A stretch of DNA of 64,000 bases from an uncultured delta proteobacterium (lineage in GTDB: Bacteria > Myxococcota_A > Polyangia > Palsa-1104). Within the stretch, counting starts at the first letter, position 1; every line of letters begins with the position of its first letter. The position numbers were made by a program, and so were the translations under genes. Where the stretch lies: positions 480,001 through 544,000 of the forward strand of contig CAWAWS010000003.1 in the NCBI GenBank assembly GCA_963785725.1, written 5' to 3'. Positions 1 through 64,000 of this stretch are shown here, in pieces. The notes under the pieces were generated by a model that saw only the letters and a list, made by a program, of their open reading frames with translations, was not told the origin of the DNA and searched no databases.

Positions 1-920
1 TCGGTTTGCAGCGTCCCCGTTGGCATCTCGTAACGTGCTTCGAGGGTGTGGCGAATCTCGGCAATGGTGCGCGAGCCGTCACAGATGTGCCAGATCGCCG
101 CGCCCGAAGCGTTGAGCGAGATCGCGTCCGCGCGCCCGGGAATCTCCAGGAACAGCGAGCCCAAGAGCTGGCCCTCCCGCACGTCCGCTCGTTTGCATGG
201 TCGGAGAGACGCCAGCTCATCGCCTTCGTCATCGGCTGGCGCGGCACCGTCGGCGGCATCGCGGCTCGTCGCGAGGTCCGCCACCGCGTGAGGGACACGC
301 GCCTCGGCCGCGGCGATCACATAGGCGACCTCGTCCGCGTCGCCGCGCGCGCCGTCGCAGCGCGCCGTTTCCGCGCGAATGAGGCTCATCAGCTCGAGCC
401 AGCGCGCGACGATCTTGCGCAGATCGGTCGAGTGGATGAGGACCGGCAGCCGAACCGCCGCCAGCTCGAGCTGGCGATCGACACAGAAACGGTCGAGGAA
501 CGAAAATGCCGCGCCCAAACCGAACGGGCCCGCGCCCGCCGGACGGTCGAGCCAAGCGCCGGCCTTGGCCTGACCGGGCCGTATCTCATCCGCCATGGCG
601 GCGCGGAAGTCGAAGGTCGGCTCGACGAGCAGGATGGTGCCCTGCACGTCCTCGGTGAAGAGCCATTCGAGCAGCCCTGCCGCTCTTTGATACGGCGGAT
701 AGACGTCGTCCGTGTAGGGATGCGGTGACCAGGACATCGTCGTGACGACGCGCGCGTGCGGAGACGACGGCAGCGGCCGCGACGGGTCTTGCGCGACGAG
801 CCGAACGAGCTCGCCCGGCTGCCGCACCCGATGCCAGGAGCGCGCGAGGCGCCCAACCTGTCCGTCGACGTCGCCGGCGGCGTCGTCATGGGACGACGTG
901 CAGAAAACGGTGTAAATCAC
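1..920 (-). CDS. SERGT/HPAT-like (GT96/GT95-like) glycosyltransferase domain fused to C-terminal PqqD/RRE; 3' end beyond window edge
   Basis: Not in the ORF track because it has no stop in the window. Manual translation from GTG 920 (overlaps upstream stop): VIYTVFC...SWHRVRQPGELVRLVA...WSPHPYTDDVYPPYQRAAGLLEWL...IHSTDLRKIVARWLELM...LNASGAAIWHICDGSRTIAEI. Clear paralog of 10154-11272. Confidence 0.8.
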   Translation of the reverse strand, partial: MIYTVFCTSSHDDAAGDVDGQVGRLARSWHRVRQPGELVRLVAQDPSRPLPSSPHARVVTTMSWSPHPYTDDVYPPYQRAAGLLEWLFTEDVQGTILLVEPTFDFRAAMADEIRPGQAKAGAWLDRPAGAGPFGLGAAFSFLDRFCVDRQLELAAVRLPVLIHSTDLRKIVARWLELMSLIRAETARCDGARGDADEVAYVIAAAEARVPHAVADLATSRDAADGAAPADDEGDELASLRPCKRADVREGQLLGSLFLEIPGRADAISLNASGAAIWHICDGSRTIAEIRHTLEARYEMPTGTLQT

Positions 921-1945
921 GCCTTCGCCTCTCCCTCGACGCGGCGCCGTCGTGCCGTCGCGCCGCCCGAAAAGTGGCCCCAGCCGAAGGTCGCGCGCGG
1001 GTCGACCTCGGTGCCGCGATGGAACCACATGGTGACGGCGAAGCGGCTGTCGGCGAACGCGCCCGATGGACAGCGCACCGGCAGCGCTTCGTGCAGCTCG
1101 TCGCTCGGGAACACGACCAGGCGATTGGCCAGCGGCGCGATGGCCGTGAAGGTCTCGGCCGCAGTCCGCGCGCCCGCGGCCTCGACGCGGTCATAGAGAC
1201 GCAGCTCGCCGCCGGCGAATCCGCGCGGCTGGCGATGCAAATAGTAAATACAGGTGAGCAGGCGCGGGATATCCGCAGCCTCGTCGGTGTGCGTCTTGAA
1301 ATAGTAGCCGTCCTTGGCCGCCGTCAGCTGCGACTCGAAGGCGGCGAGCGGGAAGATGGGCGTGCCCAAAATCTTGCCGAGCAGCGGAAGCCAAATCAGC
1401 AGCCGATTCTCGAGCAGCCGACTGTGCACCGACTCTTGGAAGTTCAAGATCGCCTGATTTTGTCGTACGCCGGGCTCGTAGGCGCTCACCGTTCCCGCTT
1501 GGAAGTGCGCTTCGGAGAAGAGCGCATAAGCGAGCAGCTCGTCATGCTCCGGCACGCTCAGGAAATCGTCGACGACGAAGAAGCGCGGACGGCACAGGCG
1601 CAGGGTCGGGCCGCTCTCGACTCCATCGTCGCGCCACCGCTCGTCTCGCGCGTCCATTGCCTGGCTCGGTGGCCGGAGAAGCTCGCCCTTCCTTGCGCCG
1701 CCAGGCCTGGGCGGCTCGAGGACGACGGGCGGATGGCTCTCGATGGAGACGAGGTTGGCCGTCTGAAAAGACCAGGCGACGCGGCCACCCGCGAGCGGAA
1801 GCTGGACGAGCTGGTTCTCGGCGTTGCGATTGGCGAGCGCGCCGAAGAGGACGGCCAGCTCCGGCGCGCCTTCTTGCAGGCTCACTTGGCGCGTGTCGCC
1901 GCCGGCCAAGCGAATCGTGAGCGTGATTTCGCGGGGCGCCGCCAT
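917..1945 (-). CDS. 2OG-Fe(II) oxygenase, prolyl-4-hydroxylase-like, with uncharacterised N-terminal domain
   Basis: HxD (FKTHTDE), GGELRLYD, NRLVVFPSDELHEALPV and DSRFAVTMWF motifs. Start MAAPREIT is coupled to the upstream stop. Paralog of 11269-12255. Confidence 0.85.
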   Translation of the reverse strand: MAAPREITLTIRLAGGDTRQVSLQEGAPELAVLFGALANRNAENQLVQLPLAGGRVAWSFQTANLVSIESHPPVVLEPPRPGGARKGELLRPPSQAMDARDERWRDDGVESGPTLRLCRPRFFVVDDFLSVPEHDELLAYALFSEAHFQAGTVSAYEPGVRQNQAILNFQESVHSRLLENRLLIWLPLLGKILGTPIFPLAAFESQLTAAKDGYYFKTHTDEAADIPRLLTCIYYLHRQPRGFAGGELRLYDRVEAAGARTAAETFTAIAPLANRLVVFPSDELHEALPVRCPSGAFADSRFAVTMWFHRGTEVDPRATFGWGHFSGGATARRRRVEGEAKA

Positions 1946-3942
1946 CACGCCGCGGCCTCCCAACCCGCCTCGCTGAAGCGCGCGACGATTCGCGCCGCTT
2001 CGTCCGGCTGGCTGAAGCGCAGCTGCGCCGCGGGCCGCTGTTCGACGAGCCGGCAGAGGTGGTTGACGGCGCGATCGCGGTCGATGCGAAAGTCGATCGA
2101 GGCGCCGATCAGCGCGGCGACCGCCTCCGCCGGCGACATGGGCGCGATGCGACTGTCGCGCGTATACAGCGGCGTTCTCTTGGCGATCACCAGTCGCTCG
2201 AGCGGAGCGGCAAAGCGGCCGGGCCCGGCTGCGCCTTCGGGCTGCGAGCGCGCGCACAGCGGCACGGCCACCAGGTCGGCCGCGCGGATGGCGATGACGC
2301 TGCGATCGATCAGCCGAAAGCCTTGCGCCTCGATGGCGCGCACCAACGCGTGGGTGGGATCGGCGATCTCACCCGCGATCACGAGGCCGCGCCCGCCTTT
2401 GACGAACGCCGCCGCCGAAAGCCACGTGTAGTTGTGGCGCGCGCGGGCGTAGATGCGGGCGATGTACCGCTTGAGCACGAGCGGCAGCTCCTTCGCGCCG
2501 CAGGCTATCTTCTGATCGCTGCCACGCTGCGCGATGCTGTAGGTCGTGTCGTGGCCGACGTCGAGGTTGGCGATCACGTTGCGCGCCTGCGTGGTCGCGT
2601 CCGCGCCCAGCTGCACGGAGAGCTGCTTGAGCAAGGCGGCGTCTTTGCACCACACGGCCACCTGCAGATCCTCGAAGCCGACATACACGACCGCTTCGTC
2701 TTTGGGCGCGAGCGCGGGCGCGCTCGGGCGCGCACCCAAAGACGCCGGCTTTGCCTCCGCGACCTTGACGAGCGCGCCCGTCTCGAGGACCTCGGGCAAG
2801 AGGAAGCTCTCGGGCCACTCGCGCATCCAGGCCGGGTTGAGCTGCTGGCTGACGCGATTCCACGAATAGGGCCCGGCGAAATCCTCGACCATCTCGCCGC
2901 GCTCGAGCAGGATGCACTCGCTGACGGCGTGGCGGCCGCGCTCGAGCTCCGCCTCCGCGTCCGGCAGCTCGTTCCACAAGTAGCGAAAGGCCTCGGGCTT
3001 GCCGCGATTGCCGCGATAGCGCTGGATCAGCCCGGTGAACGTGCTCGTCATCGTGCCCATGAACTCTTTCGCTTCCGCCGCCACGAGCTGCGACAGATAG
3101 GCGAGGCTCAAGCTGTCGCTGCGCGGCAGCTTGAGCAGCTCGCGGCCGTAGTGATCGAGGATGTGCCAATCGATGAAGTAGTGATGCGGATAGGCCTGCT
3201 TGATCGCCGTGAAGAAGGGATCGTCGCGCTCGTCGGTGAGGATGACCAACGGCTCCCTGCGGCTGAACAGCGGCTCCATCGCCTCGAGGGCTTCGGCCGG
3301 CTTGCGGTCGAGCGTCGTCACGCCGTAGGTGACCTTGAAGTCGCCGCGGCGGAAATGCACCGCGTTGAAGGCGCCGAGGTCGCGCGCCACGCGCTGGGCG
3401 AGCTCGGCGAACGGGCGCTTCGCCTGCATGTTCCGCAAGAGCCGGTACACCGATCGCCGCGTCTCGTGATCGAAATAGAATTGATAGCTGTAATAGCCGA
3501 GATTGGAGCGCTTATTCGCCTGCTCGGACAGCGCCAGCACGGGGATTTGCTCGTGCTCGCCCGTCACCGTCACCCAGTGGCGCCGACTGCGTGCGAAGGC
3601 GCGCGCATCGGACGAGGACACGTCGAGCGTCTTCGGAAAGTAGAGCGCGCAGTCCCACAGCGAGTGCTCGGTGAGCTCGCGGCGCGCCAGCCCAGCGAGG
3701 TCGACGGCGTCCGGCTCGACCCACGCCACCGGCATCTCGATGAGGTCGGTGACCCGGCTCGGAACGGCGTTGTCGACGCGACCGTCATAGCTGACGAGGT
3801 TGGCGGGTGGCGGAATATTGCCGTCGAGCACCAAGAGGCGATTGGTCAGATGCGCCAGGATCACGCCGATTTCGATCGACATGATGCCGTTGGACAGCCC
3901 CGAATTTCCCGACTGATAATTGGTGTACAGGAGATAGCGCAT
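1945..3942 (-). CDS. O-fucosyltransferase-like (GT-B) protein with C-terminal degenerate HPr-kinase-like domain
   Basis: SGLSNGIM..AHLTNRLLVL, FNAVHFRRGDF, VILTDE and EFMGTMTSTFT match the O-FucT pattern. C-terminal WLSAAAFVKGGRGLVIAGE resembles HPrK-related kinases but lacks an intact Walker A. Confidence 0.75.
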   Translation of the reverse strand: MRYLLYTNYQSGNSGLSNGIMSIEIGVILAHLTNRLLVLDGNIPPPANLVSYDGRVDNAVPSRVTDLIEMPVAWVEPDAVDLAGLARRELTEHSLWDCALYFPKTLDVSSSDARAFARSRRHWVTVTGEHEQIPVLALSEQANKRSNLGYYSYQFYFDHETRRSVYRLLRNMQAKRPFAELAQRVARDLGAFNAVHFRRGDFKVTYGVTTLDRKPAEALEAMEPLFSRREPLVILTDERDDPFFTAIKQAYPHHYFIDWHILDHYGRELLKLPRSDSLSLAYLSQLVAAEAKEFMGTMTSTFTGLIQRYRGNRGKPEAFRYLWNELPDAEAELERGRHAVSECILLERGEMVEDFAGPYSWNRVSQQLNPAWMREWPESFLLPEVLETGALVKVAEAKPASLGARPSAPALAPKDEAVVYVGFEDLQVAVWCKDAALLKQLSVQLGADATTQARNVIANLDVGHDTTYSIAQRGSDQKIACGAKELPLVLKRYIARIYARARHNYTWLSAAAFVKGGRGLVIAGEIADPTHALVRAIEAQGFRLIDRSVIAIRAADLVAVPLCARSQPEGAAGPGRFAAPLERLVIAKRTPLYTRDSRIAPMSPAEAVAALIGASIDFRIDRDRAVNHLCRLVEQRPAAQLRFSQPDEAARIVARFSEAGWEAAA

Positions 3943-4590
3943 CTATTCCCTCGTCGCCGTGCCTGCAGCAGTCGCGGGATGGTAGTGAACGAAGATTCCC
4001 GCGTAGAAATCGCCGTCGAGCGGATAGGGGCGACCATGCGCCAGACGCACGCCTTCATAGAGGACGTATTCGCCCGGCTCCATGTCGACTTGGTGCACTC
4101 GACCGTCGAGGCCCTCGATGTGCAGCGGCCAGCGCGACTCGAGCGCGTGATCGATGCAGATCGTCGAGCTGACGAAGTGCGGCTGGCGATCGACATGGTT
4201 GTACAGGAAGGTTCCGCGTTGATAGCAGCGAATGCCGTAACAGGCCGAGAGCTCGAGCAGCCTACCCGCCCACGCTTCGTGCAGCGGCTTGAGCTCGTCG
4301 GCGAGCTGCGCGTTGAACGCGTCCTCTTGGAATAGGAGCGCCGGAATCACGTCTTGGCGAGCGCTGCGAATTTCGTCGGAGGCGCGCTCGGGACGAAACT
4401 GCGCCAGGTTGTCGCGCAACTGCGTCACCAGTCGTGCGTGGATGGCCGGCGCCAGTCGCCCCTTTTGGAAGCCGAGCCCGAGACTGGGCGCCGCGGCCTG
4501 CATCTCTTCGCACTTCTTGCGTAGATACGGCGGCGCCGTCAGCTCCGTCAGCAGCGGCTGCCCCGGCTCGGCTTCGCGCGCGCGACTCAT
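3943..4590 (-). CDS. 2OG-Fe(II) oxygenase-like hydroxylase
   Basis: YGIRCY..LYNHVDR (HxD), WPLHIE, MEPGEYVLYEG..AHGRPYPLDGDFYAGIFVHY. ATG 4590 overlaps the upstream TGA (ATGA). Confidence 0.75.
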   Translation of the reverse strand: MSRAREAEPGQPLLTELTAPPYLRKKCEEMQAAAPSLGLGFQKGRLAPAIHARLVTQLRDNLAQFRPERASDEIRSARQDVIPALLFQEDAFNAQLADELKPLHEAWAGRLLELSACYGIRCYQRGTFLYNHVDRQPHFVSSTICIDHALESRWPLHIEGLDGRVHQVDMEPGEYVLYEGVRLAHGRPYPLDGDFYAGIFVHYHPATAAGTATRE

Positions 4591-5915
4591 GCGTGCTCCT
4601 TCTGAAGGCGCCTCCGCGCGGCGAGGCCGAGGTCGAAAAATCGGCGCTCGAGGTCGGTCTTGGCCGAGGCGCGAAAGCTGGCCAGGTTCTCGGCGAGGAA
4701 GTCGCGATCGGCGAACAGCTGCTTGTTCCACGCCGAGCCCAAGAAGGGGCCGCCGCAGCCGTCGTTGACGTCGGCGTAATAGTGGAAGAACGAGCCGGCG
4801 GCGACCGACTCCTGCTGCGGCACCGGTGTCATGAACTGCGGCGCTTGCAAGAGCTCGTAGTCGACACGATTGGCCGTCAGCGCCATGGCAAAGCAGGCCA
4901 TCTCCGCCATCCACACGCGGCTATCGGGAAGGCCGCCGGTCTTGCCGAGCAAGTAGATGATCTGCGCGAAGCGGAAGCAGTCTTTGATGACCTTGTCGTG
5001 CTTCAAGGTCGCGCCGGTCATGAAGACGGTGACGGCGCCGCGTTTGAGCTCGGTTCGACAGCCGAGCGCACCGAGCAGCTGTTGCAGGTCGATGCCGCTG
5101 TCGTCGTCGCCGCGGCTGAGAAAGCGCGGGTCGCGCATGATCGCGTCCGCGGCCAAGGCATTTCCGACCGGGAACACCTCGCGGTTCAGGTCACCGTACA
5201 AGAAGACGTCGCTGTCCATGAGGCAGACGAGATCAGCGGCAGCGACCCGCGGCGCCATCGCGTTGAGGGCCTCGACGCGGTTGAGCGCCACGTAGCCGCC
5301 ATCATGCGACGAGAAGTCGATCTTGTGGCTGTGCGCGTGGTTTCGTCCCGTGAGCACGCCGACCCCGTAGAGCGAGACGAGACGCGTCAGCGCCGGCGAA
5401 AGCGCCGCATGATCGTTGCACACGACGAGCGTGATGTCCCAGCCGGGCGCGAGCTGACCGACGAGCGACTCGAGCAGAATGCCGAGCTGCCAATGAAAAT
5501 ACGGTTTGTCCTCGACTCCGAAGACGAAGCGCACGCGCGGCCGGAGCGCGACTCCCGTTACCGTGTCGTCCGCGAAGGCCACCTCGTCGGCGAGCGCGCG
5601 CTCGGATGAAGGCAGCGCCAAATCGATCATGCCGAGCTGCGCAAAGTGGAACAGCGCCTCGGTGATATCGGCCAGGATGCGAACGTTTCTTCCGTCGTAG
5701 CGCGTGCGCAGCGCGTCGAGCATGTCGAGCGCCGTGTGCGCACCGTCGCAGAGCTGCCAGACCGCGGCCGCCGACTCGTTCAGCGCCAGCGCGACCTCAC
5801 CATCGGGCGACAAGACCACGAGCTCGTTGGCGACGGGAAACAACGAAAAGCCCAGCTTCGCTTGCGGTCGCGCGCTCGAACGGCCGCGAGCACGCGCGCC
5901 CATGTCGTTCATCAA
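4587..5915 (-). CDS. N-terminal PqqD/RRE fused to hydroxyproline O-arabinosyltransferase (HPAT/GT95)-like domain
   Basis: RRE: LALNESAAAVWQLCDGAHTALDMLDALRTRY. GT motifs PYFHWQ, GGYVALNR, LMDSD (DxD), WMAEMACFAMA, FFHYY and WNKQ parallel recalled plant HPAT motifs. Confidence 0.75.
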   Translation of the reverse strand: MMNDMGARARGRSSARPQAKLGFSLFPVANELVVLSPDGEVALALNESAAAVWQLCDGAHTALDMLDALRTRYDGRNVRILADITEALFHFAQLGMIDLALPSSERALADEVAFADDTVTGVALRPRVRFVFGVEDKPYFHWQLGILLESLVGQLAPGWDITLVVCNDHAALSPALTRLVSLYGVGVLTGRNHAHSHKIDFSSHDGGYVALNRVEALNAMAPRVAAADLVCLMDSDVFLYGDLNREVFPVGNALAADAIMRDPRFLSRGDDDSGIDLQQLLGALGCRTELKRGAVTVFMTGATLKHDKVIKDCFRFAQIIYLLGKTGGLPDSRVWMAEMACFAMALTANRVDYELLQAPQFMTPVPQQESVAAGSFFHYYADVNDGCGGPFLGSAWNKQLFADRDFLAENLASFRASAKTDLERRFFDLGLAARRRLQKEHA

Positions 5916-5991
5916 TGACGTCTCTCCCGCGCAAGCTTCGGGTTTCGGGCCGCGACGATGCTACCGCGATTTCACGAGCCACGAGCGCAAA

Positions 5992-7005
5992 TTAAAGTAT
6001 CCAGCCGCGCGCCTGCGCCTCTTCGAACGTCACCGCGAGCGCCCAATCGGCCTCCGAGTGAATGGTCACGGGATCGGGATTCTTGCCGGTGAAGACATCG
6101 GGGTGCGCGCGTTTCCGCTGAAAATCGAAGCCGGAGTACAGCTCGTATTGGCGCAGCGTGCGCGCGCGTCCGAGGCTGTAGGGCCCGAGCGTGTGCCCCT
6201 CGTTCGCGTAAACCAGGCGGCGCAGTCGCTCCAGCGCCGTGGCGTTGCGCCGGCGAACGACCTCGTCGCCATGCTCCCAATGACGACGCGGCGGCGCGCC
6301 CCGGTGCAACATGTGCCAAGCCAGCACCTCGGTCGGCAGGAAGAAGTCGTATCCCCAGGTATAGCTGCGAACCGAGACGCTCAGCTCTTCGCCCCAATAA
6401 TAGTGGTCGGGATCCTGCGGCACCTCGACGTTCCATTGACCGCGCGTAAAGACGAAGCCGCCGTTGACGACGCGGGTTCTGCCCGGCTTTTGCTGGTTGG
6501 GCTCGCCGAAGCCGAACCACGGCGCCCAGCCGCCTTGCTCGGACCAGTCGCTGACGCGCGTCGTCGGCACGCCCATGTCCAAGCGGCGCTGCAGCGAGCC
6601 GTCGTCATCGTAGTAAAAGAGCGGCGAATTCATGGTCAGGATCGGCTTTTCGGCCGGGAGCGACTCGAGCATCTGGACCAAGCGCGCATCCCAGCCGGGC
6701 TCGAGCTTCATATGCGAATCGATCTGCAGCGTATAGGGCTCGCCGCGCCACTGCGACTGGGCCAGATTGCGCGCCCACGGTCCGCCTTGGCTCTCTTGGA
6801 CGGTGCGATCGATGAAGCGAAAACGCACATCGCGACGGAACCGCGACAGATCGAGCGGCGCGGCCGGATCGGCCTGCCAGCAGATGCCGAAGCGGAGCGC
6901 GGCCGGATGGCGCGCCATCGCCAGGCAGTCGTCGAGCGTGCGCGGCAGCTCCGGGTCGGCGTAGGCGGCAATGGCGACGAAGATCCGCTGGTCCGTCTTC
7001 ATCAC
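5992..7005 (-). CDS. Skp1-hydroxyproline N-acetylglucosaminyltransferase-like (GlcNAc family, GT60-like)
   Basis: IFVAIAAYADPE, LRFGICWQ, SQGGPWARNLAQSQWRGEPYTLQIDSHM, GGFVFTRG, YYWGEELSVSVRSYTWGYDFF, LGRARTLRQYE. Confidence 0.85.
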   Translation of the reverse strand: MMKTDQRIFVAIAAYADPELPRTLDDCLAMARHPAALRFGICWQADPAAPLDLSRFRRDVRFRFIDRTVQESQGGPWARNLAQSQWRGEPYTLQIDSHMKLEPGWDARLVQMLESLPAEKPILTMNSPLFYYDDDGSLQRRLDMGVPTTRVSDWSEQGGWAPWFGFGEPNQQKPGRTRVVNGGFVFTRGQWNVEVPQDPDHYYWGEELSVSVRSYTWGYDFFLPTEVLAWHMLHRGAPPRRHWEHGDEVVRRRNATALERLRRLVYANEGHTLGPYSLGRARTLRQYELYSGFDFQRKRAHPDVFTGKNPDPVTIHSEADWALAVTFEEAQARGWIL

Positions 7006-7084
7006 GCGCGCTCGAGCTTACACCACCGAGCGGCATGATAGGCTGCAGCGTCTACCGCTCGCCAAGCGACGAGGACGACCTTCG

Positions 7085-9169
7085 ATGATGGACATCGTCG
7101 CGCGCGAGCCCGCGCAGCGCGCCACTTACAAGATCTATTTCCCGCTGTTCGATGACGTCGAGTCACTCAGCAACGAAGTGCGGCTCACCCATCAAGGGCT
7201 GCGCCAGCACCCGCACGTGCAGCTGGTCGACCGGCCGGAGCTGGCGGACTATCTCGTCCTCTGCCAGAACCACCTCGTCGCTCACAATCCGCATCACGCG
7301 CGCTTCGTCGCGATCAAGGACCAATACAAAGACAAGACGATCATGCTCGACTACGGCGACGATCCCCATGAGCTATGGGATCGGCACGACTTCCGCTGGC
7401 GGCTGTACTTCAAGCGCAGCGTGGTCGATCGGCGGCAAGGGCGCGTGCTCGGCTATGCCGGTCTGCCGGTCTGGCCGACGGCGTACGCGGTGGTCGACGA
7501 CATGTGCGAGCCGCCGCTGCCTCTCGACAGAGAACACCGTCACGCGCGCCCGCTCGACCTGTCCTGCCTGTTCGACGATAGCGTCCTCGAGAGTCCGTAT
7601 TTTCGGCTGGCCCGCGGGCGGCTGCTCAAGTTTGCCAAGCGTCTCGTGGCGACGCACGGTCTGAACGCGCAGCTCGGGACCGTCTCCGAATGCGGACCGG
7701 TCGGCCGGTCGGCCATCGATCCCAAATACAAAGAATGCCTGTGGGCCAGCAAGATCGTGTTGCACGCCAACCCGGATCGGTGGGAAGGCGATGCGCGGCT
7801 CTGGGAGGCGCTGGCTGCCGGCGCGCTGGTATTCGTCGAACGGTTGCATGCGCCCATCGCGCACCCGCTCGTCGATGGCGAGCATCTCGTCTTCTACGAT
7901 TTCACCGACGCGGGCATGGCGATCCTCGAGCGGCAGATCCTGCATTACCTGGCGAGCGACACAGAGCGCGAGCGCATCGCGGTGCAAGGAAGGCGGTTCG
8001 TGCTCGCGCATCATCGTTCGATTCACCGGGCCAACGAGATCATCAGTCGACTCGAGCAGCCGAGCGCCACCAAGGTCACGGCGAGCGCCAAGCCCGACAT
8101 CATCGTGGCCATGGCCAGCGGCTGCGCGCGCCTCGGCGACTACCGGACCTTCGTCGCGACCTTGCGCCGCAGCGGCGCCACCTGTCCCGTCTTTCTCGGC
8201 ATCGACGCCGGCTCCGCGTCCGCGCCGATCAAAAAGTACCTGCTCGAGCACGCCGTCAATTACTTCATGGTCGAGCCCATGACGGGTGGCGACCGCTTCG
8301 GCGAATACGCCAAGTGGCTACGCGACGTCGATTTTCGCTACGCGCTGCTGCTCGACTTCGGCGCCACCTACTTTCAACGCGATCCGTTCCTCGACGTCGA
8401 CGGCTACATGGCTGGTTGCGACCTTCTCGTCATGTCGGAGCTGGTCTTGGGGCGCAAGGCGGCGCTGCTGCGATTACTCGACGCGCTCGCCGCGCTCGAC
8501 CCGTCGCAGCGCGTCCAGCCGGACGTGCTGAGTCAGCTCGCACGGACAGGCCATCTCGACCATTGCGGTCGGATCCAGATCGAGCGCGCCGGCCAGAGCC
8601 TCGTCCATCAGCGTGAAGGACGAGTCGAGCCGTTGCGCGATCACGACGGCTGGCTGCTCGATGACGACGGCAACGTCTCCTCCGTCGTGCAGTGCGACAC
8701 GCGACTCCCCGACCTCGCGCCGTTCGTGTCGCGGTTGAGCGATTACGAGCAGCCGGACGAGCTGTTCGTGGCGAGCGGCAGCCGGCCCTATCGCGGGCAG
8801 AAATTCACGCTGTCGTCGCGCGCCGGGCTCAGGCCCGACGCAGTCTCGCGCCTGATCGCGCTGGCCAAGAGCATCTCCGTCGACAAAAAGCCGCTCTTCG
8901 TGCTCGACCGTCGTTTCCGGCGCGGCTTCGTCTTTGCTTACGGCGTGCTGAGCATCGATCTATTGGCGGAACCCGAGCCGCTGCGGCGCCGCTTCTTCCA
9001 CCCTTCGGACGACCGCAAGAAGTGCGCGCAATTCTGCGAGAAGCACGGTTACGCCGTCTTCCGCGTCGACGAGCACGCGCTCTTCGCGAGCGTCGGAGCG
9101 ACCGCGGATCGCGTGCTCACCGCGGACAGCTTTGCCGAAGCGCGCGCGCTCGCCGAGCGTTGGATCTGA
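7085..9169 (+). CDS. Multidomain glycosyltransferase (CgeB/Glyco_trans_1_2-like N-half plus degenerate GT-A-like C-half)
   Basis: SKIVLHANP..RLWEALAAGALVF..LVDGEHLVFYD..RERIAVQGRRFVLAHH. Second domain FVATLRRSG..LLLDFGATYFQRDPF. Start approximate. Confidence 0.65.
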   Translation: MMDIVAREPAQRATYKIYFPLFDDVESLSNEVRLTHQGLRQHPHVQLVDRPELADYLVLCQNHLVAHNPHHARFVAIKDQYKDKTIMLDYGDDPHELWDRHDFRWRLYFKRSVVDRRQGRVLGYAGLPVWPTAYAVVDDMCEPPLPLDREHRHARPLDLSCLFDDSVLESPYFRLARGRLLKFAKRLVATHGLNAQLGTVSECGPVGRSAIDPKYKECLWASKIVLHANPDRWEGDARLWEALAAGALVFVERLHAPIAHPLVDGEHLVFYDFTDAGMAILERQILHYLASDTERERIAVQGRRFVLAHHRSIHRANEIISRLEQPSATKVTASAKPDIIVAMASGCARLGDYRTFVATLRRSGATCPVFLGIDAGSASAPIKKYLLEHAVNYFMVEPMTGGDRFGEYAKWLRDVDFRYALLLDFGATYFQRDPFLDVDGYMAGCDLLVMSELVLGRKAALLRLLDALAALDPSQRVQPDVLSQLARTGHLDHCGRIQIERAGQSLVHQREGRVEPLRDHDGWLLDDDGNVSSVVQCDTRLPDLAPFVSRLSDYEQPDELFVASGSRPYRGQKFTLSSRAGLRPDAVSRLIALAKSISVDKKPLFVLDRRFRRGFVFAYGVLSIDLLAEPEPLRRRFFHPSDDRKKCAQFCEKHGYAVFRVDEHALFASVGATADRVLTADSFAEARALAERWI

Positions 9170-9182
9170 GTCGCTGCTGGCT

Positions 9183-10154
9183 CTATTGGGACGTCGCTCG
9201 ACGTCTTCGGCCGCGGCGCTCGTTGCGTTCGCTGCCCTCGCTGAACCAGGCCACCGTTTGGGCGAGCCCGCGCTCATACGAGACCGTGGGCTCCCAGCCG
9301 AGCAGTCGGCCCGCGCGGCTGATGTCGGGGCAGCGCTGCCGCGGATCGTCTTGCGGCAGCGGATGAAACTCGAGCCGCACGTCGCTGCCGACGGCGCGGC
9401 GCACGTCTTCGGCGACCGACAAGATGGTGCGTTCGTCCGGGTTGCCGAGATTGACGATGGGAACGACCTCGGCGCTCGACTTGGAAAACTCCATGAGCGC
9501 GCCTAAGCCGGCGACGAGATCATCGACGTAACAGAAGCTGCGCGTCTGGCTGCCGTCGCCATAAATGGTGAGCGGATCGCCGCGCAGCGCCTGCGTGATG
9601 AAGTTCGGGATGAGCCGTCCGTCGCCGCTGGCCATGCGCGGTCCGTAGGTGTTGAAGATGCGCGCGATGCGCACCTCGGTGCCGTATTGCGCGGCCCACG
9701 ACGTGGCCATCGCTTCGCCGCAGCGCTTGCCCTCGTCGTAGCAGCTGCGCACGCCGACGGGATTGACGCGGCCGTGATATTCCTCGCGCTGCGGGCTCAC
9801 GTCGGGATCGCCATAGACCTCACTCGTCGACGCGATGAGGAGGCGAGCACCGACCTCGCGCGCGCATTCGAGCGCGTGCATCGTGCCCATCACCGCCGTC
9901 TTGATGGTGCGAACGGCGTTGCGTTGGTAATGCACGGGCGACGCGGGGCAGGCGAGGTGCCAGATACGGTCGACCTCGAAGTGGAACGGCTCGCAGACGT
10001 CACCGCGAACGAATTCCACCGCGTCGGTGTCGAGGTTCGCACGGCTGCCGGTGAACAAGTTGTCGAAGCAGATGACCTCCTCATGCGCGCGCACCAACGC
10101 GTCGCACAGGTGCGACCCGATGAACCCAGCGCCGCCGAGGACGAGATGCCGCAT
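9183..10154 (-). CDS. uxs: UDP-glucuronate decarboxylase (UDP-xylose synthase), SDR family
   Basis: GGAGFIGSHL, HLACPASPVHYQ, ASTSEVYGDP, RSCYDEGKR, RIFNTYGPRM, GSQTRSFCYVDD, DDPRQRCPDI. Confidence 0.9.
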   Translation of the reverse strand: MRHLVLGGAGFIGSHLCDALVRAHEEVICFDNLFTGSRANLDTDAVEFVRGDVCEPFHFEVDRIWHLACPASPVHYQRNAVRTIKTAVMGTMHALECAREVGARLLIASTSEVYGDPDVSPQREEYHGRVNPVGVRSCYDEGKRCGEAMATSWAAQYGTEVRIARIFNTYGPRMASGDGRLIPNFITQALRGDPLTIYGDGSQTRSFCYVDDLVAGLGALMEFSKSSAEVVPIVNLGNPDERTILSVAEDVRRAVGSDVRLEFHPLPQDDPRQRCPDISRAGRLLGWEPTVSYERGLAQTVAWFSEGSERNERRGRRRRATSQ

Positions 10155-11272
10155 CAGAGCCGCTCGAACCTGAGCGCGCCGATCTGCTCGAGGCGCCGCA
10201 AGACGGCCTCGGTATCGGGCTGCAGGCTGCCTTGCGGGAGCTCGAAGCGCGATTCGAGCGTTCGGTGGATGTCGGCGATCGTGTGCGTGCCGTCGCAGGC
10301 TTCCCAGATCGCGGCGCCGGAAGAGTCGAGCGCCAACGTGTCCGCGCGGCCGGGAATCTCGAGGAAGATCGAGCCGTAGATCTTGCCCGTGCGCACGCCG
10401 TCGCCGCGCAGCGGCCGCATGAACGTGAGCTCGTGTCGATGCGCGCGCCGTTCGCGCAGCTCGGCCAACAGCGTCAAGAGCTCGCGGCCCGTGCCCGCCT
10501 TTGCCGACAGCGGATCGACCGGATGATCCAAGCTGCCATCGCCGCTCGCATCCCACACGATCGCGCCGCTCGCCGACTCGACGGCGCGCTGGCAGTCGAT
10601 GATCGGCGCCGCGCTCTCGATGGCATGCGTGTCCGTCGCGAGCTCGGCCGCTGCGTGCGGAATGCGCGCCTCGGCGGCGGCGATCAGATAAGCCACGTCG
10701 TCGGCCGCGCGCAGCGGACCGTCTTCGGTGAGCGCGGTCTCGGCGCGAATCAGGCTCATCAGCTCCAGCCAGCGGGCCGCGATCTTGCGCAGATCGCTCG
10801 AGTGGATGATGAGCGGCAGCTTCACCGCGTCCAGCTCGAGCGCGCGATCGACGCAAAACTGGTCGAGGAACCCAAAGTCTCGGCCGAGGTCGAACGGACC
10901 GTCGCCGCGCGGGCGCTCCGGCCACGCCATGGCTTTGGCTTGGCCCGCTCGCGCTTCCTCGGTCACCGCCGCGCGAAAGACGCAGCGCGGCTCGACGAGG
11001 AGGATGGTCCCATCGACTTGCTCGCCGAACAGCCATTCGAGAATCGCGGCCGCTTTGTGGTACGGCGGATAGACGTCGCCCGTGTACGGATGCGGCGACC
11101 ACGCCGTCGTCGCCACGACGCGCGCGTGCCGATGCGTCGGCGCCGGCGGCGCTGGAGGGCGCGCGACCAGGCGCACCAGCTCGCCCGGTTGCCGCACGCG
11201 CGCCCACGAGAGCTCGAGCAGCTCGCACTGCCACTCGGGCTCACCGAAGCTGCAAACGACCGTGTGGATCAC
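10154..11272 (-). CDS. SERGT/HPAT-like glycosyltransferase domain fused to C-terminal PqqD/RRE
   Basis: IHTV..EWQCELL..QPGELVRL..WSPHPYTGDVYPPYHKAAAILEWL..IHSSDLRKIAARWL..AYLIAAAEA resembles plant peptidyl-serine galactosyltransferase domains. C-terminal LDSSGAAIWEACDGTHTIADI is an RRE. GTG start overlaps the upstream stop. Confidence 0.75.
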   Translation of the reverse strand: MIHTVVCSFGEPEWQCELLELSWARVRQPGELVRLVARPPAPPAPTHRHARVVATTAWSPHPYTGDVYPPYHKAAAILEWLFGEQVDGTILLVEPRCVFRAAVTEEARAGQAKAMAWPERPRGDGPFDLGRDFGFLDQFCVDRALELDAVKLPLIIHSSDLRKIAARWLELMSLIRAETALTEDGPLRAADDVAYLIAAAEARIPHAAAELATDTHAIESAAPIIDCQRAVESASGAIVWDASGDGSLDHPVDPLSAKAGTGRELLTLLAELRERRAHRHELTFMRPLRGDGVRTGKIYGSIFLEIPGRADTLALDSSGAAIWEACDGTHTIADIHRTLESRFELPQGSLQPDTEAVLRRLEQIGALRFERL

Positions 11273-12255
11273 GAGCCCACGCTGCGCAGCTGCGGCGCGA
11301 CCACGCCGCAAAAGAAGTGGCCCCAGCCGAAGCGTGCCTGCGGATCGACCTTGTCGCTGGCGTGCAGCCAGACGGTGATGGCAAAGCGGCTGTCGGCGAA
11401 TTCGCCCGATGGACAGCGCACGGGCAGCGCTTCGTGGAGCTCATGGCTGGCGAACACGACCAGCCGATTGGCCACCGCCTGCACCGGCACGAACGACTCG
11501 GCGGCCCTGACCTCGGCGCCGCCTTCGACGGAGACGGCGTCGTAGAGCCGCAGCTCGCCGCCGCTGAAACCGCGCGGCTCGCGGTGCAAATAGTAGATAC
11601 AGGTCAGCGCCCGCGGCGTCGTCGGCGATTGGTCGGCGTGCGTCTTGAAATAGTGGCCGTCGCGCGCCGCGGTCAGCTGCGACTCGAGCTGCGCCAGCGG
11701 AAACACCGGCAGCCCCAAGCGCTTGGCGATGAGCGGGAACCAAATGAGCAGCCGATTTTCGAGCAGCCGACTGTGCACCGACGCGCCGAAATCGAGGATG
11801 ACCTGATTCTGCCGCACCTCGGGCGTGTAGGACTCGGTCACGGTGCCAGCCTCGAACTGCGCCTCGGAGGCGAGCGCATAGGCGAGCAGCTCGTCGTGCT
11901 CTTGTGGGCTCAGGAAATCGTCGATGATCACGCAGCGAGGACGACGCACGCTCAGCGACGAAGCGGAACGCGTGGCCTCGGGCTGAGCCGCCGCGTTTGG
12001 CTGCGCTGGGCTCAGCCGTTCGGGAGCGAGCACCACCGGCGGCTCACTCGTCACGGAGACGATCTTCGCCGTTTGAAACGACCAGGCGCGGCGGCCGCCG
12101 TCGAGCGGCAGCTGCAGGAACCGGTTCTCAGCCCACGGCGAGGCGAGCGCGGCGAACAGCGCCAGCAGCTCGGGCGCATCTTCGCGCAGCCGCACTTCAC
12201 GTGCTTCGCCGCTGACCAGGTTGATCGTGAGCGTGATGTCGCGCAGTGTCCCCAT
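11269..12255 (-). CDS. 2OG-Fe(II) oxygenase, prolyl-4-hydroxylase-like, with uncharacterised N-terminal domain
   Basis: FKTHADQ, GGELRLYD, ELHEALPV, DSRFAITVW. First gene downstream of the Pro-rich precursor. Confidence 0.85.
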   Translation of the reverse strand: MGTLRDITLTINLVSGEAREVRLREDAPELLALFAALASPWAENRFLQLPLDGGRRAWSFQTAKIVSVTSEPPVVLAPERLSPAQPNAAAQPEATRSASSLSVRRPRCVIIDDFLSPQEHDELLAYALASEAQFEAGTVTESYTPEVRQNQVILDFGASVHSRLLENRLLIWFPLIAKRLGLPVFPLAQLESQLTAARDGHYFKTHADQSPTTPRALTCIYYLHREPRGFSGGELRLYDAVSVEGGAEVRAAESFVPVQAVANRLVVFASHELHEALPVRCPSGEFADSRFAITVWLHASDKVDPQARFGWGHFFCGVVAPQLRSVGS

Positions 12256-12351
12256 CAGTCGGTGGCCTTCGTGTCCGCATGGGCGAGGCGCGAACGGAGC
12301 CACGTCCTCTTAACCGTGCGGCGGCAATGAGTCGTGCGCATCCGAACGACG

Positions 12352-12954
12352 TTACGAAGTGGTCGCGCGCAGTCGAACGCGCGCAGTCGCGCGCGCCGCG
12401 CCGAGCGCGATGAAGCCGACCGAGCTCGACCCGCAGTCGGGCGCGCTCGCCATTCCCAACACCGGTGACACCGTTGGCGCCAGGGTCGGCGCGGGGACGC
12501 AGTGGCCGGCCATGGTCGGATGCGCGGTCGGCGCTCGCGTCGGCGGCGCGGTCGGCGCTCGCGTCGGTGGCGCAGTCGGCGCTGGCGTCGGCGGCGCCGC
12601 TGTCGGCGGCGCGGTGGGCGCCCGCGTCGGCGCCAGGGTCGGCAAATTGATCACGGAATGGTCGTCGCCGGCGCCACCGTAGTAAGCCAGCGCCGTGCCG
12701 GGCTTCAAGATCGTGCCCAGCCCCGCCGCCAGCTGCGCCATCGGCAGCGATAGGACCACCGGCGCCACCCACATCTTCTTCAGCGCGTCGCGGCGCGATG
12801 GATCGGCCGCCGGCTCGTCCGGCTTGGCGTCGGCCGCCTGCGCGTGCGCCGGCTCGGACGACTCCGCCGCGTCGTGCTGCTCCAGCTTCCTCTTGAGCTC
12901 CTCGAGCTCGGCGAGCAGCTGCTCTTTGGTCTTCTTGTCGCTACCGTCGCTCAA
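12352..12954 (-). CDS. Putative precursor/substrate protein: leader plus Tat-like signal plus Pro-Thr-Ala repeat core
   Basis: TTG start with GAGGT RBS 8 nt upstream. SRRDALKKMWVAPVVLSL, TALA|YYGG, 13 PT dipeptides, hydrophobic/basic C-tail. Lies between a standalone RRE and a P4H-like gene. Confidence 0.7.
   Translation of the reverse strand: MSDGSDKKTKEQLLAELEELKRKLEQHDAAESSEPAHAQAADAKPDEPAADPSRRDALKKMWVAPVVLSLPMAQLAAGLGTILKPGTALAYYGGAGDDHSVINLPTLAPTRAPTAPPTAAPPTPAPTAPPTRAPTAPPTRAPTAHPTMAGHCVPAPTLAPTVSPVLGMASAPDCGSSSVGFIALGAARATARVRLRATTS
12514..12645 (-). repeat. Imperfect tandem coding repeat (24-nt unit, APTAPPTR)
   Basis: Repeated cgcggtcggcgctcgcgtcggcgg-type units within the precursor ORF. 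Confidence 0.8.
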
Positions 12955-12972
12955 GAGGTTGTACCTCGGCCA

Positions 12973-13278
12973 TCACGGAGTGATTTCGACGAGCGCGTGC
13001 AAGCTCAGATAGCGCAGAAACGTAACCACATCGCGCTCGAGCACCGAACGATCCGGCGCGACGTAGTCACTTTCCAGCTGCTCGCACAAGGCGGCAATCG
13101 TCGACGCTTGCTCGAGGTGTTGCCAAATGGTCTTACCAGCTTCGTCGAGGCCGACATAGAGGCCGCGCTCGACGCTCATGAGAATGTGCCGGCCTCCGAC
13201 GTCGGCCGAAAGGAAGGGCTTGCGCGCGACTCGCGACGCCAAGCTCACCCCCCCGCTGCCAGCGCCCGACCAGAGCAT
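12973..13278 (-). CDS. Standalone PqqD-family RiPP recognition element (RRE)
   Basis: ADVGGRHILMSVERGLYVGLDEAGKTIWQHLE..IAALCEQLESDY..LERDVVTFLRYL. Start may instead be GTG 13248. Confidence 0.85.
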   Translation of the reverse strand: MLWSGAGSGGVSLASRVARKPFLSADVGGRHILMSVERGLYVGLDEAGKTIWQHLEQASTIAALCEQLESDYVAPDRSVLERDVVTFLRYLSLHALVEITP

Positions 13279-13356
13279 CCTGCTAGTGAAGGTACGCCAT
13301 GTCCTTGTGGTCAACAAGCGCGAACTGGCCTAGCATCGCGGGCACTGACTCGAATC

Positions 13357-14478
13357 ATGCTGCGTTCGCTCGATGATGTCCTCTCGCCGCTCACCGTCGG
13401 AGAATTCGCGGCGGCGGTCGACGGCAGGAAGCGCTTCCACGTGCAGACGACCGATCCGCGGCGCGCGGAGTCGCTGCTGCCGTGGCCCGAGATCGAGGCG
13501 ATGATCTCGATGCGTCGCTTCGAGAACATGAAGGTGATGCACAACGGCATGGTGGTGCCGCCGCAGCTGTACAACGCGGACGTGAGCGCGCTGCACGACG
13601 TGCTCTTGCAAGGCGCCAGCATCGTCGCCACGCGCGTCGACGCGGATGTGCCGCAGATCCAGTGGCTGGCGACCGCGATCGAACGGCAGCTCGGGCGCGA
13701 GGTCGGCGTCAATGCGTATCTGAGCTTCTCGGAGGGCGGCGCGTTCAAGCCACACTGGGATCGGCACGATGTGCTGGTCTTGCAAGTCCACGGCGCGAAA
13801 ACGTGGAGCATCTGGAACGCGACGCTCGACAATCCCGTCGAGATGTCGCGCTTCGCCAAGCACGACATCACGGACGCGCCCTGTCAGTCGCTCGAGCTGG
13901 CGGCCGGCGACGTCCTTTACATCCCGCGCGGAGAGCCGCACGCCGCGTCGGTGTCGAGCGGCGCCTCGGTGCATCTGACGTTCGGGATCGAGCGCATCAC
14001 CGGCGTCGACGCGTTACAGCGGCTGCAACAGGCGGCCGGCGAAGATGCCTTCTTGCGCGCGGATGTGCCCACCAAAGAGCGGCCCGCGCAGCTGCACGCG
14101 TTCGAAGCCGAGTGGAAGGCGCGCTTGCACCGCCTGGTCGACGCGACTGACCTAGCGCAGGTTTTGCACGACAGCGACCTGCAGCGACCGCCGGTTCGGC
14201 AGGCCTCCTTGTCGACGTTCGCGGAGCCGAGCGATCTCGTACGGCTCACGTTGCGGCGGCGCGTTCCGCTCGATGGCGGCACGGTGACCATTGGCGGCGT
14301 CGCGCACCCGCTCTCGGCCGCGGCCATCGACCTCTTGCGCCGCTTGTTCGAGCGCGACTGGCAGACGCGCGCTGCGCTGACGCAGGCGCTGGCGCCGCGT
14401 CACGAGCCCTCAGCGGTCGAGCGCGCGCTCCGCGAGCTCGCGCGGCTCGGCTTCATCGCCACGCATCGTCCGATATAG
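13357..14478 (+). CDS. JmjC/Cupin_4 (ribosomal-oxygenase-like) 2OG hydroxylase
   Basis: VNAYLS..GAFKPHWDRHDVLVLQVHGAKTW..GDVLYIPRGEPHAA..SVHLTFG, with a winged-helix-like C-terminus. Confidence 0.85.
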   Translation: MLRSLDDVLSPLTVGEFAAAVDGRKRFHVQTTDPRRAESLLPWPEIEAMISMRRFENMKVMHNGMVVPPQLYNADVSALHDVLLQGASIVATRVDADVPQIQWLATAIERQLGREVGVNAYLSFSEGGAFKPHWDRHDVLVLQVHGAKTWSIWNATLDNPVEMSRFAKHDITDAPCQSLELAAGDVLYIPRGEPHAASVSSGASVHLTFGIERITGVDALQRLQQAAGEDAFLRADVPTKERPAQLHAFEAEWKARLHRLVDATDLAQVLHDSDLQRPPVRQASLSTFAEPSDLVRLTLRRRVPLDGGTVTIGGVAHPLSAAAIDLLRRLFERDWQTRAALTQALAPRHEPSAVERALRELARLGFIATHRPI

Positions 14479-15378
14479 CGGCGCGATGCGTTCGGCGACG
14501 AGCTGTCGCTCCGCTTCGGACAGCGGCGCGTGCGCGCGGGCGCGGAACGGCTGCTCGCTCTGCGCCTTGGAGTCGAAGCGCGCTCGCTCGCGCATGCGTT
14601 CGATGGCCGACGGCGCGAAGGTCAGCTGCGCATGGGGCGCGACCTCATCCCAGACGGCATCGGGCAGCCGCGCGTAATCGACCGTGCGCAAGGAAAGCTT
14701 GGCGGCGTGCGCGGCCGAGAACAGCGCTTCGATGGCGTGCAGCCGAAAGCGCGCCGCCGACATCGCCCGCGCCTCGTCGACCGTGAGGCCGAACAGCGCC
14801 AGCGCCGGATCGCCCGTCTCGCGCCAGCTCAGCCATGCCGCCGGCTGTGCGGCGTGCGAGGCCAGCACCCGCAACGGATCGCGCTGCAGCCAGATCATCG
14901 GCGTCGCCGGAAACGCGCGCTGAATCAGGTTCACCGCCAGCACGTTCCAGCTCGTGAGCTTGAGGACGAGGTGGCGTGCGCCGGCGCGGTTGCGGCCGAG
15001 CGCGCGCACGACCAAGCGAAACAGCTCCACCTTATCGTGCTGATCGAGGCGCGCCGCGACGATGTTGTTGACGACGTTGACTTCCGAGAGCACGACATAA
15101 TCGGGCAGCGCCGCCAACATCTGCGCCAGCAAGGTCGACCCGCAGCGCGACACTTGAAAGATGAACAGCGACGGCTCGAGCGTCGGCCGCTCGTCGAGCG
15201 CGCGCAGCACGTCGACTCCGGTCAGCGCCTTGAGCTTGTCATTGGGCAGTCGCGCCAGCGTGTCGCGAAAGAACGGCTCGACGAAGCGCACGTCGCGCAG
15301 ATCGGCCCAGGTGAACAGCGGCTCGGGCAGGAATCGCACCGCGATGGGCGTGCAGTGCGCAGCGTCGTGCACGGTCAC
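14410..15378 (-). CDS. Sulfotransferase-family P-loop protein
   Basis: FIFQVSRCGSTLLAQML, VLSE, LKLTSWN, LQRDPLRVLASH. Confidence 0.7.
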   Translation of the reverse strand: MTVHDAAHCTPIAVRFLPEPLFTWADLRDVRFVEPFFRDTLARLPNDKLKALTGVDVLRALDERPTLEPSLFIFQVSRCGSTLLAQMLAALPDYVVLSEVNVVNNIVAARLDQHDKVELFRLVVRALGRNRAGARHLVLKLTSWNVLAVNLIQRAFPATPMIWLQRDPLRVLASHAAQPAAWLSWRETGDPALALFGLTVDEARAMSAARFRLHAIEALFSAAHAAKLSLRTVDYARLPDAVWDEVAPHAQLTFAPSAIERMRERARFDSKAQSEQPFRARAHAPLSEAERQLVAERIAPLYRTMRGDEAEPRELAERALDR

Positions 15379-15396
15379 GAGGTCAGCCGCCCGGCC

Positions 15397-15807
15397 TCAA
15401 ATCATCATGCCCGGCCGGATCAGGCGCGCGAGCTGCAGCTCGGCGAAGCGCAGTCGCTGACGCGGCTCGAGCATGCGACAGATGTCGAGCGTGCGCTCGA
15501 AGCCGATCTCGTTCAACGTCTGACGCTGCTCGCGAATCCTCTCGCTGGTGGCGCGTATCTCCGCCTCGTTCAGCGCGACCAAGTTCAGCTTCTGTTGCGC
15601 CACCAGCCGCTCCAGCTCCTCGCGCGCATGGCCGTAGCGCTCGAGGTCGCGGTCGAAGATGGCTTGCAGCTGCGCGCTCTGCGCCGGGGCGAGATCGAGC
15701 TGGTCGAGGATGGAGCGCCCCTTCTTCTTCGGTTCGCGCCGCGGCTGTGGTGCCGTTGGGACGATCTCACCCATCAGCCGAGCCAAGAACTTACGCCTCT
15801 CCATCAC
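15397..15807 (-). CDS. Spy/CpxP-like helical protein
   Basis: LDLAPAQ and MLEPRQR resemble LTxxQ motifs; helical composition. Confidence 0.5.
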   Translation of the reverse strand: MMERRKFLARLMGEIVPTAPQPRREPKKKGRSILDQLDLAPAQSAQLQAIFDRDLERYGHAREELERLVAQQKLNLVALNEAEIRATSERIREQRQTLNEIGFERTLDICRMLEPRQRLRFAELQLARLIRPGMMI

Positions 15808-16369
15808 CCGATTTTCTCACGGCGGGCGCCCAATCGCAAATGAGGTGCACGCGCGGCGCGACGCCGTCGTTGCTCGCCGAGTGCTGGCGCCGGTTGTTGA
15901 TCTCGACGACGTCGCCCGGCTTCAAGTGGCGCAGCTCGCCGCCGACGCGGAACAGCGCCTGCGCGTTGGTGACGACCGCGACGTGCAGCCGATGGCTGTT
16001 GGCCAGCGAGAAGCCGGCATCGACGTGCGGCGGGATCGAGCCGCCCGGCCGCAAGCGCACCAGCAGCGAGCGAACGATCCAGCCCGCATCGCCGAAGCAG
16101 CCGGCGATCACGCCGTGGATCGGCTCGATGACGTGCGCAAAACGCGCGTAGCTCTCGCGCCGCGTCGGCTCGGCATGGCGAAAGTCGGCGTCGAAGAGCA
16201 GCGGAATGGTCTGCGTGTCACGATGCGTCGGGAAGGTCTCCTGGCGAAAGCGATCCGCCAGCCAATCCTCATCGGACAATCTCGACAGCTCGGCACAGAG
16301 CGCCGCGATGTCGACGGTGCCGCGCTGGAAGTAGTTCCCTGCGAAGTCCACGACGGCTGCTACAATCAT
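15791..16369 (-). CDS. Aspartyl/asparaginyl beta-hydroxylase domain protein
   Basis: VRLRPGGSIPPHVDAG..HRLHVAVVTN..VEINNRRQHSASNDG..RVHLICD. Confidence 0.85.
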   Translation of the reverse strand: MIVAAVVDFAGNYFQRGTVDIAALCAELSRLSDEDWLADRFRQETFPTHRDTQTIPLLFDADFRHAEPTRRESYARFAHVIEPIHGVIAGCFGDAGWIVRSLLVRLRPGGSIPPHVDAGFSLANSHRLHVAVVTNAQALFRVGGELRHLKPGDVVEINNRRQHSASNDGVAPRVHLICDWAPAVRKSGDGEA

Positions 16370-16380
16370 GTCTCGTTCGC

Positions 16381-17100
16381 GTGTTCATTACAAAGTCATT
16401 CGTCTTCATCCATCTGCACAAGTCGGGCGGGACGTTCGTAAACCGCTTTCTGCAGCGCTTCTTTTCCGACGGACAGCGGCTGAATTGGCATCTGCCGCGC
16501 GCTTTTCTACCGCGCGACTTCCGCGCCCTGCCCGTCTTGGGCGTCGTGCGCAATCCGTGGGACTACTACGTCTCGTGGTTCACGTTTCAGTCGTCGATGC
16601 GCCCGCAGCAGCAGAACGCGCTGTACCGCGCGGTCTCGGACGACGGCACGCTCGCTTTTTCACCCGCGATCGCCAACCTCGTGAAGCTGTGCGACGACCG
16701 CGAGCGCTGGCAGGCCCTCCGCGCGCAGCTGCCGGACGCGTTCGTCGACCACGGCATCAACCTCACCAAGCGCTGCATCGATCCGCTGCTCGGCTCGGGA
16801 CGCGGCTTTTATTCGTTCCTGTTTCAGCGCATGTTCGCGCCGCCGGAAGGTGGCGATGGAGGCGGCGTGACGTTCGCGCGCATGGAGTCGCTGCGCGGCG
16901 ATCTGCTGCAGTTCCTCGGCGACGTCGGCGTCGAAGTTACCGACGAGATGCGCGACTTCCTGTTGCGCTCGGAGAGAGTGAACGTCACCGAGCACGCGCC
17001 GTTTGCCACCTATTACGACCCGGCCTTGCGCGACGAGGTCGGCGCGCGCGACCGCGAGGTCATCGAACGCTTCGGCTACCGGTTCAAAAGCGATAGTTGA
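16381..17100 (+). CDS. Sulfotransferase family 2-like protein
   Basis: FVFIHLHKSGGT, VVRNPWDYYVSWF, RMESLRGDL, YYDPALRDEV..D..VIERFGYRF. Confidence 0.75.
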   Translation: MFITKSFVFIHLHKSGGTFVNRFLQRFFSDGQRLNWHLPRAFLPRDFRALPVLGVVRNPWDYYVSWFTFQSSMRPQQQNALYRAVSDDGTLAFSPAIANLVKLCDDRERWQALRAQLPDAFVDHGINLTKRCIDPLLGSGRGFYSFLFQRMFAPPEGGDGGGVTFARMESLRGDLLQFLGDVGVEVTDEMRDFLLRSERVNVTEHAPFATYYDPALRDEVGARDREVIERFGYRFKSDS

Positions 17101-17746
17101 AGCGCTCCACGTCTTCGGCGTAGCGACGGGCGACGAGCGCGCGCGCGCGCGGCCCGTAATATTGCGTGTAGTGACCGTGCTTGGTGCGGTTGAGGAACGG
17201 CAGCTCGATGGCGGGAAAGCCGGCGCGTTGGCAGATGTGCTGCCAGTCTTCGCTGACGCGCTCGATGCGTCCCAAGAAGTCGGGCAGCCAGCGGCCGGCA
17301 TCGTCGCGAAAGAAGCTGCACTGCGAGCGCAAGTGAACATCCAACAGCGCGTCTTCGCTGTGCGCGACCACTTCGACGAAGTCGTCGAACGTCATCTCGA
17401 GGCGAAAACGGCCGTCCTGCTGGAACCAGGGCGGCAGCGCGACCAGCCCTTTTTCACGATTGTCCGTGAAGGTGAACGCGTACGCCGACAAGAGCCGCGC
17501 CCACGGATTGCGCACGAAGCCGAAGCGAAAATGATCGGTGAGCGCATGGACGGCCATCTTGTCGAAGCCGGGAATCTCGGTCTTGAAGCGGTGCCGCGCC
17601 GGCCCGTCGCCGCGTTCGCTGATCGGGTGGCCGGCGAGCTTGGCCGCGACATAGGCGAGCGAGGTCGACGCCACCTTGGTCTGCGCGAGCAGCAGCGCGC
17701 GATACGGCGGAATGATCACGATGCCGTTGTAGGGCTGCATGCTCAT
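17084..17746 (-). CDS. Sulfotransferase family 2 protein
   Basis: TKVASTSL, FGFVRNPWARLLSAY, HLRSQ, DFLGRIE, YAEDVERFNYRF. Confidence 0.8.
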   Translation of the reverse strand: MSMQPYNGIVIIPPYRALLLAQTKVASTSLAYVAAKLAGHPISERGDGPARHRFKTEIPGFDKMAVHALTDHFRFGFVRNPWARLLSAYAFTFTDNREKGLVALPPWFQQDGRFRLEMTFDDFVEVVAHSEDALLDVHLRSQCSFFRDDAGRWLPDFLGRIERVSEDWQHICQRAGFPAIELPFLNRTKHGHYTQYYGPRARALVARRYAEDVERFNYRF

Positions 17747-17910
17747 GGTCGCGCCCACGATTTCACGAAGACAACGCCCTCGCAAGCCGCGCCTCCGCTG
17801 ACGGCGCCCGCTCGGGCACGACACTTTTGCCGGCGTTGCCGAGTCGGTGTCGCATCGAACCGCTCAAGTCGTCACGGCTGGGGCCGATGGACTAGAAGAG
17901 GGGGCATATC

Positions 17911-19008
17911 GTGGCGGTCGTGTACGTCGTGGCTGACGAGCCCACAAACCGTGAGCTCGTCGGGGCGTGCCTGACTGGAGACGGCCATACGCTGGTCGAG
18001 TTTGCGCGGGGAGACGATGCCGTAGCGGCGTGCGACTCGCAGCCTCCCGATCTGGTGCTGCTGGACCTCGTGATGCCCGGCCTAGAGGGCATTGGGACGG
18101 TCGAGCGGCTCAAGCGGCGGCACGGCCCCTTCCTTCCCGTCATCGTGGTGTCGGCGCTCAACGACACCGAATCGCGACGACAGTCACTTCTGGCCGGCGC
18201 CGACGACTTTCTCCTCCAGCCGTTCGACGCGCCAGAGCTCATCATTCGCGTGCGCAATCAGCTGGCGCGGCGGCAGAGCTCGATCGAGCAGCTGGCGCTC
18301 AAAGCCGAGCTGCTCGAGCTGCGGCGCTTCCGCACCGCGATGGCGCAGACGATCGTGCACGATCTGAGGAATCCGTCCTGCGCCGTCTTGGCCAGCATCG
18401 ACTACGTCCTCGAGGAGTGGAGCACGCTCCCGGGAGAAGTCGTCGAGGCGCTGCAAGACGCACAGAAGGCCTCGCATCGCGTCGGCGAGCTCTTGAGCAA
18501 CTTGGCAGACATGACGCGCATCGAAGAGGGGCAGCTCCAGCTCGTGCGCAAGCAGGTGGCCTCCGACGATCTGCTGCGCGAGCTGGCGGCGCCGCGGGAG
18601 TGCGAGGCGCGCCGGCGAAAGATCGAAATTACGTATGGCGTCGCGTCCGGCGCCGAGCAGCTCGACATCGACCGCAGCCTGTTCATGCGCATGATCGAGA
18701 ACCTGCTCGACAACGCCATTCGCTACACGCCGCCCAAAGGCCGCATCTCGGTCAGCATCCGGCGCGCCGATTCGGGCATGCGAATCGAAGTGGGCAACAG
18801 CGGTGCGCCGGCGCCCGATTGCGTTCGCACCGTCGTGTTCGACAAGCTCGGCCAGACAGACGGCGACTCGGGACGCATGAACCTCGGGCTCGGACTCCAC
18901 TTTTCCCGGCGCGCCGTCGAAGCGCACGGCGGCCGCATCTGGGTCGAGGAGCGCCCCGAGCTCTCCACGGTCTTCTGCATCGACCTCCCCGACACCGCAC
19001 ATGCGTGA
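17911..19008 (+). CDS. Hybrid response regulator / histidine kinase
   Basis: Receiver DLVLLDLVMPG; H-box IVHDLRNP; NLLDNAIRY; GLGLHFSR. Confidence 0.9.
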   Translation: MAVVYVVADEPTNRELVGACLTGDGHTLVEFARGDDAVAACDSQPPDLVLLDLVMPGLEGIGTVERLKRRHGPFLPVIVVSALNDTESRRQSLLAGADDFLLQPFDAPELIIRVRNQLARRQSSIEQLALKAELLELRRFRTAMAQTIVHDLRNPSCAVLASIDYVLEEWSTLPGEVVEALQDAQKASHRVGELLSNLADMTRIEEGQLQLVRKQVASDDLLRELAAPRECEARRRKIEITYGVASGAEQLDIDRSLFMRMIENLLDNAIRYTPPKGRISVSIRRADSGMRIEVGNSGAPAPDCVRTVVFDKLGQTDGDSGRMNLGLGLHFSRRAVEAHGGRIWVEERPELSTVFCIDLPDTAHA

Positions 19009-20434
19009 GCCCACGCGGCGCGTGCTCATCGTCGACGACAATCGGGCCATCCACGCAGACTTCCGCGAGATGCTCGCCAGCTTCGAGACGCCGAACGCGC
19101 TCGACGAGCCGGAGAGGCCGAGGTCCGCGCCGGCAGGCGGCGACGTGACGGCGGATCCCTACGAGATCGACTCGGCCTTCCAAGGCGAAGAGGCGCTGGC
19201 GATGGTCCGTGCAGCCCTGGCCGCCGGTCGCCCCTATGCGGTCGCGTTCGTGGACATGAGCCTGCCGGCCGGTTGGGACGGCTTCGAGACCATCCGTCAC
19301 ATTCGCAGCGTCGACGCGTCGCTGCAGCTGGTTCTCTGCTCGGGTTTCTCCGGTCATTCATGGAGTGAGATCGCGCAGAGGCTCGATCGCTCGGACGGCC
19401 TCTTGATCCTCAAGAAGCCGTTCGACTACATCGAAGCGGTGCAGCTCGCCAGCACGCTGACGCGCAAGTGGACCTTGCACCGCGAGCTGCAGCAGCGAAT
19501 GGAATATCTCGAGGCGACGGTGCAGGGCCGCACGGCCGAGCTCGAGCGGTCCAATCGGGCGCTGCTTCAGACGATCTACGAACGGCAGCGCATCGAGGGC
19601 GAGCTGCGCCTGGCGCAAAAGCTGGAAGCGGTCGGCCGCCTCGCCTCGGGCATCGCTCACGAGATCAACTCGCCGGTGCAGTTCGCCAGCGACAGCATCG
19701 CCTTCGTCCGCGACGTCCTCGGCAACCTCTGGGGCCTGCACGATCGCTACCGCAAGCTGGTCCCCTTCTTGGCGACGCACACCGAGCTGCAGCCGCTGCT
19801 GGCGGAGCTGCTCGAAGCCGAGGAGCGCGCCGACGTCGACTACGCGAGTGAACAGGTGCCCAAGGCGATCGACCGCGCGCTGCTCGGCCTCGATCGTATC
19901 GCCACGCTGGTGCGGTCGCTCAAGCGCTTTGCCGAGCCCGACACGGGCGCGAAGGCGCCGGCCGATCTGAACGAGGCGATCGCCAGCACGCTGATCATCG
20001 CCCACAACGAATACAAATATGTCGCCGACCTCGACACCGACTACGGAGTGCTGCCGCCGGTCTCGTGCCACATTGGCGAGATCAATCAGGTGGTGTTGAG
20101 CGTCCTCATCAATGCCGCCCACGCGGTCGCCGACGTCGTCGACGGCAGCGACAGTCGCGGCCGCATCTCGTTGTCGACGCGCGCCGGCGCCGAGGACGTC
20201 GTCATCGCCGTCTCCGACACGGGCGCCGGTATCGCTCCTGCCATTCGCGACAAGATCTTCGATCCCTTCTTCAGCACCAAAGACGTGGGCCGGGGCAGCG
20301 GGCAGAGCCTGGCCATGGCGCGCGCGGTGGTCGTCGAGAAGCACGGCGGCAGCATCAGCTTCGAGACCGCGGAAGGGCGAGGCACCACGTTCTTCATCCG
20401 CCTGCCCATCCGTACCGCCACAGGCTCGGAATGA
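19001..20434 (+). CDS. Hybrid response regulator / histidine kinase
   Basis: LIVDDN..FVDMSLP..KKPFD; IAHEINSP; FDPFFSTKDVGRGSG. Confidence 0.9.
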   Translation: MREPTRRVLIVDDNRAIHADFREMLASFETPNALDEPERPRSAPAGGDVTADPYEIDSAFQGEEALAMVRAALAAGRPYAVAFVDMSLPAGWDGFETIRHIRSVDASLQLVLCSGFSGHSWSEIAQRLDRSDGLLILKKPFDYIEAVQLASTLTRKWTLHRELQQRMEYLEATVQGRTAELERSNRALLQTIYERQRIEGELRLAQKLEAVGRLASGIAHEINSPVQFASDSIAFVRDVLGNLWGLHDRYRKLVPFLATHTELQPLLAELLEAEERADVDYASEQVPKAIDRALLGLDRIATLVRSLKRFAEPDTGAKAPADLNEAIASTLIIAHNEYKYVADLDTDYGVLPPVSCHIGEINQVVLSVLINAAHAVADVVDGSDSRGRISLSTRAGAEDVVIAVSDTGAGIAPAIRDKIFDPFFSTKDVGRGSGQSLAMARAVVVEKHGGSISFETAEGRGTTFFIRLPIRTATGSE

Positions 20435-21555
20435 AGCACATCCTCTTCGTCGACGACGATGAAAACGTGTTGGCCGGCCTGCGCAATCGGCTGCGTCCAC
20501 AGCGGGCGCGTTGGGAGCTGAAGTTCGTGCAGAGCGGCTACGAAGCGCTGGAGGAGCTCGAGCTGACGCCCTTCGACGTCGTCATCTCCGACATGCGCAT
20601 GCCGGGCATGGGCGGCCCCGAGCTACTGGCGCGGGTCAAGGAGCGCTATCCGGACGTCGCCCGCATCGTCTTGTCCGGCGAGGCCGATCGCGAGGCGGTC
20701 CTGCGCGCGCGGCCCATTGCACATCAGTTCCTGACCAAGCCTTGCGACGGCAACGTGCTGCGCTTGGTCATCGAGCGCGCGTGCGCGCTGCGCGCGATCC
20801 TGTGTGACGATGGGCTGCGTGGCCTCATCGGCCGGCTCGATCCGCTGCCGTCACCGCCGCCGCTGTATCGGGAGCTGGCGCAAGCGGCGCGGGCAGCGCA
20901 CGCCGACGGCGCCGAGCTGTGGCGCATGCTCGAGGCCGATGCCGGCCTGAGCGCGGCGGTGACCCGGCTGGCGAGCGATGCCGGGTTGGACAGCCCGCCG
21001 GCGCTCACGCCCGAGCTCCTGCAGTGCTTGACGCTGGCGGCGGCGCTGTTCGCGCTCACCGCAGGCAATCCGTCGCTGGTCGAGCTGCCCGCGCGTGCCG
21101 TTCGGGCGGCGCGGATCGCCCGCCGCCTGGTCGCCGATCGGCGCCAGGCCGACGGCGCCTTTGCGGCGGCGCTGTTGCGCGAGCTCGGCCAGATCATCCT
21201 GAGCCAGGCGCTGCCCGAGCGCGCCCGCCTGGTCGACCCGTTGTCCGTCGCGAGCGACGACGGCTCGCAGCAGCGCCAGCGCACGCAGTTGGACACGACC
21301 GTGACCGATCTGAGCGCGTACTGCGCGAGCCAGTGGAGCATCTCGCCGGCGGTGGTCGAGGCCGTGGCCTTCCTTCATCGTGCGGACCTGAGCGCGATCG
21401 CGGGCTCGGAGCTGCTGACCGCGGTGCAGGTGGCCGACGCGCTGGTGGCGACCTCCGATCCGGCGGCGCGCGACGCCATCCTGAGCGCACGTGCGGGAGA
21501 CGCCCTGTCACGCTGGAGCGAGATCGTGGCCGAGGAGCTGGGAACCAAGTCGTGA
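20431..21555 (+). CDS. Response regulator with HDOD-like domain
   Basis: MKHILFVDDDENVL..ISDMRMPGM..LTKPC; LPSPPPLY..W..SPAVVEAVAFLH. Confidence 0.85.
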   Translation: MKHILFVDDDENVLAGLRNRLRPQRARWELKFVQSGYEALEELELTPFDVVISDMRMPGMGGPELLARVKERYPDVARIVLSGEADREAVLRARPIAHQFLTKPCDGNVLRLVIERACALRAILCDDGLRGLIGRLDPLPSPPPLYRELAQAARAAHADGAELWRMLEADAGLSAAVTRLASDAGLDSPPALTPELLQCLTLAAALFALTAGNPSLVELPARAVRAARIARRLVADRRQADGAFAAALLRELGQIILSQALPERARLVDPLSVASDDGSQQRQRTQLDTTVTDLSAYCASQWSISPAVVEAVAFLHRADLSAIAGSELLTAVQVADALVATSDPAARDAILSARAGDALSRWSEIVAEELGTKS

Positions 21556-22709
21556 GCCCGTCAGCGAGCCACAAACCGGCGCAGATCCTCTGCGTCGACG
21601 ACGATCGCAACGTCCTCGAAGGGCTGGCGCTGCACTTGCGCCGCCACTACGACCTCTTGACGGCGGAGAGCGGCGCCGCGGGTCTCGAGCTGTTGCGCAC
21701 GAACCCGTCGTGCGCCGTCGTCATTTCCGACATGCGCATGCCCAAGATGGACGGCGCCGCGTTCTTGGCGCGCGCCCACACCGTCGCGCCGGACGCGGTG
21801 CGCATGCTCTTGACCGGCCAGGCGGACCTCAATGCCGCCATCTCCGCCATCAACGAGGGGCGCATCTTCCGCCTGCTCACCAAGCCCAGCCCGCCGGAGC
21901 TCGTCCGCTCGGCCATCGAGGCGGCGATCGAGCAGCACCGGCTCATCACCGATCAAAAGGTGCTGCTGCAGCGCACGCTGCACGGCAGCATCGAGGCGCT
22001 GGCCAACGTCCTCGCCCTGACGAATCCGGTCTCATTCGGCCGCGCGACGCGGATCCGCCGGCTCGTGAGCGCGCTCGCCGAGAAAGTCGGGCTGGCGGAG
22101 CGCTGGGCGGTCGAGGTCGCCGCCACGCTGTCGCAGCTCGGCTATCTCACGCTGCCGATCGAGACCGCCGAGAACGTGCAGCGCGGGCGGGCGCTGTCGG
22201 AGCGCGAGCGCGCGATGGTCGAGGGTGTTCCCGACGTCACCGAGCAGCTGCTGGCGCATATCCCGCGACTGGAGATCGTGCGCAGCATCCTGGCGCTGGC
22301 CGGCAAGCCGCAGCGCTGGGGCCAAGCCGGCGACAGCAGCGAGCGCCAGATGATCGAGCGCAGCGCCCAGCTCTTGCGCATCGCCATCGAGTTCGACGTG
22401 CTCGAGACCAGCGGCGAGCCGCCGGCGACGGCGCTGGACGTGCTGCGTGGCCGCGGCACCCCCTACGATCCGGCGACGATCGCCGCGCTGGTGGCGCTGC
22501 ACGGCGCCGACGCGCCGCCGCACGAGCTGCGCGAGCTGCAAGTGGCGTCGCTGCGCATCGGCATGGTGCTGGCGGCCGACCTCTACTTCACCAACGGGCT
22601 GTTGCTGGTGGCGCGCGGCTACGAGGTCACGGCCGGCTTTCTCGCGCGCGTGGGCAACTATCCGTCCAAGACGGTCCGCGAGCCGGTACGCGTCGTCGTC
22701 TCGCGGTAG
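21552..22709 (+). CDS. Response regulator with HD-like output domain
   Basis: ILCVDDDRNVLEG..ISDMRMPKMDG..AINEGRIFRLLTKP; IPRLEIVRSI; YDPATI. Confidence 0.85.
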   Translation: MSPSASHKPAQILCVDDDRNVLEGLALHLRRHYDLLTAESGAAGLELLRTNPSCAVVISDMRMPKMDGAAFLARAHTVAPDAVRMLLTGQADLNAAISAINEGRIFRLLTKPSPPELVRSAIEAAIEQHRLITDQKVLLQRTLHGSIEALANVLALTNPVSFGRATRIRRLVSALAEKVGLAERWAVEVAATLSQLGYLTLPIETAENVQRGRALSERERAMVEGVPDVTEQLLAHIPRLEIVRSILALAGKPQRWGQAGDSSERQMIERSAQLLRIAIEFDVLETSGEPPATALDVLRGRGTPYDPATIAALVALHGADAPPHELRELQVASLRIGMVLAADLYFTNGLLLVARGYEVTAGFLARVGNYPSKTVREPVRVVVSR

Positions 22710-22789
22710 CCGCGCGACGAGCTGGAATCGATGTTGCCGTCGACACGATTGTCCCTCACGCCGGCGGCTCCGACGTCGATGGTACTAGC

Positions 22790-23206
22790 ATGAGAAGAGC
22801 CCGAGTCTTGATCGTCGACGACGAGCCGGTCGTATGCAACGGCATCGCGCGGCTGCTGCGCAGCCAGTTCGAGGTGGTCGTGGCCAACAGCGGCGAAGAG
22901 GCGCTCTTGCTCATCGAGGAAAAAGAGAGCTTCCACGTCATCATCTGCGACGTTCAGATGGCGCGCATCGACGGGCCGAGCTTTCGCGACTCGGTACGGC
23001 GCGTGGCGCCGCATCTGGCGGACCGCATCATCTTCTTGACCGGCTGCGAAGACGCGAAGCTGCGCGGGCGGATCGAGGATCACTTGGTGCTGTCGAAGCC
23101 CTTCGATTCGGGCGATCTCAAAGAGCTGGTCAATCGTGTGGCCACGGCGGCGAAAAAGGGCTATTTCCCACGTCGAAGCCGCACGCCGCCAACGAGCGTG
23201 CGGTAG
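22790..23206 (+). CDS. Single-domain response regulator
   Basis: VLIVDDEP..ICDVQM..FLTG..LSKPF. Confidence 0.85.
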   Translation: MRRARVLIVDDEPVVCNGIARLLRSQFEVVVANSGEEALLLIEEKESFHVIICDVQMARIDGPSFRDSVRRVAPHLADRIIFLTGCEDAKLRGRIEDHLVLSKPFDSGDLKELVNRVATAAKKGYFPRRSRTPPTSVR

Positions 23207-23301
23207 CGCGGCTCGCGCCGGCAATCCTCAGGCTCGACGCCTGCCCGCCGCTCGACGGAGGCACGCGAAGCCACCCCGAGGCACGACCCCGAGCGCGGCC
23301 A

Positions 23302-25341
23302 TCATAGATAACGCTGTACGATGGCGCGCAGGTTGACCGAGTCGAACGGCTTCTCGATGTGCTCGAGCGCCGTCTGCGACAGGAACGCGCGCGCCGCCGC
23401 CGTGAAGGCGCCTCCGGTCAAGAAGATGGTCCGCGTCGCCTGCTCTGGAGCCACGCGCACGAGCTCGCGGTGAAAGTCCATCCCCGTCATCTCCGGCATC
23501 ATCAGGTCGCACAGAATGAGATCGAATCGCTCGCCGCCGGCGCAGCGCGCCAACGCCTCGCTCGCGACGACGGTCGCCACGACCTCGTGATCGCGGGCCA
23601 GGATGCGCGTCACACTGCGCAGCACCACCTCTTCATCGTCGACGATCAGAATACGCCCGCGACGGCCGGCGATCTCGGTCGGCTTGACCGGCGCCGCGTC
23701 GCTGTGGCACGTGCCCGCCACCGCGAGTGAAACCAAGAATGACGTGCCCTTGCCCTGCTCGCTCTGGACCGTCAGCTCGCCGCCGAGGTCGGTCACGATT
23801 CTCTGGCAAATGGCGAGGCCGAGCCCGGTGCCTTGCCCCACCGCCTTGGTGGTGAAGAACGGATCGAAGATCCGGCCGATGATCGCCGGTGAAATCCCCG
23901 GGCCGTTGTCGTTCACCTCGATGACGACGCGCTCGCCCTCGAGCCTGGTGATCACACGAATCTCGTTGTGCTCGGCCCGCCCCTCTTGCATCGCCTGGGC
24001 GGCGTTGACGACCAGGTTGAGGAACACCTGCCCCAGTCGGGCCTCGTTGGCAGCGACTGCGGGCACGCGGCCGTAGAGCTTGACCAGCCGCGCGCGATGA
24101 CGAATCTCATTCCAGGCCATGCGCAGCGACGACTCCATGATCGCCTGCACGTCGACCGGAGCCTTGATCTCTTCGGCTTCCGAGCGCGAAAAGATCTTCA
24201 AATCGCGGACGATGAAGCGCACTCGCGTGGCCGCCTCGCGGGCGTCATCGAGCGGCCCCTTGACCTCTTCGGCGAGCCAGGCCTCGTTGCGCCCCCGTCC
24301 ACTCCACGCCCCGTCGCCGCTGATCACGCGTGCCAGGCTCTCGGCGATGTAGTCGAGGTTGGCGATCACCGCGGCCAACGGATTGTTGATCTCGTGCGCG
24401 ACACCCGCGGCCAGCGTCCCAACCGAGGCCATGCGATCGCTGACCATCAGCTGCGCGTGCAGCTTCTTGCGCTCGGTGACGTCGCGGACCACACCGAGAT
24501 GCCCCGGCGGCCCACCGGCGCCGTCGAGCAGCTCGGTGCCGGCAATATTGACCGAGATCTCGGTCCCATTCTTGTGACGCAGCGACGCATCGATGGTGGC
24601 GAACGACGACTTGAGCTGTTGCTTCGCGTTGCCAATCGTCTCCGGGCTCATGAATCCAATGAGCCCCTGCGCAATCAGCTCCTCGGACGTATAACCCAGC
24701 ATCTCGCTCAGGCGCCGGTTGACGAAGACGATGTGGCCGGCGTCGTCGAGCTTGAAGATGCCGTCGCTGGTGGCCTCGACGATCTGCCGATACTGATCCT
24801 CGCTCTTGCGCAGCGCAACCTCGGCATCACGGGTGCCGCTCTTGTCGGTCAGCATGCCGAGCACGCCGGTGACCTTCCCATCGCCGTCGAGGATGGGGGT
24901 GGTCCTCACCAAGCCCCACAATATGGAGCCGTCGCCGCGCCGGATCTCGACCTCGCTCTCGTCCGAAAGTCCCTGACGCGCGCGCTCGATTCGCAGCTCC
25001 GATTTCGGCCTCGCCGATTCGGGCAGGAACTCGAACAGCCTGCGGCCGAGCATCTGCTGTCCCGAATAGCCCAACATCTCGGTCAGCCGGCGATTGACGA
25101 AGGTGAGCCGAGCATCGATATCGACGGTCCAGATTCCTTCGTTCGAGGTCTCGACGATGCCGCGATAGCGCGCCTCGCTCGCGCGCAGCGCGTCTTGGGC
25201 CTTGGCGACGAGGAGCGGCGTCTGGCTCTTGACGTCGAACACGGCGTCGACCTGTCCCGCCAGCAGCGCCTCGATGATGGCTTTGGCATCGGCGAGCTGC
25301 TGCTCCAAGTCGCGCTCGGCGGCGGGGATGGTCGCGCTCAC
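23302..25341 (-). CDS. PAS-PAS histidine kinase with C-terminal receiver (kaiBC-associated)
   Basis: Two PAS domains, VAHEINNPL, DPFFTTKAVGQGTGLGL, C-terminal receiver. Start overlaps the kaiB stop. Confidence 0.9.
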   Translation of the reverse strand: MSATIPAAERDLEQQLADAKAIIEALLAGQVDAVFDVKSQTPLLVAKAQDALRASEARYRGIVETSNEGIWTVDIDARLTFVNRRLTEMLGYSGQQMLGRRLFEFLPESARPKSELRIERARQGLSDESEVEIRRGDGSILWGLVRTTPILDGDGKVTGVLGMLTDKSGTRDAEVALRKSEDQYRQIVEATSDGIFKLDDAGHIVFVNRRLSEMLGYTSEELIAQGLIGFMSPETIGNAKQQLKSSFATIDASLRHKNGTEISVNIAGTELLDGAGGPPGHLGVVRDVTERKKLHAQLMVSDRMASVGTLAAGVAHEINNPLAAVIANLDYIAESLARVISGDGAWSGRGRNEAWLAEEVKGPLDDAREAATRVRFIVRDLKIFSRSEAEEIKAPVDVQAIMESSLRMAWNEIRHRARLVKLYGRVPAVAANEARLGQVFLNLVVNAAQAMQEGRAEHNEIRVITRLEGERVVIEVNDNGPGISPAIIGRIFDPFFTTKAVGQGTGLGLAICQRIVTDLGGELTVQSEQGKGTSFLVSLAVAGTCHSDAAPVKPTEIAGRRGRILIVDDEEVVLRSVTRILARDHEVVATVVASEALARCAGGERFDLILCDLMMPEMTGMDFHRELVRVAPEQATRTIFLTGGAFTAAARAFLSQTALEHIEKPFDSVNLRAIVQRYL

Positions 25342-25628
25342 TGAGCGACCAGCGTCATGAGCACCTGCTTGGCGTCGCTCAGGTTGCCGATGATCCGCTG
25401 CACCGGCAACGGGTTCAGTCTGATCAGCGTGGGAGTCACGACGATTCCGTCAGAGAGCGCACGGAGCGGCTGGTCCAGCAGATCGACCAGCTCGAGATCG
25501 TAGGCGGAGGCGAAGTGCTGCTCGCAGATCGCCCTCGCGTTCGCGACCGCGTGCAAGGAGTTCGGCGCATTGCCGGCGATGTAAAGGCGCAACGCCAGCC
25601 GCGCGCTCGGCGTGCTCACCGCTGCCAT
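25338..25628 (-). CDS. kaiB: KaiB-family protein
   Basis: LRLYIAGNAPNS..YDLELVDL..P..A..DGIVVTPTLIR..PLPVQRIIGNLSD. Confidence 0.9.
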   Translation of the reverse strand: MAAVSTPSARLALRLYIAGNAPNSLHAVANARAICEQHFASAYDLELVDLLDQPLRALSDGIVVTPTLIRLNPLPVQRIIGNLSDAKQVLMTLVAQ

Positions 25629-25629
25629 C

Positions 25630-27384
25630 TCAGAGGCCCCCGCGACGACCGTTGTCGACGGCGGCTCCGGTGCGCGTGCCCTTGTCCAGGTCATCCTCGT
25701 CGTCGGCGCGGCGCATCTGGCGCAGCACGGCGCGGTCGTTGCTGAGCAGCGTCGACGCCGAGCCGGTGGCGTCGGCCAAGAGCGCGATCTCGGCGCTGCG
25801 CGCCTCCATCTCCGTCTTTACGACCTGCAGGCGCGCCGCCGCTTCGGCCTGCGCCAACTCCAGCTGCAGCCGCTTGAGCTCGTTGGCCACCTCGATCTGC
25901 TTCTTCGAGGCCAGCTCGTCCTGTTCCCACTCCCAGCGCGCCACGCCCATGAGCACCTTGCCCTGCGCCACGAAGACGTCGGTGAGGTTGACGCCGTCAT
26001 CGGTGAGCTTGAGCTCGCGGACCTGGTTCGAGTGTCCCGTGCCGCGTGATTTGACGATCGTCAGGGCACGGTTGCGCTCGCCGTCCTGGACCAAGTAGGA
26101 GAGATGAATCCAGGTATCGGCAATGGTCGAGATGCCCGTCGCCGTCGCCTCGTCGGTGCGGAGCCCGTCCATCAAGGACGTGTTGACCACCGTGATTCCT
26201 TCACTCTTGAGATGGTCCAGAAACTGTTGCGCGGCATCGGCCGAGGCCAGGTGGCCCTTCTTCGTCGAGAGCGCCGAGAGCGGGTCGATCACCAGGCAGC
26301 GCGGGCTGAACTGCCGCACCTTCGTGCGCAGATCGCCGAACTGGTCCTCGATGTTGGGTCCGCGCGTGCGTGTCGAGAACATCTTGAGCATGCCGGACTT
26401 CAAATGCGGAGCGAGAAAGACGCCGACCGACTGAAGGTTTCGCACGATCTGATCGGCGCCCTCGTCGAAGCTGACGTACAGCGTGCGCTCGCCCCGAGCG
26501 CAGGCGGCGGCGGCAAAGAGGCCGGACAGCGTCGACTTGGCGGTGCCGGGCGCGCCCGAGATGAGGACGTTGCTGCCGCGGTGGAAGCCGCCGCAGAGCA
26601 TGTTGTCCAGCCGCGGGACGCCCGACGAAATCCGCTCGTCGGTGACGTTGTACTTGAGCTCGCTCGGGCCGCGATTGTTGAGCTGCAGCCCCGCGTTGGT
26701 GAGCGCGATCGGGAACTCGTCGCCGGCAAAGCCCGAGCCGCGATATTTCATCACGCGCAGATTCCGGAAGCTGGACCCGTCGATGACCTCGTGGTGCAGC
26801 ACCACGACGCAGTCGACCATGAATTGCAAGAAGCTGTAGCGTTGGTCCGCTTCGACGCGGCCGACCTTCTGCGTGATGATTCCCGTCAGCCCAGTTTCCG
26901 CCAGCCAGTCGCGGATGCGATAGACCTCACGCCGCTCGGCGACGGGATCGTCGAGTAGGCCGAGCAGGACGTCGAGTCCGTCGAAGACGATCCGCGTGGC
27001 CTTCATCTCGTCCGCCTTGGCCCGCAGCATCCCCAGCATTCCAATCAGGTCGAACTCTCCAGCCTTCACCACTTCGGGCGAGAGGCGTGCGTCCAAGAAG
27101 AAGAGCTTCCTGTCGGTGAGCGCCGGCAGATCCCAACCGAACGTGGCTGCGTTGGCGGCGATCTGCGCCGTGCTCTCCTCGAATGCGACGAAGAGGCTGG
27201 CGTCGTTCCCCAAATGCGCCCCATTGACGAGCGACTGCAGCGCAAACACCGTCTTGCCGCAGCCCGGTCCGCCCATGATGAGCGTCGTTCGCCTGCGGGG
27301 CAGCCCACCATCGGTGATTTCATCGAATCCGGTGATGCCGGTGAGCATCTTGGTGATGGCTGCATGAGCGGGCTGGCTGTCCAT
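25630..27384 (-). CDS. kaiC: KaiC double-domain ATPase/kinase
   Basis: TGITGFDEITDGGLP, GGPGCGKT, FEES, MKYRGS; second domain GAPGTAKS, ISTIADTW, VKSRGTGHSNQVRE. Confidence 0.92.
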   Translation of the reverse strand: MDSQPAHAAITKMLTGITGFDEITDGGLPRRRTTLIMGGPGCGKTVFALQSLVNGAHLGNDASLFVAFEESTAQIAANAATFGWDLPALTDRKLFFLDARLSPEVVKAGEFDLIGMLGMLRAKADEMKATRIVFDGLDVLLGLLDDPVAERREVYRIRDWLAETGLTGIITQKVGRVEADQRYSFLQFMVDCVVVLHHEVIDGSSFRNLRVMKYRGSGFAGDEFPIALTNAGLQLNNRGPSELKYNVTDERISSGVPRLDNMLCGGFHRGSNVLISGAPGTAKSTLSGLFAAAACARGERTLYVSFDEGADQIVRNLQSVGVFLAPHLKSGMLKMFSTRTRGPNIEDQFGDLRTKVRQFSPRCLVIDPLSALSTKKGHLASADAAQQFLDHLKSEGITVVNTSLMDGLRTDEATATGISTIADTWIHLSYLVQDGERNRALTIVKSRGTGHSNQVRELKLTDDGVNLTDVFVAQGKVLMGVARWEWEQDELASKKQIEVANELKRLQLELAQAEAAARLQVVKTEMEARSAEIALLADATGSASTLLSNDRAVLRQMRRADDEDDLDKGTRTGAAVDNGRRGGL

Positions 27385-27423
27385 GAGGTCCTTTGGAATA
27401 GAGAGCGCGCGGCGAGCCCGCTC

Positions 27424-27438
27424 GCACGGAGCGCGCCA
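27424..27438 (-). promoter_or_regulatory. Putative sigma54 (-24/-12) promoter upstream of kaiC
   Basis: Minus-strand TGGCGCGCTCCGTGC (GG-N10-GC), 40 nt upstream of the kaiC ATG. Confidence 0.5.
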
Positions 27439-27858
27439 TACTAACTGTTGGTAAACGATCGATGCAGAAGCGGGCGAAGATGGATTGCCGCGAGAGGGCA
27501 CGCTCGCGCGAGCGCGCCCATTCATGAGTGTGCCCGGAATGGCATCTTTGTCCATTCTTATCCGGTGCGACATACGCGCGAGCGCAGGCTACGTTGGGTT
27601 CGCGCCTGCTTGCAGCCACTTCTACGATCTTTGAAGGTGCGACAAAATGCCGCACCTACTCGTGTAGACAGGTCTGCACGATCATGTCTGAAGCGGACGA
27701 TCGTCACGATTGGGCGCTCGCGAGAAAGAAAGAGGCAGGCGGCGCCGCGGTCCAATAGTCGTAGCCCGTCTCCGCTCGACCAGGCTTATCGCTGCGTACT
27801 CCGAGAATCTGACAGGTCGGACGCTCGCGTGACCAATCACGTTCAAGGCCGTTCCAAC

Positions 27859-29013
27859 TCAGGGCAGGTTGATGGTGTCCGACTTCAACGTGATCTGTCC
27901 GGTCGTGCACAGCAGTCGGCCGTTGACCGTCGTGCCCAGCTCGACCGAGTTCGAGGACTGAGCCAGGACGGTGCCGTTGAAGCTCACGTTGGCGCTCATG
28001 CTCGACGCCGAGCCGACGGCCCAAAAAACGTTGGCCGCCTGCGCCTGGTTGACGAGGACGACGCTGGCGCCGGTGTTGACCGTCAAGGTCGAGCCGATCT
28101 GAAAGATCCAGACCGCGTTGGGATCGCCTTGGCCGTCGAGCGTGAGCGTGCCACCGACGGCGATGTCCATCGACGAGGCCGGCTGCGACGTGTAGACGCC
28201 GGGCGCGAGGTGCTGGCCGGCCAAGTTCGCGGTGACGATGATGCCGGGCGGACGCCCAGTCGCGTCGGCGTACGCCGAGACGAGGTCGGCCTTGGCGGCG
28301 GCGGCCTTGCCCGCCGGATCGTCGGCGTACAGCGTTCCGTTGATCGTCGGATCGATGGCCGAGCAAGGCATTCCGTCCCCGAGGCAGGTGGCGGTCGGGC
28401 TGAGCCCCACGTCGCCGTTGAGCACCGTGATGCCGCCCGAATTGGTGTTGGTGAGCCCGGCGCCGGACACGGCCACGAAGGTGGCGAGCGAGCGCAGGTT
28501 CACCGGCTGCATGCAAGGGATCGCGCTCGTCGTGAAGCTCCAGACTTTGTCGGCGGCCAGCGCCACGCCGGCGAGGTCCTGGACGCCGGTCGTGAGGGTG
28601 GCGGTGTAGGTCTTGCCGCCCAGCAGGCTGCTCGACGGCAAGAAGGACGCTCGCTTGGTCGCGGCGTCATAGTCGACCGCGCCTGTGACCGGCGTCGGGC
28701 CCGGCGCCGCCAGCAAGAAGGTGCCGGTATCGATGGTCAGCGCGGCCATCGCCCGGTCGAACGTCGCGTCGATCGCGAACGGGACGCAGATGCTGGTCGC
28801 GTCACCGGCCGGATTGGTCGCCACCACCTGCGGCGCCGTCGGCTGACCGCCGTCATCGCCGCCGCTCATCGCCAGATCGCCCGCGGCCAGATCTTCCGTT
28901 GGCGCCGCCAAATCGTTGGTCGCGGAGAGATCGAGGAACTGGACCAGCGGCTGTCCGCAGCCGGCCACTGTCGAGATCAACAGCAGCGCAATGCCACTCT
29001 TCGAGATGTTCAA
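27859..29013 (-). CDS. Ice-binding (DUF3494) lipoprotein with Ig-like (Big_5) domain
   Basis: Lipobox VAGC; Ig-like PQVVATNP..IDATFDRAM..YTATLTTGVQDLAG; DUF3494 GDVGLSP, LAPGVY, LTLDGQGDPNAVWIFQIGSTL, NVFWAVGS, VNGRLL. Confidence 0.9.
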   Translation of the reverse strand: MNISKSGIALLLISTVAGCGQPLVQFLDLSATNDLAAPTEDLAAGDLAMSGGDDGGQPTAPQVVATNPAGDATSICVPFAIDATFDRAMAALTIDTGTFLLAAPGPTPVTGAVDYDAATKRASFLPSSSLLGGKTYTATLTTGVQDLAGVALAADKVWSFTTSAIPCMQPVNLRSLATFVAVSGAGLTNTNSGGITVLNGDVGLSPTATCLGDGMPCSAIDPTINGTLYADDPAGKAAAAKADLVSAYADATGRPPGIIVTANLAGQHLAPGVYTSQPASSMDIAVGGTLTLDGQGDPNAVWIFQIGSTLTVNTGASVVLVNQAQAANVFWAVGSASSMSANVSFNGTVLAQSSNSVELGTTVNGRLLCTTGQITLKSDTINLP

Positions 29014-30209
29014 TTGGAGCTCCCATCATTGACGCGGACGAGGTCGACCAGGAACTCGACTCGTCGATTGGCCTCGCGGCCGGCTTCGGTGTCATTGCGA
29101 TCGAGCGGCTGCGACGAGCTGAAGCCCTTGAACGCCAAACGATCGGCGGCGATACCGTGCGTCGCCAGATAGTCGAGGACCGCGCGCGCTCGCTCCTCGG
29201 ACAGGCTCTGATTGTGCGTCTCGGTTCCCGAAGAATCGGTGTGTCCCTCGATGCGCACCCGAAAAGACTTGTTGTCTTTGAGCGCCTGCACGACCTCGTC
29301 GAGCAGCGGGTACGATTGCGGCTCGATGGCCGCTCGGTCCCAGGAAAAGAGGATCTTCTCTTTGAGCTCGAGCTTATCCGGCTTCACCACCACCTTTCGG
29401 TAGACGGGGCAGCCGCGATTCTCGACCGGACCGGCCACGTCGGGGCAGACGTCGGCGACATCGGCCAGACCGTCGCCGTCGCCGTCGGGACAACCCCAGG
29501 TCGCCCGCGGGCCGGGCTGATCGGGACACTTGTCGACACCATCGACGACGCCGTCGCCGTCGCGATCGGTCACCGCCGCCGCGGCGCACAGGCTGCATTC
29601 CGCCGGCTTGGCGAGCGCGCGGCGATGCGGCGAGCCGACCTCGAGCGAGGCGCCGACGATGAAGAGGCTCGCGTCCCGGTTGTCGGCGCCGACGCGCTCG
29701 CCCTGCACGATCTGGACGTAGCGCACGAACGGTCCGAGCCACAGGCGTCGATCGTCGTCGAGCGCCGACGAGAGGCCGGCGCCGACCGAGAAGCCGAAGC
29801 GGTCGAGATCGCCCGTGCGCACGTACATCGCGTCGCCGTCCAGCCACGGCGAGTAGCCGCGCGCCAGATCGTGCGGCCGCTTGAGCCGCAATCCGGCGCC
29901 CAATCCCCACGCCGCGCCGGTATCGGTCGACGGCGCTCCGGCGCGCGCCGGCAGGCCGATATAGGTGAGGCCCGCCTGGGCGTCGAGATAGCGCCCGATT
30001 CCGATCATGCCCTTGAACGACCCGCCAAAGCCGGGCCCGAAGAGCCGCGCTTGCGGATCGCCGGCCGGCGCCGCCATGCCCGGCTCCAATTTCAGGCCCC
30101 AATCGACGGCCAGCGCTTGCGCCGGATAGGCCAGCAACGCGAGTGCGAAGAGAGACGGGCCGAAGGGCTCGCGCTTGAACGACTTGATCGCGTTGGTCAT
30201 GGGCTCCAT
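29010..30209 (-). CDS. OmpA-family protein with beta-barrel-like N-terminus and TSP3-like repeats
   Basis: DRDGDGVVDGVDKCP repeats; IEGHTDS..LSEERA..GREANRRVEF. Confidence 0.9.
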   Translation of the reverse strand: MEPMTNAIKSFKREPFGPSLFALALLAYPAQALAVDWGLKLEPGMAAPAGDPQARLFGPGFGGSFKGMIGIGRYLDAQAGLTYIGLPARAGAPSTDTGAAWGLGAGLRLKRPHDLARGYSPWLDGDAMYVRTGDLDRFGFSVGAGLSSALDDDRRLWLGPFVRYVQIVQGERVGADNRDASLFIVGASLEVGSPHRRALAKPAECSLCAAAAVTDRDGDGVVDGVDKCPDQPGPRATWGCPDGDGDGLADVADVCPDVAGPVENRGCPVYRKVVVKPDKLELKEKILFSWDRAAIEPQSYPLLDEVVQALKDNKSFRVRIEGHTDSSGTETHNQSLSEERARAVLDYLATHGIAADRLAFKGFSSSQPLDRNDTEAGREANRRVEFLVDLVRVNDGSSN

Positions 30210-30262
30210 TCGGACATCGAGAGCTGCCGCGTGTGTCGAGCTAGGTTTCGCGGCGCGCCTGG

Positions 30263-30532
30263 TTATTGATCATTGGCCGGCTTGTCGCCCGGCTTGGTCT
30301 GCGGCGGCAGCGGCTTGCCTTCGTCGATCGCCTTGACGGTGGCTTTGTGGTGCGCGTCTTCCGCTTTGCGCTCCTCGCTGCCGGCAATTCCGTACTGACC
30401 ATTGGAAGCCGCCGTATCCGAGTTCTGCTGATGAGCGAGCGCGCGCTGCTGCTCCTGCCGCGAGGTCGCACAGCCCGCCGCGCAGGCGCCGGCAAGCAAG
30501 GCCAAAGCGAATGCGCAGATCGTCTTGTTCAT
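30263..30532 (-). CDS. Small lipoprotein
   Basis: Signal MNKTICAFALALLAGACAAGC; GGAGG RBS. Confidence 0.7.
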   Translation of the reverse strand: MNKTICAFALALLAGACAAGCATSRQEQQRALAHQQNSDTAASNGQYGIAGSEERKAEDAHHKATVKAIDEGKPLPPQTKPGDKPANDQ

Positions 30533-30555
30533 GAGGTCCTCCGCGCCGCCCACTT

Positions 30556-30571
30556 TGCACGCGTCGAGCCA
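30556..30571 (-). promoter_or_regulatory. Putative sigma54 promoter
   Basis: Minus-strand TGGCTCGACGCGTGCA (GG-N10-GC). Confidence 0.6.
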
Positions 30572-30611
30572 GTGCTCGACCCGGTCGCGGCGCCAGCCCG
30601 GGTCGACGAAT

Positions 30612-30646
30612 GTGGGGCGAATAGGGGCACCGTGGCGTTATGCCCG
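30612..30646. promoter_or_regulatory. 35-bp conserved upstream motif, copy 1
   Basis: GTGGGGCGAATAGGGGCACCGTGGCGTTATGCCCG; 27/35 identical to 33241-33275. Confidence 0.6.
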
Positions 30647-30702
30647 TGGGGCCGCGCGCTTTCGCCGGTCAATGGGTGACGGTTGCGCGACCGCGCCGTC
30701 TC

Positions 30703-31521
30703 TTAGTGCGTCGTGAAGGCGACCATTGCGGGCGCGGCGCCGCTGACGAGACTGTCGTCGTCGTTGTGCAGCTCCAGCGTCACCGTATGGTCGCCGGCGG
30801 CCGTCGGACAGAGGCCGAAGAGCGCGTTGATCGGGCTCGCCGATCCGGTCGCGTTGTAGTCGCTGCCCGTCGCGTTGCAGGCCGTGCCGTCGATGAGCAG
30901 GTTCACGTGGCCGCAGCCGCTGCCGCAGCCCGCGGTGCCGGGCGCCGCGAGCGTGAAGTTCTCGGTCGCAAACTCGACGGCGACGCTCTTGTTGACGTCG
31001 ACGCCCAGCGCCTCGTCGGCGCCCGCCGACGGCGACGTGATGGAGATCGAAGCGGCGCCGTCGTTTCCGGTGACGGTCTTGATCGTGACCGACGCGGCGA
31101 CGGTCTTGCCGGCCGCATTGAGCAGCGGCGAGTGATCGTTGTTGTGCAGCTCGACGGTCAGCACGTGACTTCCGGTGGCCGTGGCACAGGACGAGAAGAG
31201 CGCGTTGATCGGGCTGGCGGCGCCTTCGTTGTTATAGGCGAACGGCAGGCTGTTGCAGGCGGTTCCGTCGATCAACAGCTCGACGTGGCCGCAGCCGACG
31301 CCGCAGCCGAGCGACTCCGCCGGCATGAGCAGGAAGTTCGTGGTGGTGAAGGTGACGGGGAGCTTGAGCTGATCGTCGGTCCCCAGCGTCGACGTGCCGC
31401 TACTGGACGGCGTGACGATGGCGATCGCAGGCGCCACGCTCTTGGCGCTCGAGCCGCCGCAGCCAATGGTCATGAAGACGCAGCTCGAAATCGTAAGCAG
31501 ACCGATTGTCCTAAGCTTCAT
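30703..31521 (-). CDS. Lipoprotein with two tandem Cys/His-containing domains
   Basis: Lipobox TIGC; duplicated GCGxGCGHVxLLIDGTACN...HxxTxELHNxD. Confidence 0.75.
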   Translation of the reverse strand: MKLRTIGLLTISSCVFMTIGCGGSSAKSVAPAIAIVTPSSSGTSTLGTDDQLKLPVTFTTTNFLLMPAESLGCGVGCGHVELLIDGTACNSLPFAYNNEGAASPINALFSSCATATGSHVLTVELHNNDHSPLLNAAGKTVAASVTIKTVTGNDGAASISITSPSAGADEALGVDVNKSVAVEFATENFTLAAPGTAGCGSGCGHVNLLIDGTACNATGSDYNATGSASPINALFGLCPTAAGDHTVTLELHNDDDSLVSGAAPAMVAFTTH

Positions 31522-31624
31522 TCGGTGTTCCTCGTGGCGCTCTCGAGTCGAGACGCCGGTTGCAGCCGTTAAGTGAAGGTCCTATGCGTAGCCGTAATCT
31601 TCGGATCGCTTGGTGCCGTGGTCG

Positions 31625-32533
31625 CTACTTGCCGGCCGGCTGAACGATGATCTCGACGCGGCGATTGTTGGCGCGACCATCGGCGCTGTCGTTCGAAGTG
31701 ATGGGGCGCGCCTTGCCTATGCCGTGCGCCGCAATCCGATCGGGCTCGTAGCCGCGGGTGACGAGATAGCTGCGCACCGAATCGGCGCGGCGCTGCGACA
31801 GGTCGAGGTTGTGGCTCTCGGAGCCGCGCGAGTCGGTGTGTCCCTCGACGACGATGTTGCGCTCCTTGGTCGCCAAGAGCGCGTCGGCCACCTGGCCGAG
31901 CCGCGTCTGGGCCTCGGGCAGCAGCATCGACTGATCCGACGGGAACAAGACGCTGCCGCTCAGCGTGATGACCATGCCGCGATCTTCCTCTTTGACGGCC
32001 GCCAGCTTGGCCAGCGCATCCTGGGCCGCCTTGGCGCGCGCGTCGGCGTCGGCCGCGCGCTGCTCGGAGTCGAGCCGCGCTTGCCGCTCGCTGCCGAGCG
32101 CCTGCCGATCGGTCGCGTCGTTGCGCTGCGACTCGGCCAGCTGCTCGCGGGTCTGGGTCAGCTCGGTCGCCGTACGCTTGGCGATCACGTGCTCCGAGCG
32201 ACCAATCGACTGATCGGCGGCGCTCTTGTCGCTCTTGGCCAGCGCGATGCCTGCCAGCGCCTCGGCAAGCTGCGACTTGCGCTGAGCGACGTAAGCGAGG
32301 TCGCGCGTCTCGGTCGACTCGGGATCTTTCGACCAAGCCTCGTCTGCCTTGACGAGCGCCTCTTTCGCCGTGTGCAGCTCGGCCGGGCAGAGATCCGACG
32401 CGCGGCTGCGGCTGGCATGCTGATACGCCACGCGCGCGTCGGCGAGCTCGGGCGGAATGACCGTGGCGCAACCGCCGGCGGACAGGAGACCAAATGCGAT
32501 CGCCCCAGGTAGGGATCGAGCCAAACGGTGCAT
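31625..32533 (-). CDS. DUF4398 plus OmpA lipoprotein
   Basis: Lipobox AGGC; PPELADAR; RGMVITLSGSVLF; VEGHTDSRG; GRANNRRVEI. Confidence 0.9.
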   Translation of the reverse strand: MHRLARSLPGAIAFGLLSAGGCATVIPPELADARVAYQHASRSRASDLCPAELHTAKEALVKADEAWSKDPESTETRDLAYVAQRKSQLAEALAGIALAKSDKSAADQSIGRSEHVIAKRTATELTQTREQLAESQRNDATDRQALGSERQARLDSEQRAADADARAKAAQDALAKLAAVKEEDRGMVITLSGSVLFPSDQSMLLPEAQTRLGQVADALLATKERNIVVEGHTDSRGSESHNLDLSQRRADSVRSYLVTRGYEPDRIAAHGIGKARPITSNDSADGRANNRRVEIIVQPAGK

Positions 32534-32560
32534 GAATACTCCTTGAGAAGCGTGCGTTCG

Positions 32561-32914
32561 TTAATGATTGGTCTGCTGTTGCAGCGAGCGCGCCTTATCG
32601 GCTTCCTGCTGCGCCTCGATCTGCATGGGCGCTTCGCGAGCCAACGCCAACGCCAGCTCGGCGTCGGCCTGGGCGCGCATCAGCTGCCCTTCGGCGTGCT
32701 TCGCGTCGCCGTCCTTGATGAGCTGCTGCGCGCGCCCGTTCTCTTCCTTGGCCAGCTGCAGGTGGAGCGACGCTTGCGGAACCTTGGGCGCGCCCAGCTC
32801 CTCGGCCGCGCGAATGGACGAGTCGGTGGCGGCGACCTTTTCGGTGGAGACGCCGGCGGCGCAGCCGGTCGTGAACAAGAAGCCAATACCGAGAAATACG
32901 TAAAGATGTCTCAT
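32561..32914 (-). CDS. DUF4398 lipoprotein
   Basis: Lipobox TTGC; SSIRAAEELGA..A.LHLQLAKE..RAQADAELALALA. Confidence 0.85.
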   Translation of the reverse strand: MRHLYVFLGIGFLFTTGCAAGVSTEKVAATDSSIRAAEELGAPKVPQASLHLQLAKEENGRAQQLIKDGDAKHAEGQLMRAQADAELALALAREAPMQIEAQQEADKARSLQQQTNH

Positions 32915-32935
32915 CAGATGATTCCTCTGCTGACG

Positions 32936-33091
32936 TTAGAGAATGCGGCGTCCCTGAATCACGCGGATGATGAGGACGATGACCGCGATGACGATGAGGA
33001 GGTGAACGAACGGGCCCAGGGTCACGTGGTACGGACCCCAGAAGCCGAACGCCCACATGAGGACGAGCAATACAATGATGGTCTCGAGCAT
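32936..33091 (-). CDS. lmo0937-family small membrane protein
   Basis: MLETIIVLLVLMWAFGF..LGPFVHLLIVIAVIVLIIRVIQGRR; AGGAG RBS. Confidence 0.85.
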   Translation of the reverse strand: MLETIIVLLVLMWAFGFWGPYHVTLGPFVHLLIVIAVIVLIIRVIQGRRIL

Positions 33092-33184
33092 CGGGTTCTC
33101 CTTTGGAGCTGTTGAGCGGCACTCGACCTTTGCGTTCCATCGGAGCGCTTTTGGCGGCTGCGCCAGTCGGCGGTCGGTTGACTT

Positions 33185-33200
33185 TGCACGTCGCGATCCA
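33185..33200 (-). promoter_or_regulatory. Putative sigma54 promoter
   Basis: Minus-strand TGGATCGCGACGTGCA (GG-N10-GC), followed by AAGT as at 30556-30571. Confidence 0.6.
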
Positions 33201-33240
33201 GTCGCGACGGGCGAGGCTGCGCCGTGGTTGGCCGCTGACG

Positions 33241-33275
33241 GTGGGGCAAAAAGGGATGGCGTCGCGTTCTGCCCG
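33241..33275. promoter_or_regulatory. 35-bp conserved upstream motif, copy 2
   Basis: GTGGGGCAAAAAGGGATGGCGTCGCGTTCTGCCCG; same 41-nt offset from its sigma54 box as copy 1. Confidence 0.6.
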
Positions 33276-33293
33276 TAGCTACTCTGAGCCACG

Positions 33294-34667
33294 ATGGAAC
33301 GCCGGATCCTGGTCGTCGACGACGATGCCGAGGTGCGCCAGCTGATCGACGCGGCCCTGCGCGACGTCGGGTTCGAGGTCAGCTTGGCCGGCTCGGGCGA
33401 AGAGGCGCTGGCGCTCATCGCCGCCGGCGACTACGACGTGGTGGTCACCGACCTGCAGATGCCGGGCATGAACGGGCTGCAAGTCTGCGAGCGGATCGTG
33501 CAAATCCGCCCCGACGTCCCGGTCGTCATTCTCACGGCGCGAGGAACGCTCGACGCGGCGGTGGGCGCCATCCGCGCCGGCGCCTATGATTTCGTGACCC
33601 ATCCGCTGGCACTGCAGCCGTTCCAGCTGCTGATCGAGCGCGCGGCCCGCCATCGCGAGCTGACCGTCGAGGTCAAGCGCCTGCGCGAAATGGCGGCGCC
33701 GCAGCCGTTCGCCGGCATCGTGGGATCGAGCCAGGCGATGCGCATCGTCTTCGATATGGTCGCGCGCGTGGCCTCCACCGACTCGACGGTGCTGATCACG
33801 GGCGAGACCGGCAGTGGCAAGGAGCTGATCGCGCGCGCCGTTCACCAGCGCAGCCGGCGCGCCGCCGGACCGTTCGTGGCCATCAACTGCGCGGCGATGC
33901 CCGAGGCGCTGCTCGAGAGCGAGCTGTTCGGCCATGCCAGGGGCGCGTTCACCGACGCCAAGGTGGCGCGCTCGGGCTTACTGCTGCAGGCCAGCGGCGG
34001 CACGCTCCTGCTCGACGAGATCGGCGAGATGCCGCTGACGGTGCAAGCCAAGCTGCTGCGCGTGCTGCAGGAGCGGACGGTGCGGCCCGTCGGTGGCGAC
34101 CGCGAGCTGCCGCTCGATCTGCGCATCGTGGCCGCCACCAACCGCGATCTCGAGAAAGCCGTCGAAGAGGGACGTTTTCGCGAGGATCTCTTCTATCGCA
34201 TCCACGTCGTGCGCATCGCGGTGCCACCGCTCAAGGCGCGCGCGGCCGACGTGCTCGAGCTGGCCCAGCAGGCGCTGGAACGATTCGCGCGCTTGGCCGG
34301 CAAGCAGGTGACCTCGCTCTCGAGCGCAGCGGCCGAGCGGCTGCTCTCCTACGATTGGCCGGGCAACGTGCGCGAGCTGCACAACGCGATCGAGCGCGCC
34401 GTGGCGCTCAGCCGCTACGCGGAGCTGACGGTCGAGGACTTGCCGCAGAACGTGCGCGAGCTGCGCGGCTCGCAGATCCTCGTCGCCGACGACGCGGCAC
34501 ACCTGCCGTCGATGGAGGAGGTCGAGCGCCGCTACGTGCTGCGCGTGCTCGATGCGGTCCACGGCAACAAAGCGCTGGCCGCGCGCGTGCTCGGTTTCGA
34601 TCGCAAGACGCTGTACCGCAAGATGGAACGCTTCGGCGTTGCCCCGCCCTCCTCGCCGGACAAGTAA
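33294..34667 (+). CDS. Sigma54-dependent (NtrC-family) response regulator
   Basis: Receiver; GETGSGKE; ESELFGHARGAFTDA; LLDEIGEM; WPGNVREL; Fis-type HTH. Confidence 0.95.
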   Translation: MERRILVVDDDAEVRQLIDAALRDVGFEVSLAGSGEEALALIAAGDYDVVVTDLQMPGMNGLQVCERIVQIRPDVPVVILTARGTLDAAVGAIRAGAYDFVTHPLALQPFQLLIERAARHRELTVEVKRLREMAAPQPFAGIVGSSQAMRIVFDMVARVASTDSTVLITGETGSGKELIARAVHQRSRRAAGPFVAINCAAMPEALLESELFGHARGAFTDAKVARSGLLLQASGGTLLLDEIGEMPLTVQAKLLRVLQERTVRPVGGDRELPLDLRIVAATNRDLEKAVEEGRFREDLFYRIHVVRIAVPPLKARAADVLELAQQALERFARLAGKQVTSLSSAAAERLLSYDWPGNVRELHNAIERAVALSRYAELTVEDLPQNVRELRGSQILVADDAAHLPSMEEVERRYVLRVLDAVHGNKALAARVLGFDRKTLYRKMERFGVAPPSSPDK

Positions 34668-34736
34668 CAAGTAGCCCCGCGGCGACAGCAATCGGCGCCG
34701 GCTTCTTGGGCCGGTTCGCGCTATCTTCGCCGCTGC

Positions 34737-35837
34737 ATGGTCGAAGACGAGAAGCATAAGCAGGCCGAACGCGAAGAGACCGACGAGAGTCTGCGGACCG
34801 AGCGGCTCAACACGGACGCCAAGCTTTCGTCCAAGAACGATTCCATCGAAGCAAAGGCCGACGACGTCGTCGCGACGGCGCGCGAGAAGGCCGATTCGGT
34901 GTTGAGCGACGCGCGCGAGCGGGAGGACCGCAAGCTGGCGGCCGGCCTGGCGCCCGCGCAACCGGCCGAGCTCCTCGGGGACGAACGCGCCGACGAGGAT
35001 GCCGCCGTCGCCGCCGAGCGTGATGGCGCCGATGCCGTGCTCGAAAGAGAGCGCGCGCGCAAAGAGCTGACGCGCGCCAGCCTTCTGGCGATCGAGAGGC
35101 AGGAAACCGACCTGCGGCTGGAGATCGAGCGCACGCGCGCCGACGAGGCGTTGACCTCGCGAGAGGACTTCCTGGCGATGGTGAGCCACGATCTGCGGTC
35201 GCTCTTGAGCGGCATCACGATGAATGCAGGCATGCTGAAGAAGCTCGTTACGCCGGAAGATTCGGAAGGCAAAGCGGCGCGACATACCGAGAGCATCGAA
35301 CGGTTCAGCGGCCGCATGAACCGGCTGATCGGCGATCTGATCGACGTCGCCAGTCTCGAGGCGGGGCAGTTGGCGATCGTTCCTCGACGAAACGATGCCA
35401 CGGCCGTGGTCCGCGAGTCGATCGAAGGCCTGCAGCTCGCCGCCGCCGCGCGTGGCGTCGCGCTGACCTGCGACAGCGGCGCCGACGCCATTTTTGCCAA
35501 GCTCGATCACGAGCGGATTCTGCAGGTGCTCGCCAATCTGATCGGCAATGCCATCAAGTTTACCGCCAAAGGTGGACGGGTCTCGGTTCGCGTCGAGCGG
35601 CGCGAGAATGACGTTCGTTTTGCGGTGCAAGATAGCGGCGAAGGGATTGCCGCCGACAAGCTGGAGCAGGTTTTCGAGCGCTTCTTCCAGGCGCGGCGAA
35701 ATGATCGGCGCGGATTGGGGCTCGGGCTTTACATCTCCAAGTCCATCGTCGACGCCCATGGTGGAAAGATCTGGGCCGAGAGCGCGCCGGGGAGAGGCAG
35801 CACCTTCGTCTTCACTCTGCCGATAACCGGTCGCTGA
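34737..35837 (+). CDS. Cytoplasmic histidine kinase with coiled-coil N-terminus
   Basis: VSHDLR, NLIGNAIKFT, GLGLGLYISK. Confidence 0.9.
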   Translation: MVEDEKHKQAEREETDESLRTERLNTDAKLSSKNDSIEAKADDVVATAREKADSVLSDAREREDRKLAAGLAPAQPAELLGDERADEDAAVAAERDGADAVLERERARKELTRASLLAIERQETDLRLEIERTRADEALTSREDFLAMVSHDLRSLLSGITMNAGMLKKLVTPEDSEGKAARHTESIERFSGRMNRLIGDLIDVASLEAGQLAIVPRRNDATAVVRESIEGLQLAAAARGVALTCDSGADAIFAKLDHERILQVLANLIGNAIKFTAKGGRVSVRVERRENDVRFAVQDSGEGIAADKLEQVFERFFQARRNDRRGLGLGLYISKSIVDAHGGKIWAESAPGRGSTFVFTLPITGR

Positions 35838-35877
35838 CGAGCAACAGCGCTGGCGCTGCTGTTCGCGCCCGTCGCTC

Positions 35878-36240
35878 TCAACAGCGCGGACGATGAAGGT
35901 GGCCCCGAATCGTCTTCTCGATTTGGCCCATCGCGCAGCCCTTGCGGAGCACGGCGTCCGCCGCTTCGCGCGCGAGCCGTGTGTCCTCGTCGCTGCTGGC
36001 GGTGAGTAGAATCCGGTAGACCCGCGGATGGCGCTCAGCCACGGTGCGCAGCAGCTCTCCGCCGGTGAGCGGCTCCATGCCGAAATCGCTGACGAGCACG
36101 TCGGGGACGACCCGGTCCATCAACGTGAGCGCCTCGTCCATCCCGGCGGCGAGGTGGACGGCGTGACCGTGAAACGCCAGCCAGTCGCCGAGAGACTGTC
36201 GAAAGTCGTCGTCGTCGTCCACCACCAAGACGCTCGCCAT
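35878..36240 (-). CDS. Single-domain response regulator
   Basis: MASVLVVDDDDD..VSDFGM..LLTA..LRKG; GGAGG RBS. Confidence 0.85.
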   Translation of the reverse strand: MASVLVVDDDDDFRQSLGDWLAFHGHAVHLAAGMDEALTLMDRVVPDVLVSDFGMEPLTGGELLRTVAERHPRVYRILLTASSDEDTRLAREAADAVLRKGCAMGQIEKTIRGHLHRPRC

Positions 36241-36261
36241 GAATCCTCCGCGGCAAGCCAA

Positions 36262-36277
36262 TGCAAGCGATGGCCCA
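36262..36277 (-). promoter_or_regulatory. Putative sigma54 promoter for the 35878-36240 regulator
   Basis: Minus-strand TGGGCCATCGCTTGCA (GG-N10-GC). Confidence 0.45.
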
Positions 36278-36299
36278 CTGCGCGCAGTGTATTGGCGGG

Positions 36300-36334
36300 C
36301 GCGCAGAGCACCGCGGTGCCCCATTTTGCGCCAC
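36300..36334. promoter_or_regulatory. 35-bp conserved upstream motif, copy 3 (inverted)
   Basis: Reverse complement GTGGCGCAAAATGGGGCACCGCGGTGCTCTGCGCG; 26/35 identical to copy 1. Confidence 0.55.
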
Positions 36335-36441
36335 CGGGGACGAATGCCACGTGCGCGATGGCTCGCCCGCGCAAGCGGGTCGCTGCGAAGCTGCGCCGGC
36401 GGCGGCGGCGCCTTCCCGCCGGCGCTGGTCGAGCTTGGTGT

Positions 36442-36456
36442 TGGCATTGGCTTTGC
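36442..36456 (+). promoter_or_regulatory. Sigma54 promoter
   Basis: TGGCATTGGCTTTGC, near-consensus TGGCAY-N5-TTGC. Confidence 0.65.
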
Positions 36457-36547
36457 GTGACCGCCTCGGAGCCAACGAGAACGCTCGGAGCGATAGTGCC
36501 TCGAGCATCGCCGATGTGACCGCAGTCGATCGAAGGGAATCCCGGAA

Positions 36548-36817
36548 ATGACGAGAGCTCGTATTCACGCAATTGCTTTGGGTGTCGCGTTGTCACTGCT
36601 CGCGCTGGGCGGCGGCGTTGCGTGGGCCGATCGTGTGGTCATCGAGCCGCCGGTCTTCGTTCCCGAGGCGGAGTTCCATCACGAGAACGGCTACTACCGG
36701 ACTCACGAGGGCCACTATTATCATTACGATAGCGACCGCAATGGTTGGCACTACGGGAGAAATCACGACGAAGGCGTTCGCTTCGAACGTGAGCGCGAGA
36801 GCCACCGTCACCGCTAA
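36548..36817 (+). CDS. Small secreted His/Tyr-rich protein
   Basis: Signal peptide ending AWA; mature part FHHENGYYRTHEGHYYHYD..WHYGRNH. Confidence 0.7.
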   Translation: MTRARIHAIALGVALSLLALGGGVAWADRVVIEPPVFVPEAEFHHENGYYRTHEGHYYHYDSDRNGWHYGRNHDEGVRFERERESHRHR

Positions 36818-36874
36818 CGAGATTACGCCGCGCTCCCGCCTTCCAATCGTTGCGGCCGATGTATCCTGATCGCT

Positions 36875-37768
36875 GTGAGCAATCCGCAAGTCTCCGAACG
36901 CTCGTCTGCAGGCGGGCTCGCAGCGCTGGTGCGGCGCGTGGTGCGCGGGCTGTTCGTGCATCACGCGTTCGATCACGCGGCCACCATGGCGTTCTATTTC
37001 TTCTTGGGCACCATTCCGCTCATGATGCTCGCGGGGCTGATTGTCGGGCGCGTGTTGGCCGGCGCCGGCGCGGAGAACCTGCTGACACCGCTTTATCGTG
37101 TGCTGCCGGAGGTGGCGCGCGAGCTGGTTCGCAACGAGGTCAGAGACATCGCCGCGGCCAACGGCGTGTCGATCGCGCCGCTCAGCTTGCTCGGTTTCAT
37201 GTGGCTCACCTCCAACGGCTTTCACAACCTGATGGACGTCTTCGAGCTGCTCATCGGCGCCGAGCCGCGCGCGTGGTGGCGACAGCGCGTGATCGCGATG
37301 GCGTGGGTCGCGGCCATGCTCGCCACCGCCCTTTTCAGCGTCGCCGGGCTCGCCGCGCTCCTCGGCTGGACCGCCGGCATTCACGATGCCGCGCAGGTGC
37401 CGCTGTTGCTGCGGCGCGTGCGTCTGGGGCCGTCGTGGCAAGCGGCGATGGTGCTGTTGGCGTTCGCGAGCGTCATGGTGCTCGGCGTCGCCGCGTTCTA
37501 CCGCATCGCCGTCGAGCACGACTCCCGAGTTCGCCGGCGCGTGTGGCCCGGCACGATCATCGCCATGGCGCTCTGGATCGGCGTGTCTTGGATCTTCAGC
37601 GCCTACGTGCACGTGATCGGCCACTACGCGATCTTCTACGGCGGCCTCGCCACGGTCGCGGTGACGCTGCTTTGGTTCTATCTTTCGAGCCTCGCATTCG
37701 TGATCGGCGCGGAGGTCAACGCGCAGCTCGAAGGCGTCGGCACCGCGCGCCCTTCACCGGCGGCGTAA
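36875..37768 (+). CDS. YihY/BrkB-family membrane protein
   Basis: AATMAFYFFL, VWPG, YAIFYGGLATVAVTLLWFYL..IGAEVNA. Confidence 0.9.
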   Translation: MSNPQVSERSSAGGLAALVRRVVRGLFVHHAFDHAATMAFYFFLGTIPLMMLAGLIVGRVLAGAGAENLLTPLYRVLPEVARELVRNEVRDIAAANGVSIAPLSLLGFMWLTSNGFHNLMDVFELLIGAEPRAWWRQRVIAMAWVAAMLATALFSVAGLAALLGWTAGIHDAAQVPLLLRRVRLGPSWQAAMVLLAFASVMVLGVAAFYRIAVEHDSRVRRRVWPGTIIAMALWIGVSWIFSAYVHVIGHYAIFYGGLATVAVTLLWFYLSSLAFVIGAEVNAQLEGVGTARPSPAA

Positions 37769-37937
37769 TCTTCGCGCTCCGGGTTGCGCCGGCCACCCTC
37801 GGTCGCTGAACGCCGAGGCTTCGGCCGGCTCGGGCTCCGCGGCGCAGCGTCAGTCGGCGTCTCCGCCGATTGACTCCGACCGAGAGCGACCTACGTCACC
37901 GGACGCGTGCGCATCGCGCGCCAAGGGGAGGCGGGTC

Positions 37938-40214
37938 ATGGGGCAGTGGATACGCAGTATCGTCATCGTCGCCGTCGTCGCCGGCACCGTCGCCGCCGAC
38001 GCGCAATCGGCGCCGCCGTTCGAGCGCACCGAGCAGCGCGCCGCCTGTGCCAGCTACGCCCCGACGCGACAGCCGTTCTTCGGCGAGCTCCATATCCACA
38101 CCCAATATTCGGCCGACGCCTCCACGCTCGACACGCGCAACACGCCGCGCGAGGCCTACGACTTCGCCAAGGGCAAGCTGGTCGGACTGCCGCCGTTCGT
38201 CAACACGCTGCGCAATACCACGCCGAACCCGTCGCCGCTGGCGCAAGTGTCGGCACACCCTTATTGCTTGCCGCCGCAGCAGTGCCAATACACGGCGACC
38301 CGTAGCGTTCAGCTGCACCGGCCGCTCGACTTCACTGCCGTCACCGATCATTCGGAGTGGCTGGGCGAAGACGCCATCTGCTTCTACGAGCCGACGCAGA
38401 GTTGCACCACCGACTCCAACTGTCCCACCGGCCAGACCTGCGTCAGCAAGCTCTCGCCGGACGAGATCGGCCGCAACCAGGTCTGCGCGCCGCGCGGCTA
38501 TCACGCCGAAGCGTGCATCTTGGCGCGCGAAGACGTGTCGCGCCTGCGCACCGGCCTCGGCTCGCAGCTCATCGGCAGCACTGTCATCGAGGAGAATCCG
38601 CGCCGGCTGCCGTTCTGTAAGGAGTCGGCGACGCCGACGCTGGACACCTGCACCTTTCAGGCGGGCAACATCTGGCAGCAGATCATCTCCGACGCCGAGG
38701 AGGCCTACGACCGCTCGGCGCAGTGCAGCTTCACCAGCTTCGTCGCCTACGAATACACGAGCATGCCCGGCATGGGGCAGTGCGCCGGCACCAACGCGCC
38801 CTGCTTCGCCGACGCCGACTGCGGCGGCAGCAGCTGTCAGCCCAACGCCGGTGGCGGCAACAACCTGCATCGCAACATCATCTTCCGCAACCTGAACGTG
38901 CCCGACCTGCCCATCAGCTACGTCGAGGTGCCGACCGGCTGCGGCAAGGGCTCGAGCTGCGATCACGGTGGCCCGCTGGCCTCGCCGGTGCAGATGTTGG
39001 ACGCGCTGCACGGCGCCTGCAACAAGAGCAACGGCTGCGACTTTTTGTCCATCCCGCACAACTCGAACCTCTCGGGCGGCGCCATGTTCCTCTTACCCGA
39101 GAGCGAGCACGAGGCGCGCGTGCGCAATGAGTTCGAGCCGCTGGTCGAGATCTTCCAGATCAAGGGCGGCTCCGAGTGCCGCTACTCGGCGCAGCATCCG
39201 GGCGCCTGGGACACGCTCGACGAGCTGTGCAACTTCGAGAACATGAGCTACGGCAAGCTGGCGGCGCCGTTCGTGACCGATCCGACGCCGGCGCAGATCC
39301 CGACGTCGAGCTACGTGCGCAACGCGCTCAAGCTGGGCCTGGCCTACGCCGACCAGCACCAGGGCGTCAACCCGTTCCAGCTCGGCTTCGCCGGCGCCAC
39401 CGACTCGCACAACGGCACGCCCGGCGCCACCGAGGCGGCTACCTACAGCAAGGCAGCCGGCCACGGCGACGTCAGCTTCGCCGTCTCGGGCGAGGCGCTC
39501 AACGAGGCGCTCTTCGTCGGGCTGGAGACCAACGGCGGCGGCCTGACCGTCGCCTGGTCGGAGGAGAACTCGCGCGACAGCATCTTCGCCGCGCTCAAGC
39601 GGCGCGAGACCTACGCCACGTCGGGCACGCGGCCGATCGTGCGCTTCTTCGGCGGCTTCGGGTTGCCGCGCGGGCTGTGCGGCCAGGGCGACTTCGCCGC
39701 GCGCGGCTACGCCAACGGCGTGCCCATGGGCGGCACGCTCAGCGGCGGCAACGGCCGCGCGCCCAGCTTCGCCGTCTCGGCGCTGCGCGATCCCGACAGC
39801 TCGGCGCTGACCAAGGCGCAGATCGTCAAAGGCTGGGTCGACGCCAACGGCCAGACGCACGAGAAGGTGTACGACGTGGCCGGCGACACGCGCCCACGCG
39901 GCGACGTCGATCTGCGCAGCTGCCAGCCGACCGGCCACGGCTACGGCGACCTGTGCGCGGTGTGGACCGATCCCGACTTCCACCCGCACGATCGCGCCTT
40001 CTATTACGTGCGCGTGGTCGAGAACCCGAGCTGCCGCTGGAACCAGTATTACTGCCTGCAGCGCGGTGTCGACTGCTCGCAGCCGCCGCAGACCAACAAC
40101 CCGCTGGTCAACTACACGGCCTGGGATTACCAGCAGTGCTGCGCCAACCTGGTGCCGGAGAAGGTGCAGCAGCGCGCCTGGACGTCCCCCATTTGGTACG
40201 CGCAGAGCCATTGA
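37938..40214 (+). CDS. DUF3604 domain secreted protein (PHP-like metallohydrolase)
   Basis: FGELHIHTQYSADA, PLDFTAVTDHSE, NLHRNIIF, IPHNSNLSGG, EIFQIKGGSEC, TDSH, ETYATSGTR, QQRAWTSPIWY. Confidence 0.9.
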   Translation: MGQWIRSIVIVAVVAGTVAADAQSAPPFERTEQRAACASYAPTRQPFFGELHIHTQYSADASTLDTRNTPREAYDFAKGKLVGLPPFVNTLRNTTPNPSPLAQVSAHPYCLPPQQCQYTATRSVQLHRPLDFTAVTDHSEWLGEDAICFYEPTQSCTTDSNCPTGQTCVSKLSPDEIGRNQVCAPRGYHAEACILAREDVSRLRTGLGSQLIGSTVIEENPRRLPFCKESATPTLDTCTFQAGNIWQQIISDAEEAYDRSAQCSFTSFVAYEYTSMPGMGQCAGTNAPCFADADCGGSSCQPNAGGGNNLHRNIIFRNLNVPDLPISYVEVPTGCGKGSSCDHGGPLASPVQMLDALHGACNKSNGCDFLSIPHNSNLSGGAMFLLPESEHEARVRNEFEPLVEIFQIKGGSECRYSAQHPGAWDTLDELCNFENMSYGKLAAPFVTDPTPAQIPTSSYVRNALKLGLAYADQHQGVNPFQLGFAGATDSHNGTPGATEAATYSKAAGHGDVSFAVSGEALNEALFVGLETNGGGLTVAWSEENSRDSIFAALKRRETYATSGTRPIVRFFGGFGLPRGLCGQGDFAARGYANGVPMGGTLSGGNGRAPSFAVSALRDPDSSALTKAQIVKGWVDANGQTHEKVYDVAGDTRPRGDVDLRSCQPTGHGYGDLCAVWTDPDFHPHDRAFYYVRVVENPSCRWNQYYCLQRGVDCSQPPQTNNPLVNYTAWDYQQCCANLVPEKVQQRAWTSPIWYAQSH

Positions 40215-40216
40215 CG

Positions 40217-41251
40217 ATGGGGCGCCTATTGCGAATGCCGCTGGTGCACTTCGTTCTGCTGGGCGGCGCGCTGTACGGCGGCGCGCGCTTCGTCGGCGAC
40301 GGGCGGCCGCCGCCGGCCGACGGCGGCCCGGTGGTCGTCGACGCCGCGCGCCTCGAGCGGCTGGCCGCCGACTACGCGCGCGAAGCGGGCACGCCGCCGA
40401 CGCGCGCGCAGCTGGAAGGGCTGGTGGCGCAGACCGTCGACGACGAGCTGCTCTTCCGAGCCGCGCGCGCCGCGCGGCTCGACGTCGAAGATCGCAGCGT
40501 GCGCCTGCGCCTGGTGCAGAAGATGCGCGCCATCAGCGACGATCCGCGGCTCGTCGACGAGGCGCTCTATCGCGCGGCGCTGACGCTGGGCCTCGACGAC
40601 GACCTGGTGGTGCGCCGCATCCTGGCGGAGAAGATGCGCCTCTTGCTGGCGGCCGACGCGCACGCCGCGCCGCCAGCCGACGCCGAGCTGAGCGCCTGGA
40701 TGGAGGCGCATCGCGCCGACTACGAGATGTCGGCCGCGGTCAGCTTCACGCAGCTGTTCCTGAGCGCGCGCAGGCACGGGGCGCGGCTCGACGCCGACGC
40801 GGCGGCGCTGGGGCGGTGGCTGCGCCGCGCCGATCCGCCGCCCGATCGCGCGGCCGCGCGCTCCGATCCGTTTCCGCTGGGCACGACGATGCGGGCGCGG
40901 TCGCGCGCCGAGATCGAGCGGCAGCTGGGCGACGCGCTGGCCACGGCGGTGATGGCGCTGCCGGTCGGGCGCTGGTCGGAGCCGCTGCCGTCGCCGTTCG
41001 GCCTGCACCTGGTGCGCGTCGACGAGCGCCGGCCGGCGGCGCTGCTACCGCTCGACGCCGTGCGCCGGCAGGTGCGGCTGGCGGTCGAGCAGTCGCGGGC
41101 GCAAGCGCGGCTGCAGGCGGCGCTGACGCGGCTGCGCGGACGCTACGAGGTGCGCGTCGACGAACGCGCGCTGCCCGAGGCGATCGCGGCCGCGGCGCGG
41201 CTGCCGCTGGCGCCGCTGGCCAGCGCGGTCGGCACGCGAGGCGCGCCATGA
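40217..41251 (+). CDS. PpiC-type peptidyl-prolyl isomerase
   Basis: PLVHFVLLG; GRWSEPLPSPFGLHLVRV. Confidence 0.85.
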   Translation: MGRLLRMPLVHFVLLGGALYGGARFVGDGRPPPADGGPVVVDAARLERLAADYAREAGTPPTRAQLEGLVAQTVDDELLFRAARAARLDVEDRSVRLRLVQKMRAISDDPRLVDEALYRAALTLGLDDDLVVRRILAEKMRLLLAADAHAAPPADAELSAWMEAHRADYEMSAAVSFTQLFLSARRHGARLDADAAALGRWLRRADPPPDRAAARSDPFPLGTTMRARSRAEIERQLGDALATAVMALPVGRWSEPLPSPFGLHLVRVDERRPAALLPLDAVRRQVRLAVEQSRAQARLQAALTRLRGRYEVRVDERALPEAIAAAARLPLAPLASAVGTRGAP

Positions 41252-42255
41252 GCCGCCGTTCGCCCGCCGGCGGGCCGCTCGCCCTCGCGCCGCTCGCCTT
41301 GGCCGCGCTCGTCGCCGTCGCCACACCGGCGCGGGCTCATCCGCTCAACCCCGCGCTGCTCGACGTCCACGAGCGCGGCGACGGCAGCTGCGATGTGCGC
41401 TGGCGCGTGCCCGTCGCCGGGCCGGTGCTGGCGCCGATCACACCCGAGCTGCCGGCCGGATGGCGCGTGCGCGAGGCGCCGCAGAGCGAGCTGGTGGCGG
41501 CCGGGCAGAGCGTCGGCACGCGCTGGCGCGTCGACTGCGGCCCCGCCGGCCTGGTCGGCGCGCGGCTGGCGGTGGCCGGCCTCGACGCGCGCCGCACCGA
41601 CGCGCTGGTCCGCGTCGCCCGCGCCGACGGCACGACGCTGCAGGCGGTGCTGCGTCCGGGAGCGGCTGCGTTCGTGATCGCGCCGCTGCGCTCGAGCGGC
41701 GGCGTGTTCCGCGCCTACCTGACGCTGGGCGTGCGCCACATCCTGTCCGGCGCCGACCACCTGCTGTTCGTGCTCGGCCTCTTGCTGCTGGTCGGCGATC
41801 GCCGGCGCCTGTTGTGGACGGTGACCGCCTTCACCGCCGGCCACAGCGTCACGCTGTCGCTGGCGGCGCTGGGCGTGGTGCGCGCGCCGCCACGTCCGGT
41901 CGAGCTCTTGATCGCGATGACCATCCTGGTGGTCGGCGTCGAGCTGACCTTGCCGGCGACGGCGCGGCGGCTGGGGCCGCGGCCGTGGCGGATCGCGTTC
42001 CTGTTCGGGCTGCTGCACGGCCTCGGCTTCGCCGGCGCGCTGGCGCAGGTGGGGCTGCCGCCGCGGGAGATTCCGCTGGCGCTGCTGTCGTTCAACATCG
42101 GCATCGAGCTGGGCCAGCTGGCGTTCATCGGCGTCGTGCTCGCACTGCAGCGCGCCTGGCAGGCGCGACCGCTGATGCGCGCGCGCTGGCTCGTGCGGCT
42201 GCCGCCCTACGTCATCGGATCGCTGGCCGTGTTCTGGATCCTGCAGCGCCTGTGA
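41248..42255 (+). CDS. HupE/UreJ-family membrane protein
   Basis: LGVRHILSGADHLLF, TAFTAGHSVTL, FGLLHGLGFA, FNIGIELGQL. Confidence 0.9.
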   Translation: MSRRSPAGGPLALAPLALAALVAVATPARAHPLNPALLDVHERGDGSCDVRWRVPVAGPVLAPITPELPAGWRVREAPQSELVAAGQSVGTRWRVDCGPAGLVGARLAVAGLDARRTDALVRVARADGTTLQAVLRPGAAAFVIAPLRSSGGVFRAYLTLGVRHILSGADHLLFVLGLLLLVGDRRRLLWTVTAFTAGHSVTLSLAALGVVRAPPRPVELLIAMTILVVGVELTLPATARRLGPRPWRIAFLFGLLHGLGFAGALAQVGLPPREIPLALLSFNIGIELGQLAFIGVVLALQRAWQARPLMRARWLVRLPPYVIGSLAVFWILQRL

Positions 42256-42589
42256 CGAGGAGCGCGGCGCCTGCGCCGGTGAAGGTGCGTCAGCGGGCAG
42301 GCCGCGTCGTAGCCGCGCCGGTCGAGCGACCGACGATCAGCCGGGAATGTGGCTCGACCGCGCCGCCGCTGCCACGGCGTCGTCGGCCTGCTCGACCTCC
42401 AACTCCACCTCGGCCGCGCCCGACCTGGCACACGCGCAAGTCGTAGTCGGTCCTAGGATGTGAGTGCCCATTGGGGTACCTACACATTTTGGGTTGCGGA
42501 AGCTCACATCGTGCAAGTTGGGCGCCCGTGTTGTGGAGCTCGACGTTGCTCGTCGAACCGATACAGCTATTCTCGATCGGCCACACGTC

Positions 42590-42885
42590 ACCAAGTCGAT
42601 CGGCCTTCGACTTGTTTCGTCTTGGCTGAAAACGGTGAATACCGAGACACTCGAGCGCTGGCAGAGCACGAGCACCAAGCGCTTGATCCACATGGACGCG
42701 TGTCGCAGACGAGAACCAATATTGATCGAAATGCGAGGACGGACGACTGCCGCCAGCGCCCGTCTTGCCTACGTACTCGCAGCGACGGCCACTCCAAAAC
42801 ACGTAGATGCAGTTGGCAGAGTGGCAGCTCTCCGCGAACCATCTTTTGATGGTGCTCCTCTTCTTTTCAATACCCAGCCCTTAAA
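42590..42885 (-). pseudogene. GIY-YIG nuclease-like fragment
   Basis: CIYVFWSGRRCEYVGKTG..LECLGIHRFQPRRN; an in-frame TAA lies just upstream and no proper start is present. Confidence 0.5.
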
Positions 42886-42966
42886 ATAACGGCGCGCTCG
42901 TATGCGGCGGCGACAACTGCCCGCCCCACAGCGTCGTAGAGGCCGCCACGTGTTCCCGATTTTCGC

Positions 42967-43845
42967 TTAATCCGTTCCCTCGCTGGAATCGATCTCCTCT
43001 TGGACGTGCTGCAGGTCGAGGGCTAACTTCGCGAGGGCGGCGCTCAGCTCGCCGAGCATGGCGGCGCGGTCGCCCAGCACGCGCCCGTCGACTTTGCTGA
43101 CTGTTCCCAGCGGAGACGTGAGGATCTCCATTCGGCGTTGCGCAGCGTCGCGATTAGGGGGGAGGAAACCCAGTCTGGTCCACTTGTCGATCAACAAGTC
43201 GCGGGCCGACTGTTTGTCGCCAGGCAGCTTGGTGTTCAGGTACTGCCAAATGAATTCCGGATACTCGCTCCCCGGGGTAGGCGGTCGGTCGAGAATCCGC
43301 GCCAGCAAACCAGTGTCGATGGTCGCCGGCAGCCGGCTCGCCGTCGGTACCGAAAGCGCGGCAGTGCCGAGTATCAGCAATACGCCGGCACCTCCGATGA
43401 GCAGCCCTGTGCCTGCGTGGCTCAGCTCCGGATTGGGTGGCTGATAGCTTGCCGCCAGCACCATCGACGTGCCGACGACGATGAGCGCGTTGCCGGCGGT
43501 CACGGCGGCCGCCGTGAGCGTCCCGGATGTCGAGACGCGGCGGTTAACGACAAAGTCGTGCCCATTCAAGGACTGCGCCTCCTCATAGCGGAGTCGCCCC
43601 AGGAAACCTTCTAGCCCGAGCTGCAACGTCGCCGTCTGCCGCGTGGCCTTCTCGAGGAGACGCAAGCGCTCGATGGACGTTTCGGGCGTCTGCGCCGGCG
43701 GCGCGTTCTGGATTCGTTCCACGATGGACTGCAGATGCAGGATTTCACTGACGTGCGTGGTGCGATCGCTGGACTCGGATGGCTTCGCGTCAGCCGCTGC
43801 ACACCAGCTGATCGACAGCCAAACCGTGATGATTCGGAAACGCAT
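42967..43845 (-). CDS. Hypothetical exported/membrane protein
   Basis: Signal-like N-terminus and two hydrophobic segments. Confidence 0.6.
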   Translation of the reverse strand: MRFRIITVWLSISWCAAADAKPSESSDRTTHVSEILHLQSIVERIQNAPPAQTPETSIERLRLLEKATRQTATLQLGLEGFLGRLRYEEAQSLNGHDFVVNRRVSTSGTLTAAAVTAGNALIVVGTSMVLAASYQPPNPELSHAGTGLLIGGAGVLLILGTAALSVPTASRLPATIDTGLLARILDRPPTPGSEYPEFIWQYLNTKLPGDKQSARDLLIDKWTRLGFLPPNRDAAQRRMEILTSPLGTVSKVDGRVLGDRAAMLGELSAALAKLALDLQHVQEEIDSSEGTD

Positions 43846-43997
43846 GCACCGTTCCTCTGCACGCGCGCCCTTCCGTCAATCAGTCTGGAGCACCAGACGG
43901 GCGACGAGCTGAATCGGCACCGCGTCTCCGACGGCGACGTCGCCGCGGCGCCGCTCACATCGTCTGTATTCGCGCCAGGGAAGTGTGCTCGAAGAGC

Positions 43998-44260
43998 ATA
44001 AGCGTTCGGCGAACCGCGTCGTGACGCCGGTGGTGGTGCGAGAGGAGATCAACTCGCTGCATGCGACGAGCGCCACGAGAAGTGTGGATTAAGCGGGTCG
44101 AGCGCTGGCGTGACAGCGGCCTGAGCGCGAAGGAACTCGCTGAGCAGGCCGGCGTGGACTCGGACCGACTTCGGCATTGGAAATAGCGGCTCTCGCCAGG
44201 GAGAGTATTGAGCCGAAGGAGGCGACAGTCGCAGCAGCTGCGGTTGCAGCGCCGTTCGCG
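43998..44260 (+). mobile_element. IS66-family remnant (left end plus truncated TnpA)
   Basis: ATAAGCGTTCGGCGAACC resembles an IS66 end. ATG 44061: MRRAPREVWIKRVERWRDSGLSAKELAEQAGVDSDRLRHWK* (premature TAG). Right boundary approximate. Confidence 0.6.
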
Positions 44261-44743
44261 TTCGTCGAGGTGACGCCAACGCCGCCTCACGATCGCGACG
44301 ACGAGGTGACCGAGATCGTGGCTTCGGGTGGCTTCCGCATTCGAGTGCCTTAAAGATGATTCTGACGCGATCCGCCACTCGACCGTCCCGAACGGCGCGC
44401 GACCGCCCCACGAGGCGGCGCGCGACGATGGGCGACCCCATTCGCGTGCGCACGGCTGGCACCGTCATCGTTCGCCAGTGTCCCGAAGCCGCCAAACCTT
44501 CCTTCCTTTTTGGGACTCATGGTTTCGACCGCGATCGCCACGCCGCAGCGCTTCGCGAAAGAGGACGACGGTGCCTGCGCTTGTCAGCGGAGGAGTGCCA
44601 AAGAATCGAGAAGGTGTCCTCGGCATCAAAGCCGGCGAGCTTGCACATTGCGCGAGGTTGGAGGCACCGCGCGTTCACACCGTTGCCAGTGATCCGGTTC
44701 GACTCGTTTTCCGCACGAAGACTTGGTGCGTGGCTCGCCTCTA

Positions 44744-45511
44744 TTACTTGGCGGCCACCTTGGAGCAGAGAATCCCTTTGTCTTCGGCCGAACCGCCGCC
44801 ACGCGGGCTGAGCGGACCCGAGAACGACTTGCCCTTGCCGTGCTGCAACCACAGCTCGTCGTGCATCTGGCAGCTGCCGTCAGGCTGCTTGTTGACGACG
44901 GTGGCGTTCAAGTCGCGGCCGGTGACCCGCCCGAACGCGTCTTTCTCGTACTCGTCCGCCCAGCGACCGAGGATGACCTTCAGGACCTTGCCCGGCGCAT
45001 AATCTTTCGCATACGCCTTGGCGACCGCGCTCTCGAGCGCCGCATTGTGCATCAGCGCCTTGGGCAGCTCGGCGCTAGCGGCTGCCGCTGCCGCCGCCGC
45101 TGCCGCTGCCGCCTTCGACTCTTCCTTCTGCTTTGCCAGATCCGCCTCTCGCTTCTTGCCGTTGCGGTCGTTGATGACTTGGTCCGAGATTCCTGAAAAG
45201 GCGTCGCTAAAGCAGAGGGCCTTCGTGTCACCGTGGGTGATGTCCGGGTCCTTCAGCCGGTGATACATCTGTGGGTCGTTTTCGCAGATCGGGATACGCT
45301 TCTCGATCTCGGCCTTGCACTCGTCCGAGATGCCCGTGCCGCTCTTCCTAGCGGCGGCGGCCCATTTCCAGGAGCCTAAGTCGCGGGAGGCATCGACCTC
45401 TTTTTCGCATTTGTAAGCGTCTGCGAGCGTGCCCCACGCTGCCTGCGCGACCGTGGTATAGCCGCCCGCGATGGCGAGCATGACCGACAACTGAACGATC
45501 CGACGATTCAT
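44744..45511 (-). CDS. Hypothetical secreted protein
   Basis: Signal peptide (AQA), Cys-containing N-domain, poly-Ala linker. Confidence 0.75.
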   Translation of the reverse strand: MNRRIVQLSVMLAIAGGYTTVAQAAWGTLADAYKCEKEVDASRDLGSWKWAAAARKSGTGISDECKAEIEKRIPICENDPQMYHRLKDPDITHGDTKALCFSDAFSGISDQVINDRNGKKREADLAKQKEESKAAAAAAAAAAAASAELPKALMHNAALESAVAKAYAKDYAPGKVLKVILGRWADEYEKDAFGRVTGRDLNATVVNKQPDGSCQMHDELWLQHGKGKSFSGPLSPRGGGSAEDKGILCSKVAAK

Positions 45512-45556
45512 TGATCCACCTTTGAAGCCGCGCCAACTGCCTAAGCGCGGAAAGTT

Positions 45557-45598
45557 GACGACGGAGCCGGCAGCCTCGAAGCCGCCGGCTCCGTCGTC
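45557..45598 (-). terminator. Stem-loop, probable terminator of 45630-47021
   Basis: Perfect 15-bp stem GACGACGGAGCCGGC / GCCGGCTCCGTCGTC with a 12-nt loop. Confidence 0.7.
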
Positions 45599-45629
45599 GG
45601 TTGGTTGCTTCCTTTAGTCCTCGGACGGA

Positions 45630-47021
45630 TTACTTGGTAGCCCCGGTCGTGCTGTACAAGAGAACGCCGTTCTCGCCGCCCACCCACACGTGCGTCGCGT
45701 CGAGCGCGAAGCCGCTGAACAGCTTCTGCGGCGCGGCGATGGTGCCGATGCCCGCGAGGCTGTCCGAGATGTCGCTCCAGGTCTTGCCGCCGTCGGTCGA
45801 CTTCAAGAGCAGCGGCGAGATTTCGTTGCCCTTGTAGCCGACGACGTAGCCGGTCTGGTTGTCGGGCGCGAAGAACGCGTCGCGCAAGCTGACTTTGGCG
45901 CCCGCCGCGAGCAGCGCGGCCGGGAGCGTGCCCGCCGTCCAGGTCACGCCGCCATCGACGGTGTAATAGACGAACGCCGAGCCGTCCTCGAGATCCTCGC
46001 CGAAATAGGTCCAGCCGTGCAGCTTGTCGGTGAACGCGAGGCCGGTCGGGCCGTACTGATCGCCATCGCCGTCGACGGGCGGGTTCGGCAGGTCATGCTC
46101 GATGTACGTCGCGCCGCCGTCGTTGCTGACGCAGATGCCGCTGACGAGGCGCAGCGGATACGCGATCGTCGAGCCATCGGGGCTGATATAGGCCAAACGG
46201 TTCGGCAGCTGATACGGCGTCGCCGGATCGACCGTCGTCTGGCACGACGGCGACGGCGGCAGCGGAAACGGCACGGACGGCGTCGCTTCCGGATCCCAAA
46301 CCGTCGTCCACGTCGACGCCGTGTCGAGCGAGCCGCCCGTCGACCAGATGGCGTCGTCGGTCATGATCCACCAGCCAGTGCCGGACGGCATCGGCGCGGC
46401 CGCTTCGAGGCCCGCCAAGCCGAGATCGTCGTTCGTGTAGGGCGTCTTCTGCTGCCAAGAGGCGCCGTTATCGGTGCTGATCGTGAAGTCTTGCAGGATG
46501 GTGCTGGCGATGATCGTGTTGTTGCCGACGACGAGCAGGTCGTGGAAGCTGACGTCGTTTTCGCTGCCGTCGCTCAACGTCTGATGGCCGGAGTAGGTCT
46601 GCTTGGTGATCGCGGTGCCGCTGGCGACGAAGAGGCCGCCGCCGGTGTCGAGGCCCGCCGTTTCGCCCTGGCTCGTCGCGACGACGCCGTGCGTGGCCGT
46701 GTCGTAATAGACGGCGGAGATGATGTCGGTCGCGTGCGAGATGGTGTTGTTCGGATCGCTCGTGTCGTCGGGCAGCGCCATGACGGTGAAAATGCCATTC
46801 GTGGCGGGACCGCTCGTGCTGCCGCCGCCGCCCGCAGTGCCGCCGCCGCCAGCCGTGCCGCTGCCGCCGGCCGTGCCGCTGCCGCCAGCCGTGCCGCTGC
46901 CGCCAGCCGTGCCGCTGCCGCCGCCACTGCTGCTGTTGGCGCTACCGCCGCATCCGCCGATGCCCGCGACGAAGGCCAAGGCCAAGAAACCCGAGCTCGC
47001 TTGATTAAGAAGACGCCTCAT
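45630..47021 (-). CDS. Lipoprotein with BNR/Asp-box beta-propeller
   Basis: Lipobox IGGC; GGSGTA repeats; Asp-boxes STDNGASW, SNDGGATY, TVDGGVTW, STDGGKTW. Confidence 0.85.
   Translation of the reverse strand: MRRLLNQASSGFLALAFVAGIGGCGGSANSSSGGGSGTAGGSGTAGGSGTAGGSGTAGGGGTAGGGGSTSGPATNGIFTVMALPDDTSDPNNTISHATDIISAVYYDTATHGVVATSQGETAGLDTGGGLFVASGTAITKQTYSGHQTLSDGSENDVSFHDLLVVGNNTIIASTILQDFTISTDNGASWQQKTPYTNDDLGLAGLEAAAPMPSGTGWWIMTDDAIWSTGGSLDTASTWTTVWDPEATPSVPFPLPPSPSCQTTVDPATPYQLPNRLAYISPDGSTIAYPLRLVSGICVSNDGGATYIEHDLPNPPVDGDGDQYGPTGLAFTDKLHGWTYFGEDLEDGSAFVYYTVDGGVTWTAGTLPAALLAAGAKVSLRDAFFAPDNQTGYVVGYKGNEISPLLLKSTDGGKTWSDISDSLAGIGTIAAPQKLFSGFALDATHVWVGGENGVLLYSTTGATK
46820..46926 (-). repeat. 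18-nt tandem coding repeat (GGSGTA linker)
   Basis: gccgtgccgctgccgcc(a/g) units. Confidence 0.8.
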
Positions 47022-47294
47022 TCAATTCTCCAATAGCAAAGCTGTTGAAGTGCGCTGCCGGTCACAGCGACCGGCTAATGTTTGGTTTTCGGCGGATGGT
47101 CTAAAAAGTTGCTAACCGAAATGATTTATTTGGCCCGCCGACTGATATTCATTTCGCAATACGCGATCAACGCGCGCGACAAAGCGAGCCGAGAGACTAC
47201 CTCGACGCGCAATTCGCGAAGCAGCATTGACATAGCGCCGCTAGAGCCGAGACACATGTACGGCGATCACAGCCCGTGCTCATCCGAACAAAAT

Positions 47295-47415
47295 AGTGCG
47301 GGATCGGCAGCCCTCGATGACTGCCGGGGCTTCTTGCCTGGTTCGAAATCATTCCAAGGTCAGGCGTTCGCCGCGCAGTCGGCGGTTGAAGCCTTCGTCG
47401 GTGCCGTTCTGCCGC
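47295..47415 (-). mobile_element. Degenerate IS3-family transposase C-terminal fragment
   Basis: QNGTDEGFNRRLRGERLTLE*FRTRQEAPAVIEG matches the IS3 integrase-core end and has an internal stop. Confidence 0.6.
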
Positions 47416-47610
47416 GATTCAAACGCGATATGCGCGCCGTCGACGCCTTCTCATCAGCTCGTTGCCTTCAATTCCGCGAAGCACCCTTTCATGTCGCCCT
47501 ACACTCCGCGCATCTTCCCTCGATTCGATTAGTGAAGCGTGGCAATGGCTTGATGCCGCCCCTTTGGCAGAGCGCCGCGCCCATAGCTTTTCAGCGCGAG
47601 CATTCCGACA

Positions 47611-48048
47611 TTAGCTAATGGGGATCGTAAAGTTGACCCACGCTGGCGTGTGGTTGCCGTCGCTGCCAGGCTGCCTGCAGAGGTATGAGGCAGGATACGA
47701 CGTGATGTTGCCGCTACTATCGACGACGAGCGGTGTCACATAGAGCCGGACGGGATTGCGGTCGTCGCGACGTCGTTTCGCTTCGAAGAAAAGGTCACCC
47801 AATAATAAGTGGACCCGCCTGCGCTGGTCGAAGCCGGCGCCCATTTTGGACAGCTGTTCGTCAACCCGGGACTCGTTAGGTTCGCGCGGGCGGGCGGATC
47901 ATTGGCAGCCAATCGCCTCGCCGTTCCGCCGCTCGACGGCACGACGAGCACCTCATCCAGCGGATTGGCCACACCGCTCGGCAGATTCGATTGCGTCGCA
48001 GAGTTGATTCGCGCGAATGCGATTCACTTATCGTCGTCGGACCCAGAC
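47611..48048 (-). pseudogene. C-terminal fragment of a TolB/PD40-like exported protein, cut by IS3
   Basis: RRLAANDPP..TNSCPKWAP..YYWVTFSSKR / LYVTPLVV..GNHTPAW split across two frames; abuts the IS3 left end. Confidence 0.55.
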
Positions 48049-48110
48049 TGGAGTTGCCCCGGCCTGGTGGACACCTGCGCTCAGTGAATTGAGCGTACAA
48101 AGGTGACCAG

Positions 48111-48419
48111 ATGACGAAGGAAGCAGGAAAGCGACCGCGGCGCACGCATAGCCGCGAGTTCAAGAGCGAGGCAGCCGCGTTGGTGCGGACCGGCGGGCGC
48201 AGCGTGGCGCAGGTGGCAGAGGAGCTGGACGTGGCAGACAGCCTCGTCCGCTCGTGGGTGCAGCAGGCCGAGGTGGATGCCGGCCAACGCCCAGCGGACG
48301 CGCTGACGACGGCGGAGAAGGAAGAGCTTTCGCAGCTACGACGCGAGGTCAAAGTCCTGCGCATGGAGCGTGAGATTTTAAAAAGGGCGGCCACGTTCTT
48401 CGCCAAGGAGAACGCGTGA
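48111..48419 (+). CDS. IS3 OrfA (HTH)
   Basis: RRTHSREFKSEAA..LRMEREILKRAATFFAKE. Confidence 0.9.
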   Translation: MTKEAGKRPRRTHSREFKSEAAALVRTGGRSVAQVAEELDVADSLVRSWVQQAEVDAGQRPADALTTAEKEELSQLRREVKVLRMEREILKRAATFFAKENA

Positions 48420-49141
48420 AGTACGCGTTCATCTCGCAGGAGAAGGTGGCCTATCCCGTCGCTGTTTTGTGTCGTGTCCTGGCCGTGTCGACGAGCGGCT
48501 ATTACGCCAGTCTGCGTCGGCCACCGTCGCTGCGAGCGCGCAGGGACCGCGAGCTCGTCGACAAGATTCGGCGGTCGCATCTCGCCAGCAAGCGGCGGTA
48601 TGGCAGCCCGCGCGTCTATGCCGACCTCCAGGCCGAAGGCCAACGAGTGGGACGCAAACGCGTCGCGCGGCTCATGCGCGAGCACCGGCTCGTCGCGCGG
48701 GTACGTCGCCGCTTTCGCACGACCACTGACTCCAAGCACGCTTTCCCCGTCGCTCCCAACCTCTTGGCGCGCGACTTCACGGCGACGGCGCCCGACCAAC
48801 GCTGGGTCACCGACATCACGTTCCTGTCGACCCAGCAGGGCTGGCTGTACCTCGCCGTCATCCTCGACCTGTTCTCGCGACGCGTCGTAGCCCGCGGCTT
48901 TCGCTGCAGCATGAGCCGCAAGGGCGATTGCTGGGATAATGCCGTCGCCGAGAGCTTCTTCGCGACGCTCAAGCGGGAGATGGAGCGCGCCGACGACCTT
49001 CCGAGCCAGGCCGTCGCCGCGCTCTCGATCGGCGAATACATCGACGGCTTCTACAACGTTCGGCGTCGGCACTCGGCCATCGACTACTGCAGCCCAATCG
49101 AGTTCGAGCTGTTACATTCCGTCAAGCGGCGAGCAGCGTAA
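48416..49141 (+). pseudogene. IS3 OrfB transposase with in-frame deletion in the DDE core
   Basis: WVTDIT..DLFSRRVVA joins directly to RGFRCSMSRKGDCWDNAVAESFF; the HSD(R/Q)G segment is missing. Confidence 0.8.
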
Positions 49142-49280
49142 TCAAACCGTCCACCGAATCGGTGCAACTCCAGGTTGCTCCATGTTGGGGAGGCGCTTCA
49201 TAAGAGTGCTCAGCGCCCTTCGCACGCGCCGTAGTCTCTGCGTCCGCTTGCTCAAAATCGCTCAGTTGCATACTACCTAA

Positions 49281-49685
49281 TCACTTCTCCCAGTAACTGG
49301 GAATCCAGCCAAGACCACCGCACGTGCAAACGACGTTTTCGAGTTTGCCTTCGAGTACCTTTCCGCTGCCGCCGCACGAGTCGCAGTCGACATCGCTCGA
49401 GTGCCGTGTCGGTAGTAGGGACTCCAGCTCTGGATAGAAACGTCTTCCTGACAACAGCACCAAATCGCGCCAGCGGCGACTCGTGATCGGCTTTGCTGCA
49501 GGGGCATCCCATCCGACTTCGACTAATTCGCCGTCTGGGCGTATGCCGGCGAAGCCGCCCATATCGGCTGCCAGCACCAAGACGTCATGAGCCTCGGCAA
49601 ATTCTGCGGTCTCTCGCGACCACTTCTGAGCCTGCGTGCTTCTATGTTTCATCAAGACGGTAGCAATCGCAGCTGGCGTGCTCAT
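49281..49685 (-). CDS. Hypothetical protein with C-terminal Zn-finger; possible orphan immunity protein
   Basis: CDSCGGSG..CTCGGLGW; downstream of the toxin-immunity pair. Confidence 0.6.
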   Translation of the reverse strand: MSTPAAIATVLMKHRSTQAQKWSRETAEFAEAHDVLVLAADMGGFAGIRPDGELVEVGWDAPAAKPITSRRWRDLVLLSGRRFYPELESLLPTRHSSDVDCDSCGGSGKVLEGKLENVVCTCGGLGWIPSYWEK

Positions 49686-49825
49686 GAGGCGTCTCCTGCA
49701 ACTGGCTGTGTCTCGCGTTCGCGCAGCAGTGCGATAACTCGTGGGATGTTCTTGTAGCCAGCGATGCGACAGAACCTCTTCAGTTCGGCGTCTCCAGCGA
49801 CGTGAATCGACATTCGCATGCTGGA

Positions 49826-50497
49826 CTATTCGAGTGGGCCCAGCACTCCTTCTAGGGCGTCTCGGCCCGCTTGGGCAAGAGAGGTTCGCTTTACCTCTAT
49901 CTCGACACCTTCGGCGACACTCTCGAACGTCTCGTCATGAAACGCGAGGAGATAGTGACGGCGCGCGACCCAACGAGCAGGGTCGTATTGGGAGTGCACA
50001 GAATTGATCTTCTGTAACTCTTGCACCCAACGAGAGTTCGCGACGATGTGAGCCCGGTATGCTGCGAGGCCTCTGCCATAGAGCGGATGACCGCTTATCA
50101 CTTCGTCGTTAGGAGCGCCGAGGCGGACGGCCGTTAGACGTTTGAACCGAACAATGGCGATGGGAGCCTCGTCGGAAGTCTGTGCGACGCGCGCCCATGA
50201 GCCGTCCCAGGTCGGATCGTCTTCCTTGACGACGTAGAGGAGGACCGTGCCCCTCGCCCCCGACAACAAATGAGGCAGCGGCGCGCCGACATCCCAGGCT
50301 GGAAATTCGAAGCAGGCGGTCGCGCACTCCTCCCCAAGGACGAGGGCTCGGGCGCGTTCCGCGTCGAGCAACTCGTCGTGAGCAGCACGAAACTCGAGCC
50401 ACTCCCCGCCCTGGTGTTTTCCGCGGACGGCCGCCGATGCGCGCTCAACACGCGCTCGGGCCTCGGCCAGCCTTCGATCGACATCATCCATGCTCAA
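49826..50497 (-). CDS. Hypothetical protein; possible orphan immunity protein
   Basis: Intact ORF (WDVGAPLP, GAPNDE..GHPLY..GL, FHDETFE) co-oriented behind the toxin. Confidence 0.65.
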   Translation of the reverse strand: MSMDDVDRRLAEARARVERASAAVRGKHQGGEWLEFRAAHDELLDAERARALVLGEECATACFEFPAWDVGAPLPHLLSGARGTVLLYVVKEDDPTWDGSWARVAQTSDEAPIAIVRFKRLTAVRLGAPNDEVISGHPLYGRGLAAYRAHIVANSRWVQELQKINSVHSQYDPARWVARRHYLLAFHDETFESVAEGVEIEVKRTSLAQAGRDALEGVLGPLE

Positions 50498-50589
50498 CGA
50501 ACAATACAGAACAACGATGCCATTTCAAATGCCGGTTGCCGCGTCGTCAATCAGACGGCGAGCGAGGTCGGCATCGGTGGCGGTGATGA

Positions 50590-51015
50590 TCAGGGCTCGC
50601 GGTCGTCCGGTACGTCAGCCTCGGCCGCGGCGTCGCGCGCCGCGCCATACGCGACTTCCGCCTGAATCTCCTCCTCCGACGGCACGCGCCACTGCCCCGC
50701 GCCGCGCGCTGCAAGCAGCTCGCTGATGGGAAGGTTGATATCGACGTCGTCATATTCGATATCGGCGGGGGCGTTAGGAATCGCGACGGCAGCGCCATGC
50801 AGCTGAAAGGTGCGCCGGCCCGCCAACCCCTGCCACTCACCGAGCAGGATACGCATCCCCAATAGCTCGGCTTTGAAGAAGAACACGTCGTACTGCACGG
50901 TATCGGGCGTAAAGACGCATCCTAACGCCGGCTCGACCAGCAGCCTCATTTCGTCGAGCGATCCTTCGGCGTCGCTGCGCAGCGAAAAGCGCATCGAGTG
51001 GCTTACGTGGCTCAT
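50590..51015 (-). CDS. Putative cognate immunity protein
   Basis: ATG overlaps the toxin stop; small and acidic. Confidence 0.65.
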   Translation of the reverse strand: MSHVSHSMRFSLRSDAEGSLDEMRLLVEPALGCVFTPDTVQYDVFFFKAELLGMRILLGEWQGLAGRRTFQLHGAAVAIPNAPADIEYDDVDINLPISELLAARGAGQWRVPSEEEIQAEVAYGAARDAAAEADVPDDREP

Positions 51016-52847
51016 CAGCTCCCCTTTAGTACGACTGTCGACCCGGCGACTCCCTGAATGCCGGGAAGCGCGGCGACGAGTGCTGCGACGACTTGCTGCG
51101 AGCAGGCGGACAGCTCTTTAGGCGCAAGGCGATCGGTCGGGAAGATCTTGCCGGCCACCACTTGCGCACCTTTCCGCGCCGCCGCGTCGAAGTCGGCCTT
51201 ATGCACCGTATACAAGTCGACATCGAATTCGCCGAGATTGAATCGCGTCTGCCCCTTATGGGGTCCGCGATAACCGGTCTTGGCGCTGCCGGTGAAATCG
51301 ATCTTCGATGTGCCTTTGTATTTGAATGCTGAAATGGTGTTGGTGATTAGATCGCGCGTCTTAGTGAACTGCGCACGCCAGACTTCGGCGCCGACGGTCT
51401 CCATGCGTGCGTCGACCGACTCTTTACTGAGATCGTTGATTCCCGTCGACGCTCCCCACTGAACCAGCGCCGCCAACTGCTGCTGCGCCTGCGCAATGAG
51501 CGCGTTGACGCCCGCCTTGGCCTCTTCATTGCTGATTCCCGGTCCGCCCTTCTTGGGAAAGCGCGATTCATAGAGCGTCCGGAAGTTCGCGACATTCTGC
51601 GCGCTCAATCGCTTCAAGTTGGGCAGCAGCTTGGTTTGGAACTCCGCTTTGACGCCCGGATCTTCGATGGTCGTGACGTATTGCGCGAAGAGATCGACGG
51701 CGCCCTGCGCCTTGCTGAATTTGTCGGTAAACGGCAGCTTCTCCGACGATGCCATCTTGATTTGGACGTCGTCACCGGCGGGCTCGAAGAAGAGCTGGTG
51801 CGGCGCGCCGGCCATGTCGAACGGCACCGTCACCGGCGGTCGCGGCGCCGGCGCGTCCTTCCCCGCGGCGGCGGGTGGGCTCGCGCCCGCGGTCGGCGTC
51901 GCCCCCGCCGCCGACGCAGGCTTGCGGAACAGCTTGCGCGGATCAAAGCCTGCGCTGCTCGGGACGGCTCCGCTCTCCAGCTTCGCCGAGATCGCCGCCG
52001 GCTTTTGCGCTGGTGCGCCGGCCGCGGCCGCATCCTTCGCGTTCCCCTCGGATGCAGCGTTGCCGTCGGTATGGGTGCCGTGGCCGGCATCCTTGCCGTG
52101 CGCGTCGTGTCCCGCGGAGTGGTCGCCGCCGCCGTGCAGGCTGTCTGCGACGCTGTCGCCGACGCGATCGGCCTCCCGCTCCGCAGGCTCGTGCGGCTGC
52201 GACACCGCCTGCTCACCGTCGGTCGCGGCGCCTGCTTCTGGCTTACGCTGCACGCCCGACTTCTGGCCCTGCACGACGTGCGTGAGCTCGTGCGCCAGCA
52301 GCCGATCGCCCTCTTTGGTCCCCGGCGCCAGCTGGCCGCTACCGAAATGCACGTCGTTGCCAACGGTGAACGCCTTGGCGCCCAGCGCGGAAGCGGCGTT
52401 CGACGAATCGCCACCGGCGTGCACCTTCACCTGCGACAGATCGGCGCCCAGACGCGGCTCCATGCGCGAGCGTACGTCCTTCGGCAATGGCGCGCCTCCG
52501 CTCTTGGGAATCGCAGCGCCATCGCCGTTCGCACCCGTGCGGCTGTCGAGGCTGCGGGCGACCCGCGCGCGCTCGCGGTCCACACGCACCATCGGCGCCT
52601 GCCCCTGCGCGCCGTTCGTACTGCGATAGATCAGCTCTTCGTACGTCTCCTTCCGGTCCTGGCGCACGGGCTCCATGCGCGCCGCCGGATCGGTCGGATT
52701 GCCGCGTGGCGCTCGCGGCGCCGGCGCGCCGCCGATGCTCACGTCGACGGAGACGTTCGACATGACCTTGTTGACGAAGCCCCAAAACCCGCCAGATTTC
52801 TTGCCGCCGCCTTTGTCGCTCGGGCCGTTCGGGGGTCGTTCACTCAT
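51015..52847 (-). CDS. DUF4157 (eCIS-core) polymorphic toxin with nucleotidyltransferase-like C-terminus
   Basis: GGAPLPKDVRSRMEPRLGADLSQVKVH..AKAFTVGNDVHF..LLAHELTHVVQ..VQRK. C-terminal FTGSAKTG..FDVDLY. GGAGG RBS before ATG 52847. Confidence 0.8.
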   Translation of the reverse strand: MSERPPNGPSDKGGGKKSGGFWGFVNKVMSNVSVDVSIGGAPAPRAPRGNPTDPAARMEPVRQDRKETYEELIYRSTNGAQGQAPMVRVDRERARVARSLDSRTGANGDGAAIPKSGGAPLPKDVRSRMEPRLGADLSQVKVHAGGDSSNAASALGAKAFTVGNDVHFGSGQLAPGTKEGDRLLAHELTHVVQGQKSGVQRKPEAGAATDGEQAVSQPHEPAEREADRVGDSVADSLHGGGDHSAGHDAHGKDAGHGTHTDGNAASEGNAKDAAAAGAPAQKPAAISAKLESGAVPSSAGFDPRKLFRKPASAAGATPTAGASPPAAAGKDAPAPRPPVTVPFDMAGAPHQLFFEPAGDDVQIKMASSEKLPFTDKFSKAQGAVDLFAQYVTTIEDPGVKAEFQTKLLPNLKRLSAQNVANFRTLYESRFPKKGGPGISNEEAKAGVNALIAQAQQQLAALVQWGASTGINDLSKESVDARMETVGAEVWRAQFTKTRDLITNTISAFKYKGTSKIDFTGSAKTGYRGPHKGQTRFNLGEFDVDLYTVHKADFDAAARKGAQVVAGKIFPTDRLAPKELSACSQQVVAALVAALPGIQGVAGSTVVLKGS

Positions 52848-52952
52848 CTGTGGCCTCCATTTGCTCCCCACCGCGAGTACCGCCCTGCGGCCAACAGTAT
52901 GGCAAGAAATTGGCATACAGTCGCGTGGCGCCGCTCTCTCGTCGTACAATCT

Positions 52953-52996
52953 TGCGGCGACCACGGTGGTGCCTGCGGCGACCACGGTGGTGTCTG
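52953..52996. repeat. Two direct repeats (21-nt period), each containing the palindrome ACCAC-G-GTGGT
   Basis: tgcggcgaccacggtggtg at 52953 and 52974. Confidence 0.75.
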
Positions 52997-53904
52997 CCAT
53001 CTGAGAGGCCCCGTGCACTCGATACCTTCTGAGCGGACTCGCCCGTCCGCGCGAATGCGGTGGCGCCATCGGAGCACAGCAGGTTGGCTTGCAACGGCCA
53101 CCTAACGAGAACATCGTTTCAATTCCAAGGGCATCTGCCGACGCACTCCGCGCGAAGCTCGCAACTAACAATCAACTGCGTCTCTCGATGCACTGGTCTA
53201 ACCACAAGAGGGCATCCCTCGAACCGGAGCTGGGTCAGCGCCATTTAGCGATTTTATTTTCTTCATTGTCGTTAGGACAAGGCCGGCGCACGAGACTTCG
53301 ACGCGAGCCGTCGATCCAAGACGCGCGCCGTCAGGCGTTTGCGGTCGGCGCGCCATCGACTTCGCCACGACGTCTCGAGGTTGTAAGCCCTGACGGCAGC
53401 GTGGCATTGCCGGCGGTGGCCGTGGGCCGCAGCGGCATGACCAGGAGGACGAGTGACGACTGCGCACCGCTTCGCAGGCACAGGCACAGCGTCAGCGAGG
53501 AGATACCGATGCGGATGGCGGATGCCACGTCTGCGTCGCTCTCTCCGGCGAGCGTGAGCAGGAGCGCGCTATCGACTGCCGGCACGCCCACGCTGGAAAC
53601 CTGAACCAGCCCCGCCCGCAAGAATGGTCCAAGCCAAGGCTCGAATCAGAGACTCATTCGCGATCATGATTGCCTCCGACAGCAGGCATTTCAAGCGCGG
53701 TGCCAGGTATGACGAGGTGCGGCAGAAGCGGTAAGCGGGGCTGCAGCAGTGACCGCGCCCCAGCACGGAGCGCAAGTCTTGCGGCATCGCGCACGAAGGC
53801 CGCACAGTCTGCGAGCAACGACCTTCGATGCGCGCTGTTGCGCAAGCAACCGCCCCGTTCGTCGGCATGTGGCTTGCTGAGCCGACTCCCGAGAGGCGAG
53901 CTAT

Positions 53905-53997
53905 CAACAAGAAGCACGTGATGGTCGCGGTCGACTTCGGTGTGTCGTCCAGATTGGCGTTCGACGTCGCCGTCGACATGGCGCGGCGACTGCCGGC
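53905..53997 (+). pseudogene. Universal stress protein N-terminal fragment
   Basis: [28 protein letters not shown], cut by the adjacent IS fragment. Confidence 0.5.
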
Positions 53998-54230
53998 TCC
54001 GTTGGACAAAAAATCGCGCTCCATCGTCAGCTCGCCGATCTTCTTCAGCAGCTCGTCGGGGCGCGCGTTCTCATCGGCTGGCTTGCTGGCGCAGTCGGAG
54101 AACGCTGTCGCCGCCTTCTCCAAGAGTTGCTTCTTCCAGGCGTAAATCCGCGCGGGGTGTACGCCGAAACGCCGCGCCAGCTCGGGCACCGTCTCCTCCT
54201 CGCGCAGCGCCGCCAGCGCCAGCTTGGCCT
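53997..54230 (-). mobile_element. IS3-family OrfA fragment
   Basis: [46 protein letters not shown]. Confidence 0.75.
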
Positions 54231-54468
54231 CCAGAGATTCAGACGCGCATGCGCCGACTCCGGCTCTAGCTGCCTGCGCTACGGCCTCGACGCCTCGTAA
54301 GTCCGGATCTAGGCGATAGGAAAAATGAAAAATCTTCGGCTAGGACGTCGCTGGAGCCGAGAAACGGACAAACAGCGTTATTTGCCGTCGCTGAGGCTAG
54401 CCGTGCGACAATTTGCCACGGTTTAGCGACTGGAATTCGCGGGTACATTCATCCTGGGAGGGGTGCCC

Positions 54469-54534
54469 TTGTATCTGATGTACGTCGACGAGAGCGGCGA
54501 TTGTGGGCTCGTAAATTCGCCTACCAGGTATTAG
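54469..54534 (+). pseudogene. DUF3800-like N-terminal fragment
   Basis: GGAGG RBS, then MYLMYVDESGDCGLVNSPTRY*. Confidence 0.5.
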
Positions 54535-54747
54535 TCGAACGCGCTCGGCTTCGAACGTACGCGCGTAACGATGTTGGATGACACTTACGATTGCGACTGT
54601 GAATCACATCGTTTCCTTATGAGGTAATACGCAGTTGCGTGTGGCATGCCAGCTCGGCGCGCAGTGAGATTCGTCCACCTTCGTCAGCAGCGAGGACGAT
54701 CGCTGCGACCGCGTTACATCGTGCTATTGTCGTTCGTCGGGGGAACG

Positions 54748-55467
54748 ATGGGTGACAGCGGGCGGACGTGGCGGCCCTCGGGGAGCGGCCCGAGCGAGCG
54801 CGCGGCAGGTGAAGATCCGCGCTTTACGGGCAATTCGGTCGCGGCCGATCGCGAGTGGGCGCAAAATCGCATCGCGAACTTCCTGCGCGCGCAAAAGGGG
54901 CCGATTCAGCGCAAGGCGGAACCAGGCGCGGATGCGGCCGCGGCGCCGGTCTCCAAGCCGAGCGATGCGGCCGAGCAGGAGGCCGATCAGACGAGCGACG
55001 CCGTCGCCGAGCAGCTCCACGGCGGCGACAAGGCCGATGGGGCCCACGCGCCGGCGGGGCCGAAGCACGCGCCCGCGCCGATCGCCGCCAAGCTGGAGAG
55101 CGGAACGGTGTCGCTCGCCAAGAAGGACGACAAGAAAGAGGCCAAGAAGCCCGAGTGCCGCGGGCGACTGCAGGTCCAGGGCGAGGATTTGGGGCAAGAG
55201 CTGTCGTGGCCGTGGGCGCGCGCCGAGCCGCCCAAAGCGGACGAGGCGGTGGCCGAGCTGGGGAAGCTCAAGGGGCAGCTGACGAAGAAGCAGCTGGAGA
55301 TCCGCAGCGAGGCCTTCGAGTCGGCGTCGAGGTTCATCACGAACGCCAAGGCGAACGGCGGCGTGGACGCGCCGGTGAGCCAGACCTATCAGAACAAGAA
55401 TCTGCGCGACAAAGAGAAGACGGCGCGCGTCGACATCGAAGTGCGCACGGGCAAGGCCTTCGTGTGA
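54748..55467 (+). CDS. Polymorphic toxin with eCIS-type QRK linker but no DUF4157
   Basis: IQRK..VSKPSDAAEQEAD..LHGG..IAAKLESG shared with 51015-52847. C-terminal RGRLQVQG..RVDIEVRTGKAFV. Confidence 0.7.
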   Translation: MGDSGRTWRPSGSGPSERAAGEDPRFTGNSVAADREWAQNRIANFLRAQKGPIQRKAEPGADAAAAPVSKPSDAAEQEADQTSDAVAEQLHGGDKADGAHAPAGPKHAPAPIAAKLESGTVSLAKKDDKKEAKKPECRGRLQVQGEDLGQELSWPWARAEPPKADEAVAELGKLKGQLTKKQLEIRSEAFESASRFITNAKANGGVDAPVSQTYQNKNLRDKEKTARVDIEVRTGKAFV

Positions 55468-55477
55468 GAGGAGCCAA

Positions 55478-56048
55478 ATGAACGCCGAGGATTGGACGGA
55501 GCTGGACGAGCTCGTGGCCCACGATTCGCCGGACGCCGACGACGTGCTCGACGCGATGGAGGCGGTCACCGAACGGCCCGACGGTCTGTCGCAGCTGGTC
55601 GACCGCTATGCGGCGTCGCCGAGCGCGATCGTCACGCGGGCGCTGTCGTTCCTGTTGGCGCAGGCGGCCTCGTCGGCGCGCGGCGCGCAGCGGGAGCTCG
55701 TCTATCGCTTCATCGAGCGGCTGACGGTGAGTGACGATCCTTCGACGCTCATGAACACGCTGACGGCGGTGCAGCGGCAGGCCATCGCCGGCGCGCCCTG
55801 GGGCGATGGCTCGACGGCGACGCGGCTTTTGCCGCCGCTCATCATGCGCAGCCTGAAGGGCAACCCGCTCGTGCAGTCGACGGCGCTGCGGCTCTTGGCC
55901 CGGCTGTACGAGGACGGCCTCTTGCCATCGCTGTTCGCCGGTGACGCCGCCGCGGCGACGCTGCGCCGTCGATCTCGCCGGCATCGAGCAGACCGAGCTC
56001 GTCGCGTCCTCGTTCGGCGAGCTCGCCCGCTACGTCGCGGGCCGCTAG
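55478..56048 (+). CDS. Putative immunity protein (helical, HEAT-like); apparent frameshift near 55967
   Basis: GAGGAG RBS right after the toxin. GC3-rich codons continue in another frame as VDLAGIEQTELVASSFGELARYVAGR* (stop 56048). Confidence 0.55.
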
Positions 56049-56441
56049 CCGCACGGCGCGCTCGTCTATCGGCATCCCGAATCCATACCGAACGCGGCGG
56101 AGAGGCGCAGCCGCCAAGGCTCTCATCGGCGCCAAGAACCTGTTAGCCAAGCGGGCGCGGTTTCGCGCAACGCGAGCGTAGCGGCGGCGGCGCCTCGCCG
56201 CTCATCGGCGATCCGAAACTGATTCGTTCACGACTTCACTTCGACACCAGGAGTTCAAATGCATTCTGGTCATTCTTCTCCACTAACGAAGTGGGAAGCG
56301 GAATCCATCGTCGAGAGTGGCTGGCGCTCGCAGCGCACGTGCTGCGCGGACGCGGTCATCATTCCCTGCGTCTGCCGACTCTCCGTCAGGTGCCCACAGC
56401 ACGGAGTGATCTGTGCCGGCAGCCACGACTGAGGTGAGGAT

Positions 56442-56627
56442 ATGGCCGTAGTCCATCTTCTTGAAGCGCTCGATCCGGATCGGCGCCGACGGCTCCGGTC
56501 CGCGCTCGCGCGCGTGCTGGCCCGCCAGGCGCACGCGGAGCTGGTGCTCGAAGCAGACGCACTTACCGTCGAGGAAACAGCTCGTCCCACGCCGTTGACT
56601 ACATGGCCTACCCGACATACAATGTAG
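56442..56627 (+). CDS. Small hypothetical protein
   Basis: GAGG RBS; precedes the recombinase operon. Confidence 0.45.
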   Translation: MAVVHLLEALDPDRRRRLRSALARVLARQAHAELVLEADALTVEETARPTPLTTWPTRHTM

Positions 56628-56679
56628 CCCGTGTTACAAGAACCTGCATTCTCCGTCGTGATGGCTACAATCGCCATCC

Positions 56680-56898
56680 ATGAAGCGGACTACCGAATCC
56701 AGCGCGCGAAACCGGAACGTCGTCAGCCTGCCAACCGCCGTCTACAGCCGCGCCCGCGAGCTATCCGAGCAGGCGTCTCAGCATGGCTGGGCGGTACTCG
56801 GGATCGAGCGCCGCGACCCGCCTGGTATCGGCGCGATCGTTGATGAAGCACTGAAGCTGCTTGCCGAGCGATTGAAAAAGGTGAAGGCGCGAAAATGA
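56680..56898 (+). CDS. Small basic ribbon-helix-helix-like DNA-binding protein
   Basis: NVVSLPTAVYSRARELS..IGAIVDEALKLL; stop overlaps the recombinase ATG. Confidence 0.55.
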   Translation: MKRTTESSARNRNVVSLPTAVYSRARELSEQASQHGWAVLGIERRDPPGIGAIVDEALKLLAERLKKVKARK

Positions 56899-58631
56899 GA
56901 ACAAGAGCGACGACAAATACGCAGCCGCGGCTCCGAATCTATCTCCGGCGCTCCAAAGCCGATGAAGGGCACCAGCAATTCAGCCTCGATGTGCAGCGTG
57001 ACGGTTCGCGGCTGTTCACAGTCGACGAGATGCCGCGCCAGGGCGTCAACCTCGTGTGGTCCGAACGCGAGGAGTACATCGACGACGATCGCGCGGGTGA
57101 CGACTTCGAGGGACGACCCGAGCTGCGCCGGCTCCGCGCCGACATCAAGCCCGGCGACGTGGTGCTGTGCCGCGACCAGTCGCGGCTTGGTCGTGACGCG
57201 CTCGAAGTGACGCTCGCCGTGCGCGACATCGTCCGCGACCGCGGCGCGCGCCTCTTCTATTACGCCGAGCGCAAAGAGGTGGAGTTCGCCAACGCCATCG
57301 ACGCGGCCATGACCTTCATCAAGGGCACCGGCCACCAGATGGAGCTGGAGGCGATCCGCGGTCGCGTGCGTGAGGCCTTGCGCGCGCGCGTGAGAGCTGG
57401 CCGCATCGCTGGCGGTCGTTGCTATGGCTACTCGCTGCGACGCGAGAAGGATTCGTCCGGTCGCGAGTACACGGTGGCCGTCGTTGACGAGGCGCAAGCG
57501 GAAATCGTTCGTCGACTGTTCCGCGAGTATCTCGACGGCGCCAGATTGAAGCGTATCGCCGTCCGACTGAACAACGAGCGCGTTCCTCCGCCGAGTGCTG
57601 GACGGCGAGGCACTGGCTCGTGGTGTCCGGGCGCGATTCGAGAAATGATCCGAAACGCCAGGTACCGCGGCGTCTACACACACGGGAAGACCATTCGCGT
57701 TCGGCGTGGGGCCAAGCGCGTTGCGCTACGGGCTCCTATCGAAGACATCATCACGCTCGAAGTCCCCGAATGGCGCATCGTGGACGACACGACTTGGCTG
57801 ACGGCCCAAGACCTCATGAGCCAGCGGGCCGCCGAAGCAGAGAAGCTCTATCGACCGGGCCCCCGCACTCGTTACGCCCTCAGCGGCATAGGTCGCTGCG
57901 TTTGTGGCGGATCGATTGGCTCGCAGACGAGCCGCATTTCGGACGGCAGCCACATCAAGGTCTATGGCTGCTCGAAGCACCACATGCGTGGTTCGTCGGT
58001 CTGCCCGGTCACGATGCGGCAATCGGTTGCGGAAGTAGACGCGGCCATCGCCCAAAAGATTAGCGAGCGATGGTTGACCGGCGCCTTTGTGGACGAAGTC
58101 ATCCACGAGATGCGTGAGAATCTGGAGCTACAGGTGAAAGCGACCCACCTGGACGCGGAGGCCATCGAGACCGAACTGACCAAGCTCCGCGGGGAGCAAC
58201 GGAACCTGGCGACAGCAGTTGCCACCGGCGGGGATGCCATCCCGGAGCTTCTGAGTGAGCTGCGGAGCCGCAACGACCGCATCCGCCTGTTGGAGGCAGA
58301 CCTGGCCGCCGCCCGCCGTTCGCCGGCCATGGTCGAGGAGATGCTGACAGCCGCCGAGCGCAAAGCGCGTCAGCGGGTCGCGGATCTCAGGGCGACACTC
58401 GCGAACCCGGGCGACGCGCGCGAGGTCTTCGAATCGATTTTTCTACCGGAAGGTCTTGAATTTACAGAAGGAAAGAGCAGCGATGGCTCTCGACGGGTGT
58501 GGGCGATCTCGATGACCGCCCACCCCGTCAGATCCATTTTGAGTTGTGACCCCACCGGGGCGTTTCGCAATGTAGACCCGCCGAAACAGTGGGTTAGGTG
58601 CGTCGTGCCGAGGGCTTTGCGAACACAGTAG
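56895..58631 (+). CDS. Large serine recombinase (integrase)
   Basis: IYLRRS, RPEL, DQSRLGRD, GGRCYGY, IRNARYRG, Zn-ribbon CVCGG..YGC..C, coiled coil. Confidence 0.92.
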   Translation: MRTRATTNTQPRLRIYLRRSKADEGHQQFSLDVQRDGSRLFTVDEMPRQGVNLVWSEREEYIDDDRAGDDFEGRPELRRLRADIKPGDVVLCRDQSRLGRDALEVTLAVRDIVRDRGARLFYYAERKEVEFANAIDAAMTFIKGTGHQMELEAIRGRVREALRARVRAGRIAGGRCYGYSLRREKDSSGREYTVAVVDEAQAEIVRRLFREYLDGARLKRIAVRLNNERVPPPSAGRRGTGSWCPGAIREMIRNARYRGVYTHGKTIRVRRGAKRVALRAPIEDIITLEVPEWRIVDDTTWLTAQDLMSQRAAEAEKLYRPGPRTRYALSGIGRCVCGGSIGSQTSRISDGSHIKVYGCSKHHMRGSSVCPVTMRQSVAEVDAAIAQKISERWLTGAFVDEVIHEMRENLELQVKATHLDAEAIETELTKLRGEQRNLATAVATGGDAIPELLSELRSRNDRIRLLEADLAAARRSPAMVEEMLTAAERKARQRVADLRATLANPGDAREVFESIFLPEGLEFTEGKSSDGSRRVWAISMTAHPVRSILSCDPTGAFRNVDPPKQWVRCVVPRALRTQ

Positions 58632-59117
58632 TCTCTCCTGAGCGGTCTCGCGCGAACTTACCGTCCCACCGCGATGTATAATTTTTGCACACGTGCAAAT
58701 CCAACGACAGGACGCGAAAACAGCCGCCCAACGGTGGCACTGTTGCCGGCGCAGATTCTCGACGGGAGAGTGCAGCAAATCCGGAAGCCGCGTTGGCGAA
58801 AATTGGCCAAAACGGGCCTGCCTGCAGCAAGCTTGCTGCAGGTCTGAACCCGATCACTACGGCACTGATTGAGGCGCTTGCGCGGTGGTCAGGCGCGAGT
58901 GATCCGTTTGAGCTGTGGCGCCGGCTGCTCGATCGCTTGTGCAAGCTCGAAGTGGTGTGAGAAAGACACGGGTCCAATACACCGAGAGATGGGGCACTTT
59001 CCAATTTGAACTTGTTTCTGCCAGCGCTCCCCATAGAGCTCGTCGCACTGCTCGATCTCGATGAACCGTAGCGCTCGACGGCACTCGGATCCGAGACACG
59101 GCCGACAGAGGTCCTGG

Positions 59118-60356
59118 CTACGACAGCACCCGGAGCGCATGCTCCAGCAGCACAGACGGGTAGTCACGACAGTTTGTTGCTCCGATCCCCTTCAGGGTTC
59201 CATCTGTCGCCTTCACTTGGGGGAGACCAAATGAGGTTATCCAGGAGTCGACACGAGCCCAGCTGATATCCTGTCCGATAAAGAACAGAGGATCGTGCAA
59301 CATCGTATTTCCAATCCTTTGCAGACACTTTAGCAGTTCATAGATCTCGTAGTATTCATCTCGCGCCATGCTTCGCGCCAAACCATGCTGGATCACATCA
59401 ACCGCAGCGTTGTACGCATTGGCGTTCAGCCGACCCGCAAGATGGTCTCGCAGTCCTGGCGCGACCGCTTGAGGCAACCCGCCAAGTTGACGTGGCTCAG
59501 CAAGTCGCTCAAGTAGCAGAGCAGCCGCCTGATCGGGTCTCTCACAGGCGAGCGACAACGCACATACAAGAATGACAACGTCACTCGTGTATTGGGGGGC
59601 GACATTCCCCTCATAGCGTGGTCGTTCGAGGACGTGCTGAAGCCCCCGATAGATCTCTTCCTCAGCGGGACCAGAGGCCCACGCGTGTCCGAATCTGTGC
59701 GTCGCATTCATACGTTGATCGATCGCGCGAGCCATGTTCTCGGCGAGAAAACCAACATTGAATGGAACGAATAAGCGGCGCGGCGTGATGTAACCGTAGA
59801 AGCTGCGCCCGCTGTATTCCTCTTCCACGACATCGAAGTCCGGCTGCCCGCCGCCATAACGGACGTCGTTCGGAATAAATACCATCTTACCCTCGTCCAG
59901 GATCGACTGCCGGCGCTCCTGGATGAGGGAGAGGCCCCGGGCAGCTCCGTCCTCCTGTCGCCTCAAGATCTCGAGGATGGGGATGAAGGAATCCTTCAGC
60001 TGATGGTAGCTCTTCCCCTGGAAGTCAGCCTCCGTGATGTGGCCCCCCAGAATCAGCGCCGCGGCCACTCCTAGGTCTATCCACTCGGCAAGCAATCGGC
60101 AGCCTGCGACGCTACCTAGGGATTGCGTGTAGTGAACATACTCGTGAACAAAGGACATCGTGGGATCCGCAGCGTGGGGAATGTTGTCCAACTCTGGGCG
60201 AGAGAACCGGCGGCTTCCCCAACCCATGTCTATTGTGAGCGATACCCAATCGAAGCCCGCCATGGGTCCCCTACCTGCTCTACCATCGAGTTCGGCGAGC
60301 TTAGCGCCGTCCACAGGTCTCGTGTCTGCAAGCCGGGCCGCACGCCAGTCATCCAC
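59118..60356 (-). CDS. HEXXH-motif hypothetical protein (metallopeptidase-like)
   Basis: FVHEYVHYTQ; downstream LAENMA glutamate; visibly more AT-rich than the core genes. Confidence 0.65.
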   Translation of the reverse strand: MDDWRAARLADTRPVDGAKLAELDGRAGRGPMAGFDWVSLTIDMGWGSRRFSRPELDNIPHAADPTMSFVHEYVHYTQSLGSVAGCRLLAEWIDLGVAAALILGGHITEADFQGKSYHQLKDSFIPILEILRRQEDGAARGLSLIQERRQSILDEGKMVFIPNDVRYGGGQPDFDVVEEEYSGRSFYGYITPRRLFVPFNVGFLAENMARAIDQRMNATHRFGHAWASGPAEEEIYRGLQHVLERPRYEGNVAPQYTSDVVILVCALSLACERPDQAAALLLERLAEPRQLGGLPQAVAPGLRDHLAGRLNANAYNAAVDVIQHGLARSMARDEYYEIYELLKCLQRIGNTMLHDPLFFIGQDISWARVDSWITSFGLPQVKATDGTLKGIGATNCRDYPSVLLEHALRVLS

Positions 60357-60623
60357 CCGCGTAGGGGTGGAAAACTCGGTGACTCATTCGCTCGTACTGC
60401 TCTAGCGAGCCATGAGCCTCGGGGTACGAGGCCAGCTCAGTCGCTAATCGCTAGCTTGGCACCGATGCGCCGCGGACGCAATGCGGCAAATTGTCGCGGG
60501 TCAGACGTCGTCGTTCTCCGTCGAGAGTACGACTCCAAAGCTCCGAGTGATCGCGACGGTTGCGACGGTTGCCAGAAGCGCCGCTCATTGACAGGCGGCC
60601 CGTAAGGGCTTGATCCTGTAGCC

Positions 60624-62426
60624 ATGAGCAAACTCCTGGGGATGCACGAGCCCTGTTACATCGGGTATCTCGGTGACGAGTTTCCTGATGACCCACCGCG
60701 TGACTTCCGCGACGTCTACGAGCTGAAAGCGTATGCCGTGTGGAGCATTGATTCGAAGGTCTACGAACTTCAGCAAGAATGGATCTTTGGAGCTGACGTC
60801 GCACCGCGCAAATGCGCCTATTGCGAACGGACGGCCGCCGGCGGGGCGACTTTCGTATCGGTGTCGCACGCGGTCCCAGAGCACCTCGGCAACAAGAGAG
60901 TCATCAGTCAAGAGGAATGCGATGACTGCAACAACGAGGGCAGCGACTGCGAAGAAGCTCTCGCGAGCATGCTCGCTATGGAGCGGGTCTTCACGGGTGC
61001 ACGCGGCAAAGGCGGAACTCCGTCAATTCAGAGCAGCAGTGCTTTGGAGATCCAGAGCGAGGGAGCTGGGAAGGTTGCACTCAAGATCGACGTGGCGAAC
61101 GATCCCCTCCGATATTCGGCAGGGAACACAGTTGAAGTGCCAATAGGAACTCAGCGCTATCGACCGCTGTTGGCGATTCGCAGCATCGCGCGTTCCGTCT
61201 GGCTCCTGCTTCGGCCAGCAGACCGCGTTCACCATCAGTCAGTAAAAGACTTCGCGCTTGGTCGCCAAGTCCAGTTTCCAGTCGAGTACCTCGTAGCCTT
61301 CTCGGCTGGTGGGGCACCGACTGCGGGGCGCATACGTGTCTGGAGCCTCAAGAGCGAGCAGGATGGAGCCTGGCCGCCGCTCGTTGCCGCCCTCTCTTTG
61401 CACAACACCACCATTATTTGGAGAGCGCCAAGAGGAGGTACGCATGTCCAGGGACCGCTTCCGCCAATACCAACCTACGACGGTGCGGCTCCCAAGGTTG
61501 GTCGTCTACAACTAAGAGCCGACGAACGAGTTGATGTATCGCGCACGCTGACAATGGCCTATGAAAGCCGGACGGCGGGCGCTACCACCAGCAGTGCGAA
61601 ATCCGTCAGGTCACAGACGGCCGCGCAGATCATCGCCGAACAGCAGGTAGAGATCGCCATCGGCGCCGATGCCGGGGATGTGCAGTGGCTCAAGGCTTTA
61701 CGACGTACAAAAAAGATCAGCGGTGACTTCTCCACTGCCTTGGAAGTCTCCATTGATTCTGAGAAGCATGGGCTCCACCTCCGCCTTCGCCAAGACCTCC
61801 GCACCTCCGAGGCTCGGCTCAACCTATTTGTCGATGTGTCGGGGCTCTCGGCGACGGATGCGCTCCCTGCTGTCGCTTTTTGCGAGAAGTTCGCGAGCGA
61901 CAAACCAACCGCGAAACTCTTTCTCCGCACACAGGATGGCGTTTCCAGTACGCCTCTGGCGGCCGGCGGCAAGATCGACGATGCGATTGTTAGCATGCGG
62001 CCAGCGCTGGAACGTTTCGTCGAACTGGAAAAGAAGCTGGGCGTAAGTATCCCTCTTCCCGAGTCCGGACAGAAGCAGGACTGGGACCTGCTCTGCGTTG
62101 CCGCCACGGCGATTCTGAGTGGCGTTCCCGTGCGTCTACCGGGGGCCGGAACAGGCGAAGTTGAGTGGCCGCGTGCTTTCTACAACCGACTCGTCCAGAT
62201 CTCCGGGCCGTGCACACTTCCGTTGGCGCAAGGCGTATATCCGTTCGCGGGAATCGATGCACTTACCGAAGCAGTGATCGGTCCCATTCGCCTCTGTCTG
62301 GAACTCAAGAACTGCGCTGCGGAAGTAAAAGCGGGCGTCCAGGAATTGGATGCGAACCGAGCGCTCGTAAAGCTCGAATACGAGTCCGTATTGTTCCTCT
62401 TTGACCGGTATCTCAAAAGTGCCTGA
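60624..62426 (+). CDS. HNH endonuclease (HNH_5-like) with long C-terminal extension
   Basis: CAYC..SHAVPEHLGN..ECDDCNN. Confidence 0.75.
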   Translation: MSKLLGMHEPCYIGYLGDEFPDDPPRDFRDVYELKAYAVWSIDSKVYELQQEWIFGADVAPRKCAYCERTAAGGATFVSVSHAVPEHLGNKRVISQEECDDCNNEGSDCEEALASMLAMERVFTGARGKGGTPSIQSSSALEIQSEGAGKVALKIDVANDPLRYSAGNTVEVPIGTQRYRPLLAIRSIARSVWLLLRPADRVHHQSVKDFALGRQVQFPVEYLVAFSAGGAPTAGRIRVWSLKSEQDGAWPPLVAALSLHNTTIIWRAPRGGTHVQGPLPPIPTYDGAAPKVGRLQLRADERVDVSRTLTMAYESRTAGATTSSAKSVRSQTAAQIIAEQQVEIAIGADAGDVQWLKALRRTKKISGDFSTALEVSIDSEKHGLHLRLRQDLRTSEARLNLFVDVSGLSATDALPAVAFCEKFASDKPTAKLFLRTQDGVSSTPLAAGGKIDDAIVSMRPALERFVELEKKLGVSIPLPESGQKQDWDLLCVAATAILSGVPVRLPGAGTGEVEWPRAFYNRLVQISGPCTLPLAQGVYPFAGIDALTEAVIGPIRLCLELKNCAAEVKAGVQELDANRALVKLEYESVLFLFDRYLKSA

Positions 62427-62557
62427 AAATCGGCCGGCCACAGGAGCGACTACAATCCTTGGCGACGACATCGGCCTCAGGCAGCCAAGCGCCCGCAACT
62501 CGCCACATCGGTCCCGGCTAGAAAGCAACAACAGCAAGGAAGAGGCAAACACAAGAC

Positions 62558-63998
62558 ATGAAGTGCAGAGTATTCTATTCTTGGCAGTCTGATCTTCCCA
62601 ATCCCGTAAATAGGGCATTCATTGAAAACTGCCTCGAAGCGGCGGCGGAAGCATTGAGAGCAGACGGCGGAGCTTGCTATCGAGCCAGTAATTGACCGCG
62701 ACACTTCGGGCGTCTCTGGCAGTTCGGACATAGGCCAGACCATTTTCGCCAAAATTGCCAGTGCTGCCGCATTCGTCGCTGACGTATCAATCATCGGCAC
62801 CCTTGAAATCAAGAAAGGCGATGTAACAAAGACTAAGCCTGACTCCGAACCCGAATGTACTATTGGAACTGGGATATGCGCTCAACGCAATAGGGACCGG
62901 CCGCACGATTACAATCATGAACACTGCTTTCGGCGATCCAGAGGCGCTGCCTTTCGATCTCAAACAGCGCCGAACAGTGACGTACAAACTCCCTCTCGAA
63001 GTGACTGACCGAAAAGATGCAAAGAACCGACTGACCGCTCAACTAACGATGCGCTTCGTGCCGTGCTTGTGACTCACAAAGTGGAAGCAGGTGCCGCACA
63101 GCCGAAGACGCGATCGCAGCAGGCCGTTACTGCGATCCAAGAGAAGCGCGGCGATCGCGTGCGAGAGGTTCGAGAGTTCATGAAGTGGATCGTCGCCGAG
63201 GCGAAGAACTCGCTCCCCACGAGCAGCCGGGCCTGCTGATGACCGCCTCGTTGAGGCAATCGAAAAGACGAAATCTATTGTTAACGACTTCGGCCGCGTC
63301 GCGGCCGAGGCCGCGGCTTGGAACGACAAAGAAGTGATCCGCGGGATCTACAAGGGCCTTGAAGGAGTCTTGGCTCTGTATCATCCTCCGAAAGGAGTCG
63401 GTGGTAGCTTTCGCAGCACCGATTTCGACTTGTTTCAATTTCTTGGACATGAGCTTTCGGTCGTGCTCACGGCCTGCCTCGTGCGTGAGGACAAATTCAC
63501 TTTCTTAAGAGTGCTGCTTAGCCAGAAACTGCTCTTGCCTAACAATCGCCATGGGCTCTCAGAACACGTCAGCTTTGCAGATTTGTCGTCGTCGTATGTG
63601 ACGCTACTGGACACCGTTAGAAAGCAACGTTTGGCTACAGCAACGTCGGCGCGAAGCTCCATCCATGCAGATGTCCTCAAGGAGCGGCATGAGGCCGATG
63701 TCGGAGGTGTCGCGTGGCCCGAATTTGTCCAGGCGGATTTCCTTCTTACTCTACGCTCACTGCGTGAACATCAACATTGGTGGGGTCCAAGCCTTGTCTT
63801 CTGGAAGGGCAACTGCCGAACATCCTCACCGCCACCGCCACGCGTGATGGTGCGGCCAATCTGGCGACGGCGCTCGGCCTGGAACGTGCCGAAGAGCTGC
63901 GCGCGTGCTGGAAGAAGATTTCGCGTTCATCACGCGGACTTTCGTATCCATCGCTAGATTCTATTCTCCGTTTCGCAACTTCGACTTTTCGCGGATAG
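62558..63998 (+). pseudogene. TIR-like / nucleotide-binding defence-type protein with multiple frameshifts
   Basis: MKCRVFYSWQSD / IDRDTSGVSGSSDI..IFAKI..FVADVSII / TPNPNVLLELGYA..LPFDL, spread over at least five frame changes. Confidence 0.7.
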
Positions 63999-64000
63999 GC

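Follow-up and report, generated by a model that had tools for sequence, protein, structure and literature searches.

A conserved bacterial cassette as a candidate for leader-guided proline hydroxylation and O-glycosylation of a Pro/Thr-repeat protein

The reviews PMC8724618 and PMC7933510, in their accessible text, report hydroxyproline (Hyp) O-glycosylation from plants, algae and protists and treat SERGT1/GT96 as specific to plants. A gene cluster of an uncultured delta proteobacterium raises the question of whether a bacterium may also hydroxylate and glycosylate a dedicated Pro/Thr-repeat protein, guided by RRE domains. The window, that is, the whole stretch of 64,000 nucleotides analysed here, covers positions 480,001-544,000 of the forward strand of contig CAWAWS010000003.1 (GCA_963785725.1); the cluster occupies window positions 1..17746 and continues past base 1. 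The analysis confirmed the cluster. It is a version of a conserved cassette that in the window has been rearranged and duplicated in part, and the cassette members are the precursor, the RRE–GT F, the 2OG oxygenase E, the O-FucT–HprK-like D, the PhyA/PHD-like hydroxylase K, the HPAT/SERGT-like–RRE J and GT60s. In our best reading, with a probability of roughly 0.6, this cassette would use RRE guidance to hydroxylate prolines and O-glycosylate Hyp/Thr in the cytoplasm, with Tat export to follow. Hyp is treated as a putative sugar acceptor, since GT60 enzymes glycosylate Thr too. A literature search, thin in subscription papers, returned no account of the system; the supplements of PMC7470986 and PMC12710340 may list such RRE fusions.

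Organization and conservation of the cassette

An earlier note on this DNA had proposed such a pathway, and all of the genes that it named were recovered at their positions. The cassette genes are as follows.

12352..12954, minus strand: L, precursor, 200 aa, with a TTG start and a GAGGT ribosome-binding-like site upstream
4587..5915, minus strand: F, N-terminal RRE (PqqD, 2e-11) and GT95/96-clan GT-A domain with intact clan motifs; core
3943..4590, minus strand: E, 2OG/Fe(II) oxygenase-like, with invariant H132, D134 and H185; core
1945..3942, minus strand: D, O-FucT-like domain (PF10250, 3.8e-4) and degenerate HprK-like kinase domain; core
11269..12255, minus strand: K, PHD/PhyA-type prolyl-4-hydroxylase-like (PF13640) with an unnamed N-terminal domain; core, copy 1
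917..1945, minus strand: C, second copy of K, 59% identical to it (PF13640)
10154..11272, minus strand: J, GT95/96-clan GT-A domain with degenerate motifs and C-terminal RRE; core, copy 1
1..920, minus strand: B, second, shorter copy of J, ending outside the window at C3:479937
5992..7005, minus strand: G, GT60-family GlcNAc-transferase-like (PF11397, 5e-44, 151 bits, cut-off 21); near-core, 18/25 loci
C3:479023-479940, just outside the window: second GT60 (PF11397, 1e-42, 147 bits, cut-off 21)

Translational coupling of many genes, as the earlier note had claimed, is borne out by overlaps of 1-4 bases at six junctions (K/J, J/I, F/E, D/C, C/B and B/GT60b, the last coupling B to the second GT60) and by the abutting E and D genes. 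The PqqD/RRE domains are likewise present: PF05402 scores above its cut-off in four proteins, one standalone (12973-13317) and three fused (4587-5915, 10154-11272 and the gene that starts at 920 and extends beyond base 1). No RRE domain is present in K, E, D or the GT60s, which counts against the best reading.

Conservation was followed in 25 loci from several phyla that carry a J GT domain with 6.5 kb or more of upstream sequence; three duplicates had been dropped. The precursor, E, D and K each co-occur in 24 of these loci and F in 23, and J stands alone in one (L017). The Pro/Thr-rich ORF expected of homologous clusters was thus found in 24/25, a count in which 11 of the 24 precursor positives had themselves served to seed the leader HMM and in which related genomes are not independent. 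A single-sequence scan of genome contigs found none, and an alignment scan gave matches. The order precursor-F-E-D-K-J-GT60 is seen again in records from Polyangia, Binatia, Nitrotoga and gammaproteobacteria; the F-to-J order is kept in an Acidobacteriota record and also in alphaproteobacterial ones with one GT60 before J. The named isolate Tepidamorphus sp. 3E244 (L016) has the cassette with intact J and kinase motifs. Elsewhere, the domains are fused as HPAT, GT60 and 2OG (P0118), as O-FucT, HPAT and GT60 (P0133, P0191) and as HPAT, PqqD and 2OG (P0127).

Many accessory GTs, epimerases, methyltransferases and sulfotransferases lie nearby, as they would in an envelope or exopolysaccharide glycan locus whose RREs were generic winged-helix modules and whose PT gene was a bystander. 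However, the invariant RRE-type leader motif, the fixed position of the precursor gene and the protein-acting enzyme families argue against such a locus, and a Pfam scan of the cluster genes in the window found neither a flippase nor a polymerase; this explanation is scarcely credible.

The precursor and its recognition by RRE domains

The Pro/Thr-repeat protein at 12352-12954 was found as described. It consists of a helical N-region, an S-R-R twin-arginine-type motif, a WxxPxV RRE-type motif, an AxA-like site, an (xxPT)n core and a tail, of which two parts are central to the argument.

12754..12798, minus strand: leader motif, S53-R54-R55 to W62-x-x-P65-x-V67, with R55, W62 and P65 invariant in 28/28
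12470..12642, minus strand: repeat core (xxPT)n, candidate modification sites, with regular PT spacings and a weak PF04886 PT-repeat match

After the leader there are 13 PT dipeptides, spaced by exactly 4 in 10 of 12 intervals, and Thr is present in every repeat unit. The extensin-type likeness once suggested for the repeat is not supported, the core being (xxPT)n as against Ser-Pro4 in extensin. All 28 precursors compared share the arrangement of a twin-arginine-type motif, then WxxPx[V/A], (xxPT)n repeats and variable tails. In their leaders WxxPx[LVIFA] is found in 28/28, the twin-arginine position is RR in 26/28 and KR in 2/28 and is preceded by S/T in 27/28, and an AxA-like site follows in 24/28. 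A PT spacing of 4 accounts for 231 of the 330 intervals across the precursors, compared with a mean of 3.8 and a maximum of 10 after shuffling. The precursors are about 90 to 330 aa long, those of the alphaproteobacterial copies being short and tail-less. Hydrophobic tails (11/28) or PVELxxF-type ends (6/28) suggest surface attachment for many homologues; the tail of L, which has two Cys, is weakly hydrophobic and shows no clear membrane anchor, is atypical among them. IPTL-CTERM matched weakly in 2/28 tails, L not among them, and exosortase PF09721 was not found in the source genome (88% complete).

The precursor profile has one match in the source genome, L itself, and thus no further family member there. 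It is conceivable that L is one client or carrier and that the pathway mainly modifies other secreted proteins, the 2,200-aa Cys-rich surface protein at C3:470397-477065 being an example. In animals, enzymes of the O-FucT family modify Cys-rich modules, and a similar Cys-rich giant adjoins the cassette in L014, L015, L051 and L058, four of the 30 loci scanned. On the other hand, this giant was not found in the other 26 loci scanned, the precursor is nearly universal, its profile matches only once in the genome and the enzymes look cytoplasmic, which makes substrates of this kind improbable.

Judged by its motifs, the leader of L may be that of a Tat substrate. A TatC gene is present in the source genome, but the candidate Tat region has a long N-region and a short, proline-containing hydrophobic stretch more than 50 residues from the start. 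The same leader fits the lasso-type RRE-binding motif [Y/W]xxPx[L/V/I/F/A] (PMC13381572), and the RREs of F and J fold like the lasso B1 proteins TbiB1/TfuB1 (for F against TbiB1, Z 12.8, rmsd 2.0, 84 aligned; for J, Z 12.6, rmsd 1.9, 85 aligned). By sequence and fold, the locus combines two features of an RRE-dependent RiPP cluster, namely RRE domains and a co-conserved precursor with a conserved leader and a variable core. Once the F RRE was folded together with the leader, a score of 0.36 was obtained against 0.02 for the best control, with contact agreement between runs of at least 93% and partner pLDDT of at least 52, a weak prediction that may echo known lasso complexes. In calibration the folding mark was attained by 116/157 solved pairs and 2/215 mismatched pairs; the prediction is weak because at scores of 0.60 or under few solved pairs (18/157) but both of the two mismatches attain it. 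For the earlier proposal that the RREs bind the leader, the known RRE motif is present and the folding test lends weak support.

Oxygenases and glycosyltransferases

The count of five 2OG/Fe oxygenase-like genes proved right (C, K, E, N and Q). The sole PDB match of K is 6T8M, Dictyostelium PhyA (7e-9), and the residues H206, D208, H274 and R290, which form the HxD...H iron triad and the 2OG-binding Arg, are conserved in 46/46 K family rows. In E, the residues H132, D134 and H185 are invariant in 29/29 family members; the family has 0/29 Pfam matches and E no meaningful PDB match, its nearest named Atlas clusters being PF13640 (score 0.90-0.91). Atlas comparisons left both E and the N-terminal domain of K without a usable name. 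Bacterial PHD-like enzymes can act on folded proteins, for example EF-Tu (PMC7864055), which counts against the repeats as the target.

F is the best candidate for an active leader-guided transferase, as judged from its sequence. Its GT-A domain fold is recovered with Z 15.3, 12 motif residues are conserved in 28/28 family members, and its profile aligns with the HPAT/SERGT-like set with an hhalign probability of 97.5 (E 5e-12 over 241 columns); PF23452 matches 0/28 of the family, so that the clan link is remote. Among 60 relatives searched no full-length F was found, only RRE-length matches. The GT-A fold of J is recovered with Z 15.5, and PF23452 matches 40/53 J family members at E<=0.05, window J having no direct Pfam match. 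The conserved N, DxD, W, EM, H and K motifs number 0/6 in window J and B, and all six occur in 3/40 homologues. Because these clan motifs are lost, J and B are probably pseudo-enzymes or scaffolds. The earlier picture of three RRE-fused glycosyltransferases thus stands for F and goes too far for J and B.

The HPAT Pfam model has no match at E<=0.1 in the window's three RRE-GTs, and the link of F and J to the HPAT/SERGT clan comes from homologues and profiles. Both GT domains tie to the HPAT/SERGT-like set, the tie of J being circular because the set was found with the J profile. Compared with each other, the profiles of the F and J GT domains gave no significant match (probability 2.9). The J family appears to resemble two-domain SERGT-like proteins, among which we place P0163 by assumption, at least as much as HPAT. 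The assignment of the GT domains to the GT95/96 clan and GT60, with a GT-A fold, was upheld. No PDB sequence match was found for the GT95/96-clan and GT60 domains or for D, and fold searches gave generic GT-A neighbours only.

The GT60-like enzyme G lies above the PF11397 cut-off, as anticipated, and its family bears directly on the acceptor. F and the GT60s might perform RRE-guided mucin-type glycosylation of Thr (and Ser) with no Hyp glycans, in which case the oxygenases would produce Hyp that stays free of sugar, or would have sugars or other targets as their substrates. This would suit the Thr of every repeat unit and the close match of the J family to two-domain SERGT-like proteins. In the accessible text of PMC8724618, moreover, the founding GT60 enzymes are GlcNAc transferases of Dictyostelium and T. 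cruzi that modify Thr/Ser of polypeptides, and Ser is the acceptor of GT96 according to that of PMC7933510. Since GT60 includes such enzymes, Hyp is not the sole candidate acceptor. Nevertheless, a PhyA-like enzyme with intact motifs is kept in 24/25 loci and coupled to J, and other proteins unite 2OG domains with HPAT-like and GT60 domains in one chain; glycosylation of Thr and Ser without Hyp glycans is therefore considered rather unlikely.

In D, the O-FucT-like domain expected from the earlier note was seen, but its match to PF10250 is weak (20.6 bits, curated cut-off 31.5); O-FucT domains fused to J-like domains elsewhere reach 93 bits, and D matches TIGR04352 at 5.8e-5. HxRRGDF is invariant in 36/36 members of the D family, while Walker A is intact in 3/36, including alphaproteobacterial copies and not window D. 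A role of D as an active kinase in the source genome was rejected, Walker A being lost. An RRE, an HprK-like kinase and signal-peptidase processing together follow LPP cluster logic (PMC13381572), by which the product, a linear RiPP of LPP-like type, would be released as a small glycopeptide or phospho-glycopeptide and would be no surface glycoprotein. The alphaproteobacterial copies, with intact Walker A and tail-less precursors, and the missing clear anchor of L agree with this, but the precursor lengths, the hydrophobic and PVELxxF-type tails and the kinase motif lost in 33/36 speak against it, and a released peptide is quite improbable.

The remaining genes vary among the loci.

6971..9169, plus strand: H, multidomain glycosyltransferase-like (PF13524, 1e-14); accessory, 5/25 loci
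9183..10154, minus strand: I, NAD-dependent sugar epimerase/dehydratase (PF01370); accessory, window-specific
12973..13317, minus strand: M, standalone lasso-B1-like RRE (PF05402, 5e-14; NF033536, 1e-11, below cut-off); accessory, 3/25 loci
13357..14478, plus strand: N, JmjC/cupin oxygenase (PF08007, 6e-23); accessory, 3/25 loci, travels with M
14410..15378, minus strand: O, sulfotransferase-like (PF13469); accessory, travels with M and N (L006/L058 and L044)
15397..15807, minus strand: P, Spy/CpxP-like LTXXQ protein (PF07813, 1e-5); no homologue in related loci
15791..16369, minus strand: Q, Asp/Asn beta-hydroxylase-like oxygenase (PF05118, 2e-12); no homologue in related loci
16381..17100, plus strand: R, sulfotransferase-like (PF00685, 5e-4, below cut-off); accessory
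17084..17746, minus strand: S, sulfotransferase-like (PF03567, 2e-17); accessory

The further multidomain GT (H) and the three sulfotransferase-like genes (O, R, S) listed in the earlier note all have Pfam matches. I, which we take to be UDP-xylose-synthase-like, is an NAD epimerase/dehydratase by Pfam; no NCBIfam model reaches its cut-off, which leaves a resemblance to UDP-xylose synthase, and no orthologue above 45% identity occurs in the 25 loci. The window's three sulfotransferases are matched in 0/16 well-flanked loci at 30% coverage, and sulfation as a core step is rejected on this count; with six domains from the loci as added queries, 5/16 loci have any sulfotransferase-like match. By locus counts, none of sulfation, the UDP-xylose-synthase-like gene, the JmjC and AspH-like oxygenases and the standalone RRE is core.

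Proposed pathway and comparison with known systems

A pathway may be outlined as follows. Once the precursor is made, the RREs of F and J would bind its WxxPxV motif in the cytoplasm. The (xxPT)n prolines would be hydroxylated by K and C and perhaps by E, whose catalytic motifs are all in place, and F and the GT60s, by family, could then add the first sugars to Hyp and/or Thr. D and lineage-specific GTs, methyltransferases and sulfotransferases, again by family, may extend or cap these sugars, while in this lineage the degenerate J and B might serve as leader-binding scaffolds for the coupled K/C and the second GT60. Finally, the leader would double as a Tat signal, so that signal peptidase would cut the bulky modified protein on export; as long as modification is under way, the bound RREs may keep the signal masked. 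A Tat-signal leader cut by signal peptidase would explain the absence of a dedicated peptidase or transporter.

A broader interpretation, held tentatively and at somewhat under even odds, is that a cytoplasmic, RiPP-style leader-guided line makes bacterial Hyp-linked O-glycoproteins, joining the plant GT95/96 clan to the protist PhyA/GT60 pair. One leader segment would be both the RRE site and the Tat signal that gates export; in most lineages one clan enzyme would have become a pseudo-enzyme scaffold, with a second GT60 joined beside it, and a prokaryotic version of eukaryotic Hyp glycosylation may survive in these operons. With a bacterial operon that encodes its own substrate, one could test directly which acceptor and donor the soluble GT95/96-clan and GT60 enzymes use, how eukaryotic Hyp glycosylation arose, and whether RRE logic reaches beyond small peptides to surface glycoproteins. 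For glycoengineering, a cytoplasmic kit for proline hydroxylation and glycosylation that is addressed through a leader would be of use.

RRE-glycosyltransferase fusions have been noted by RRE-Finder (PMC7470986, PMC12710340); in the accessible text they are uncharacterised, are named PF00535 in PMC12710340, and are mentioned with no hydroxylase, GT95/96/60 or PT precursor. With the lasso RRE/leader systems (TbiB1, TfuB1) and LPP clusters (PMC13381572), the cassette shares the RRE fold, the [Y/W]xxPx[L/V/I/F/A] leader motif, the HprK-like domain, a conserved leader with a variable core, a linear product and probably signal-peptidase-type processing. It differs in that the 21 cluster proteins scanned include neither a cyclase nor a B2 peptidase, and no dedicated SpI, NTP transferase or MsbA either, its RREs are fused to GT95/96-clan domains, and it has a twin-arginine motif, a long (xxPT)n core and a mostly degenerate kinase. 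Like protist mucin-type O-GlcNAc initiation (GT60 pp-alpha-GlcNAc-T), it has GT60 enzymes and Thr-rich repeats, but it lacks a signal anchor and has an operon-encoded dedicated substrate and RRE-bearing partners. Similarly, the protist Skp1 pathway unites a PHD-type hydroxylase (PhyA, the only PDB match) with GT60 enzymes in the cytoplasm; whereas that pathway acts on one Skp1 proline, the predicted bacterial substrate would be repetitive, leader-bearing and exported, under RRE guidance. Plant extensin/CLE glycosylation (P4H, HPAT GT95, SERGT1 GT96) likewise pairs two PF23452-clan enzymes with a prolyl-hydroxylase-like enzyme on a Pro-rich repeat, but it runs in the secretory pathway rather than the cytoplasm and on Ser-Pro3-5 rather than xxPT repeats, whereas in the cassette the hydroxylase is PHD-type and most lineages have one of the two clan members in degenerate form.

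Proposed pathway and extent of the cluster

The observed families, folds, motifs and co-conservation point, with a probability of roughly 0.6, to the following leader-guided pathway for the precursor (gene L). Once the leader is bound by PqqD-type RRE domains, the prolines of the precursor would be hydroxylated first and Hyp and/or Thr would be O-glycosylated next, both in the cytoplasm. Finally, the modified precursor would be exported by Tat and cleaved by signal peptidase. The HPAT/SERGT-like–RRE protein J may act as a scaffold, and the export signal may be masked.

The cluster spans approximately C3:477180 (contig C3, outside the window) to window position 17746, and all of the genes named in the earlier note are present in the window. 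Pfam returned four PqqD domains, two GT60s, two PF13640 oxygenases, a JmjC protein, an Asp/Asn-hydroxylase-like protein and three sulfotransferases in the cluster; the O-FucT match is sub-threshold. Six gene junctions overlap and one abuts. The PhyA/PHD-like hydroxylase K is 59% identical to its second copy C, and J is 54-65% identical to its second copy B; these duplications imply that the version in the window arose by rearrangement from a simpler cassette. The region upstream of window base 1 contains the end of gene B, the second GT60 and the following features (genome G000):

G000:C3:478055-479033, NAD-dependent epimerase, frameshifted near its 5' end
G000:C3:477180-478052, GT-like gene with no Pfam match, conserved next to the cassette in 6 of the 25 loci
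G000:C3:470397-477065 (L001:9397-16065, the locus of this genome), Cys-rich repeat protein of 2,200 aa with TNFR_c6 matches

The epimerase, which we take to be GDP-mannose 3,5-epimerase-like, may be a pseudogene or may reflect an assembly error. Among epimerases, the one found repeatedly close to the cassette is its homologue (74-81% identity in Polyangia-type loci) and not gene I of the window. The C-terminus of the Cys-rich protein has a GC-motif, a hydrophobic segment and a basic tail, and is presumably MYXO-CTERM-like; similar giants flank the cassette in loci L014, L015, L051 and L058. Immediately after the cluster, window positions 17911-25341 are occupied by consecutive genes for two-component sensor kinases and response regulators. 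The GC content of the window is approximately 67%, except at positions 58001-64000 (56-60%), possibly a foreign segment.

Conservation across homologous loci

Among 8,000 scored candidates, 99 J homologues were identified, and an alignment of 53 of them, used as the query, retrieved 36 genome and 56 metagenome loci. The J GT domain is present in 53 loci, 28 of which have at least 6.5 kb upstream; removal of three duplicates left 25. In these mutually related loci, whose counts are not independent trials, the precursor, the 2OG oxygenase E, the O-FucT–HprK-like protein D and K each occur in 24 and the RRE–GT protein F in 23, and a leader HMM with 14 seed sequences, 11 of them from the 24 positive loci, found the remaining precursors. 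Thus, the expectation in the earlier note of a Pro/Thr-rich ORF beside homologous enzyme clusters was borne out. Less constant are the G-type GT60 (18), the multidomain GT H (5), the standalone RRE (3) and JmjC (3), and no orthologue of gene I was found in the 25 loci. The usual order is precursor-F-E-D-K-J-GT60, with the second GT60 after J in 26 of the 33 loci with enough downstream DNA. Among the 25 loci, L017 is the exception, with J alone; a complete cassette lies at another place in its genome (L009).

The cassette is recorded in Polyangia, Binatia, Nitrotoga, Gamma- and Alphaproteobacteria and Acidobacteriota, with Tepidamorphus sp. 3E244 as the single named isolate. Polyangiaceae/Polyangia MAGs supply the best named homologous loci (64-79% protein identity), which points to a probable myxobacterial host. 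Full-length F was not found in any of 60 relatives of this genome; its occurrence is therefore patchy, a pattern that would fit horizontal transfer.

Sulfation, part of the earlier proposal, was not upheld as a core step. Three sulfotransferases do lie in the cluster, but the window type occurs in 2 of the 25 loci and sulfotransferase-like matches came from no more than 5 of the 16 well-flanked loci, so sulfation is predicted to be an optional tailoring. Near some cassettes, sulfotransferase domains are found, often fused to GT92 and methyltransferase domains, as are further PqqD-fused GT-like proteins; large fusions and proteins of these kinds lie downstream of the cassette in L010, L012, L019, L023 and L055.

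The precursor and its leader

An alignment of 28 precursors shows no variation at R55, W62 and P65, and WxxPx[LVIFA] is present in all 28; a leader motif of this type is reported for lasso RREs in the available part of PMC13381572. An RR or KR pair lies 6-11 residues N-terminal to the Trp, preceded by S/T in 27 of 28. The predicted complex of the F RRE with the leader scored 0.36 against 0.02 for the best control (contact agreement at least 93%, partner pLDDT at least 52). Of the reference pairs, 116 of 157 solved ones and 2 of 215 mismatched ones passed in this way, but the passes at a score of 0.60 or below comprise just 18 of the solved pairs and both of the mismatched ones. This weak prediction may echo solved lasso complexes.

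An AxA-like site follows the leader motif in 24 of 28 precursors, a count whose chance level has no control, and TatC is encoded in this genome. Release of an LPP-like peptide is a lesser reading, as is a main substrate other than the precursor. Of 330 intervals between PT dipeptides in the core, 231 have a length of 4, whereas shuffling yields 3.8 such intervals on average. Of the tails, 11 are hydrophobic, 6 are of PVELxxF type and 11, including that of the window precursor, are neither, the L003 sequence having entered this count without its tail. The IPTL-CTERM model matched 2 of 28 precursors, weakly, and no exosortase was found in this genome (88% complete).

In L037:5200-5950, a frameshift splits the precursor, with the leader in one frame and PPTGG repeats in another. 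L012 has two precursor genes (4161-4667 and 17611-18090) in one cassette, only one with a hydrophobic tail. Small ORFs next to other RRE proteins (L076:1231-1653, L077:40-354, L084:330-491) have a similar RR...WxxP leader and different cores, one with His-x-Asp repeats; leaders of this kind may be used by further RiPP classes that are still uncharacterised.

Predicted modifying enzymes and known systems

Gene E has no Pfam match and contains an invariant HxD...H set. The sole PDB match of K is 6T8M, Dictyostelium PhyA according to the accessible text of PMC7864055, and all 46 of 46 rows, among them three duplicates, conserve the iron and 2OG ligands of K. K and C share an unnamed N-terminal domain of about 85 residues:

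window 12000-12255 (-), N-terminal domain of K
window 1690-1945 (-), N-terminal domain of C

This domain also occurs in longer L012 and L031 proteins and in the distant fusion P0118; its nearest Atlas cluster reaches only 0.83.

J and F each combine a GT-A fold with a lasso-B1-like RRE. The HPAT model PF23452 (E<=0.05) matched 40 of 53 J-family members and did not match the window J; it matched none of 28 F-family members directly. The F GT domain aligned to a profile of 16 HPAT/SERGT-like domains with a probability of 97.5 over 241 columns. The assignment of three RRE-fused GT-like proteins in the earlier note holds best for F, which retains YxxWQ, DxD, WxxEM, HY and WxK in 28 of 28, whereas the window J and B retain none of the six clan motifs. 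Based on their conservation and on knowledge of GT-A enzymes, these motifs are probably catalytic.

All six are intact in only 3 of 40 J rows, from the alphaproteobacterial loci L016, L018 and L022. L016, L022 and L037 retain the Walker A motif of the HprK-like domain of D, which has been lost from the remaining 33 of 36 rows, and the second GT60 is absent from alphaproteobacterial clusters. Because these features coincide there, two cassette states appear to exist: active J and kinase, or, as in the window, an additional GT60 alongside a J and a kinase that are both degenerate. The pattern is imperfect, since L045 and L048 have a degenerate J without an extra GT60 nearby.

Among 39 scanned of 150 distant matches, several fusions were found (HPAT+GT60+2OG, O-FucT+HPAT+GT60, HPAT+PqqD+2OG). 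By joining these activities, they provide support for one common pathway that does not depend on gene order; a plain glycan locus is a lesser reading. The main rival is glycosylation of Thr only, because GT60 includes Thr/Ser transferases and GT96 acts on Ser (available parts of PMC8724618 and PMC7933510, respectively), and we consider it rather unlikely. RRE-guided O-glycosylation of the precursor, common to this rival and to the preferred hydroxylation-first pathway, is quite probable.

RRE-glycosyltransferase fusions are noted without characterisation in the accessible portions of PMC7470986 and PMC12710340, and that of PMC10036551 names glycosyltransferases solely among the tailoring genes of daptides. 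No description of this cassette was found in the literature searched, with subscription papers and supplements outside its scope. The cassette would work like an RRE-dependent RiPP cluster, but it falls outside lasso and LPP clusters by the membership tests in the available part of PMC13381572.

Follow-up and report, generated by a model that had tools for sequence, protein, structure and literature searches.

Hydroxyproline O-arabinosyltransferases (HPATs) are enzymes characterised from plants, where they carry the motifs PY..WQ, GYVVLNR, WVLEM, IHY and FDK. In streptococci and staphylococci, serine-rich repeat surface proteins are O-glycosylated in the cytoplasm before export by GtfA/GtfB and accessory glycosyltransferases, with an inactive glycosyltransferase paralogue as helper and an accessory Sec system. 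The accessible text of PMC8724618 and PMC8012813 describes glycosylation of protein hydroxyproline (Hyp) in plants, algae and protists. In the available part of the latter, the HPAT family GT95 acts on Hyp, HPAT has a Golgi type II anchor, and GT96, the Ser alpha-galactosyltransferase family of plant SGT1, is the sister family of GT95; a GT-A fold is predicted for GT95 in the available part of PMC8476585. The accessible text of PMC8724618 describes a protist Skp1 pathway (PhyA, GT60, Gat1) in which Hyp is glycosylated in the cytoplasm by soluble enzymes, some of them fused. There a PhyA-type hydroxylase and GT60 form a Hyp-GlcNAc pair, and GT60 members also initiate on Thr or Ser; transfer of function within GT60 is called speculative in the available text of PMC3797821. 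Bacterial operons predicted to hydroxylate and sulfate collagen-like proteins are described in PMC2938197, the accessible text of which mentions neither a glycosyltransferase nor PqqD.

We analysed a window of 64,000 nucleotides from an uncultured delta proteobacterium (GCA_963785725.1 CAWAWS010000003.1:480001-544000). The subject gene (4587..5915, minus strand) encodes 442 aa and reads without interruption across 442 codons from a start at TTG 5915 or ATG 5912; its stop codon shares the ATGA at 4587-4590 with the start codon of the gene that follows. The initial annotation had proposed an RRE fused to a glycosyltransferase, and both parts were recovered: an N-terminal PqqD/RRE domain at residues 31-97 (5625..5825, minus strand; Pfam PF05402, E 2.5e-11, above cut-off) and a GT-A domain at residues ~124-440 (4596..5546, minus strand), assigned by fold match, hhalign and a profile test as remote HPAT/SGT1 kin. 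An AlphaFold model of this RRE-GT made with 117 homologues (mean pLDDT 89) consisted of the RRE, a disordered linker at 102-121 and the GT-A domain. The model contained no membrane helix and its N-terminus is the RRE, with no Golgi type II anchor; unlike plant HPAT, RRE-GT is predicted to be soluble.

The RRE of the model matched leader-bound lasso RREs (TbiB1, 5v1u: Z 12.3, rmsd 2.0, 84 aligned; 6jx3: Z 11.9). The GT domain matched glycogenin (Z 15.3), LgtC (14.9) and the Skp1 alpha-galactosyltransferase (14.8), with rmsd 3.6-3.9 over 217-240 aligned residues. Foldseek ranked GT6 enzymes at the top, and GlyE of the serine-rich repeat pathway was also among the matches (5gvv, Z 13.7). Likeness to GT8, GT6 and GT24 is one of fold only, at 6-15% identity: neither a Pfam match nor a PDB sequence match, with protein or profile as query, placed RRE-GT in these families. 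No GT95 or GT96 structure came up in the libraries searched with the GT domain, and fold ranking is therefore unable to place it. A Pfam search found no model of its own for the GT domain; RRE-GT is apparently an intact, uncharacterised member of a glycosyltransferase family without a Pfam model. The best viral fold match was an uncharacterised phage protein, and the nearest Atlas clusters were phage proteins, 16% and 40% of whose members are annotated as HPAT, although searches of viral contigs and phage records gave no match.

Six motifs had been likened to those of plant HPATs, and all were present in that order: PYFHWQ (138-143), GYVALNR (207-213), DSD (234-236), WMAEM (335-339), HYY (378-380) and WNK (396-398). 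Across 117 full-length homologues (alignment A1, which omits P0059, P0103, P0106 and P0120), W142, Q143, D234, D236, E338, M339, H378, Y379, W396 and K398 were invariant, and N212 (113/117) and W335 (116/117) nearly so. The metal-binding DxD motif (5208..5216, minus strand), described in the initial annotation as intact, thus retains both Asp in every homologue aligned. Bacterial proteins positive for the Pfam HPAT model conserve the same positions in register, as WQ, YNKP, DPD, W..DM, HY and K.

No plant HPAT or SGT1 was named among the matches of the protein searches, and kinship was tested through bacterial and eukaryote-like proteins positive for the Pfam HPAT model (PF23452, cut-off 23.9 bits). 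The model itself did not match RRE-GT even at E<=1. Among 30 RRE-GT family members it gave seven weak, sub-threshold matches (best E 0.028; window protein not among them), and 3/17 more distant relatives also matched weakly. Genome searches with it were uninformative: 0/1 and 0/151 genomes matched, and no control matched either. A family of operon paralogues bridged this distance. The Pfam model matched 14 of its 21 members (best E 7e-15; the window copy tested does not match), and hhalign aligned the RRE-GT family with it at a probability of 96.4% (E 1.2e-9, 254 columns). The corresponding values were 95.2% for intact members of the PF23452-positive group and 93.5% for P0209, a eukaryote-like, membrane-anchored protein that scores 65 bits against PF23452. 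WQ, YxxxN, DxD, WxxE/DM, HY and K were in register across these comparisons.

A profile of 113 PF23452-positive bacterial proteins (7/120 omitted as short, unannotated or fused) gave 25.7 bits for the window GT domain and a median of 21.6 bits for the RRE-GT family, with 76/117 above 20. Among controls, 472/1170 shuffled sequences scored, to a maximum of 3.0, and 33/117 reversed sequences scored, to a maximum of -1.8. On the six-frame genome the only matches were the RRE-GT ORF (E 1.4e-4) and two paralogues. In a tree of 58 retrieved domains, rooted at the midpoint only, a long, fully supported branch parted the RRE-GT family from all PF23452-positive rows. Because there is no direct Pfam match, the kinship runs through the paralogue family and the branch is long and separate, RRE-GT is, judged by its sequence, a remote sister group of HPAT/SGT1 kin and not a demonstrated GT95 member.

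Two claims of the initial annotation are narrowed by these results. The domain had been called HPAT-like; hhalign and the profile place it with the HPAT/SGT1 kin group, but its sub-Pfam score and long branch do not bear out a specifically HPAT-like enzyme. The architecture had been called new; the RRE-glycosyltransferase fusion stands, but it is not unprecedented, since HPAT+PqqD fusions already appear in precomputed Pfam annotation (84 of the 120 matches listed; those examined have PqqD at the C-terminus) and a 2020 paper mentions RRE-glycosyltransferase fusions, uncharacterised (PMC7470986, available text).

We compared gene order across 33 genome loci, counting with identity thresholds; many loci end early on one side, and alignment A8 omits L014, L015, L016 and L034. 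Directly downstream of the GT in 33/33 loci was a coupled 2OG-Fe(II) oxygenase with a proline-hydroxylase-like fold and an intact HxD...H motif (3943..4590, minus strand), the start of which overlaps the GT stop in the window. H132, D134 and H185 were invariant in 28 alignment rows (L026, with an internal stop, was left out). In P0125 and P0130 the oxygenase and the GT form a single protein, as they do in P0059, where the fusion looks like a frameshift. The oxygenase model had a Pseudomonas P4H (4iw3, E 1e-7) as best Foldseek match, and in VIA it fitted a wide range of 2OG enzymes similarly well (Z 13-15, top match uncharacterised); there was no Pfam match and no significant PDB sequence match.

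A fused O-fucosyltransferase-like and HprK-like protein (1945..3942, minus strand; Pfam O-FucT E 4e-4, below cut-off, and weak HprK_rel_A) was found in 31/33 loci. A prolyl-4-hydroxylase-like 2OG oxygenase (917..1945, minus strand; PF13640, E 1e-18) was found in 27/33, and the best PDB match of its family profile was 6t8m, a Dictyostelium prolyl hydroxylase (E 2e-13). The paralogue family is represented by an HPAT-family domain with C-terminal PqqD (3..920, minus strand, extending 63 nt past the window edge; 27/33 loci) that has EPT for DxD and has lost its catalytic motifs. Both of the latter genes have a second copy in the window: a hydroxylase at 11269..12303 (minus strand; PF13640, E 8e-17; 67% identical to the first) and a degenerate HPAT-PqqD protein at 10154..11272 (minus strand; EPR for DxD, no W..EM; 64-65% identical to the first). 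By eye, the N-terminal domain of the hydroxylase seemed to resemble the tail of P0299, but a check did not confirm this. DxD occurred in 5/21 aligned paralogues and W..DM in 3/21, with neither in the window copies, and in the midpoint-rooted tree degenerate copies nest among intact ones. Because their motifs are lost and they nest in this way, the degenerate paralogues are likely non-catalytic.

The neighbourhood also encodes a GT60-type polypeptide GlcNAc transferase (5992..7005, minus strand; PF11397, E 5e-44). A second GT60 copy is located immediately beyond the left edge of the window, and each of the two orthologues was found in 24/33 loci; PDB sequence searches with GT60 and with the FucT-like domain returned nothing significant. 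Less constant were an accessory two-domain glycosyltransferase-like gene (6971..9169, plus strand; PF13524, E 1e-14; 7/33 loci), a UDP-glucuronate decarboxylase, or UDP-xylose synthase (9183..10154, minus strand; E 5e-103 to human UXS1; 1/33), and a stand-alone PqqD/RRE (12973..13317, minus strand; PF05402, E 5e-14; lasso_PqqD_Bac, E 1e-11, below cut-off; 2/33). A GDP-mannose 3,5-epimerase lay near RRE-GT in 11/33 loci.

Directly after the stand-alone PqqD is the gene for the likely substrate (12352..12954, minus strand), a protein of 200 aa in which 13 Pro-Thr units recur, mostly every four residues, and which has a homologue in 28/33 loci. Both this gene and the conserved operon had been overlooked in the initial annotation. 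The protein has a coiled-coil start, RR at 54-55, WxxP at 62-65 and AxA at 88-90, followed by the Pro-Thr repeats; across loci the leader reads RRxxL...WxxPxxL, with an AxA-like site before the repeats. W/Y/LxxP is given as an RRE recognition sequence in the available text of PMC12710340. Two features of an RRE system are present, a PqqD-like RRE and a co-encoded precursor with a conserved recognition sequence, the latter in 28/33 loci. As in the lasso B1 proteins TbiB1 and TfuB1, an RRE fold is accompanied by a WxxP motif in the partner leader; unlike in those systems, the substrate is a repeat protein of 130-350 aa, and no leader peptidase or cyclase was seen.

The rows of alignment A6 were chosen by the RR/W/P/L pattern and invariance there is by construction, so ORFs picked by composition alone were used as evidence instead. 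RR...WxxP was found in 23/26 ORFs picked by PT repeats, vs 7/68 PT-repeat frames genome-wide, and this leader occurs once in the whole host genome. In 29 cores, 376/612 prolines precede Thr and 376/565 threonines follow Pro, mostly at a spacing of four residues. By eye, a Tat-like pattern (S/T-R-R-x-x-L, hydrophobic stretch, AxA) could be discerned, with the RR ~50 residues in and the stretch short in some lineages; no Pfam or NCBIfam model matched the repeat protein. TatC is encoded in the host genome. The C-termini, also compared by eye, were of differing kinds: hydrophobic anchor-like tails, an IPVELxxF end, or neither.

A substrate-like gene lay directly upstream of RRE-GT in 26/33 loci. 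In the window it is 6.4 kb upstream, separated from RRE-GT by the duplicate copies of the hydroxylase and the paralogue, by the synthase and by two GTs. In three of the 5 loci without a substrate gene, the sequence upstream of the GT domain stops within 0.5-3.1 kb. L034 lacks the RRE as well, and in L031, with 10 kb on either side of RRE-GT, no leader gene was detected.

Searches recovered 152 homologues of RRE-GT, with PF05402 on 116 of the 120 listed; RRE-less and otherwise fused GT forms occurred among 47 representatives. The 33 loci came from Myxococcota, Binatia, Nitrotoga, marine Gammaproteobacteria, Acidobacteriota and Nitrospirales, and cultured hosts of the cassette were Luminiphilus syltensis and Elongatibacter sediminis. 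The RRE-GT gene was not found in 60 genomes related to the host, 4 of them of the same genus, a distribution that suggests a patchy cassette that has been transferred. The same patchiness ruled it out as a lineage marker.

RRE-GT very probably glycosylates the Pro-Thr-repeat protein in some way. The mode of action we favour, tentatively and with slightly less than even confidence, is that it docks on the WxxP leader and adds the first sugar, in the cytoplasm, to hydroxyprolines made by the coupled oxygenase. The RRE would bind the leader as a beta-strand in the style of lasso RREs, the coupled oxygenase would hydroxylate prolines in the PTxx repeats, and the metal-dependent, probably retaining GT-A domain would glycosylate those hydroxyls from an NDP-sugar, with arabinose no more probable as donor sugar than a UDP-hexose. 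The GT60 enzymes may place GlcNAc at further Hyp or Thr residues. The degenerate HPAT-RRE copy may bind the leader and act as a scaffold, and capping or extension of the glycan may fall to the FucT-like enzyme. The finished glycoprotein would be exported by Tat and, in some lineages, anchored at the surface.

Initiation on Hyp is suggested by the invariable adjacency of the oxygenase (33/33 loci), the ATGA overlap and the fusions in P0125 and P0130, and by oxygenase families whose best matches are the prolyl hydroxylases 4iw3 and 6t8m. It is also consistent with the substrate-like gene and its WxxP in 28/33 loci, with the kinship to HPAT, of which family GT95 acts on Hyp, and with the presence of TatC. 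However, the coupled oxygenase resembles many 2OG enzymes about equally. Also to be set against it are the missing direct Pfam HPAT match, the 6.4 kb between substrate gene and RRE-GT in the window, the leaderless L031 and the RRE-less GT forms. A Hyp acceptor is not forced, because Thr is as frequent in the repeats as Pro, and Ser is the acceptor of the related GT96. RRE-GT could resemble SGT1, glycosylating repeat threonines under guidance of the leader, possibly only those beside Hyp, and leaving Hyp to GT60. The many core threonines that follow Pro, the sister relationship of GT96 to GT95 (PMC8012813, available text) and the known Hyp-GlcNAc pairing of GT60 with PhyA-like hydroxylases all agree with this proposal. 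We nevertheless judge it unlikely: the strict coupling and fusion to an oxygenase suit a Hyp acceptor better, and GT60 members themselves initiate on Thr/Ser (PMC8724618, available text). Since GT60 pairs with PhyA on Hyp and initiates on Thr too, either residue may be the attachment site.

Because GT60 is itself a known Hyp-initiating enzyme alongside PhyA-type hydroxylases (PMC8724618, accessible text), RRE-GT may not be the initiator. It could instead add a second sugar onto GlcNAc placed by GT60, as the GT8-type Gat1 does in the Skp1 pathway; two GT60 genes are present in most loci, and the closest solved folds (glycogenin, LgtC and the Skp1 alpha-galactosyltransferase, Z 14.8-15.3, and GT6) use sugar acceptors. 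With no GT95/96 structure coming up in the libraries searched, however, that fold ranking cannot place RRE-GT, its sequence kin are peptide-initiating families, and the GT60 orthologues occur less regularly than the oxygenase (24/33 each vs 33/33, partly from loci ending early), so chain extension seems quite unlikely. An acceptor elsewhere, such as other proteins, a glycolipid or a polysaccharide, with the repeat protein a mere neighbour or scaffold, would fit the RRE-less homologues, the phage proteins in the nearest Atlas clusters and L031; the RRE carried by 116 of the 120 close homologues listed and the adjacent leader gene in 26/33 loci, across phyla, make this very improbable. We give least credence to a true HPAT analogue that transfers arabinofuranose or another pentose onto Hyp. 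Its HPAT-type motifs are in register, and the UDP-xylose synthase 3.3 kb away, which the initial annotation had proposed as a possible source of a pentose donor or its precursor, is genuine; but the synthase is near the gene in only 1/33 loci, and the RRE-GT family stands on a long branch apart from PF23452-positive proteins. As a general donor supply the synthase was rejected, and matches of ~28% elsewhere were cross-matches to the epimerase. The initial annotation had reported no arabinose epimerase or mutase in the window, and neither RGP (PF03214) nor GLF (PF03275) mutase was found genome-wide (genome 88% complete); among the epimerases of the host genome, a UDP-xylose 4-epimerase could not be singled out. 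Because no mutase was found, UDP-Araf formation in plants depends on a GT75 mutase (PMC8012813, accessible text) and the synthase is not conserved, the case for arabinose is weak.

The locus can be compared with several described systems. With plant HPAT1-3 (GT95, PF23452) it shares remote homology through PF23452-positive bacterial proteins, a GT-A fold, and the company of prolyl-hydroxylase-like genes and a Pro-rich repeat protein; it differs in that RRE-GT falls below Pfam detection, no UDP-Araf supply was found, and PTxx repeats take the place of Ser-Pro4 and CLE peptides. Compared by description with plant SGT1, the candidate substrate likewise abounds in a hydroxyl amino acid beside Pro, although that residue is Thr and the enzyme is fused to an RRE. 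The operon recalls the Skp1 pathway in its PhyA-like hydroxylase and two GT60 genes, and Gat1 is among the top folds of RRE-GT. Skp1, in contrast, is a single folded protein that is modified at one site and stays inside, whereas here a leader-bearing repeat protein offers many sites and an export-like signal; the Skp1 pathway is not known to include an RRE or an HPAT-kin enzyme. The serine-rich repeat pathway resembles the proposed route in glycosylating a repeat surface protein in the cytoplasm ahead of export, with an inactive GT paralogue as helper, and differs in its other GT families, its lack of hydroxylases and of RRE/leader recognition, and its use of Sec rather than Tat.

No published description of the cassette was found in the literature searched, in which subscription papers were thinly covered; the supplements of PMC12710340 and PMC7470986 may mention it. 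Our broader interpretation, offered more tentatively still, is of a mobile cassette in several phyla: through RiPP-style leader recognition, soluble relatives of HPAT/SGT1 and of PhyA/GT60 would build a Hyp-rich, O-glycosylated surface protein while it is still in the cytoplasm. RRE-GT would then found an unlisted family of Hyp-initiating glycosyltransferases, and the cassette would be a bacterial counterpart, and possibly a source, of plant extensin-type glycosylation as well as a portable, leader-addressed tool. Because the cassette points to its own substrate and occurs in cultured bacteria, it could be reconstituted directly. If this interpretation is true, soluble, leader-addressed bacterial Hyp glycosylation would be a new way of building surface glycoproteins, and glyco-engineering would profit from a leader able to bring hydroxylases and glycosyltransferases to whatever peptide is fused to it. 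The enzymes would also be the first tractable soluble relatives of GT95 and GT96, families without a solved structure among the libraries searched, and the origin of the plant extensin enzymes would become testable.

Two proteins encoded in the window, at 3-920 and 10154-11272, joined an HPAT-family domain to a C-terminal PqqD domain and had lost both the DxD and the W..EM motifs. Relatives with these motifs intact were found at L029-L031, three of the loci in the comparison set, and among many Alphaproteobacteria-type matches. The copies at 3-920 and 10154-11272 are likely to be pseudoenzyme scaffolds. The region 10154-12303 was a local duplicate of 3-1945, each comprising a hydroxylase and HPAT-RRE pair, with 64-67% identity; duplication of this pair was seen in none of the other loci. 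Both hydroxylases (917-1945 and 11269-12303) carried an N-terminal domain of about 80 residues, which had no family match and was confined, within this genome, to these two genes.

Several relatives of the glycosyltransferase domain lacked the RRE and branched deeply (P0151, P0158, P0162, P0163, P0166 and P0167), and their atlas neighbours were phage clusters. A glycosyltransferase copy without the RRE, with an apparent frameshift, was also present at L034 (9932-12798); oxygenase and FucT-like genes came next, and no leader gene was found at this locus.

The cluster continued just left of the window, where L001 15321-17940 held a second GT60 gene, a GDP-mannose 3,5-epimerase gene and a 243-aa gene without a Pfam match, the last present in 9 of the 33 loci. 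At L001 8403-15065 lay a gene for a Cys-rich repeat protein of 2220 aa, with, by eye, a signal-like start and a hydrophobic, anchor-like C-terminal tail.

In several putative substrates from Gammaproteobacteria and Acidobacteriota (L017-L028, L032), an IPVELxxF(D/E) C-terminal end, noted by eye, recurred in place of the hydrophobic tail; this motif may be an unlisted sorting signal.

Adjoining the stand-alone PqqD gene, window 12844-17824 encoded a JmjC oxygenase, a sulfotransferase, an Asp/Asn beta-hydroxylase-like protein and two more sulfotransferase-like proteins. JmjC and PqqD genes likewise preceded the putative substrate gene at L006 and L007. The genes in 12844-17824 could contribute extra hydroxylation or sulfation.

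Follow-up and report, generated by a model that had tools for sequence, protein, structure and literature searches.

Can a single leader segment both recruit modifying enzymes and direct the export of their product? The question is raised by a 200-residue reading frame with a Pro/Thr-repeat core, which belongs to a cluster of some 20 kb with four RRE domains, of which three are fused to enzymes and one stands alone, and with hydroxylase and sugar-transfer genes. The cluster is part of the window, by which we mean the whole 64,000-nucleotide stretch of DNA analyzed. A preliminary description had proposed that the twin-arginine (Tat) signal of this precursor doubles as its RRE recognition site, with modification in the cytoplasm preceding export. 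On sequence evidence, we lean slightly toward a reading in which the RREs would dock on the WxxP of the signal, the xxPT repeats would receive O-glycans in the cytoplasm, and the 110-residue core would be exported through Tat and signal peptidase I.

The frame at 12352-12954 is a real gene, because pN/pS, computed over eight coding sequences with synonymous sites close to saturation, was 0.27 in the coil and 0.43 in the RR-WxxP segment against 0.84 in the linker. Its GC content at the third codon position is 0.88, the other five frames across the same interval are all interrupted by stops, and no promoter- or terminator-like site was found at 12200-13500. Translation placed the quoted leader features where they had been read, with KTKEQLLAELEELKRKLE at residues 8-25, SRRDALKKMWVAPVVLSL at residues 53-70, and TALA directly followed by YYGGAGDD at residues 87-98. 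The repeat features were likewise recovered: exactly 13 PT dipeptides between residues 105 and 161, PTLAPT at 105 and 156, Cys152 and Cys174, and the tail as quoted.

Table 1. Features of the precursor gene and of the surrounding cluster, in coordinates of the window
Feature	Position	Strand	Remarks
Second HPAT-like/RRE fusion	1..920	-	Runs off left window edge
Second 2OG-Fe(II) oxygenase	917..1945	-	
O-fucosyltransferase-like domain with HprK-related C-terminal domain	1945..3942	-	Both below cut-off
Conserved protein	3943..4590	-	HxD motif, taken as 2OG-oxygenase-like; family and structure searches gave no match
N-terminal RRE with GT-A-fold glycosyltransferase	4587..5915	-	RRE 5625-5825; invariant DxD; HPAT-like lead
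GT60-type GlcNAc transferase	5992..7005	-	PF11397, E 5.5e-44
Glycosyltransferase with PF13524 domain	7088..9169	+	
UDP-glucuronate decarboxylase (UDP-xylose synthase) homolog	9183..10157	-	
HPAT-like domain with C-terminal RRE	10154..11272	-	RRE 10175-10342; HPAT from language-model lead only; no DxD
2OG-Fe(II) oxygenase	11269..12255	-	Best solved relative prolyl 4-hydroxylase 6t8m, E 7e-9
Precursor gene	12352..12954	-	200 aa, TTG start (translation); single copy in genome (genome search)
Type-1 tail, L166-R196	12367..12459	-	Conserved, weakly hydrophobic, not MYXO-CTERM
xxPT repeats, residues 105-161	12472..12642	-	13 PT; predicted glycosylation core
AGHCV motif including Cys152	12496..12510	-	[RHY]C[VILA] in 16/16 type-1-tail members
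c-region, K84-A90	12685..12705	-	Basic residue, Pro, AxA; signal peptidase I predicted to cut after A90
WxxPxV motif, W62-L68 (WVAPVVL)	12751..12771	-	Predicted RRE docking site; start of hydrophobic region
Twin-arginine segment, S53-K59 (SRRDALK)	12778..12798	-	Without consensus Phe
N-terminal coil, residues 8-25	12880..12933	-	L13 and E16 invariant (alignment)
GAGGT ribosome-binding-type site	12963..12967	-	8 nt upstream of TTG
Stand-alone PqqD/RRE	12973..13317	-	Domain 13003-13188; best solved relative the WxxP-binding lasso RRE 9x90
JmjC-type oxygenase	13354..14478	+	
Sulfotransferase	14410..15378	-	PF13469
Asp/Asn beta-hydroxylase-like protein	15791..16369	-	Absent from related loci searched
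Sulfotransferase-like protein	16381..17100	+	Weak; absent from related loci searched
Sulfotransferase	17084..17824	-	PF03567; absent from related loci searched

Homologs were retrieved by similarity to the precursor, and part of the conservation seen within the family is therefore built in. A full-length search returned 23 matches including the query, among which we recognized 12 family members and set 10 aside as repeat-only, a label based on inspection of 5 of the 10. The leader, searched against 1.84 billion representatives, gave 28 matches including the query, one of them unrelated (P0045). The resulting alignment (A2) holds 35 rows and leaves out the near-duplicate or frameshifted P0006, P0010, P0012, P0013, and P0017. 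A leader-only word search returned only the query protein, and viral contig scans together with phage tblastn gave no match. Shorter relatives were looked for at 30-46 aa only, with no match in that range, so short members are under-sampled. Residues L13, E16, R55, W62, P65, and V66 are invariant across the 35 rows. Lack of conservation of the leader motif among homologs was one of the outcomes that the preliminary description had named as counting against its reading; the alignment showed the motif to be conserved in 35 members. A conserved leader motif combined with a variable core, as seen in the alignment and in pN/pS, is the pattern of an RRE-dependent RiPP precursor.

The coiled coil that had been read at the start of the leader is present and forms its most constrained segment, but it is a generic PAS-sensor coil and not specific to precursors: the same motif opens PAS sensor proteins at nine of the nine coil-only loci tested. 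The idea that the coil mimics an RRE helix was rejected after comparison with RRE helices (E 0.27).

The twin-arginine pair itself is kept in 33/35 aligned rows, with KR in two members; Ser or Thr precedes RR in 33/35, and a hydrophobic residue occupies the consensus Leu position in 32/35. Equating SRRxxLK with the Tat motif, as had been done, was nevertheless an overstatement, as the consensus is SRRxFLK and the family has Phe in 0/35 and Lys in 7/35 members. Both positions are semi-conserved and not essential, and hydrophobicity at the Phe position matters for export (PMC7317946). Pfam TAT_signal matched 2/35 members at E 0.2 and did not match the window's precursor, for which the curated Tat signal models gave no match either. 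Other features of Tat signals are a nearly uncharged hydrophobic stretch and a helix breaker, together with a basic residue in the c-region and AxA (PMC7317946). The best 12-residue hydropathy of the leader's hydrophobic region is 1.6-2.6 among members. An automatic parse, which chose an early site in a few rows, found a cleavage-type site in 34/35 members, a basic c-region residue in 26/34, and a helix breaker 12-17 residues past RR in 32. The AxA site noted earlier held up, with Ala at -3 in 31/35 and Ala or Gly at -1 in 33/35. The arginine pair is found 44-65 residues into the protein, mostly at a distance of 29-37 residues to the predicted cleavage site. A genome search found TatC and four signal peptidase I matches in the window's genome; TatC is present in three of four genomes and was not found in G456 (2.7 Mb). 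Judged from these features, Tat export with cleavage after Ala90 appears moderately probable.

The motif WxxPx[VIL] is present in 35/35 family members, 6-11 residues past the RR/KR pair, and agrees with the published lasso RRE motif [Y/W]xxPx[LVIFA], in which W/Y and P are required (PMC13381572), as the preliminary description had held; W/Y/LxxP is used throughout RiPP classes (PMC12710340). Among 3060 long ORFs of the same genome, the spacing of [YW]xxPx[LVIFA] 6-11 residues after [ST]RR occurs at 3 of 1305 [ST]RR sites. The four PqqD/RRE domains previously counted at the locus were all recovered in a domain search, and the best solved relatives of the locus RREs are lasso RREs (5v1u, E 1.6e-12; 9x90, E 3.3e-11). 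In LppB, N33 and D70 are the two residues holding the leader motif (PMC13381572); the corresponding positions are N/D and D in 12/12 aligned RREs, and the locus RREs keep the pocket residues, which are generic and also found in the unrelated RRE L032. The Phe that divides the RRE cleft is replaced by Ala or Val in all seven enzyme-fused RREs of the system. Asp at the D70 position of the aligned RREs is the Tyr-type residue; in PbaB1, the corresponding double mutant retained binding to its Trp leader (PMC13381572). We consider RRE binding at the WxxP, as predicted from these comparisons, to be quite probable.

The two most conserved enzyme types of the cluster, GT60 and 2OG, are without RRE. 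The residues modified by GT60 enzymes are Hyp in Skp1 and Ser/Thr at mucin-type sites (PMC8724618, PMC3188802). Among the solved relatives of the oxygenase at 11269-12255, which has the HxD motif, EGLN1 came behind 6t8m. For the RRE-fused domain at 4587-5915, the predicted GT-A fold (pLDDT 62) gave its best Z, 12.7, with glycogenin, a value shared by other GT-A enzymes, and its DxD is invariant (4/4). The domain of the 10154-11272 type yielded a predicted model of pLDDT 33, not folded, and the two domain types do not align to each other (E 0.27). Language-model features of both showed a similarity of 0.97 to clusters with 10-58% HPAT members. The name HPAT is a lead only, because Pfam HPAT (PF23452) gave no hmmscan match in either RRE-fused domain; it was also not found in the genome itself or in 401 phylum genomes, and no control gave a signal either. 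PDB sequence searches with the two RRE-fused domains and with the protein at 3943-4590 returned nothing useful.

The pair of a 2OG oxygenase and an HPAT-like/RRE gene occurs twice in the window's cluster (917-1945 with 1-920, and 11269-12255 with 10154-11272) and once in each of the related loci L017 and L044, and the doubling may reflect internal duplication or rearrangement. Beyond the left window edge, the second HPAT-like/RRE fusion is followed by a second GT60 gene and a GDP-mannose 3,5-epimerase homolog. A hydropathy check found no neighbor with a signal-like N terminus, which agrees with the proposed cytoplasmic modification before export. Domain searches detected no exporter or peptidase family in the window's cluster. 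Neither a macrolactam cyclase nor a B2 peptidase was found in the cluster, and one sub-threshold PF13471 match lies on another contig.

Several other genes of this genome were noted in passing. Left of the window, at G000:C3:470403-477065 (+), the cluster is adjoined by a 2220-aa repeat protein of 15% Cys with a GC-transmembrane-RRR tail, possibly a second substrate or an unrelated neighbor. A separate set of PqqD, radical SAM, HprK-like, and S24-like genes (G000:C7:797532-800395, labels assigned by eye) is unrelated to the cluster. Elsewhere in the window are a KaiC-like ATPase and a KaiB-like gene (25338-27573) with a PAS hybrid kinase downstream, an Ice-binding-like/Ig lipoprotein adjoining an OmpA/TSP3 protein (27859-30209), and an IS3-family-like transposase pair read by eye (48111-49141).

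Scanning of 30 loci showed that 13 hold precursors and 17 match the coil only. After four copies of one locus were merged and the window and L044 were added, 12 distinct precursor loci remained, with an RRE gene in 8/12 and GT60 in 10/12; the four loci without an RRE end in or just past the precursor, and the locus-by-locus gene comparison leaves out rows for the 11269-12255 oxygenase. In L001, L003, L017, and L044, the precursor keeps its place within one and the same order of operon genes; it is likely the substrate of the surrounding cluster. Locus L003 of G456, whose precursor has a transmembrane tail, keeps genes for the RRE-fused glycosyltransferase, GT60, 2OG, and O-FucT; its HPAT-like/RRE and second GT60 genes (L003:15343-17100) are spread over several frames and may be broken genes or sequencing errors. 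Genome G455 encodes three precursors, two as tandem tail-less copies (L002:9998-10752) and one of full type 1 in a second cluster (L044:6472-7026). At L001:2939-6562 and L017:989-4033, the glycosyltransferase with PF13524 has DUF1796 (a putative papain-like peptidase) at its N terminus, joined in L001 by a C-terminal methyltransferase. DUF1796 is part of, or matches, the glycosyltransferase of three loci other than the window. The window's PF13524 glycosyltransferase is without DUF1796 and without the methyltransferase, and DUF1796 had no match in the window's genome. A UDP-galactopyranose mutase, an unassigned 232-239 aa protein, and a CxxCxxCC protein lie upstream of the precursor in L001 (6568-9919) and L017 (4044-7430); none of the three was found in the window's genome. 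The cluster had no full match in 60 relatives and was found in 0/41 other genomes of the order and 0/300 others in the class of G456, and this patchy distribution suggests that the cluster spread laterally.

In the family, PT-to-PT spacing is four residues in 142/224 intervals. The predicted mature core comprises residues 91-200, and family members end in tails of different types: 16 of the 35 members share the window's type 1, 10 have a transmembrane-like tail (type 2), 1 is intermediate, and 8 have neither. The motif [RHY]C[VILA] occurs in 16/16 type-1 against 0/10 type-2 members, the latter having no Cys at all (10/10); this split counts as one event and not 26, because the members are kin. 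As a guess, the motif could be a modification, disulfide, or attachment site in place of an anchor. Cys174 is not conserved among members. The suggestion that the tail has MYXO-CTERM-like character did not survive: no TIGR03901 match was obtained in the 35 members at E up to 1, the best 17-residue hydropathy of 1.13 lies under all 20 genuine tails (1.26-2.45), the profile comparison gave E 0.47, and there is no arginine run. At least 20 other proteins of the genome do carry MYXO-CTERM tails, a number that would point to a myxobacterium-like host. Judged by its sequence, the tail of the window's precursor is unlikely to serve as a membrane anchor. The 10 members of the sister subfamily have Pro-hydrophobic-basic tails, 2 of which match TIGR04174 weakly (E 0.001), and exosortase H is present in the one type-2 genome tested. 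The window's precursor has no TIGR04174 (IPTL-CTERM) match, and no exosortase was found in its 88%-complete genome. A common origin of the two tail types is strongly indicated only via the intermediate P0046, without which the score of 11.7 was beaten by at least 5/60 shuffles. A lipobox reading of the precursor was rejected against the lipobox consensus.

The proposed sequence of events can be set out as follows. The coil would dimerize or space the precursor, and the PqqD/RRE domains would dock on the WxxPxV inside the twin-arginine-type signal, their occupancy masking the signal until modification ends, in the manner of Tat proofreading chaperones. PhyA-like oxygenases would make hydroxyproline in the xxPT repeats; GT60 and HPAT-like enzymes would start glycans on Hyp, with Thr an equally open acceptor for GT60, and these glycans may then be extended, fucosylated, and sulfated. 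Finally, Tat and signal peptidase I would release the 110-residue core with Tyr91 as the mature N terminus, giving an envelope or secreted glycoprotein that would resemble mucin or extensin. The dual-motif leader and the hydroxylase and sugar-transfer neighbors make it likely that the PT repeats receive their sugars intracellularly, with export likely to follow. For Tat cargo, the limit on unstructured length is 100-120 residues, where the core sits, and a hydrophobic stretch blocks cargo of this kind (PMC6708511).

Other explanations distribute the roles of leader, core, and enzymes differently. The leader could serve the RREs without Tat export, the RR being part of the recognition element or a relic and the modified protein staying inside or leaving otherwise. 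The missing consensus Phe, the Tat models that pass over the precursor, the KR of two members, the long n-region, and the TatC not found in G456 would fit this, yet the uncharged hydrophobic stretch, the basic c-region residue, and the AxA are all kept, scanning of the clusters turned up no exporter, and the transmembrane-like tail of ten members makes sense only if the protein is exported; we hold this explanation to be unlikely. Quite unlikely, too, is a segment acting as a Tat signal only, with WVAPV kept for another reason and the RREs binding the coil, the tail, enzymes, or another peptide. An invariant Trp and Pro in the hydrophobic region are needless for Tat and match the RRE motif exactly, and the coil, although the most constrained segment, is shared with PAS sensors in 9/9 tested cases and unlike RRE helices. 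In its favor stands the precedent of the bufferins, whose Sec signal is dispensable for modification, so that an export signal need not be a leader (PMC11626156).

The core could also be processed as in a classical RiPP, with a short peptide cut out near the xRC motif or the type-1 tail and the PT repeats as a spacer. This would account for [RHY]C[VILA] in all 16 type-1 members, the conserved tail, the JmjC and sulfotransferase neighbors, and the DUF1796 of other loci, but the Cys-less transmembrane-tailed members (10/10) include that of L003, where the RRE-fused glycosyltransferase, GT60, 2OG, and O-FucT genes persist; with DUF1796 unmatched in the window's genome and an enzyme set that suits Pro/Thr-rich acceptors, we find it decidedly unlikely. 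Sugar-nucleotide enzymes and sulfotransferases are also found in polysaccharide loci, and a large MYXO-CTERM-type protein adjoins the cluster. The product of the enzymes might be a surface polysaccharide, or their target another protein, such as the 2220-aa Cys-rich one, the precursor gene being a bystander or accessory, but this is very improbable given the peptide-binding RRE domains on three of the enzymes, the shared operon order around the precursor at four loci, and the lack of a polysaccharide export family in the clusters scanned. An extremely improbable reading, already largely refuted, makes the tail a MYXO-CTERM anchor of a sortase-processed surface glycoprotein: at least 20 MYXO-CTERM proteins in the genome and a tail with Cys, a hydrophobic patch, and arginines recommend it, against the missing TIGR03901 match, the low hydropathy, the profile comparison, the unconserved Cys174, and the absent arginine run reported above.

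Returning to the RRE-guided, Tat-exported glycopeptide, the literature searched, with subscription papers outside its scope, contained no paper on RRE/PqqD with glycosyltransferase and hydroxyproline or with a twin-arginine precursor. Papers on HPAT and bacterial homologs were plant or algal by title among those listed, and the accessible part of PMC12452194 contains no Tat case. RRE-Finder mentions RRE-glycosyltransferase fusions and, in the accessible part of the paper, gives no function for them (PMC7470986); clusters like the present one may sit unremarked in its data or in those of PMC12710340, as far as the accessible parts of both papers extend. The system is real, conserved, and undescribed in the literature searched, a variant of RRE-dependent peptide modification and possibly a new class. 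The fullest form of the claim is doubtful: that this is a new bacterial glyco-RiPP class in which the Tat signal would be the RRE recognition sequence, the modifying enzymes would act as export gatekeepers, and PhyA-, GT60-, and HPAT-like hydroxyproline O-glycosylation in the cytoplasm would give an extensin-like envelope glycoprotein. If true, it would bring together the logic of RRE-guided RiPPs, the quality control of Tat, and hydroxyproline/mucin O-glycosylation of the eukaryotic type, so far described apart. It would offer a small testable system for cytoplasmic Pro/Thr-repeat glycosylation in bacteria and might hint at where plant and protist peptide O-glycosyltransferases came from. It would also provide a substrate for the unexplained RRE-glycosyltransferase fusions of RRE-Finder (PMC7470986) and an enzyme-recruiting, export-directing leader that is portable for glycosylating and exporting Pro/Thr repeats, useful in glyco-engineering.

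Among known systems, the LPP/paeninodin-like lasso peptides share the [Y/W]xxPxV leader, the variable core, precursors of up to 200 aa, the discrete RRE, the HprK-related domain, a signal-peptidase-type cut, and glycosyltransferase-rich loci (PMC13381572). LPP clusters, as described in the accessible part of that paper, differ in having a SipW-like peptidase of their own, together with an NTP transferase and an ABC exporter, and in cutting the leader after FET (PMC13381572); these three genes and an FETxxS leader end were looked for and are lacking in the present cluster and family. Here, in contrast, we find a twin-arginine/hydrophobic/AxA signal, four RREs of which three are enzyme-fused, and Pro/Thr repeats; a cyclase, a B2 peptidase, and an exporter are all missing. 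Bufferins resemble the proposed pathway in combining cytoplasmic RiPP-type modification with housekeeping export via an N-terminal signal, but they use Sec and not Tat, with a signal dispensable for modification, MNIO chemistry on Cys, and a DUF2063-type RRE (PMC11626156, in its accessible part).

On the side of glycosylation, the protist Skp1 pathway (PhyA and GT60) and GT60 mucin-type initiation likewise use soluble prolyl-hydroxylase-like and GT60-like enzymes, and a glycogenin/GT8-like fold for a further transferase is shared as well; unlike the present cluster, these systems are eukaryotic, modify either one Pro in a folded protein or Ser/Thr in the Golgi, and have no leader or RRE in the accessible part of the source (PMC8724618). 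Plant extensin/arabinogalactan-protein glycosylation (HPAT, PF23452) also has a Pro-rich repetitive substrate that is exported, export being predicted here, and two RRE-fused domains of the cluster have HPAT-like features, but the plant pathway works in the Golgi lumen after Sec entry, and Pfam HPAT is unmatched here. The sister subfamily's tails recall IPTL-CTERM/exosortase H sorting, whereas the precursor of the window ends in the other kind of tail. The proposed masking has its closest parallel in DmsD-type chaperones, cytoplasmic partners that mask Tat signals until maturation ends (10.1101/789909, accessible part); in contrast to DmsD, the binder here would be a PqqD/RRE on the modifying enzymes, and the cargo a predicted disordered glycopeptide instead of a cofactor enzyme.
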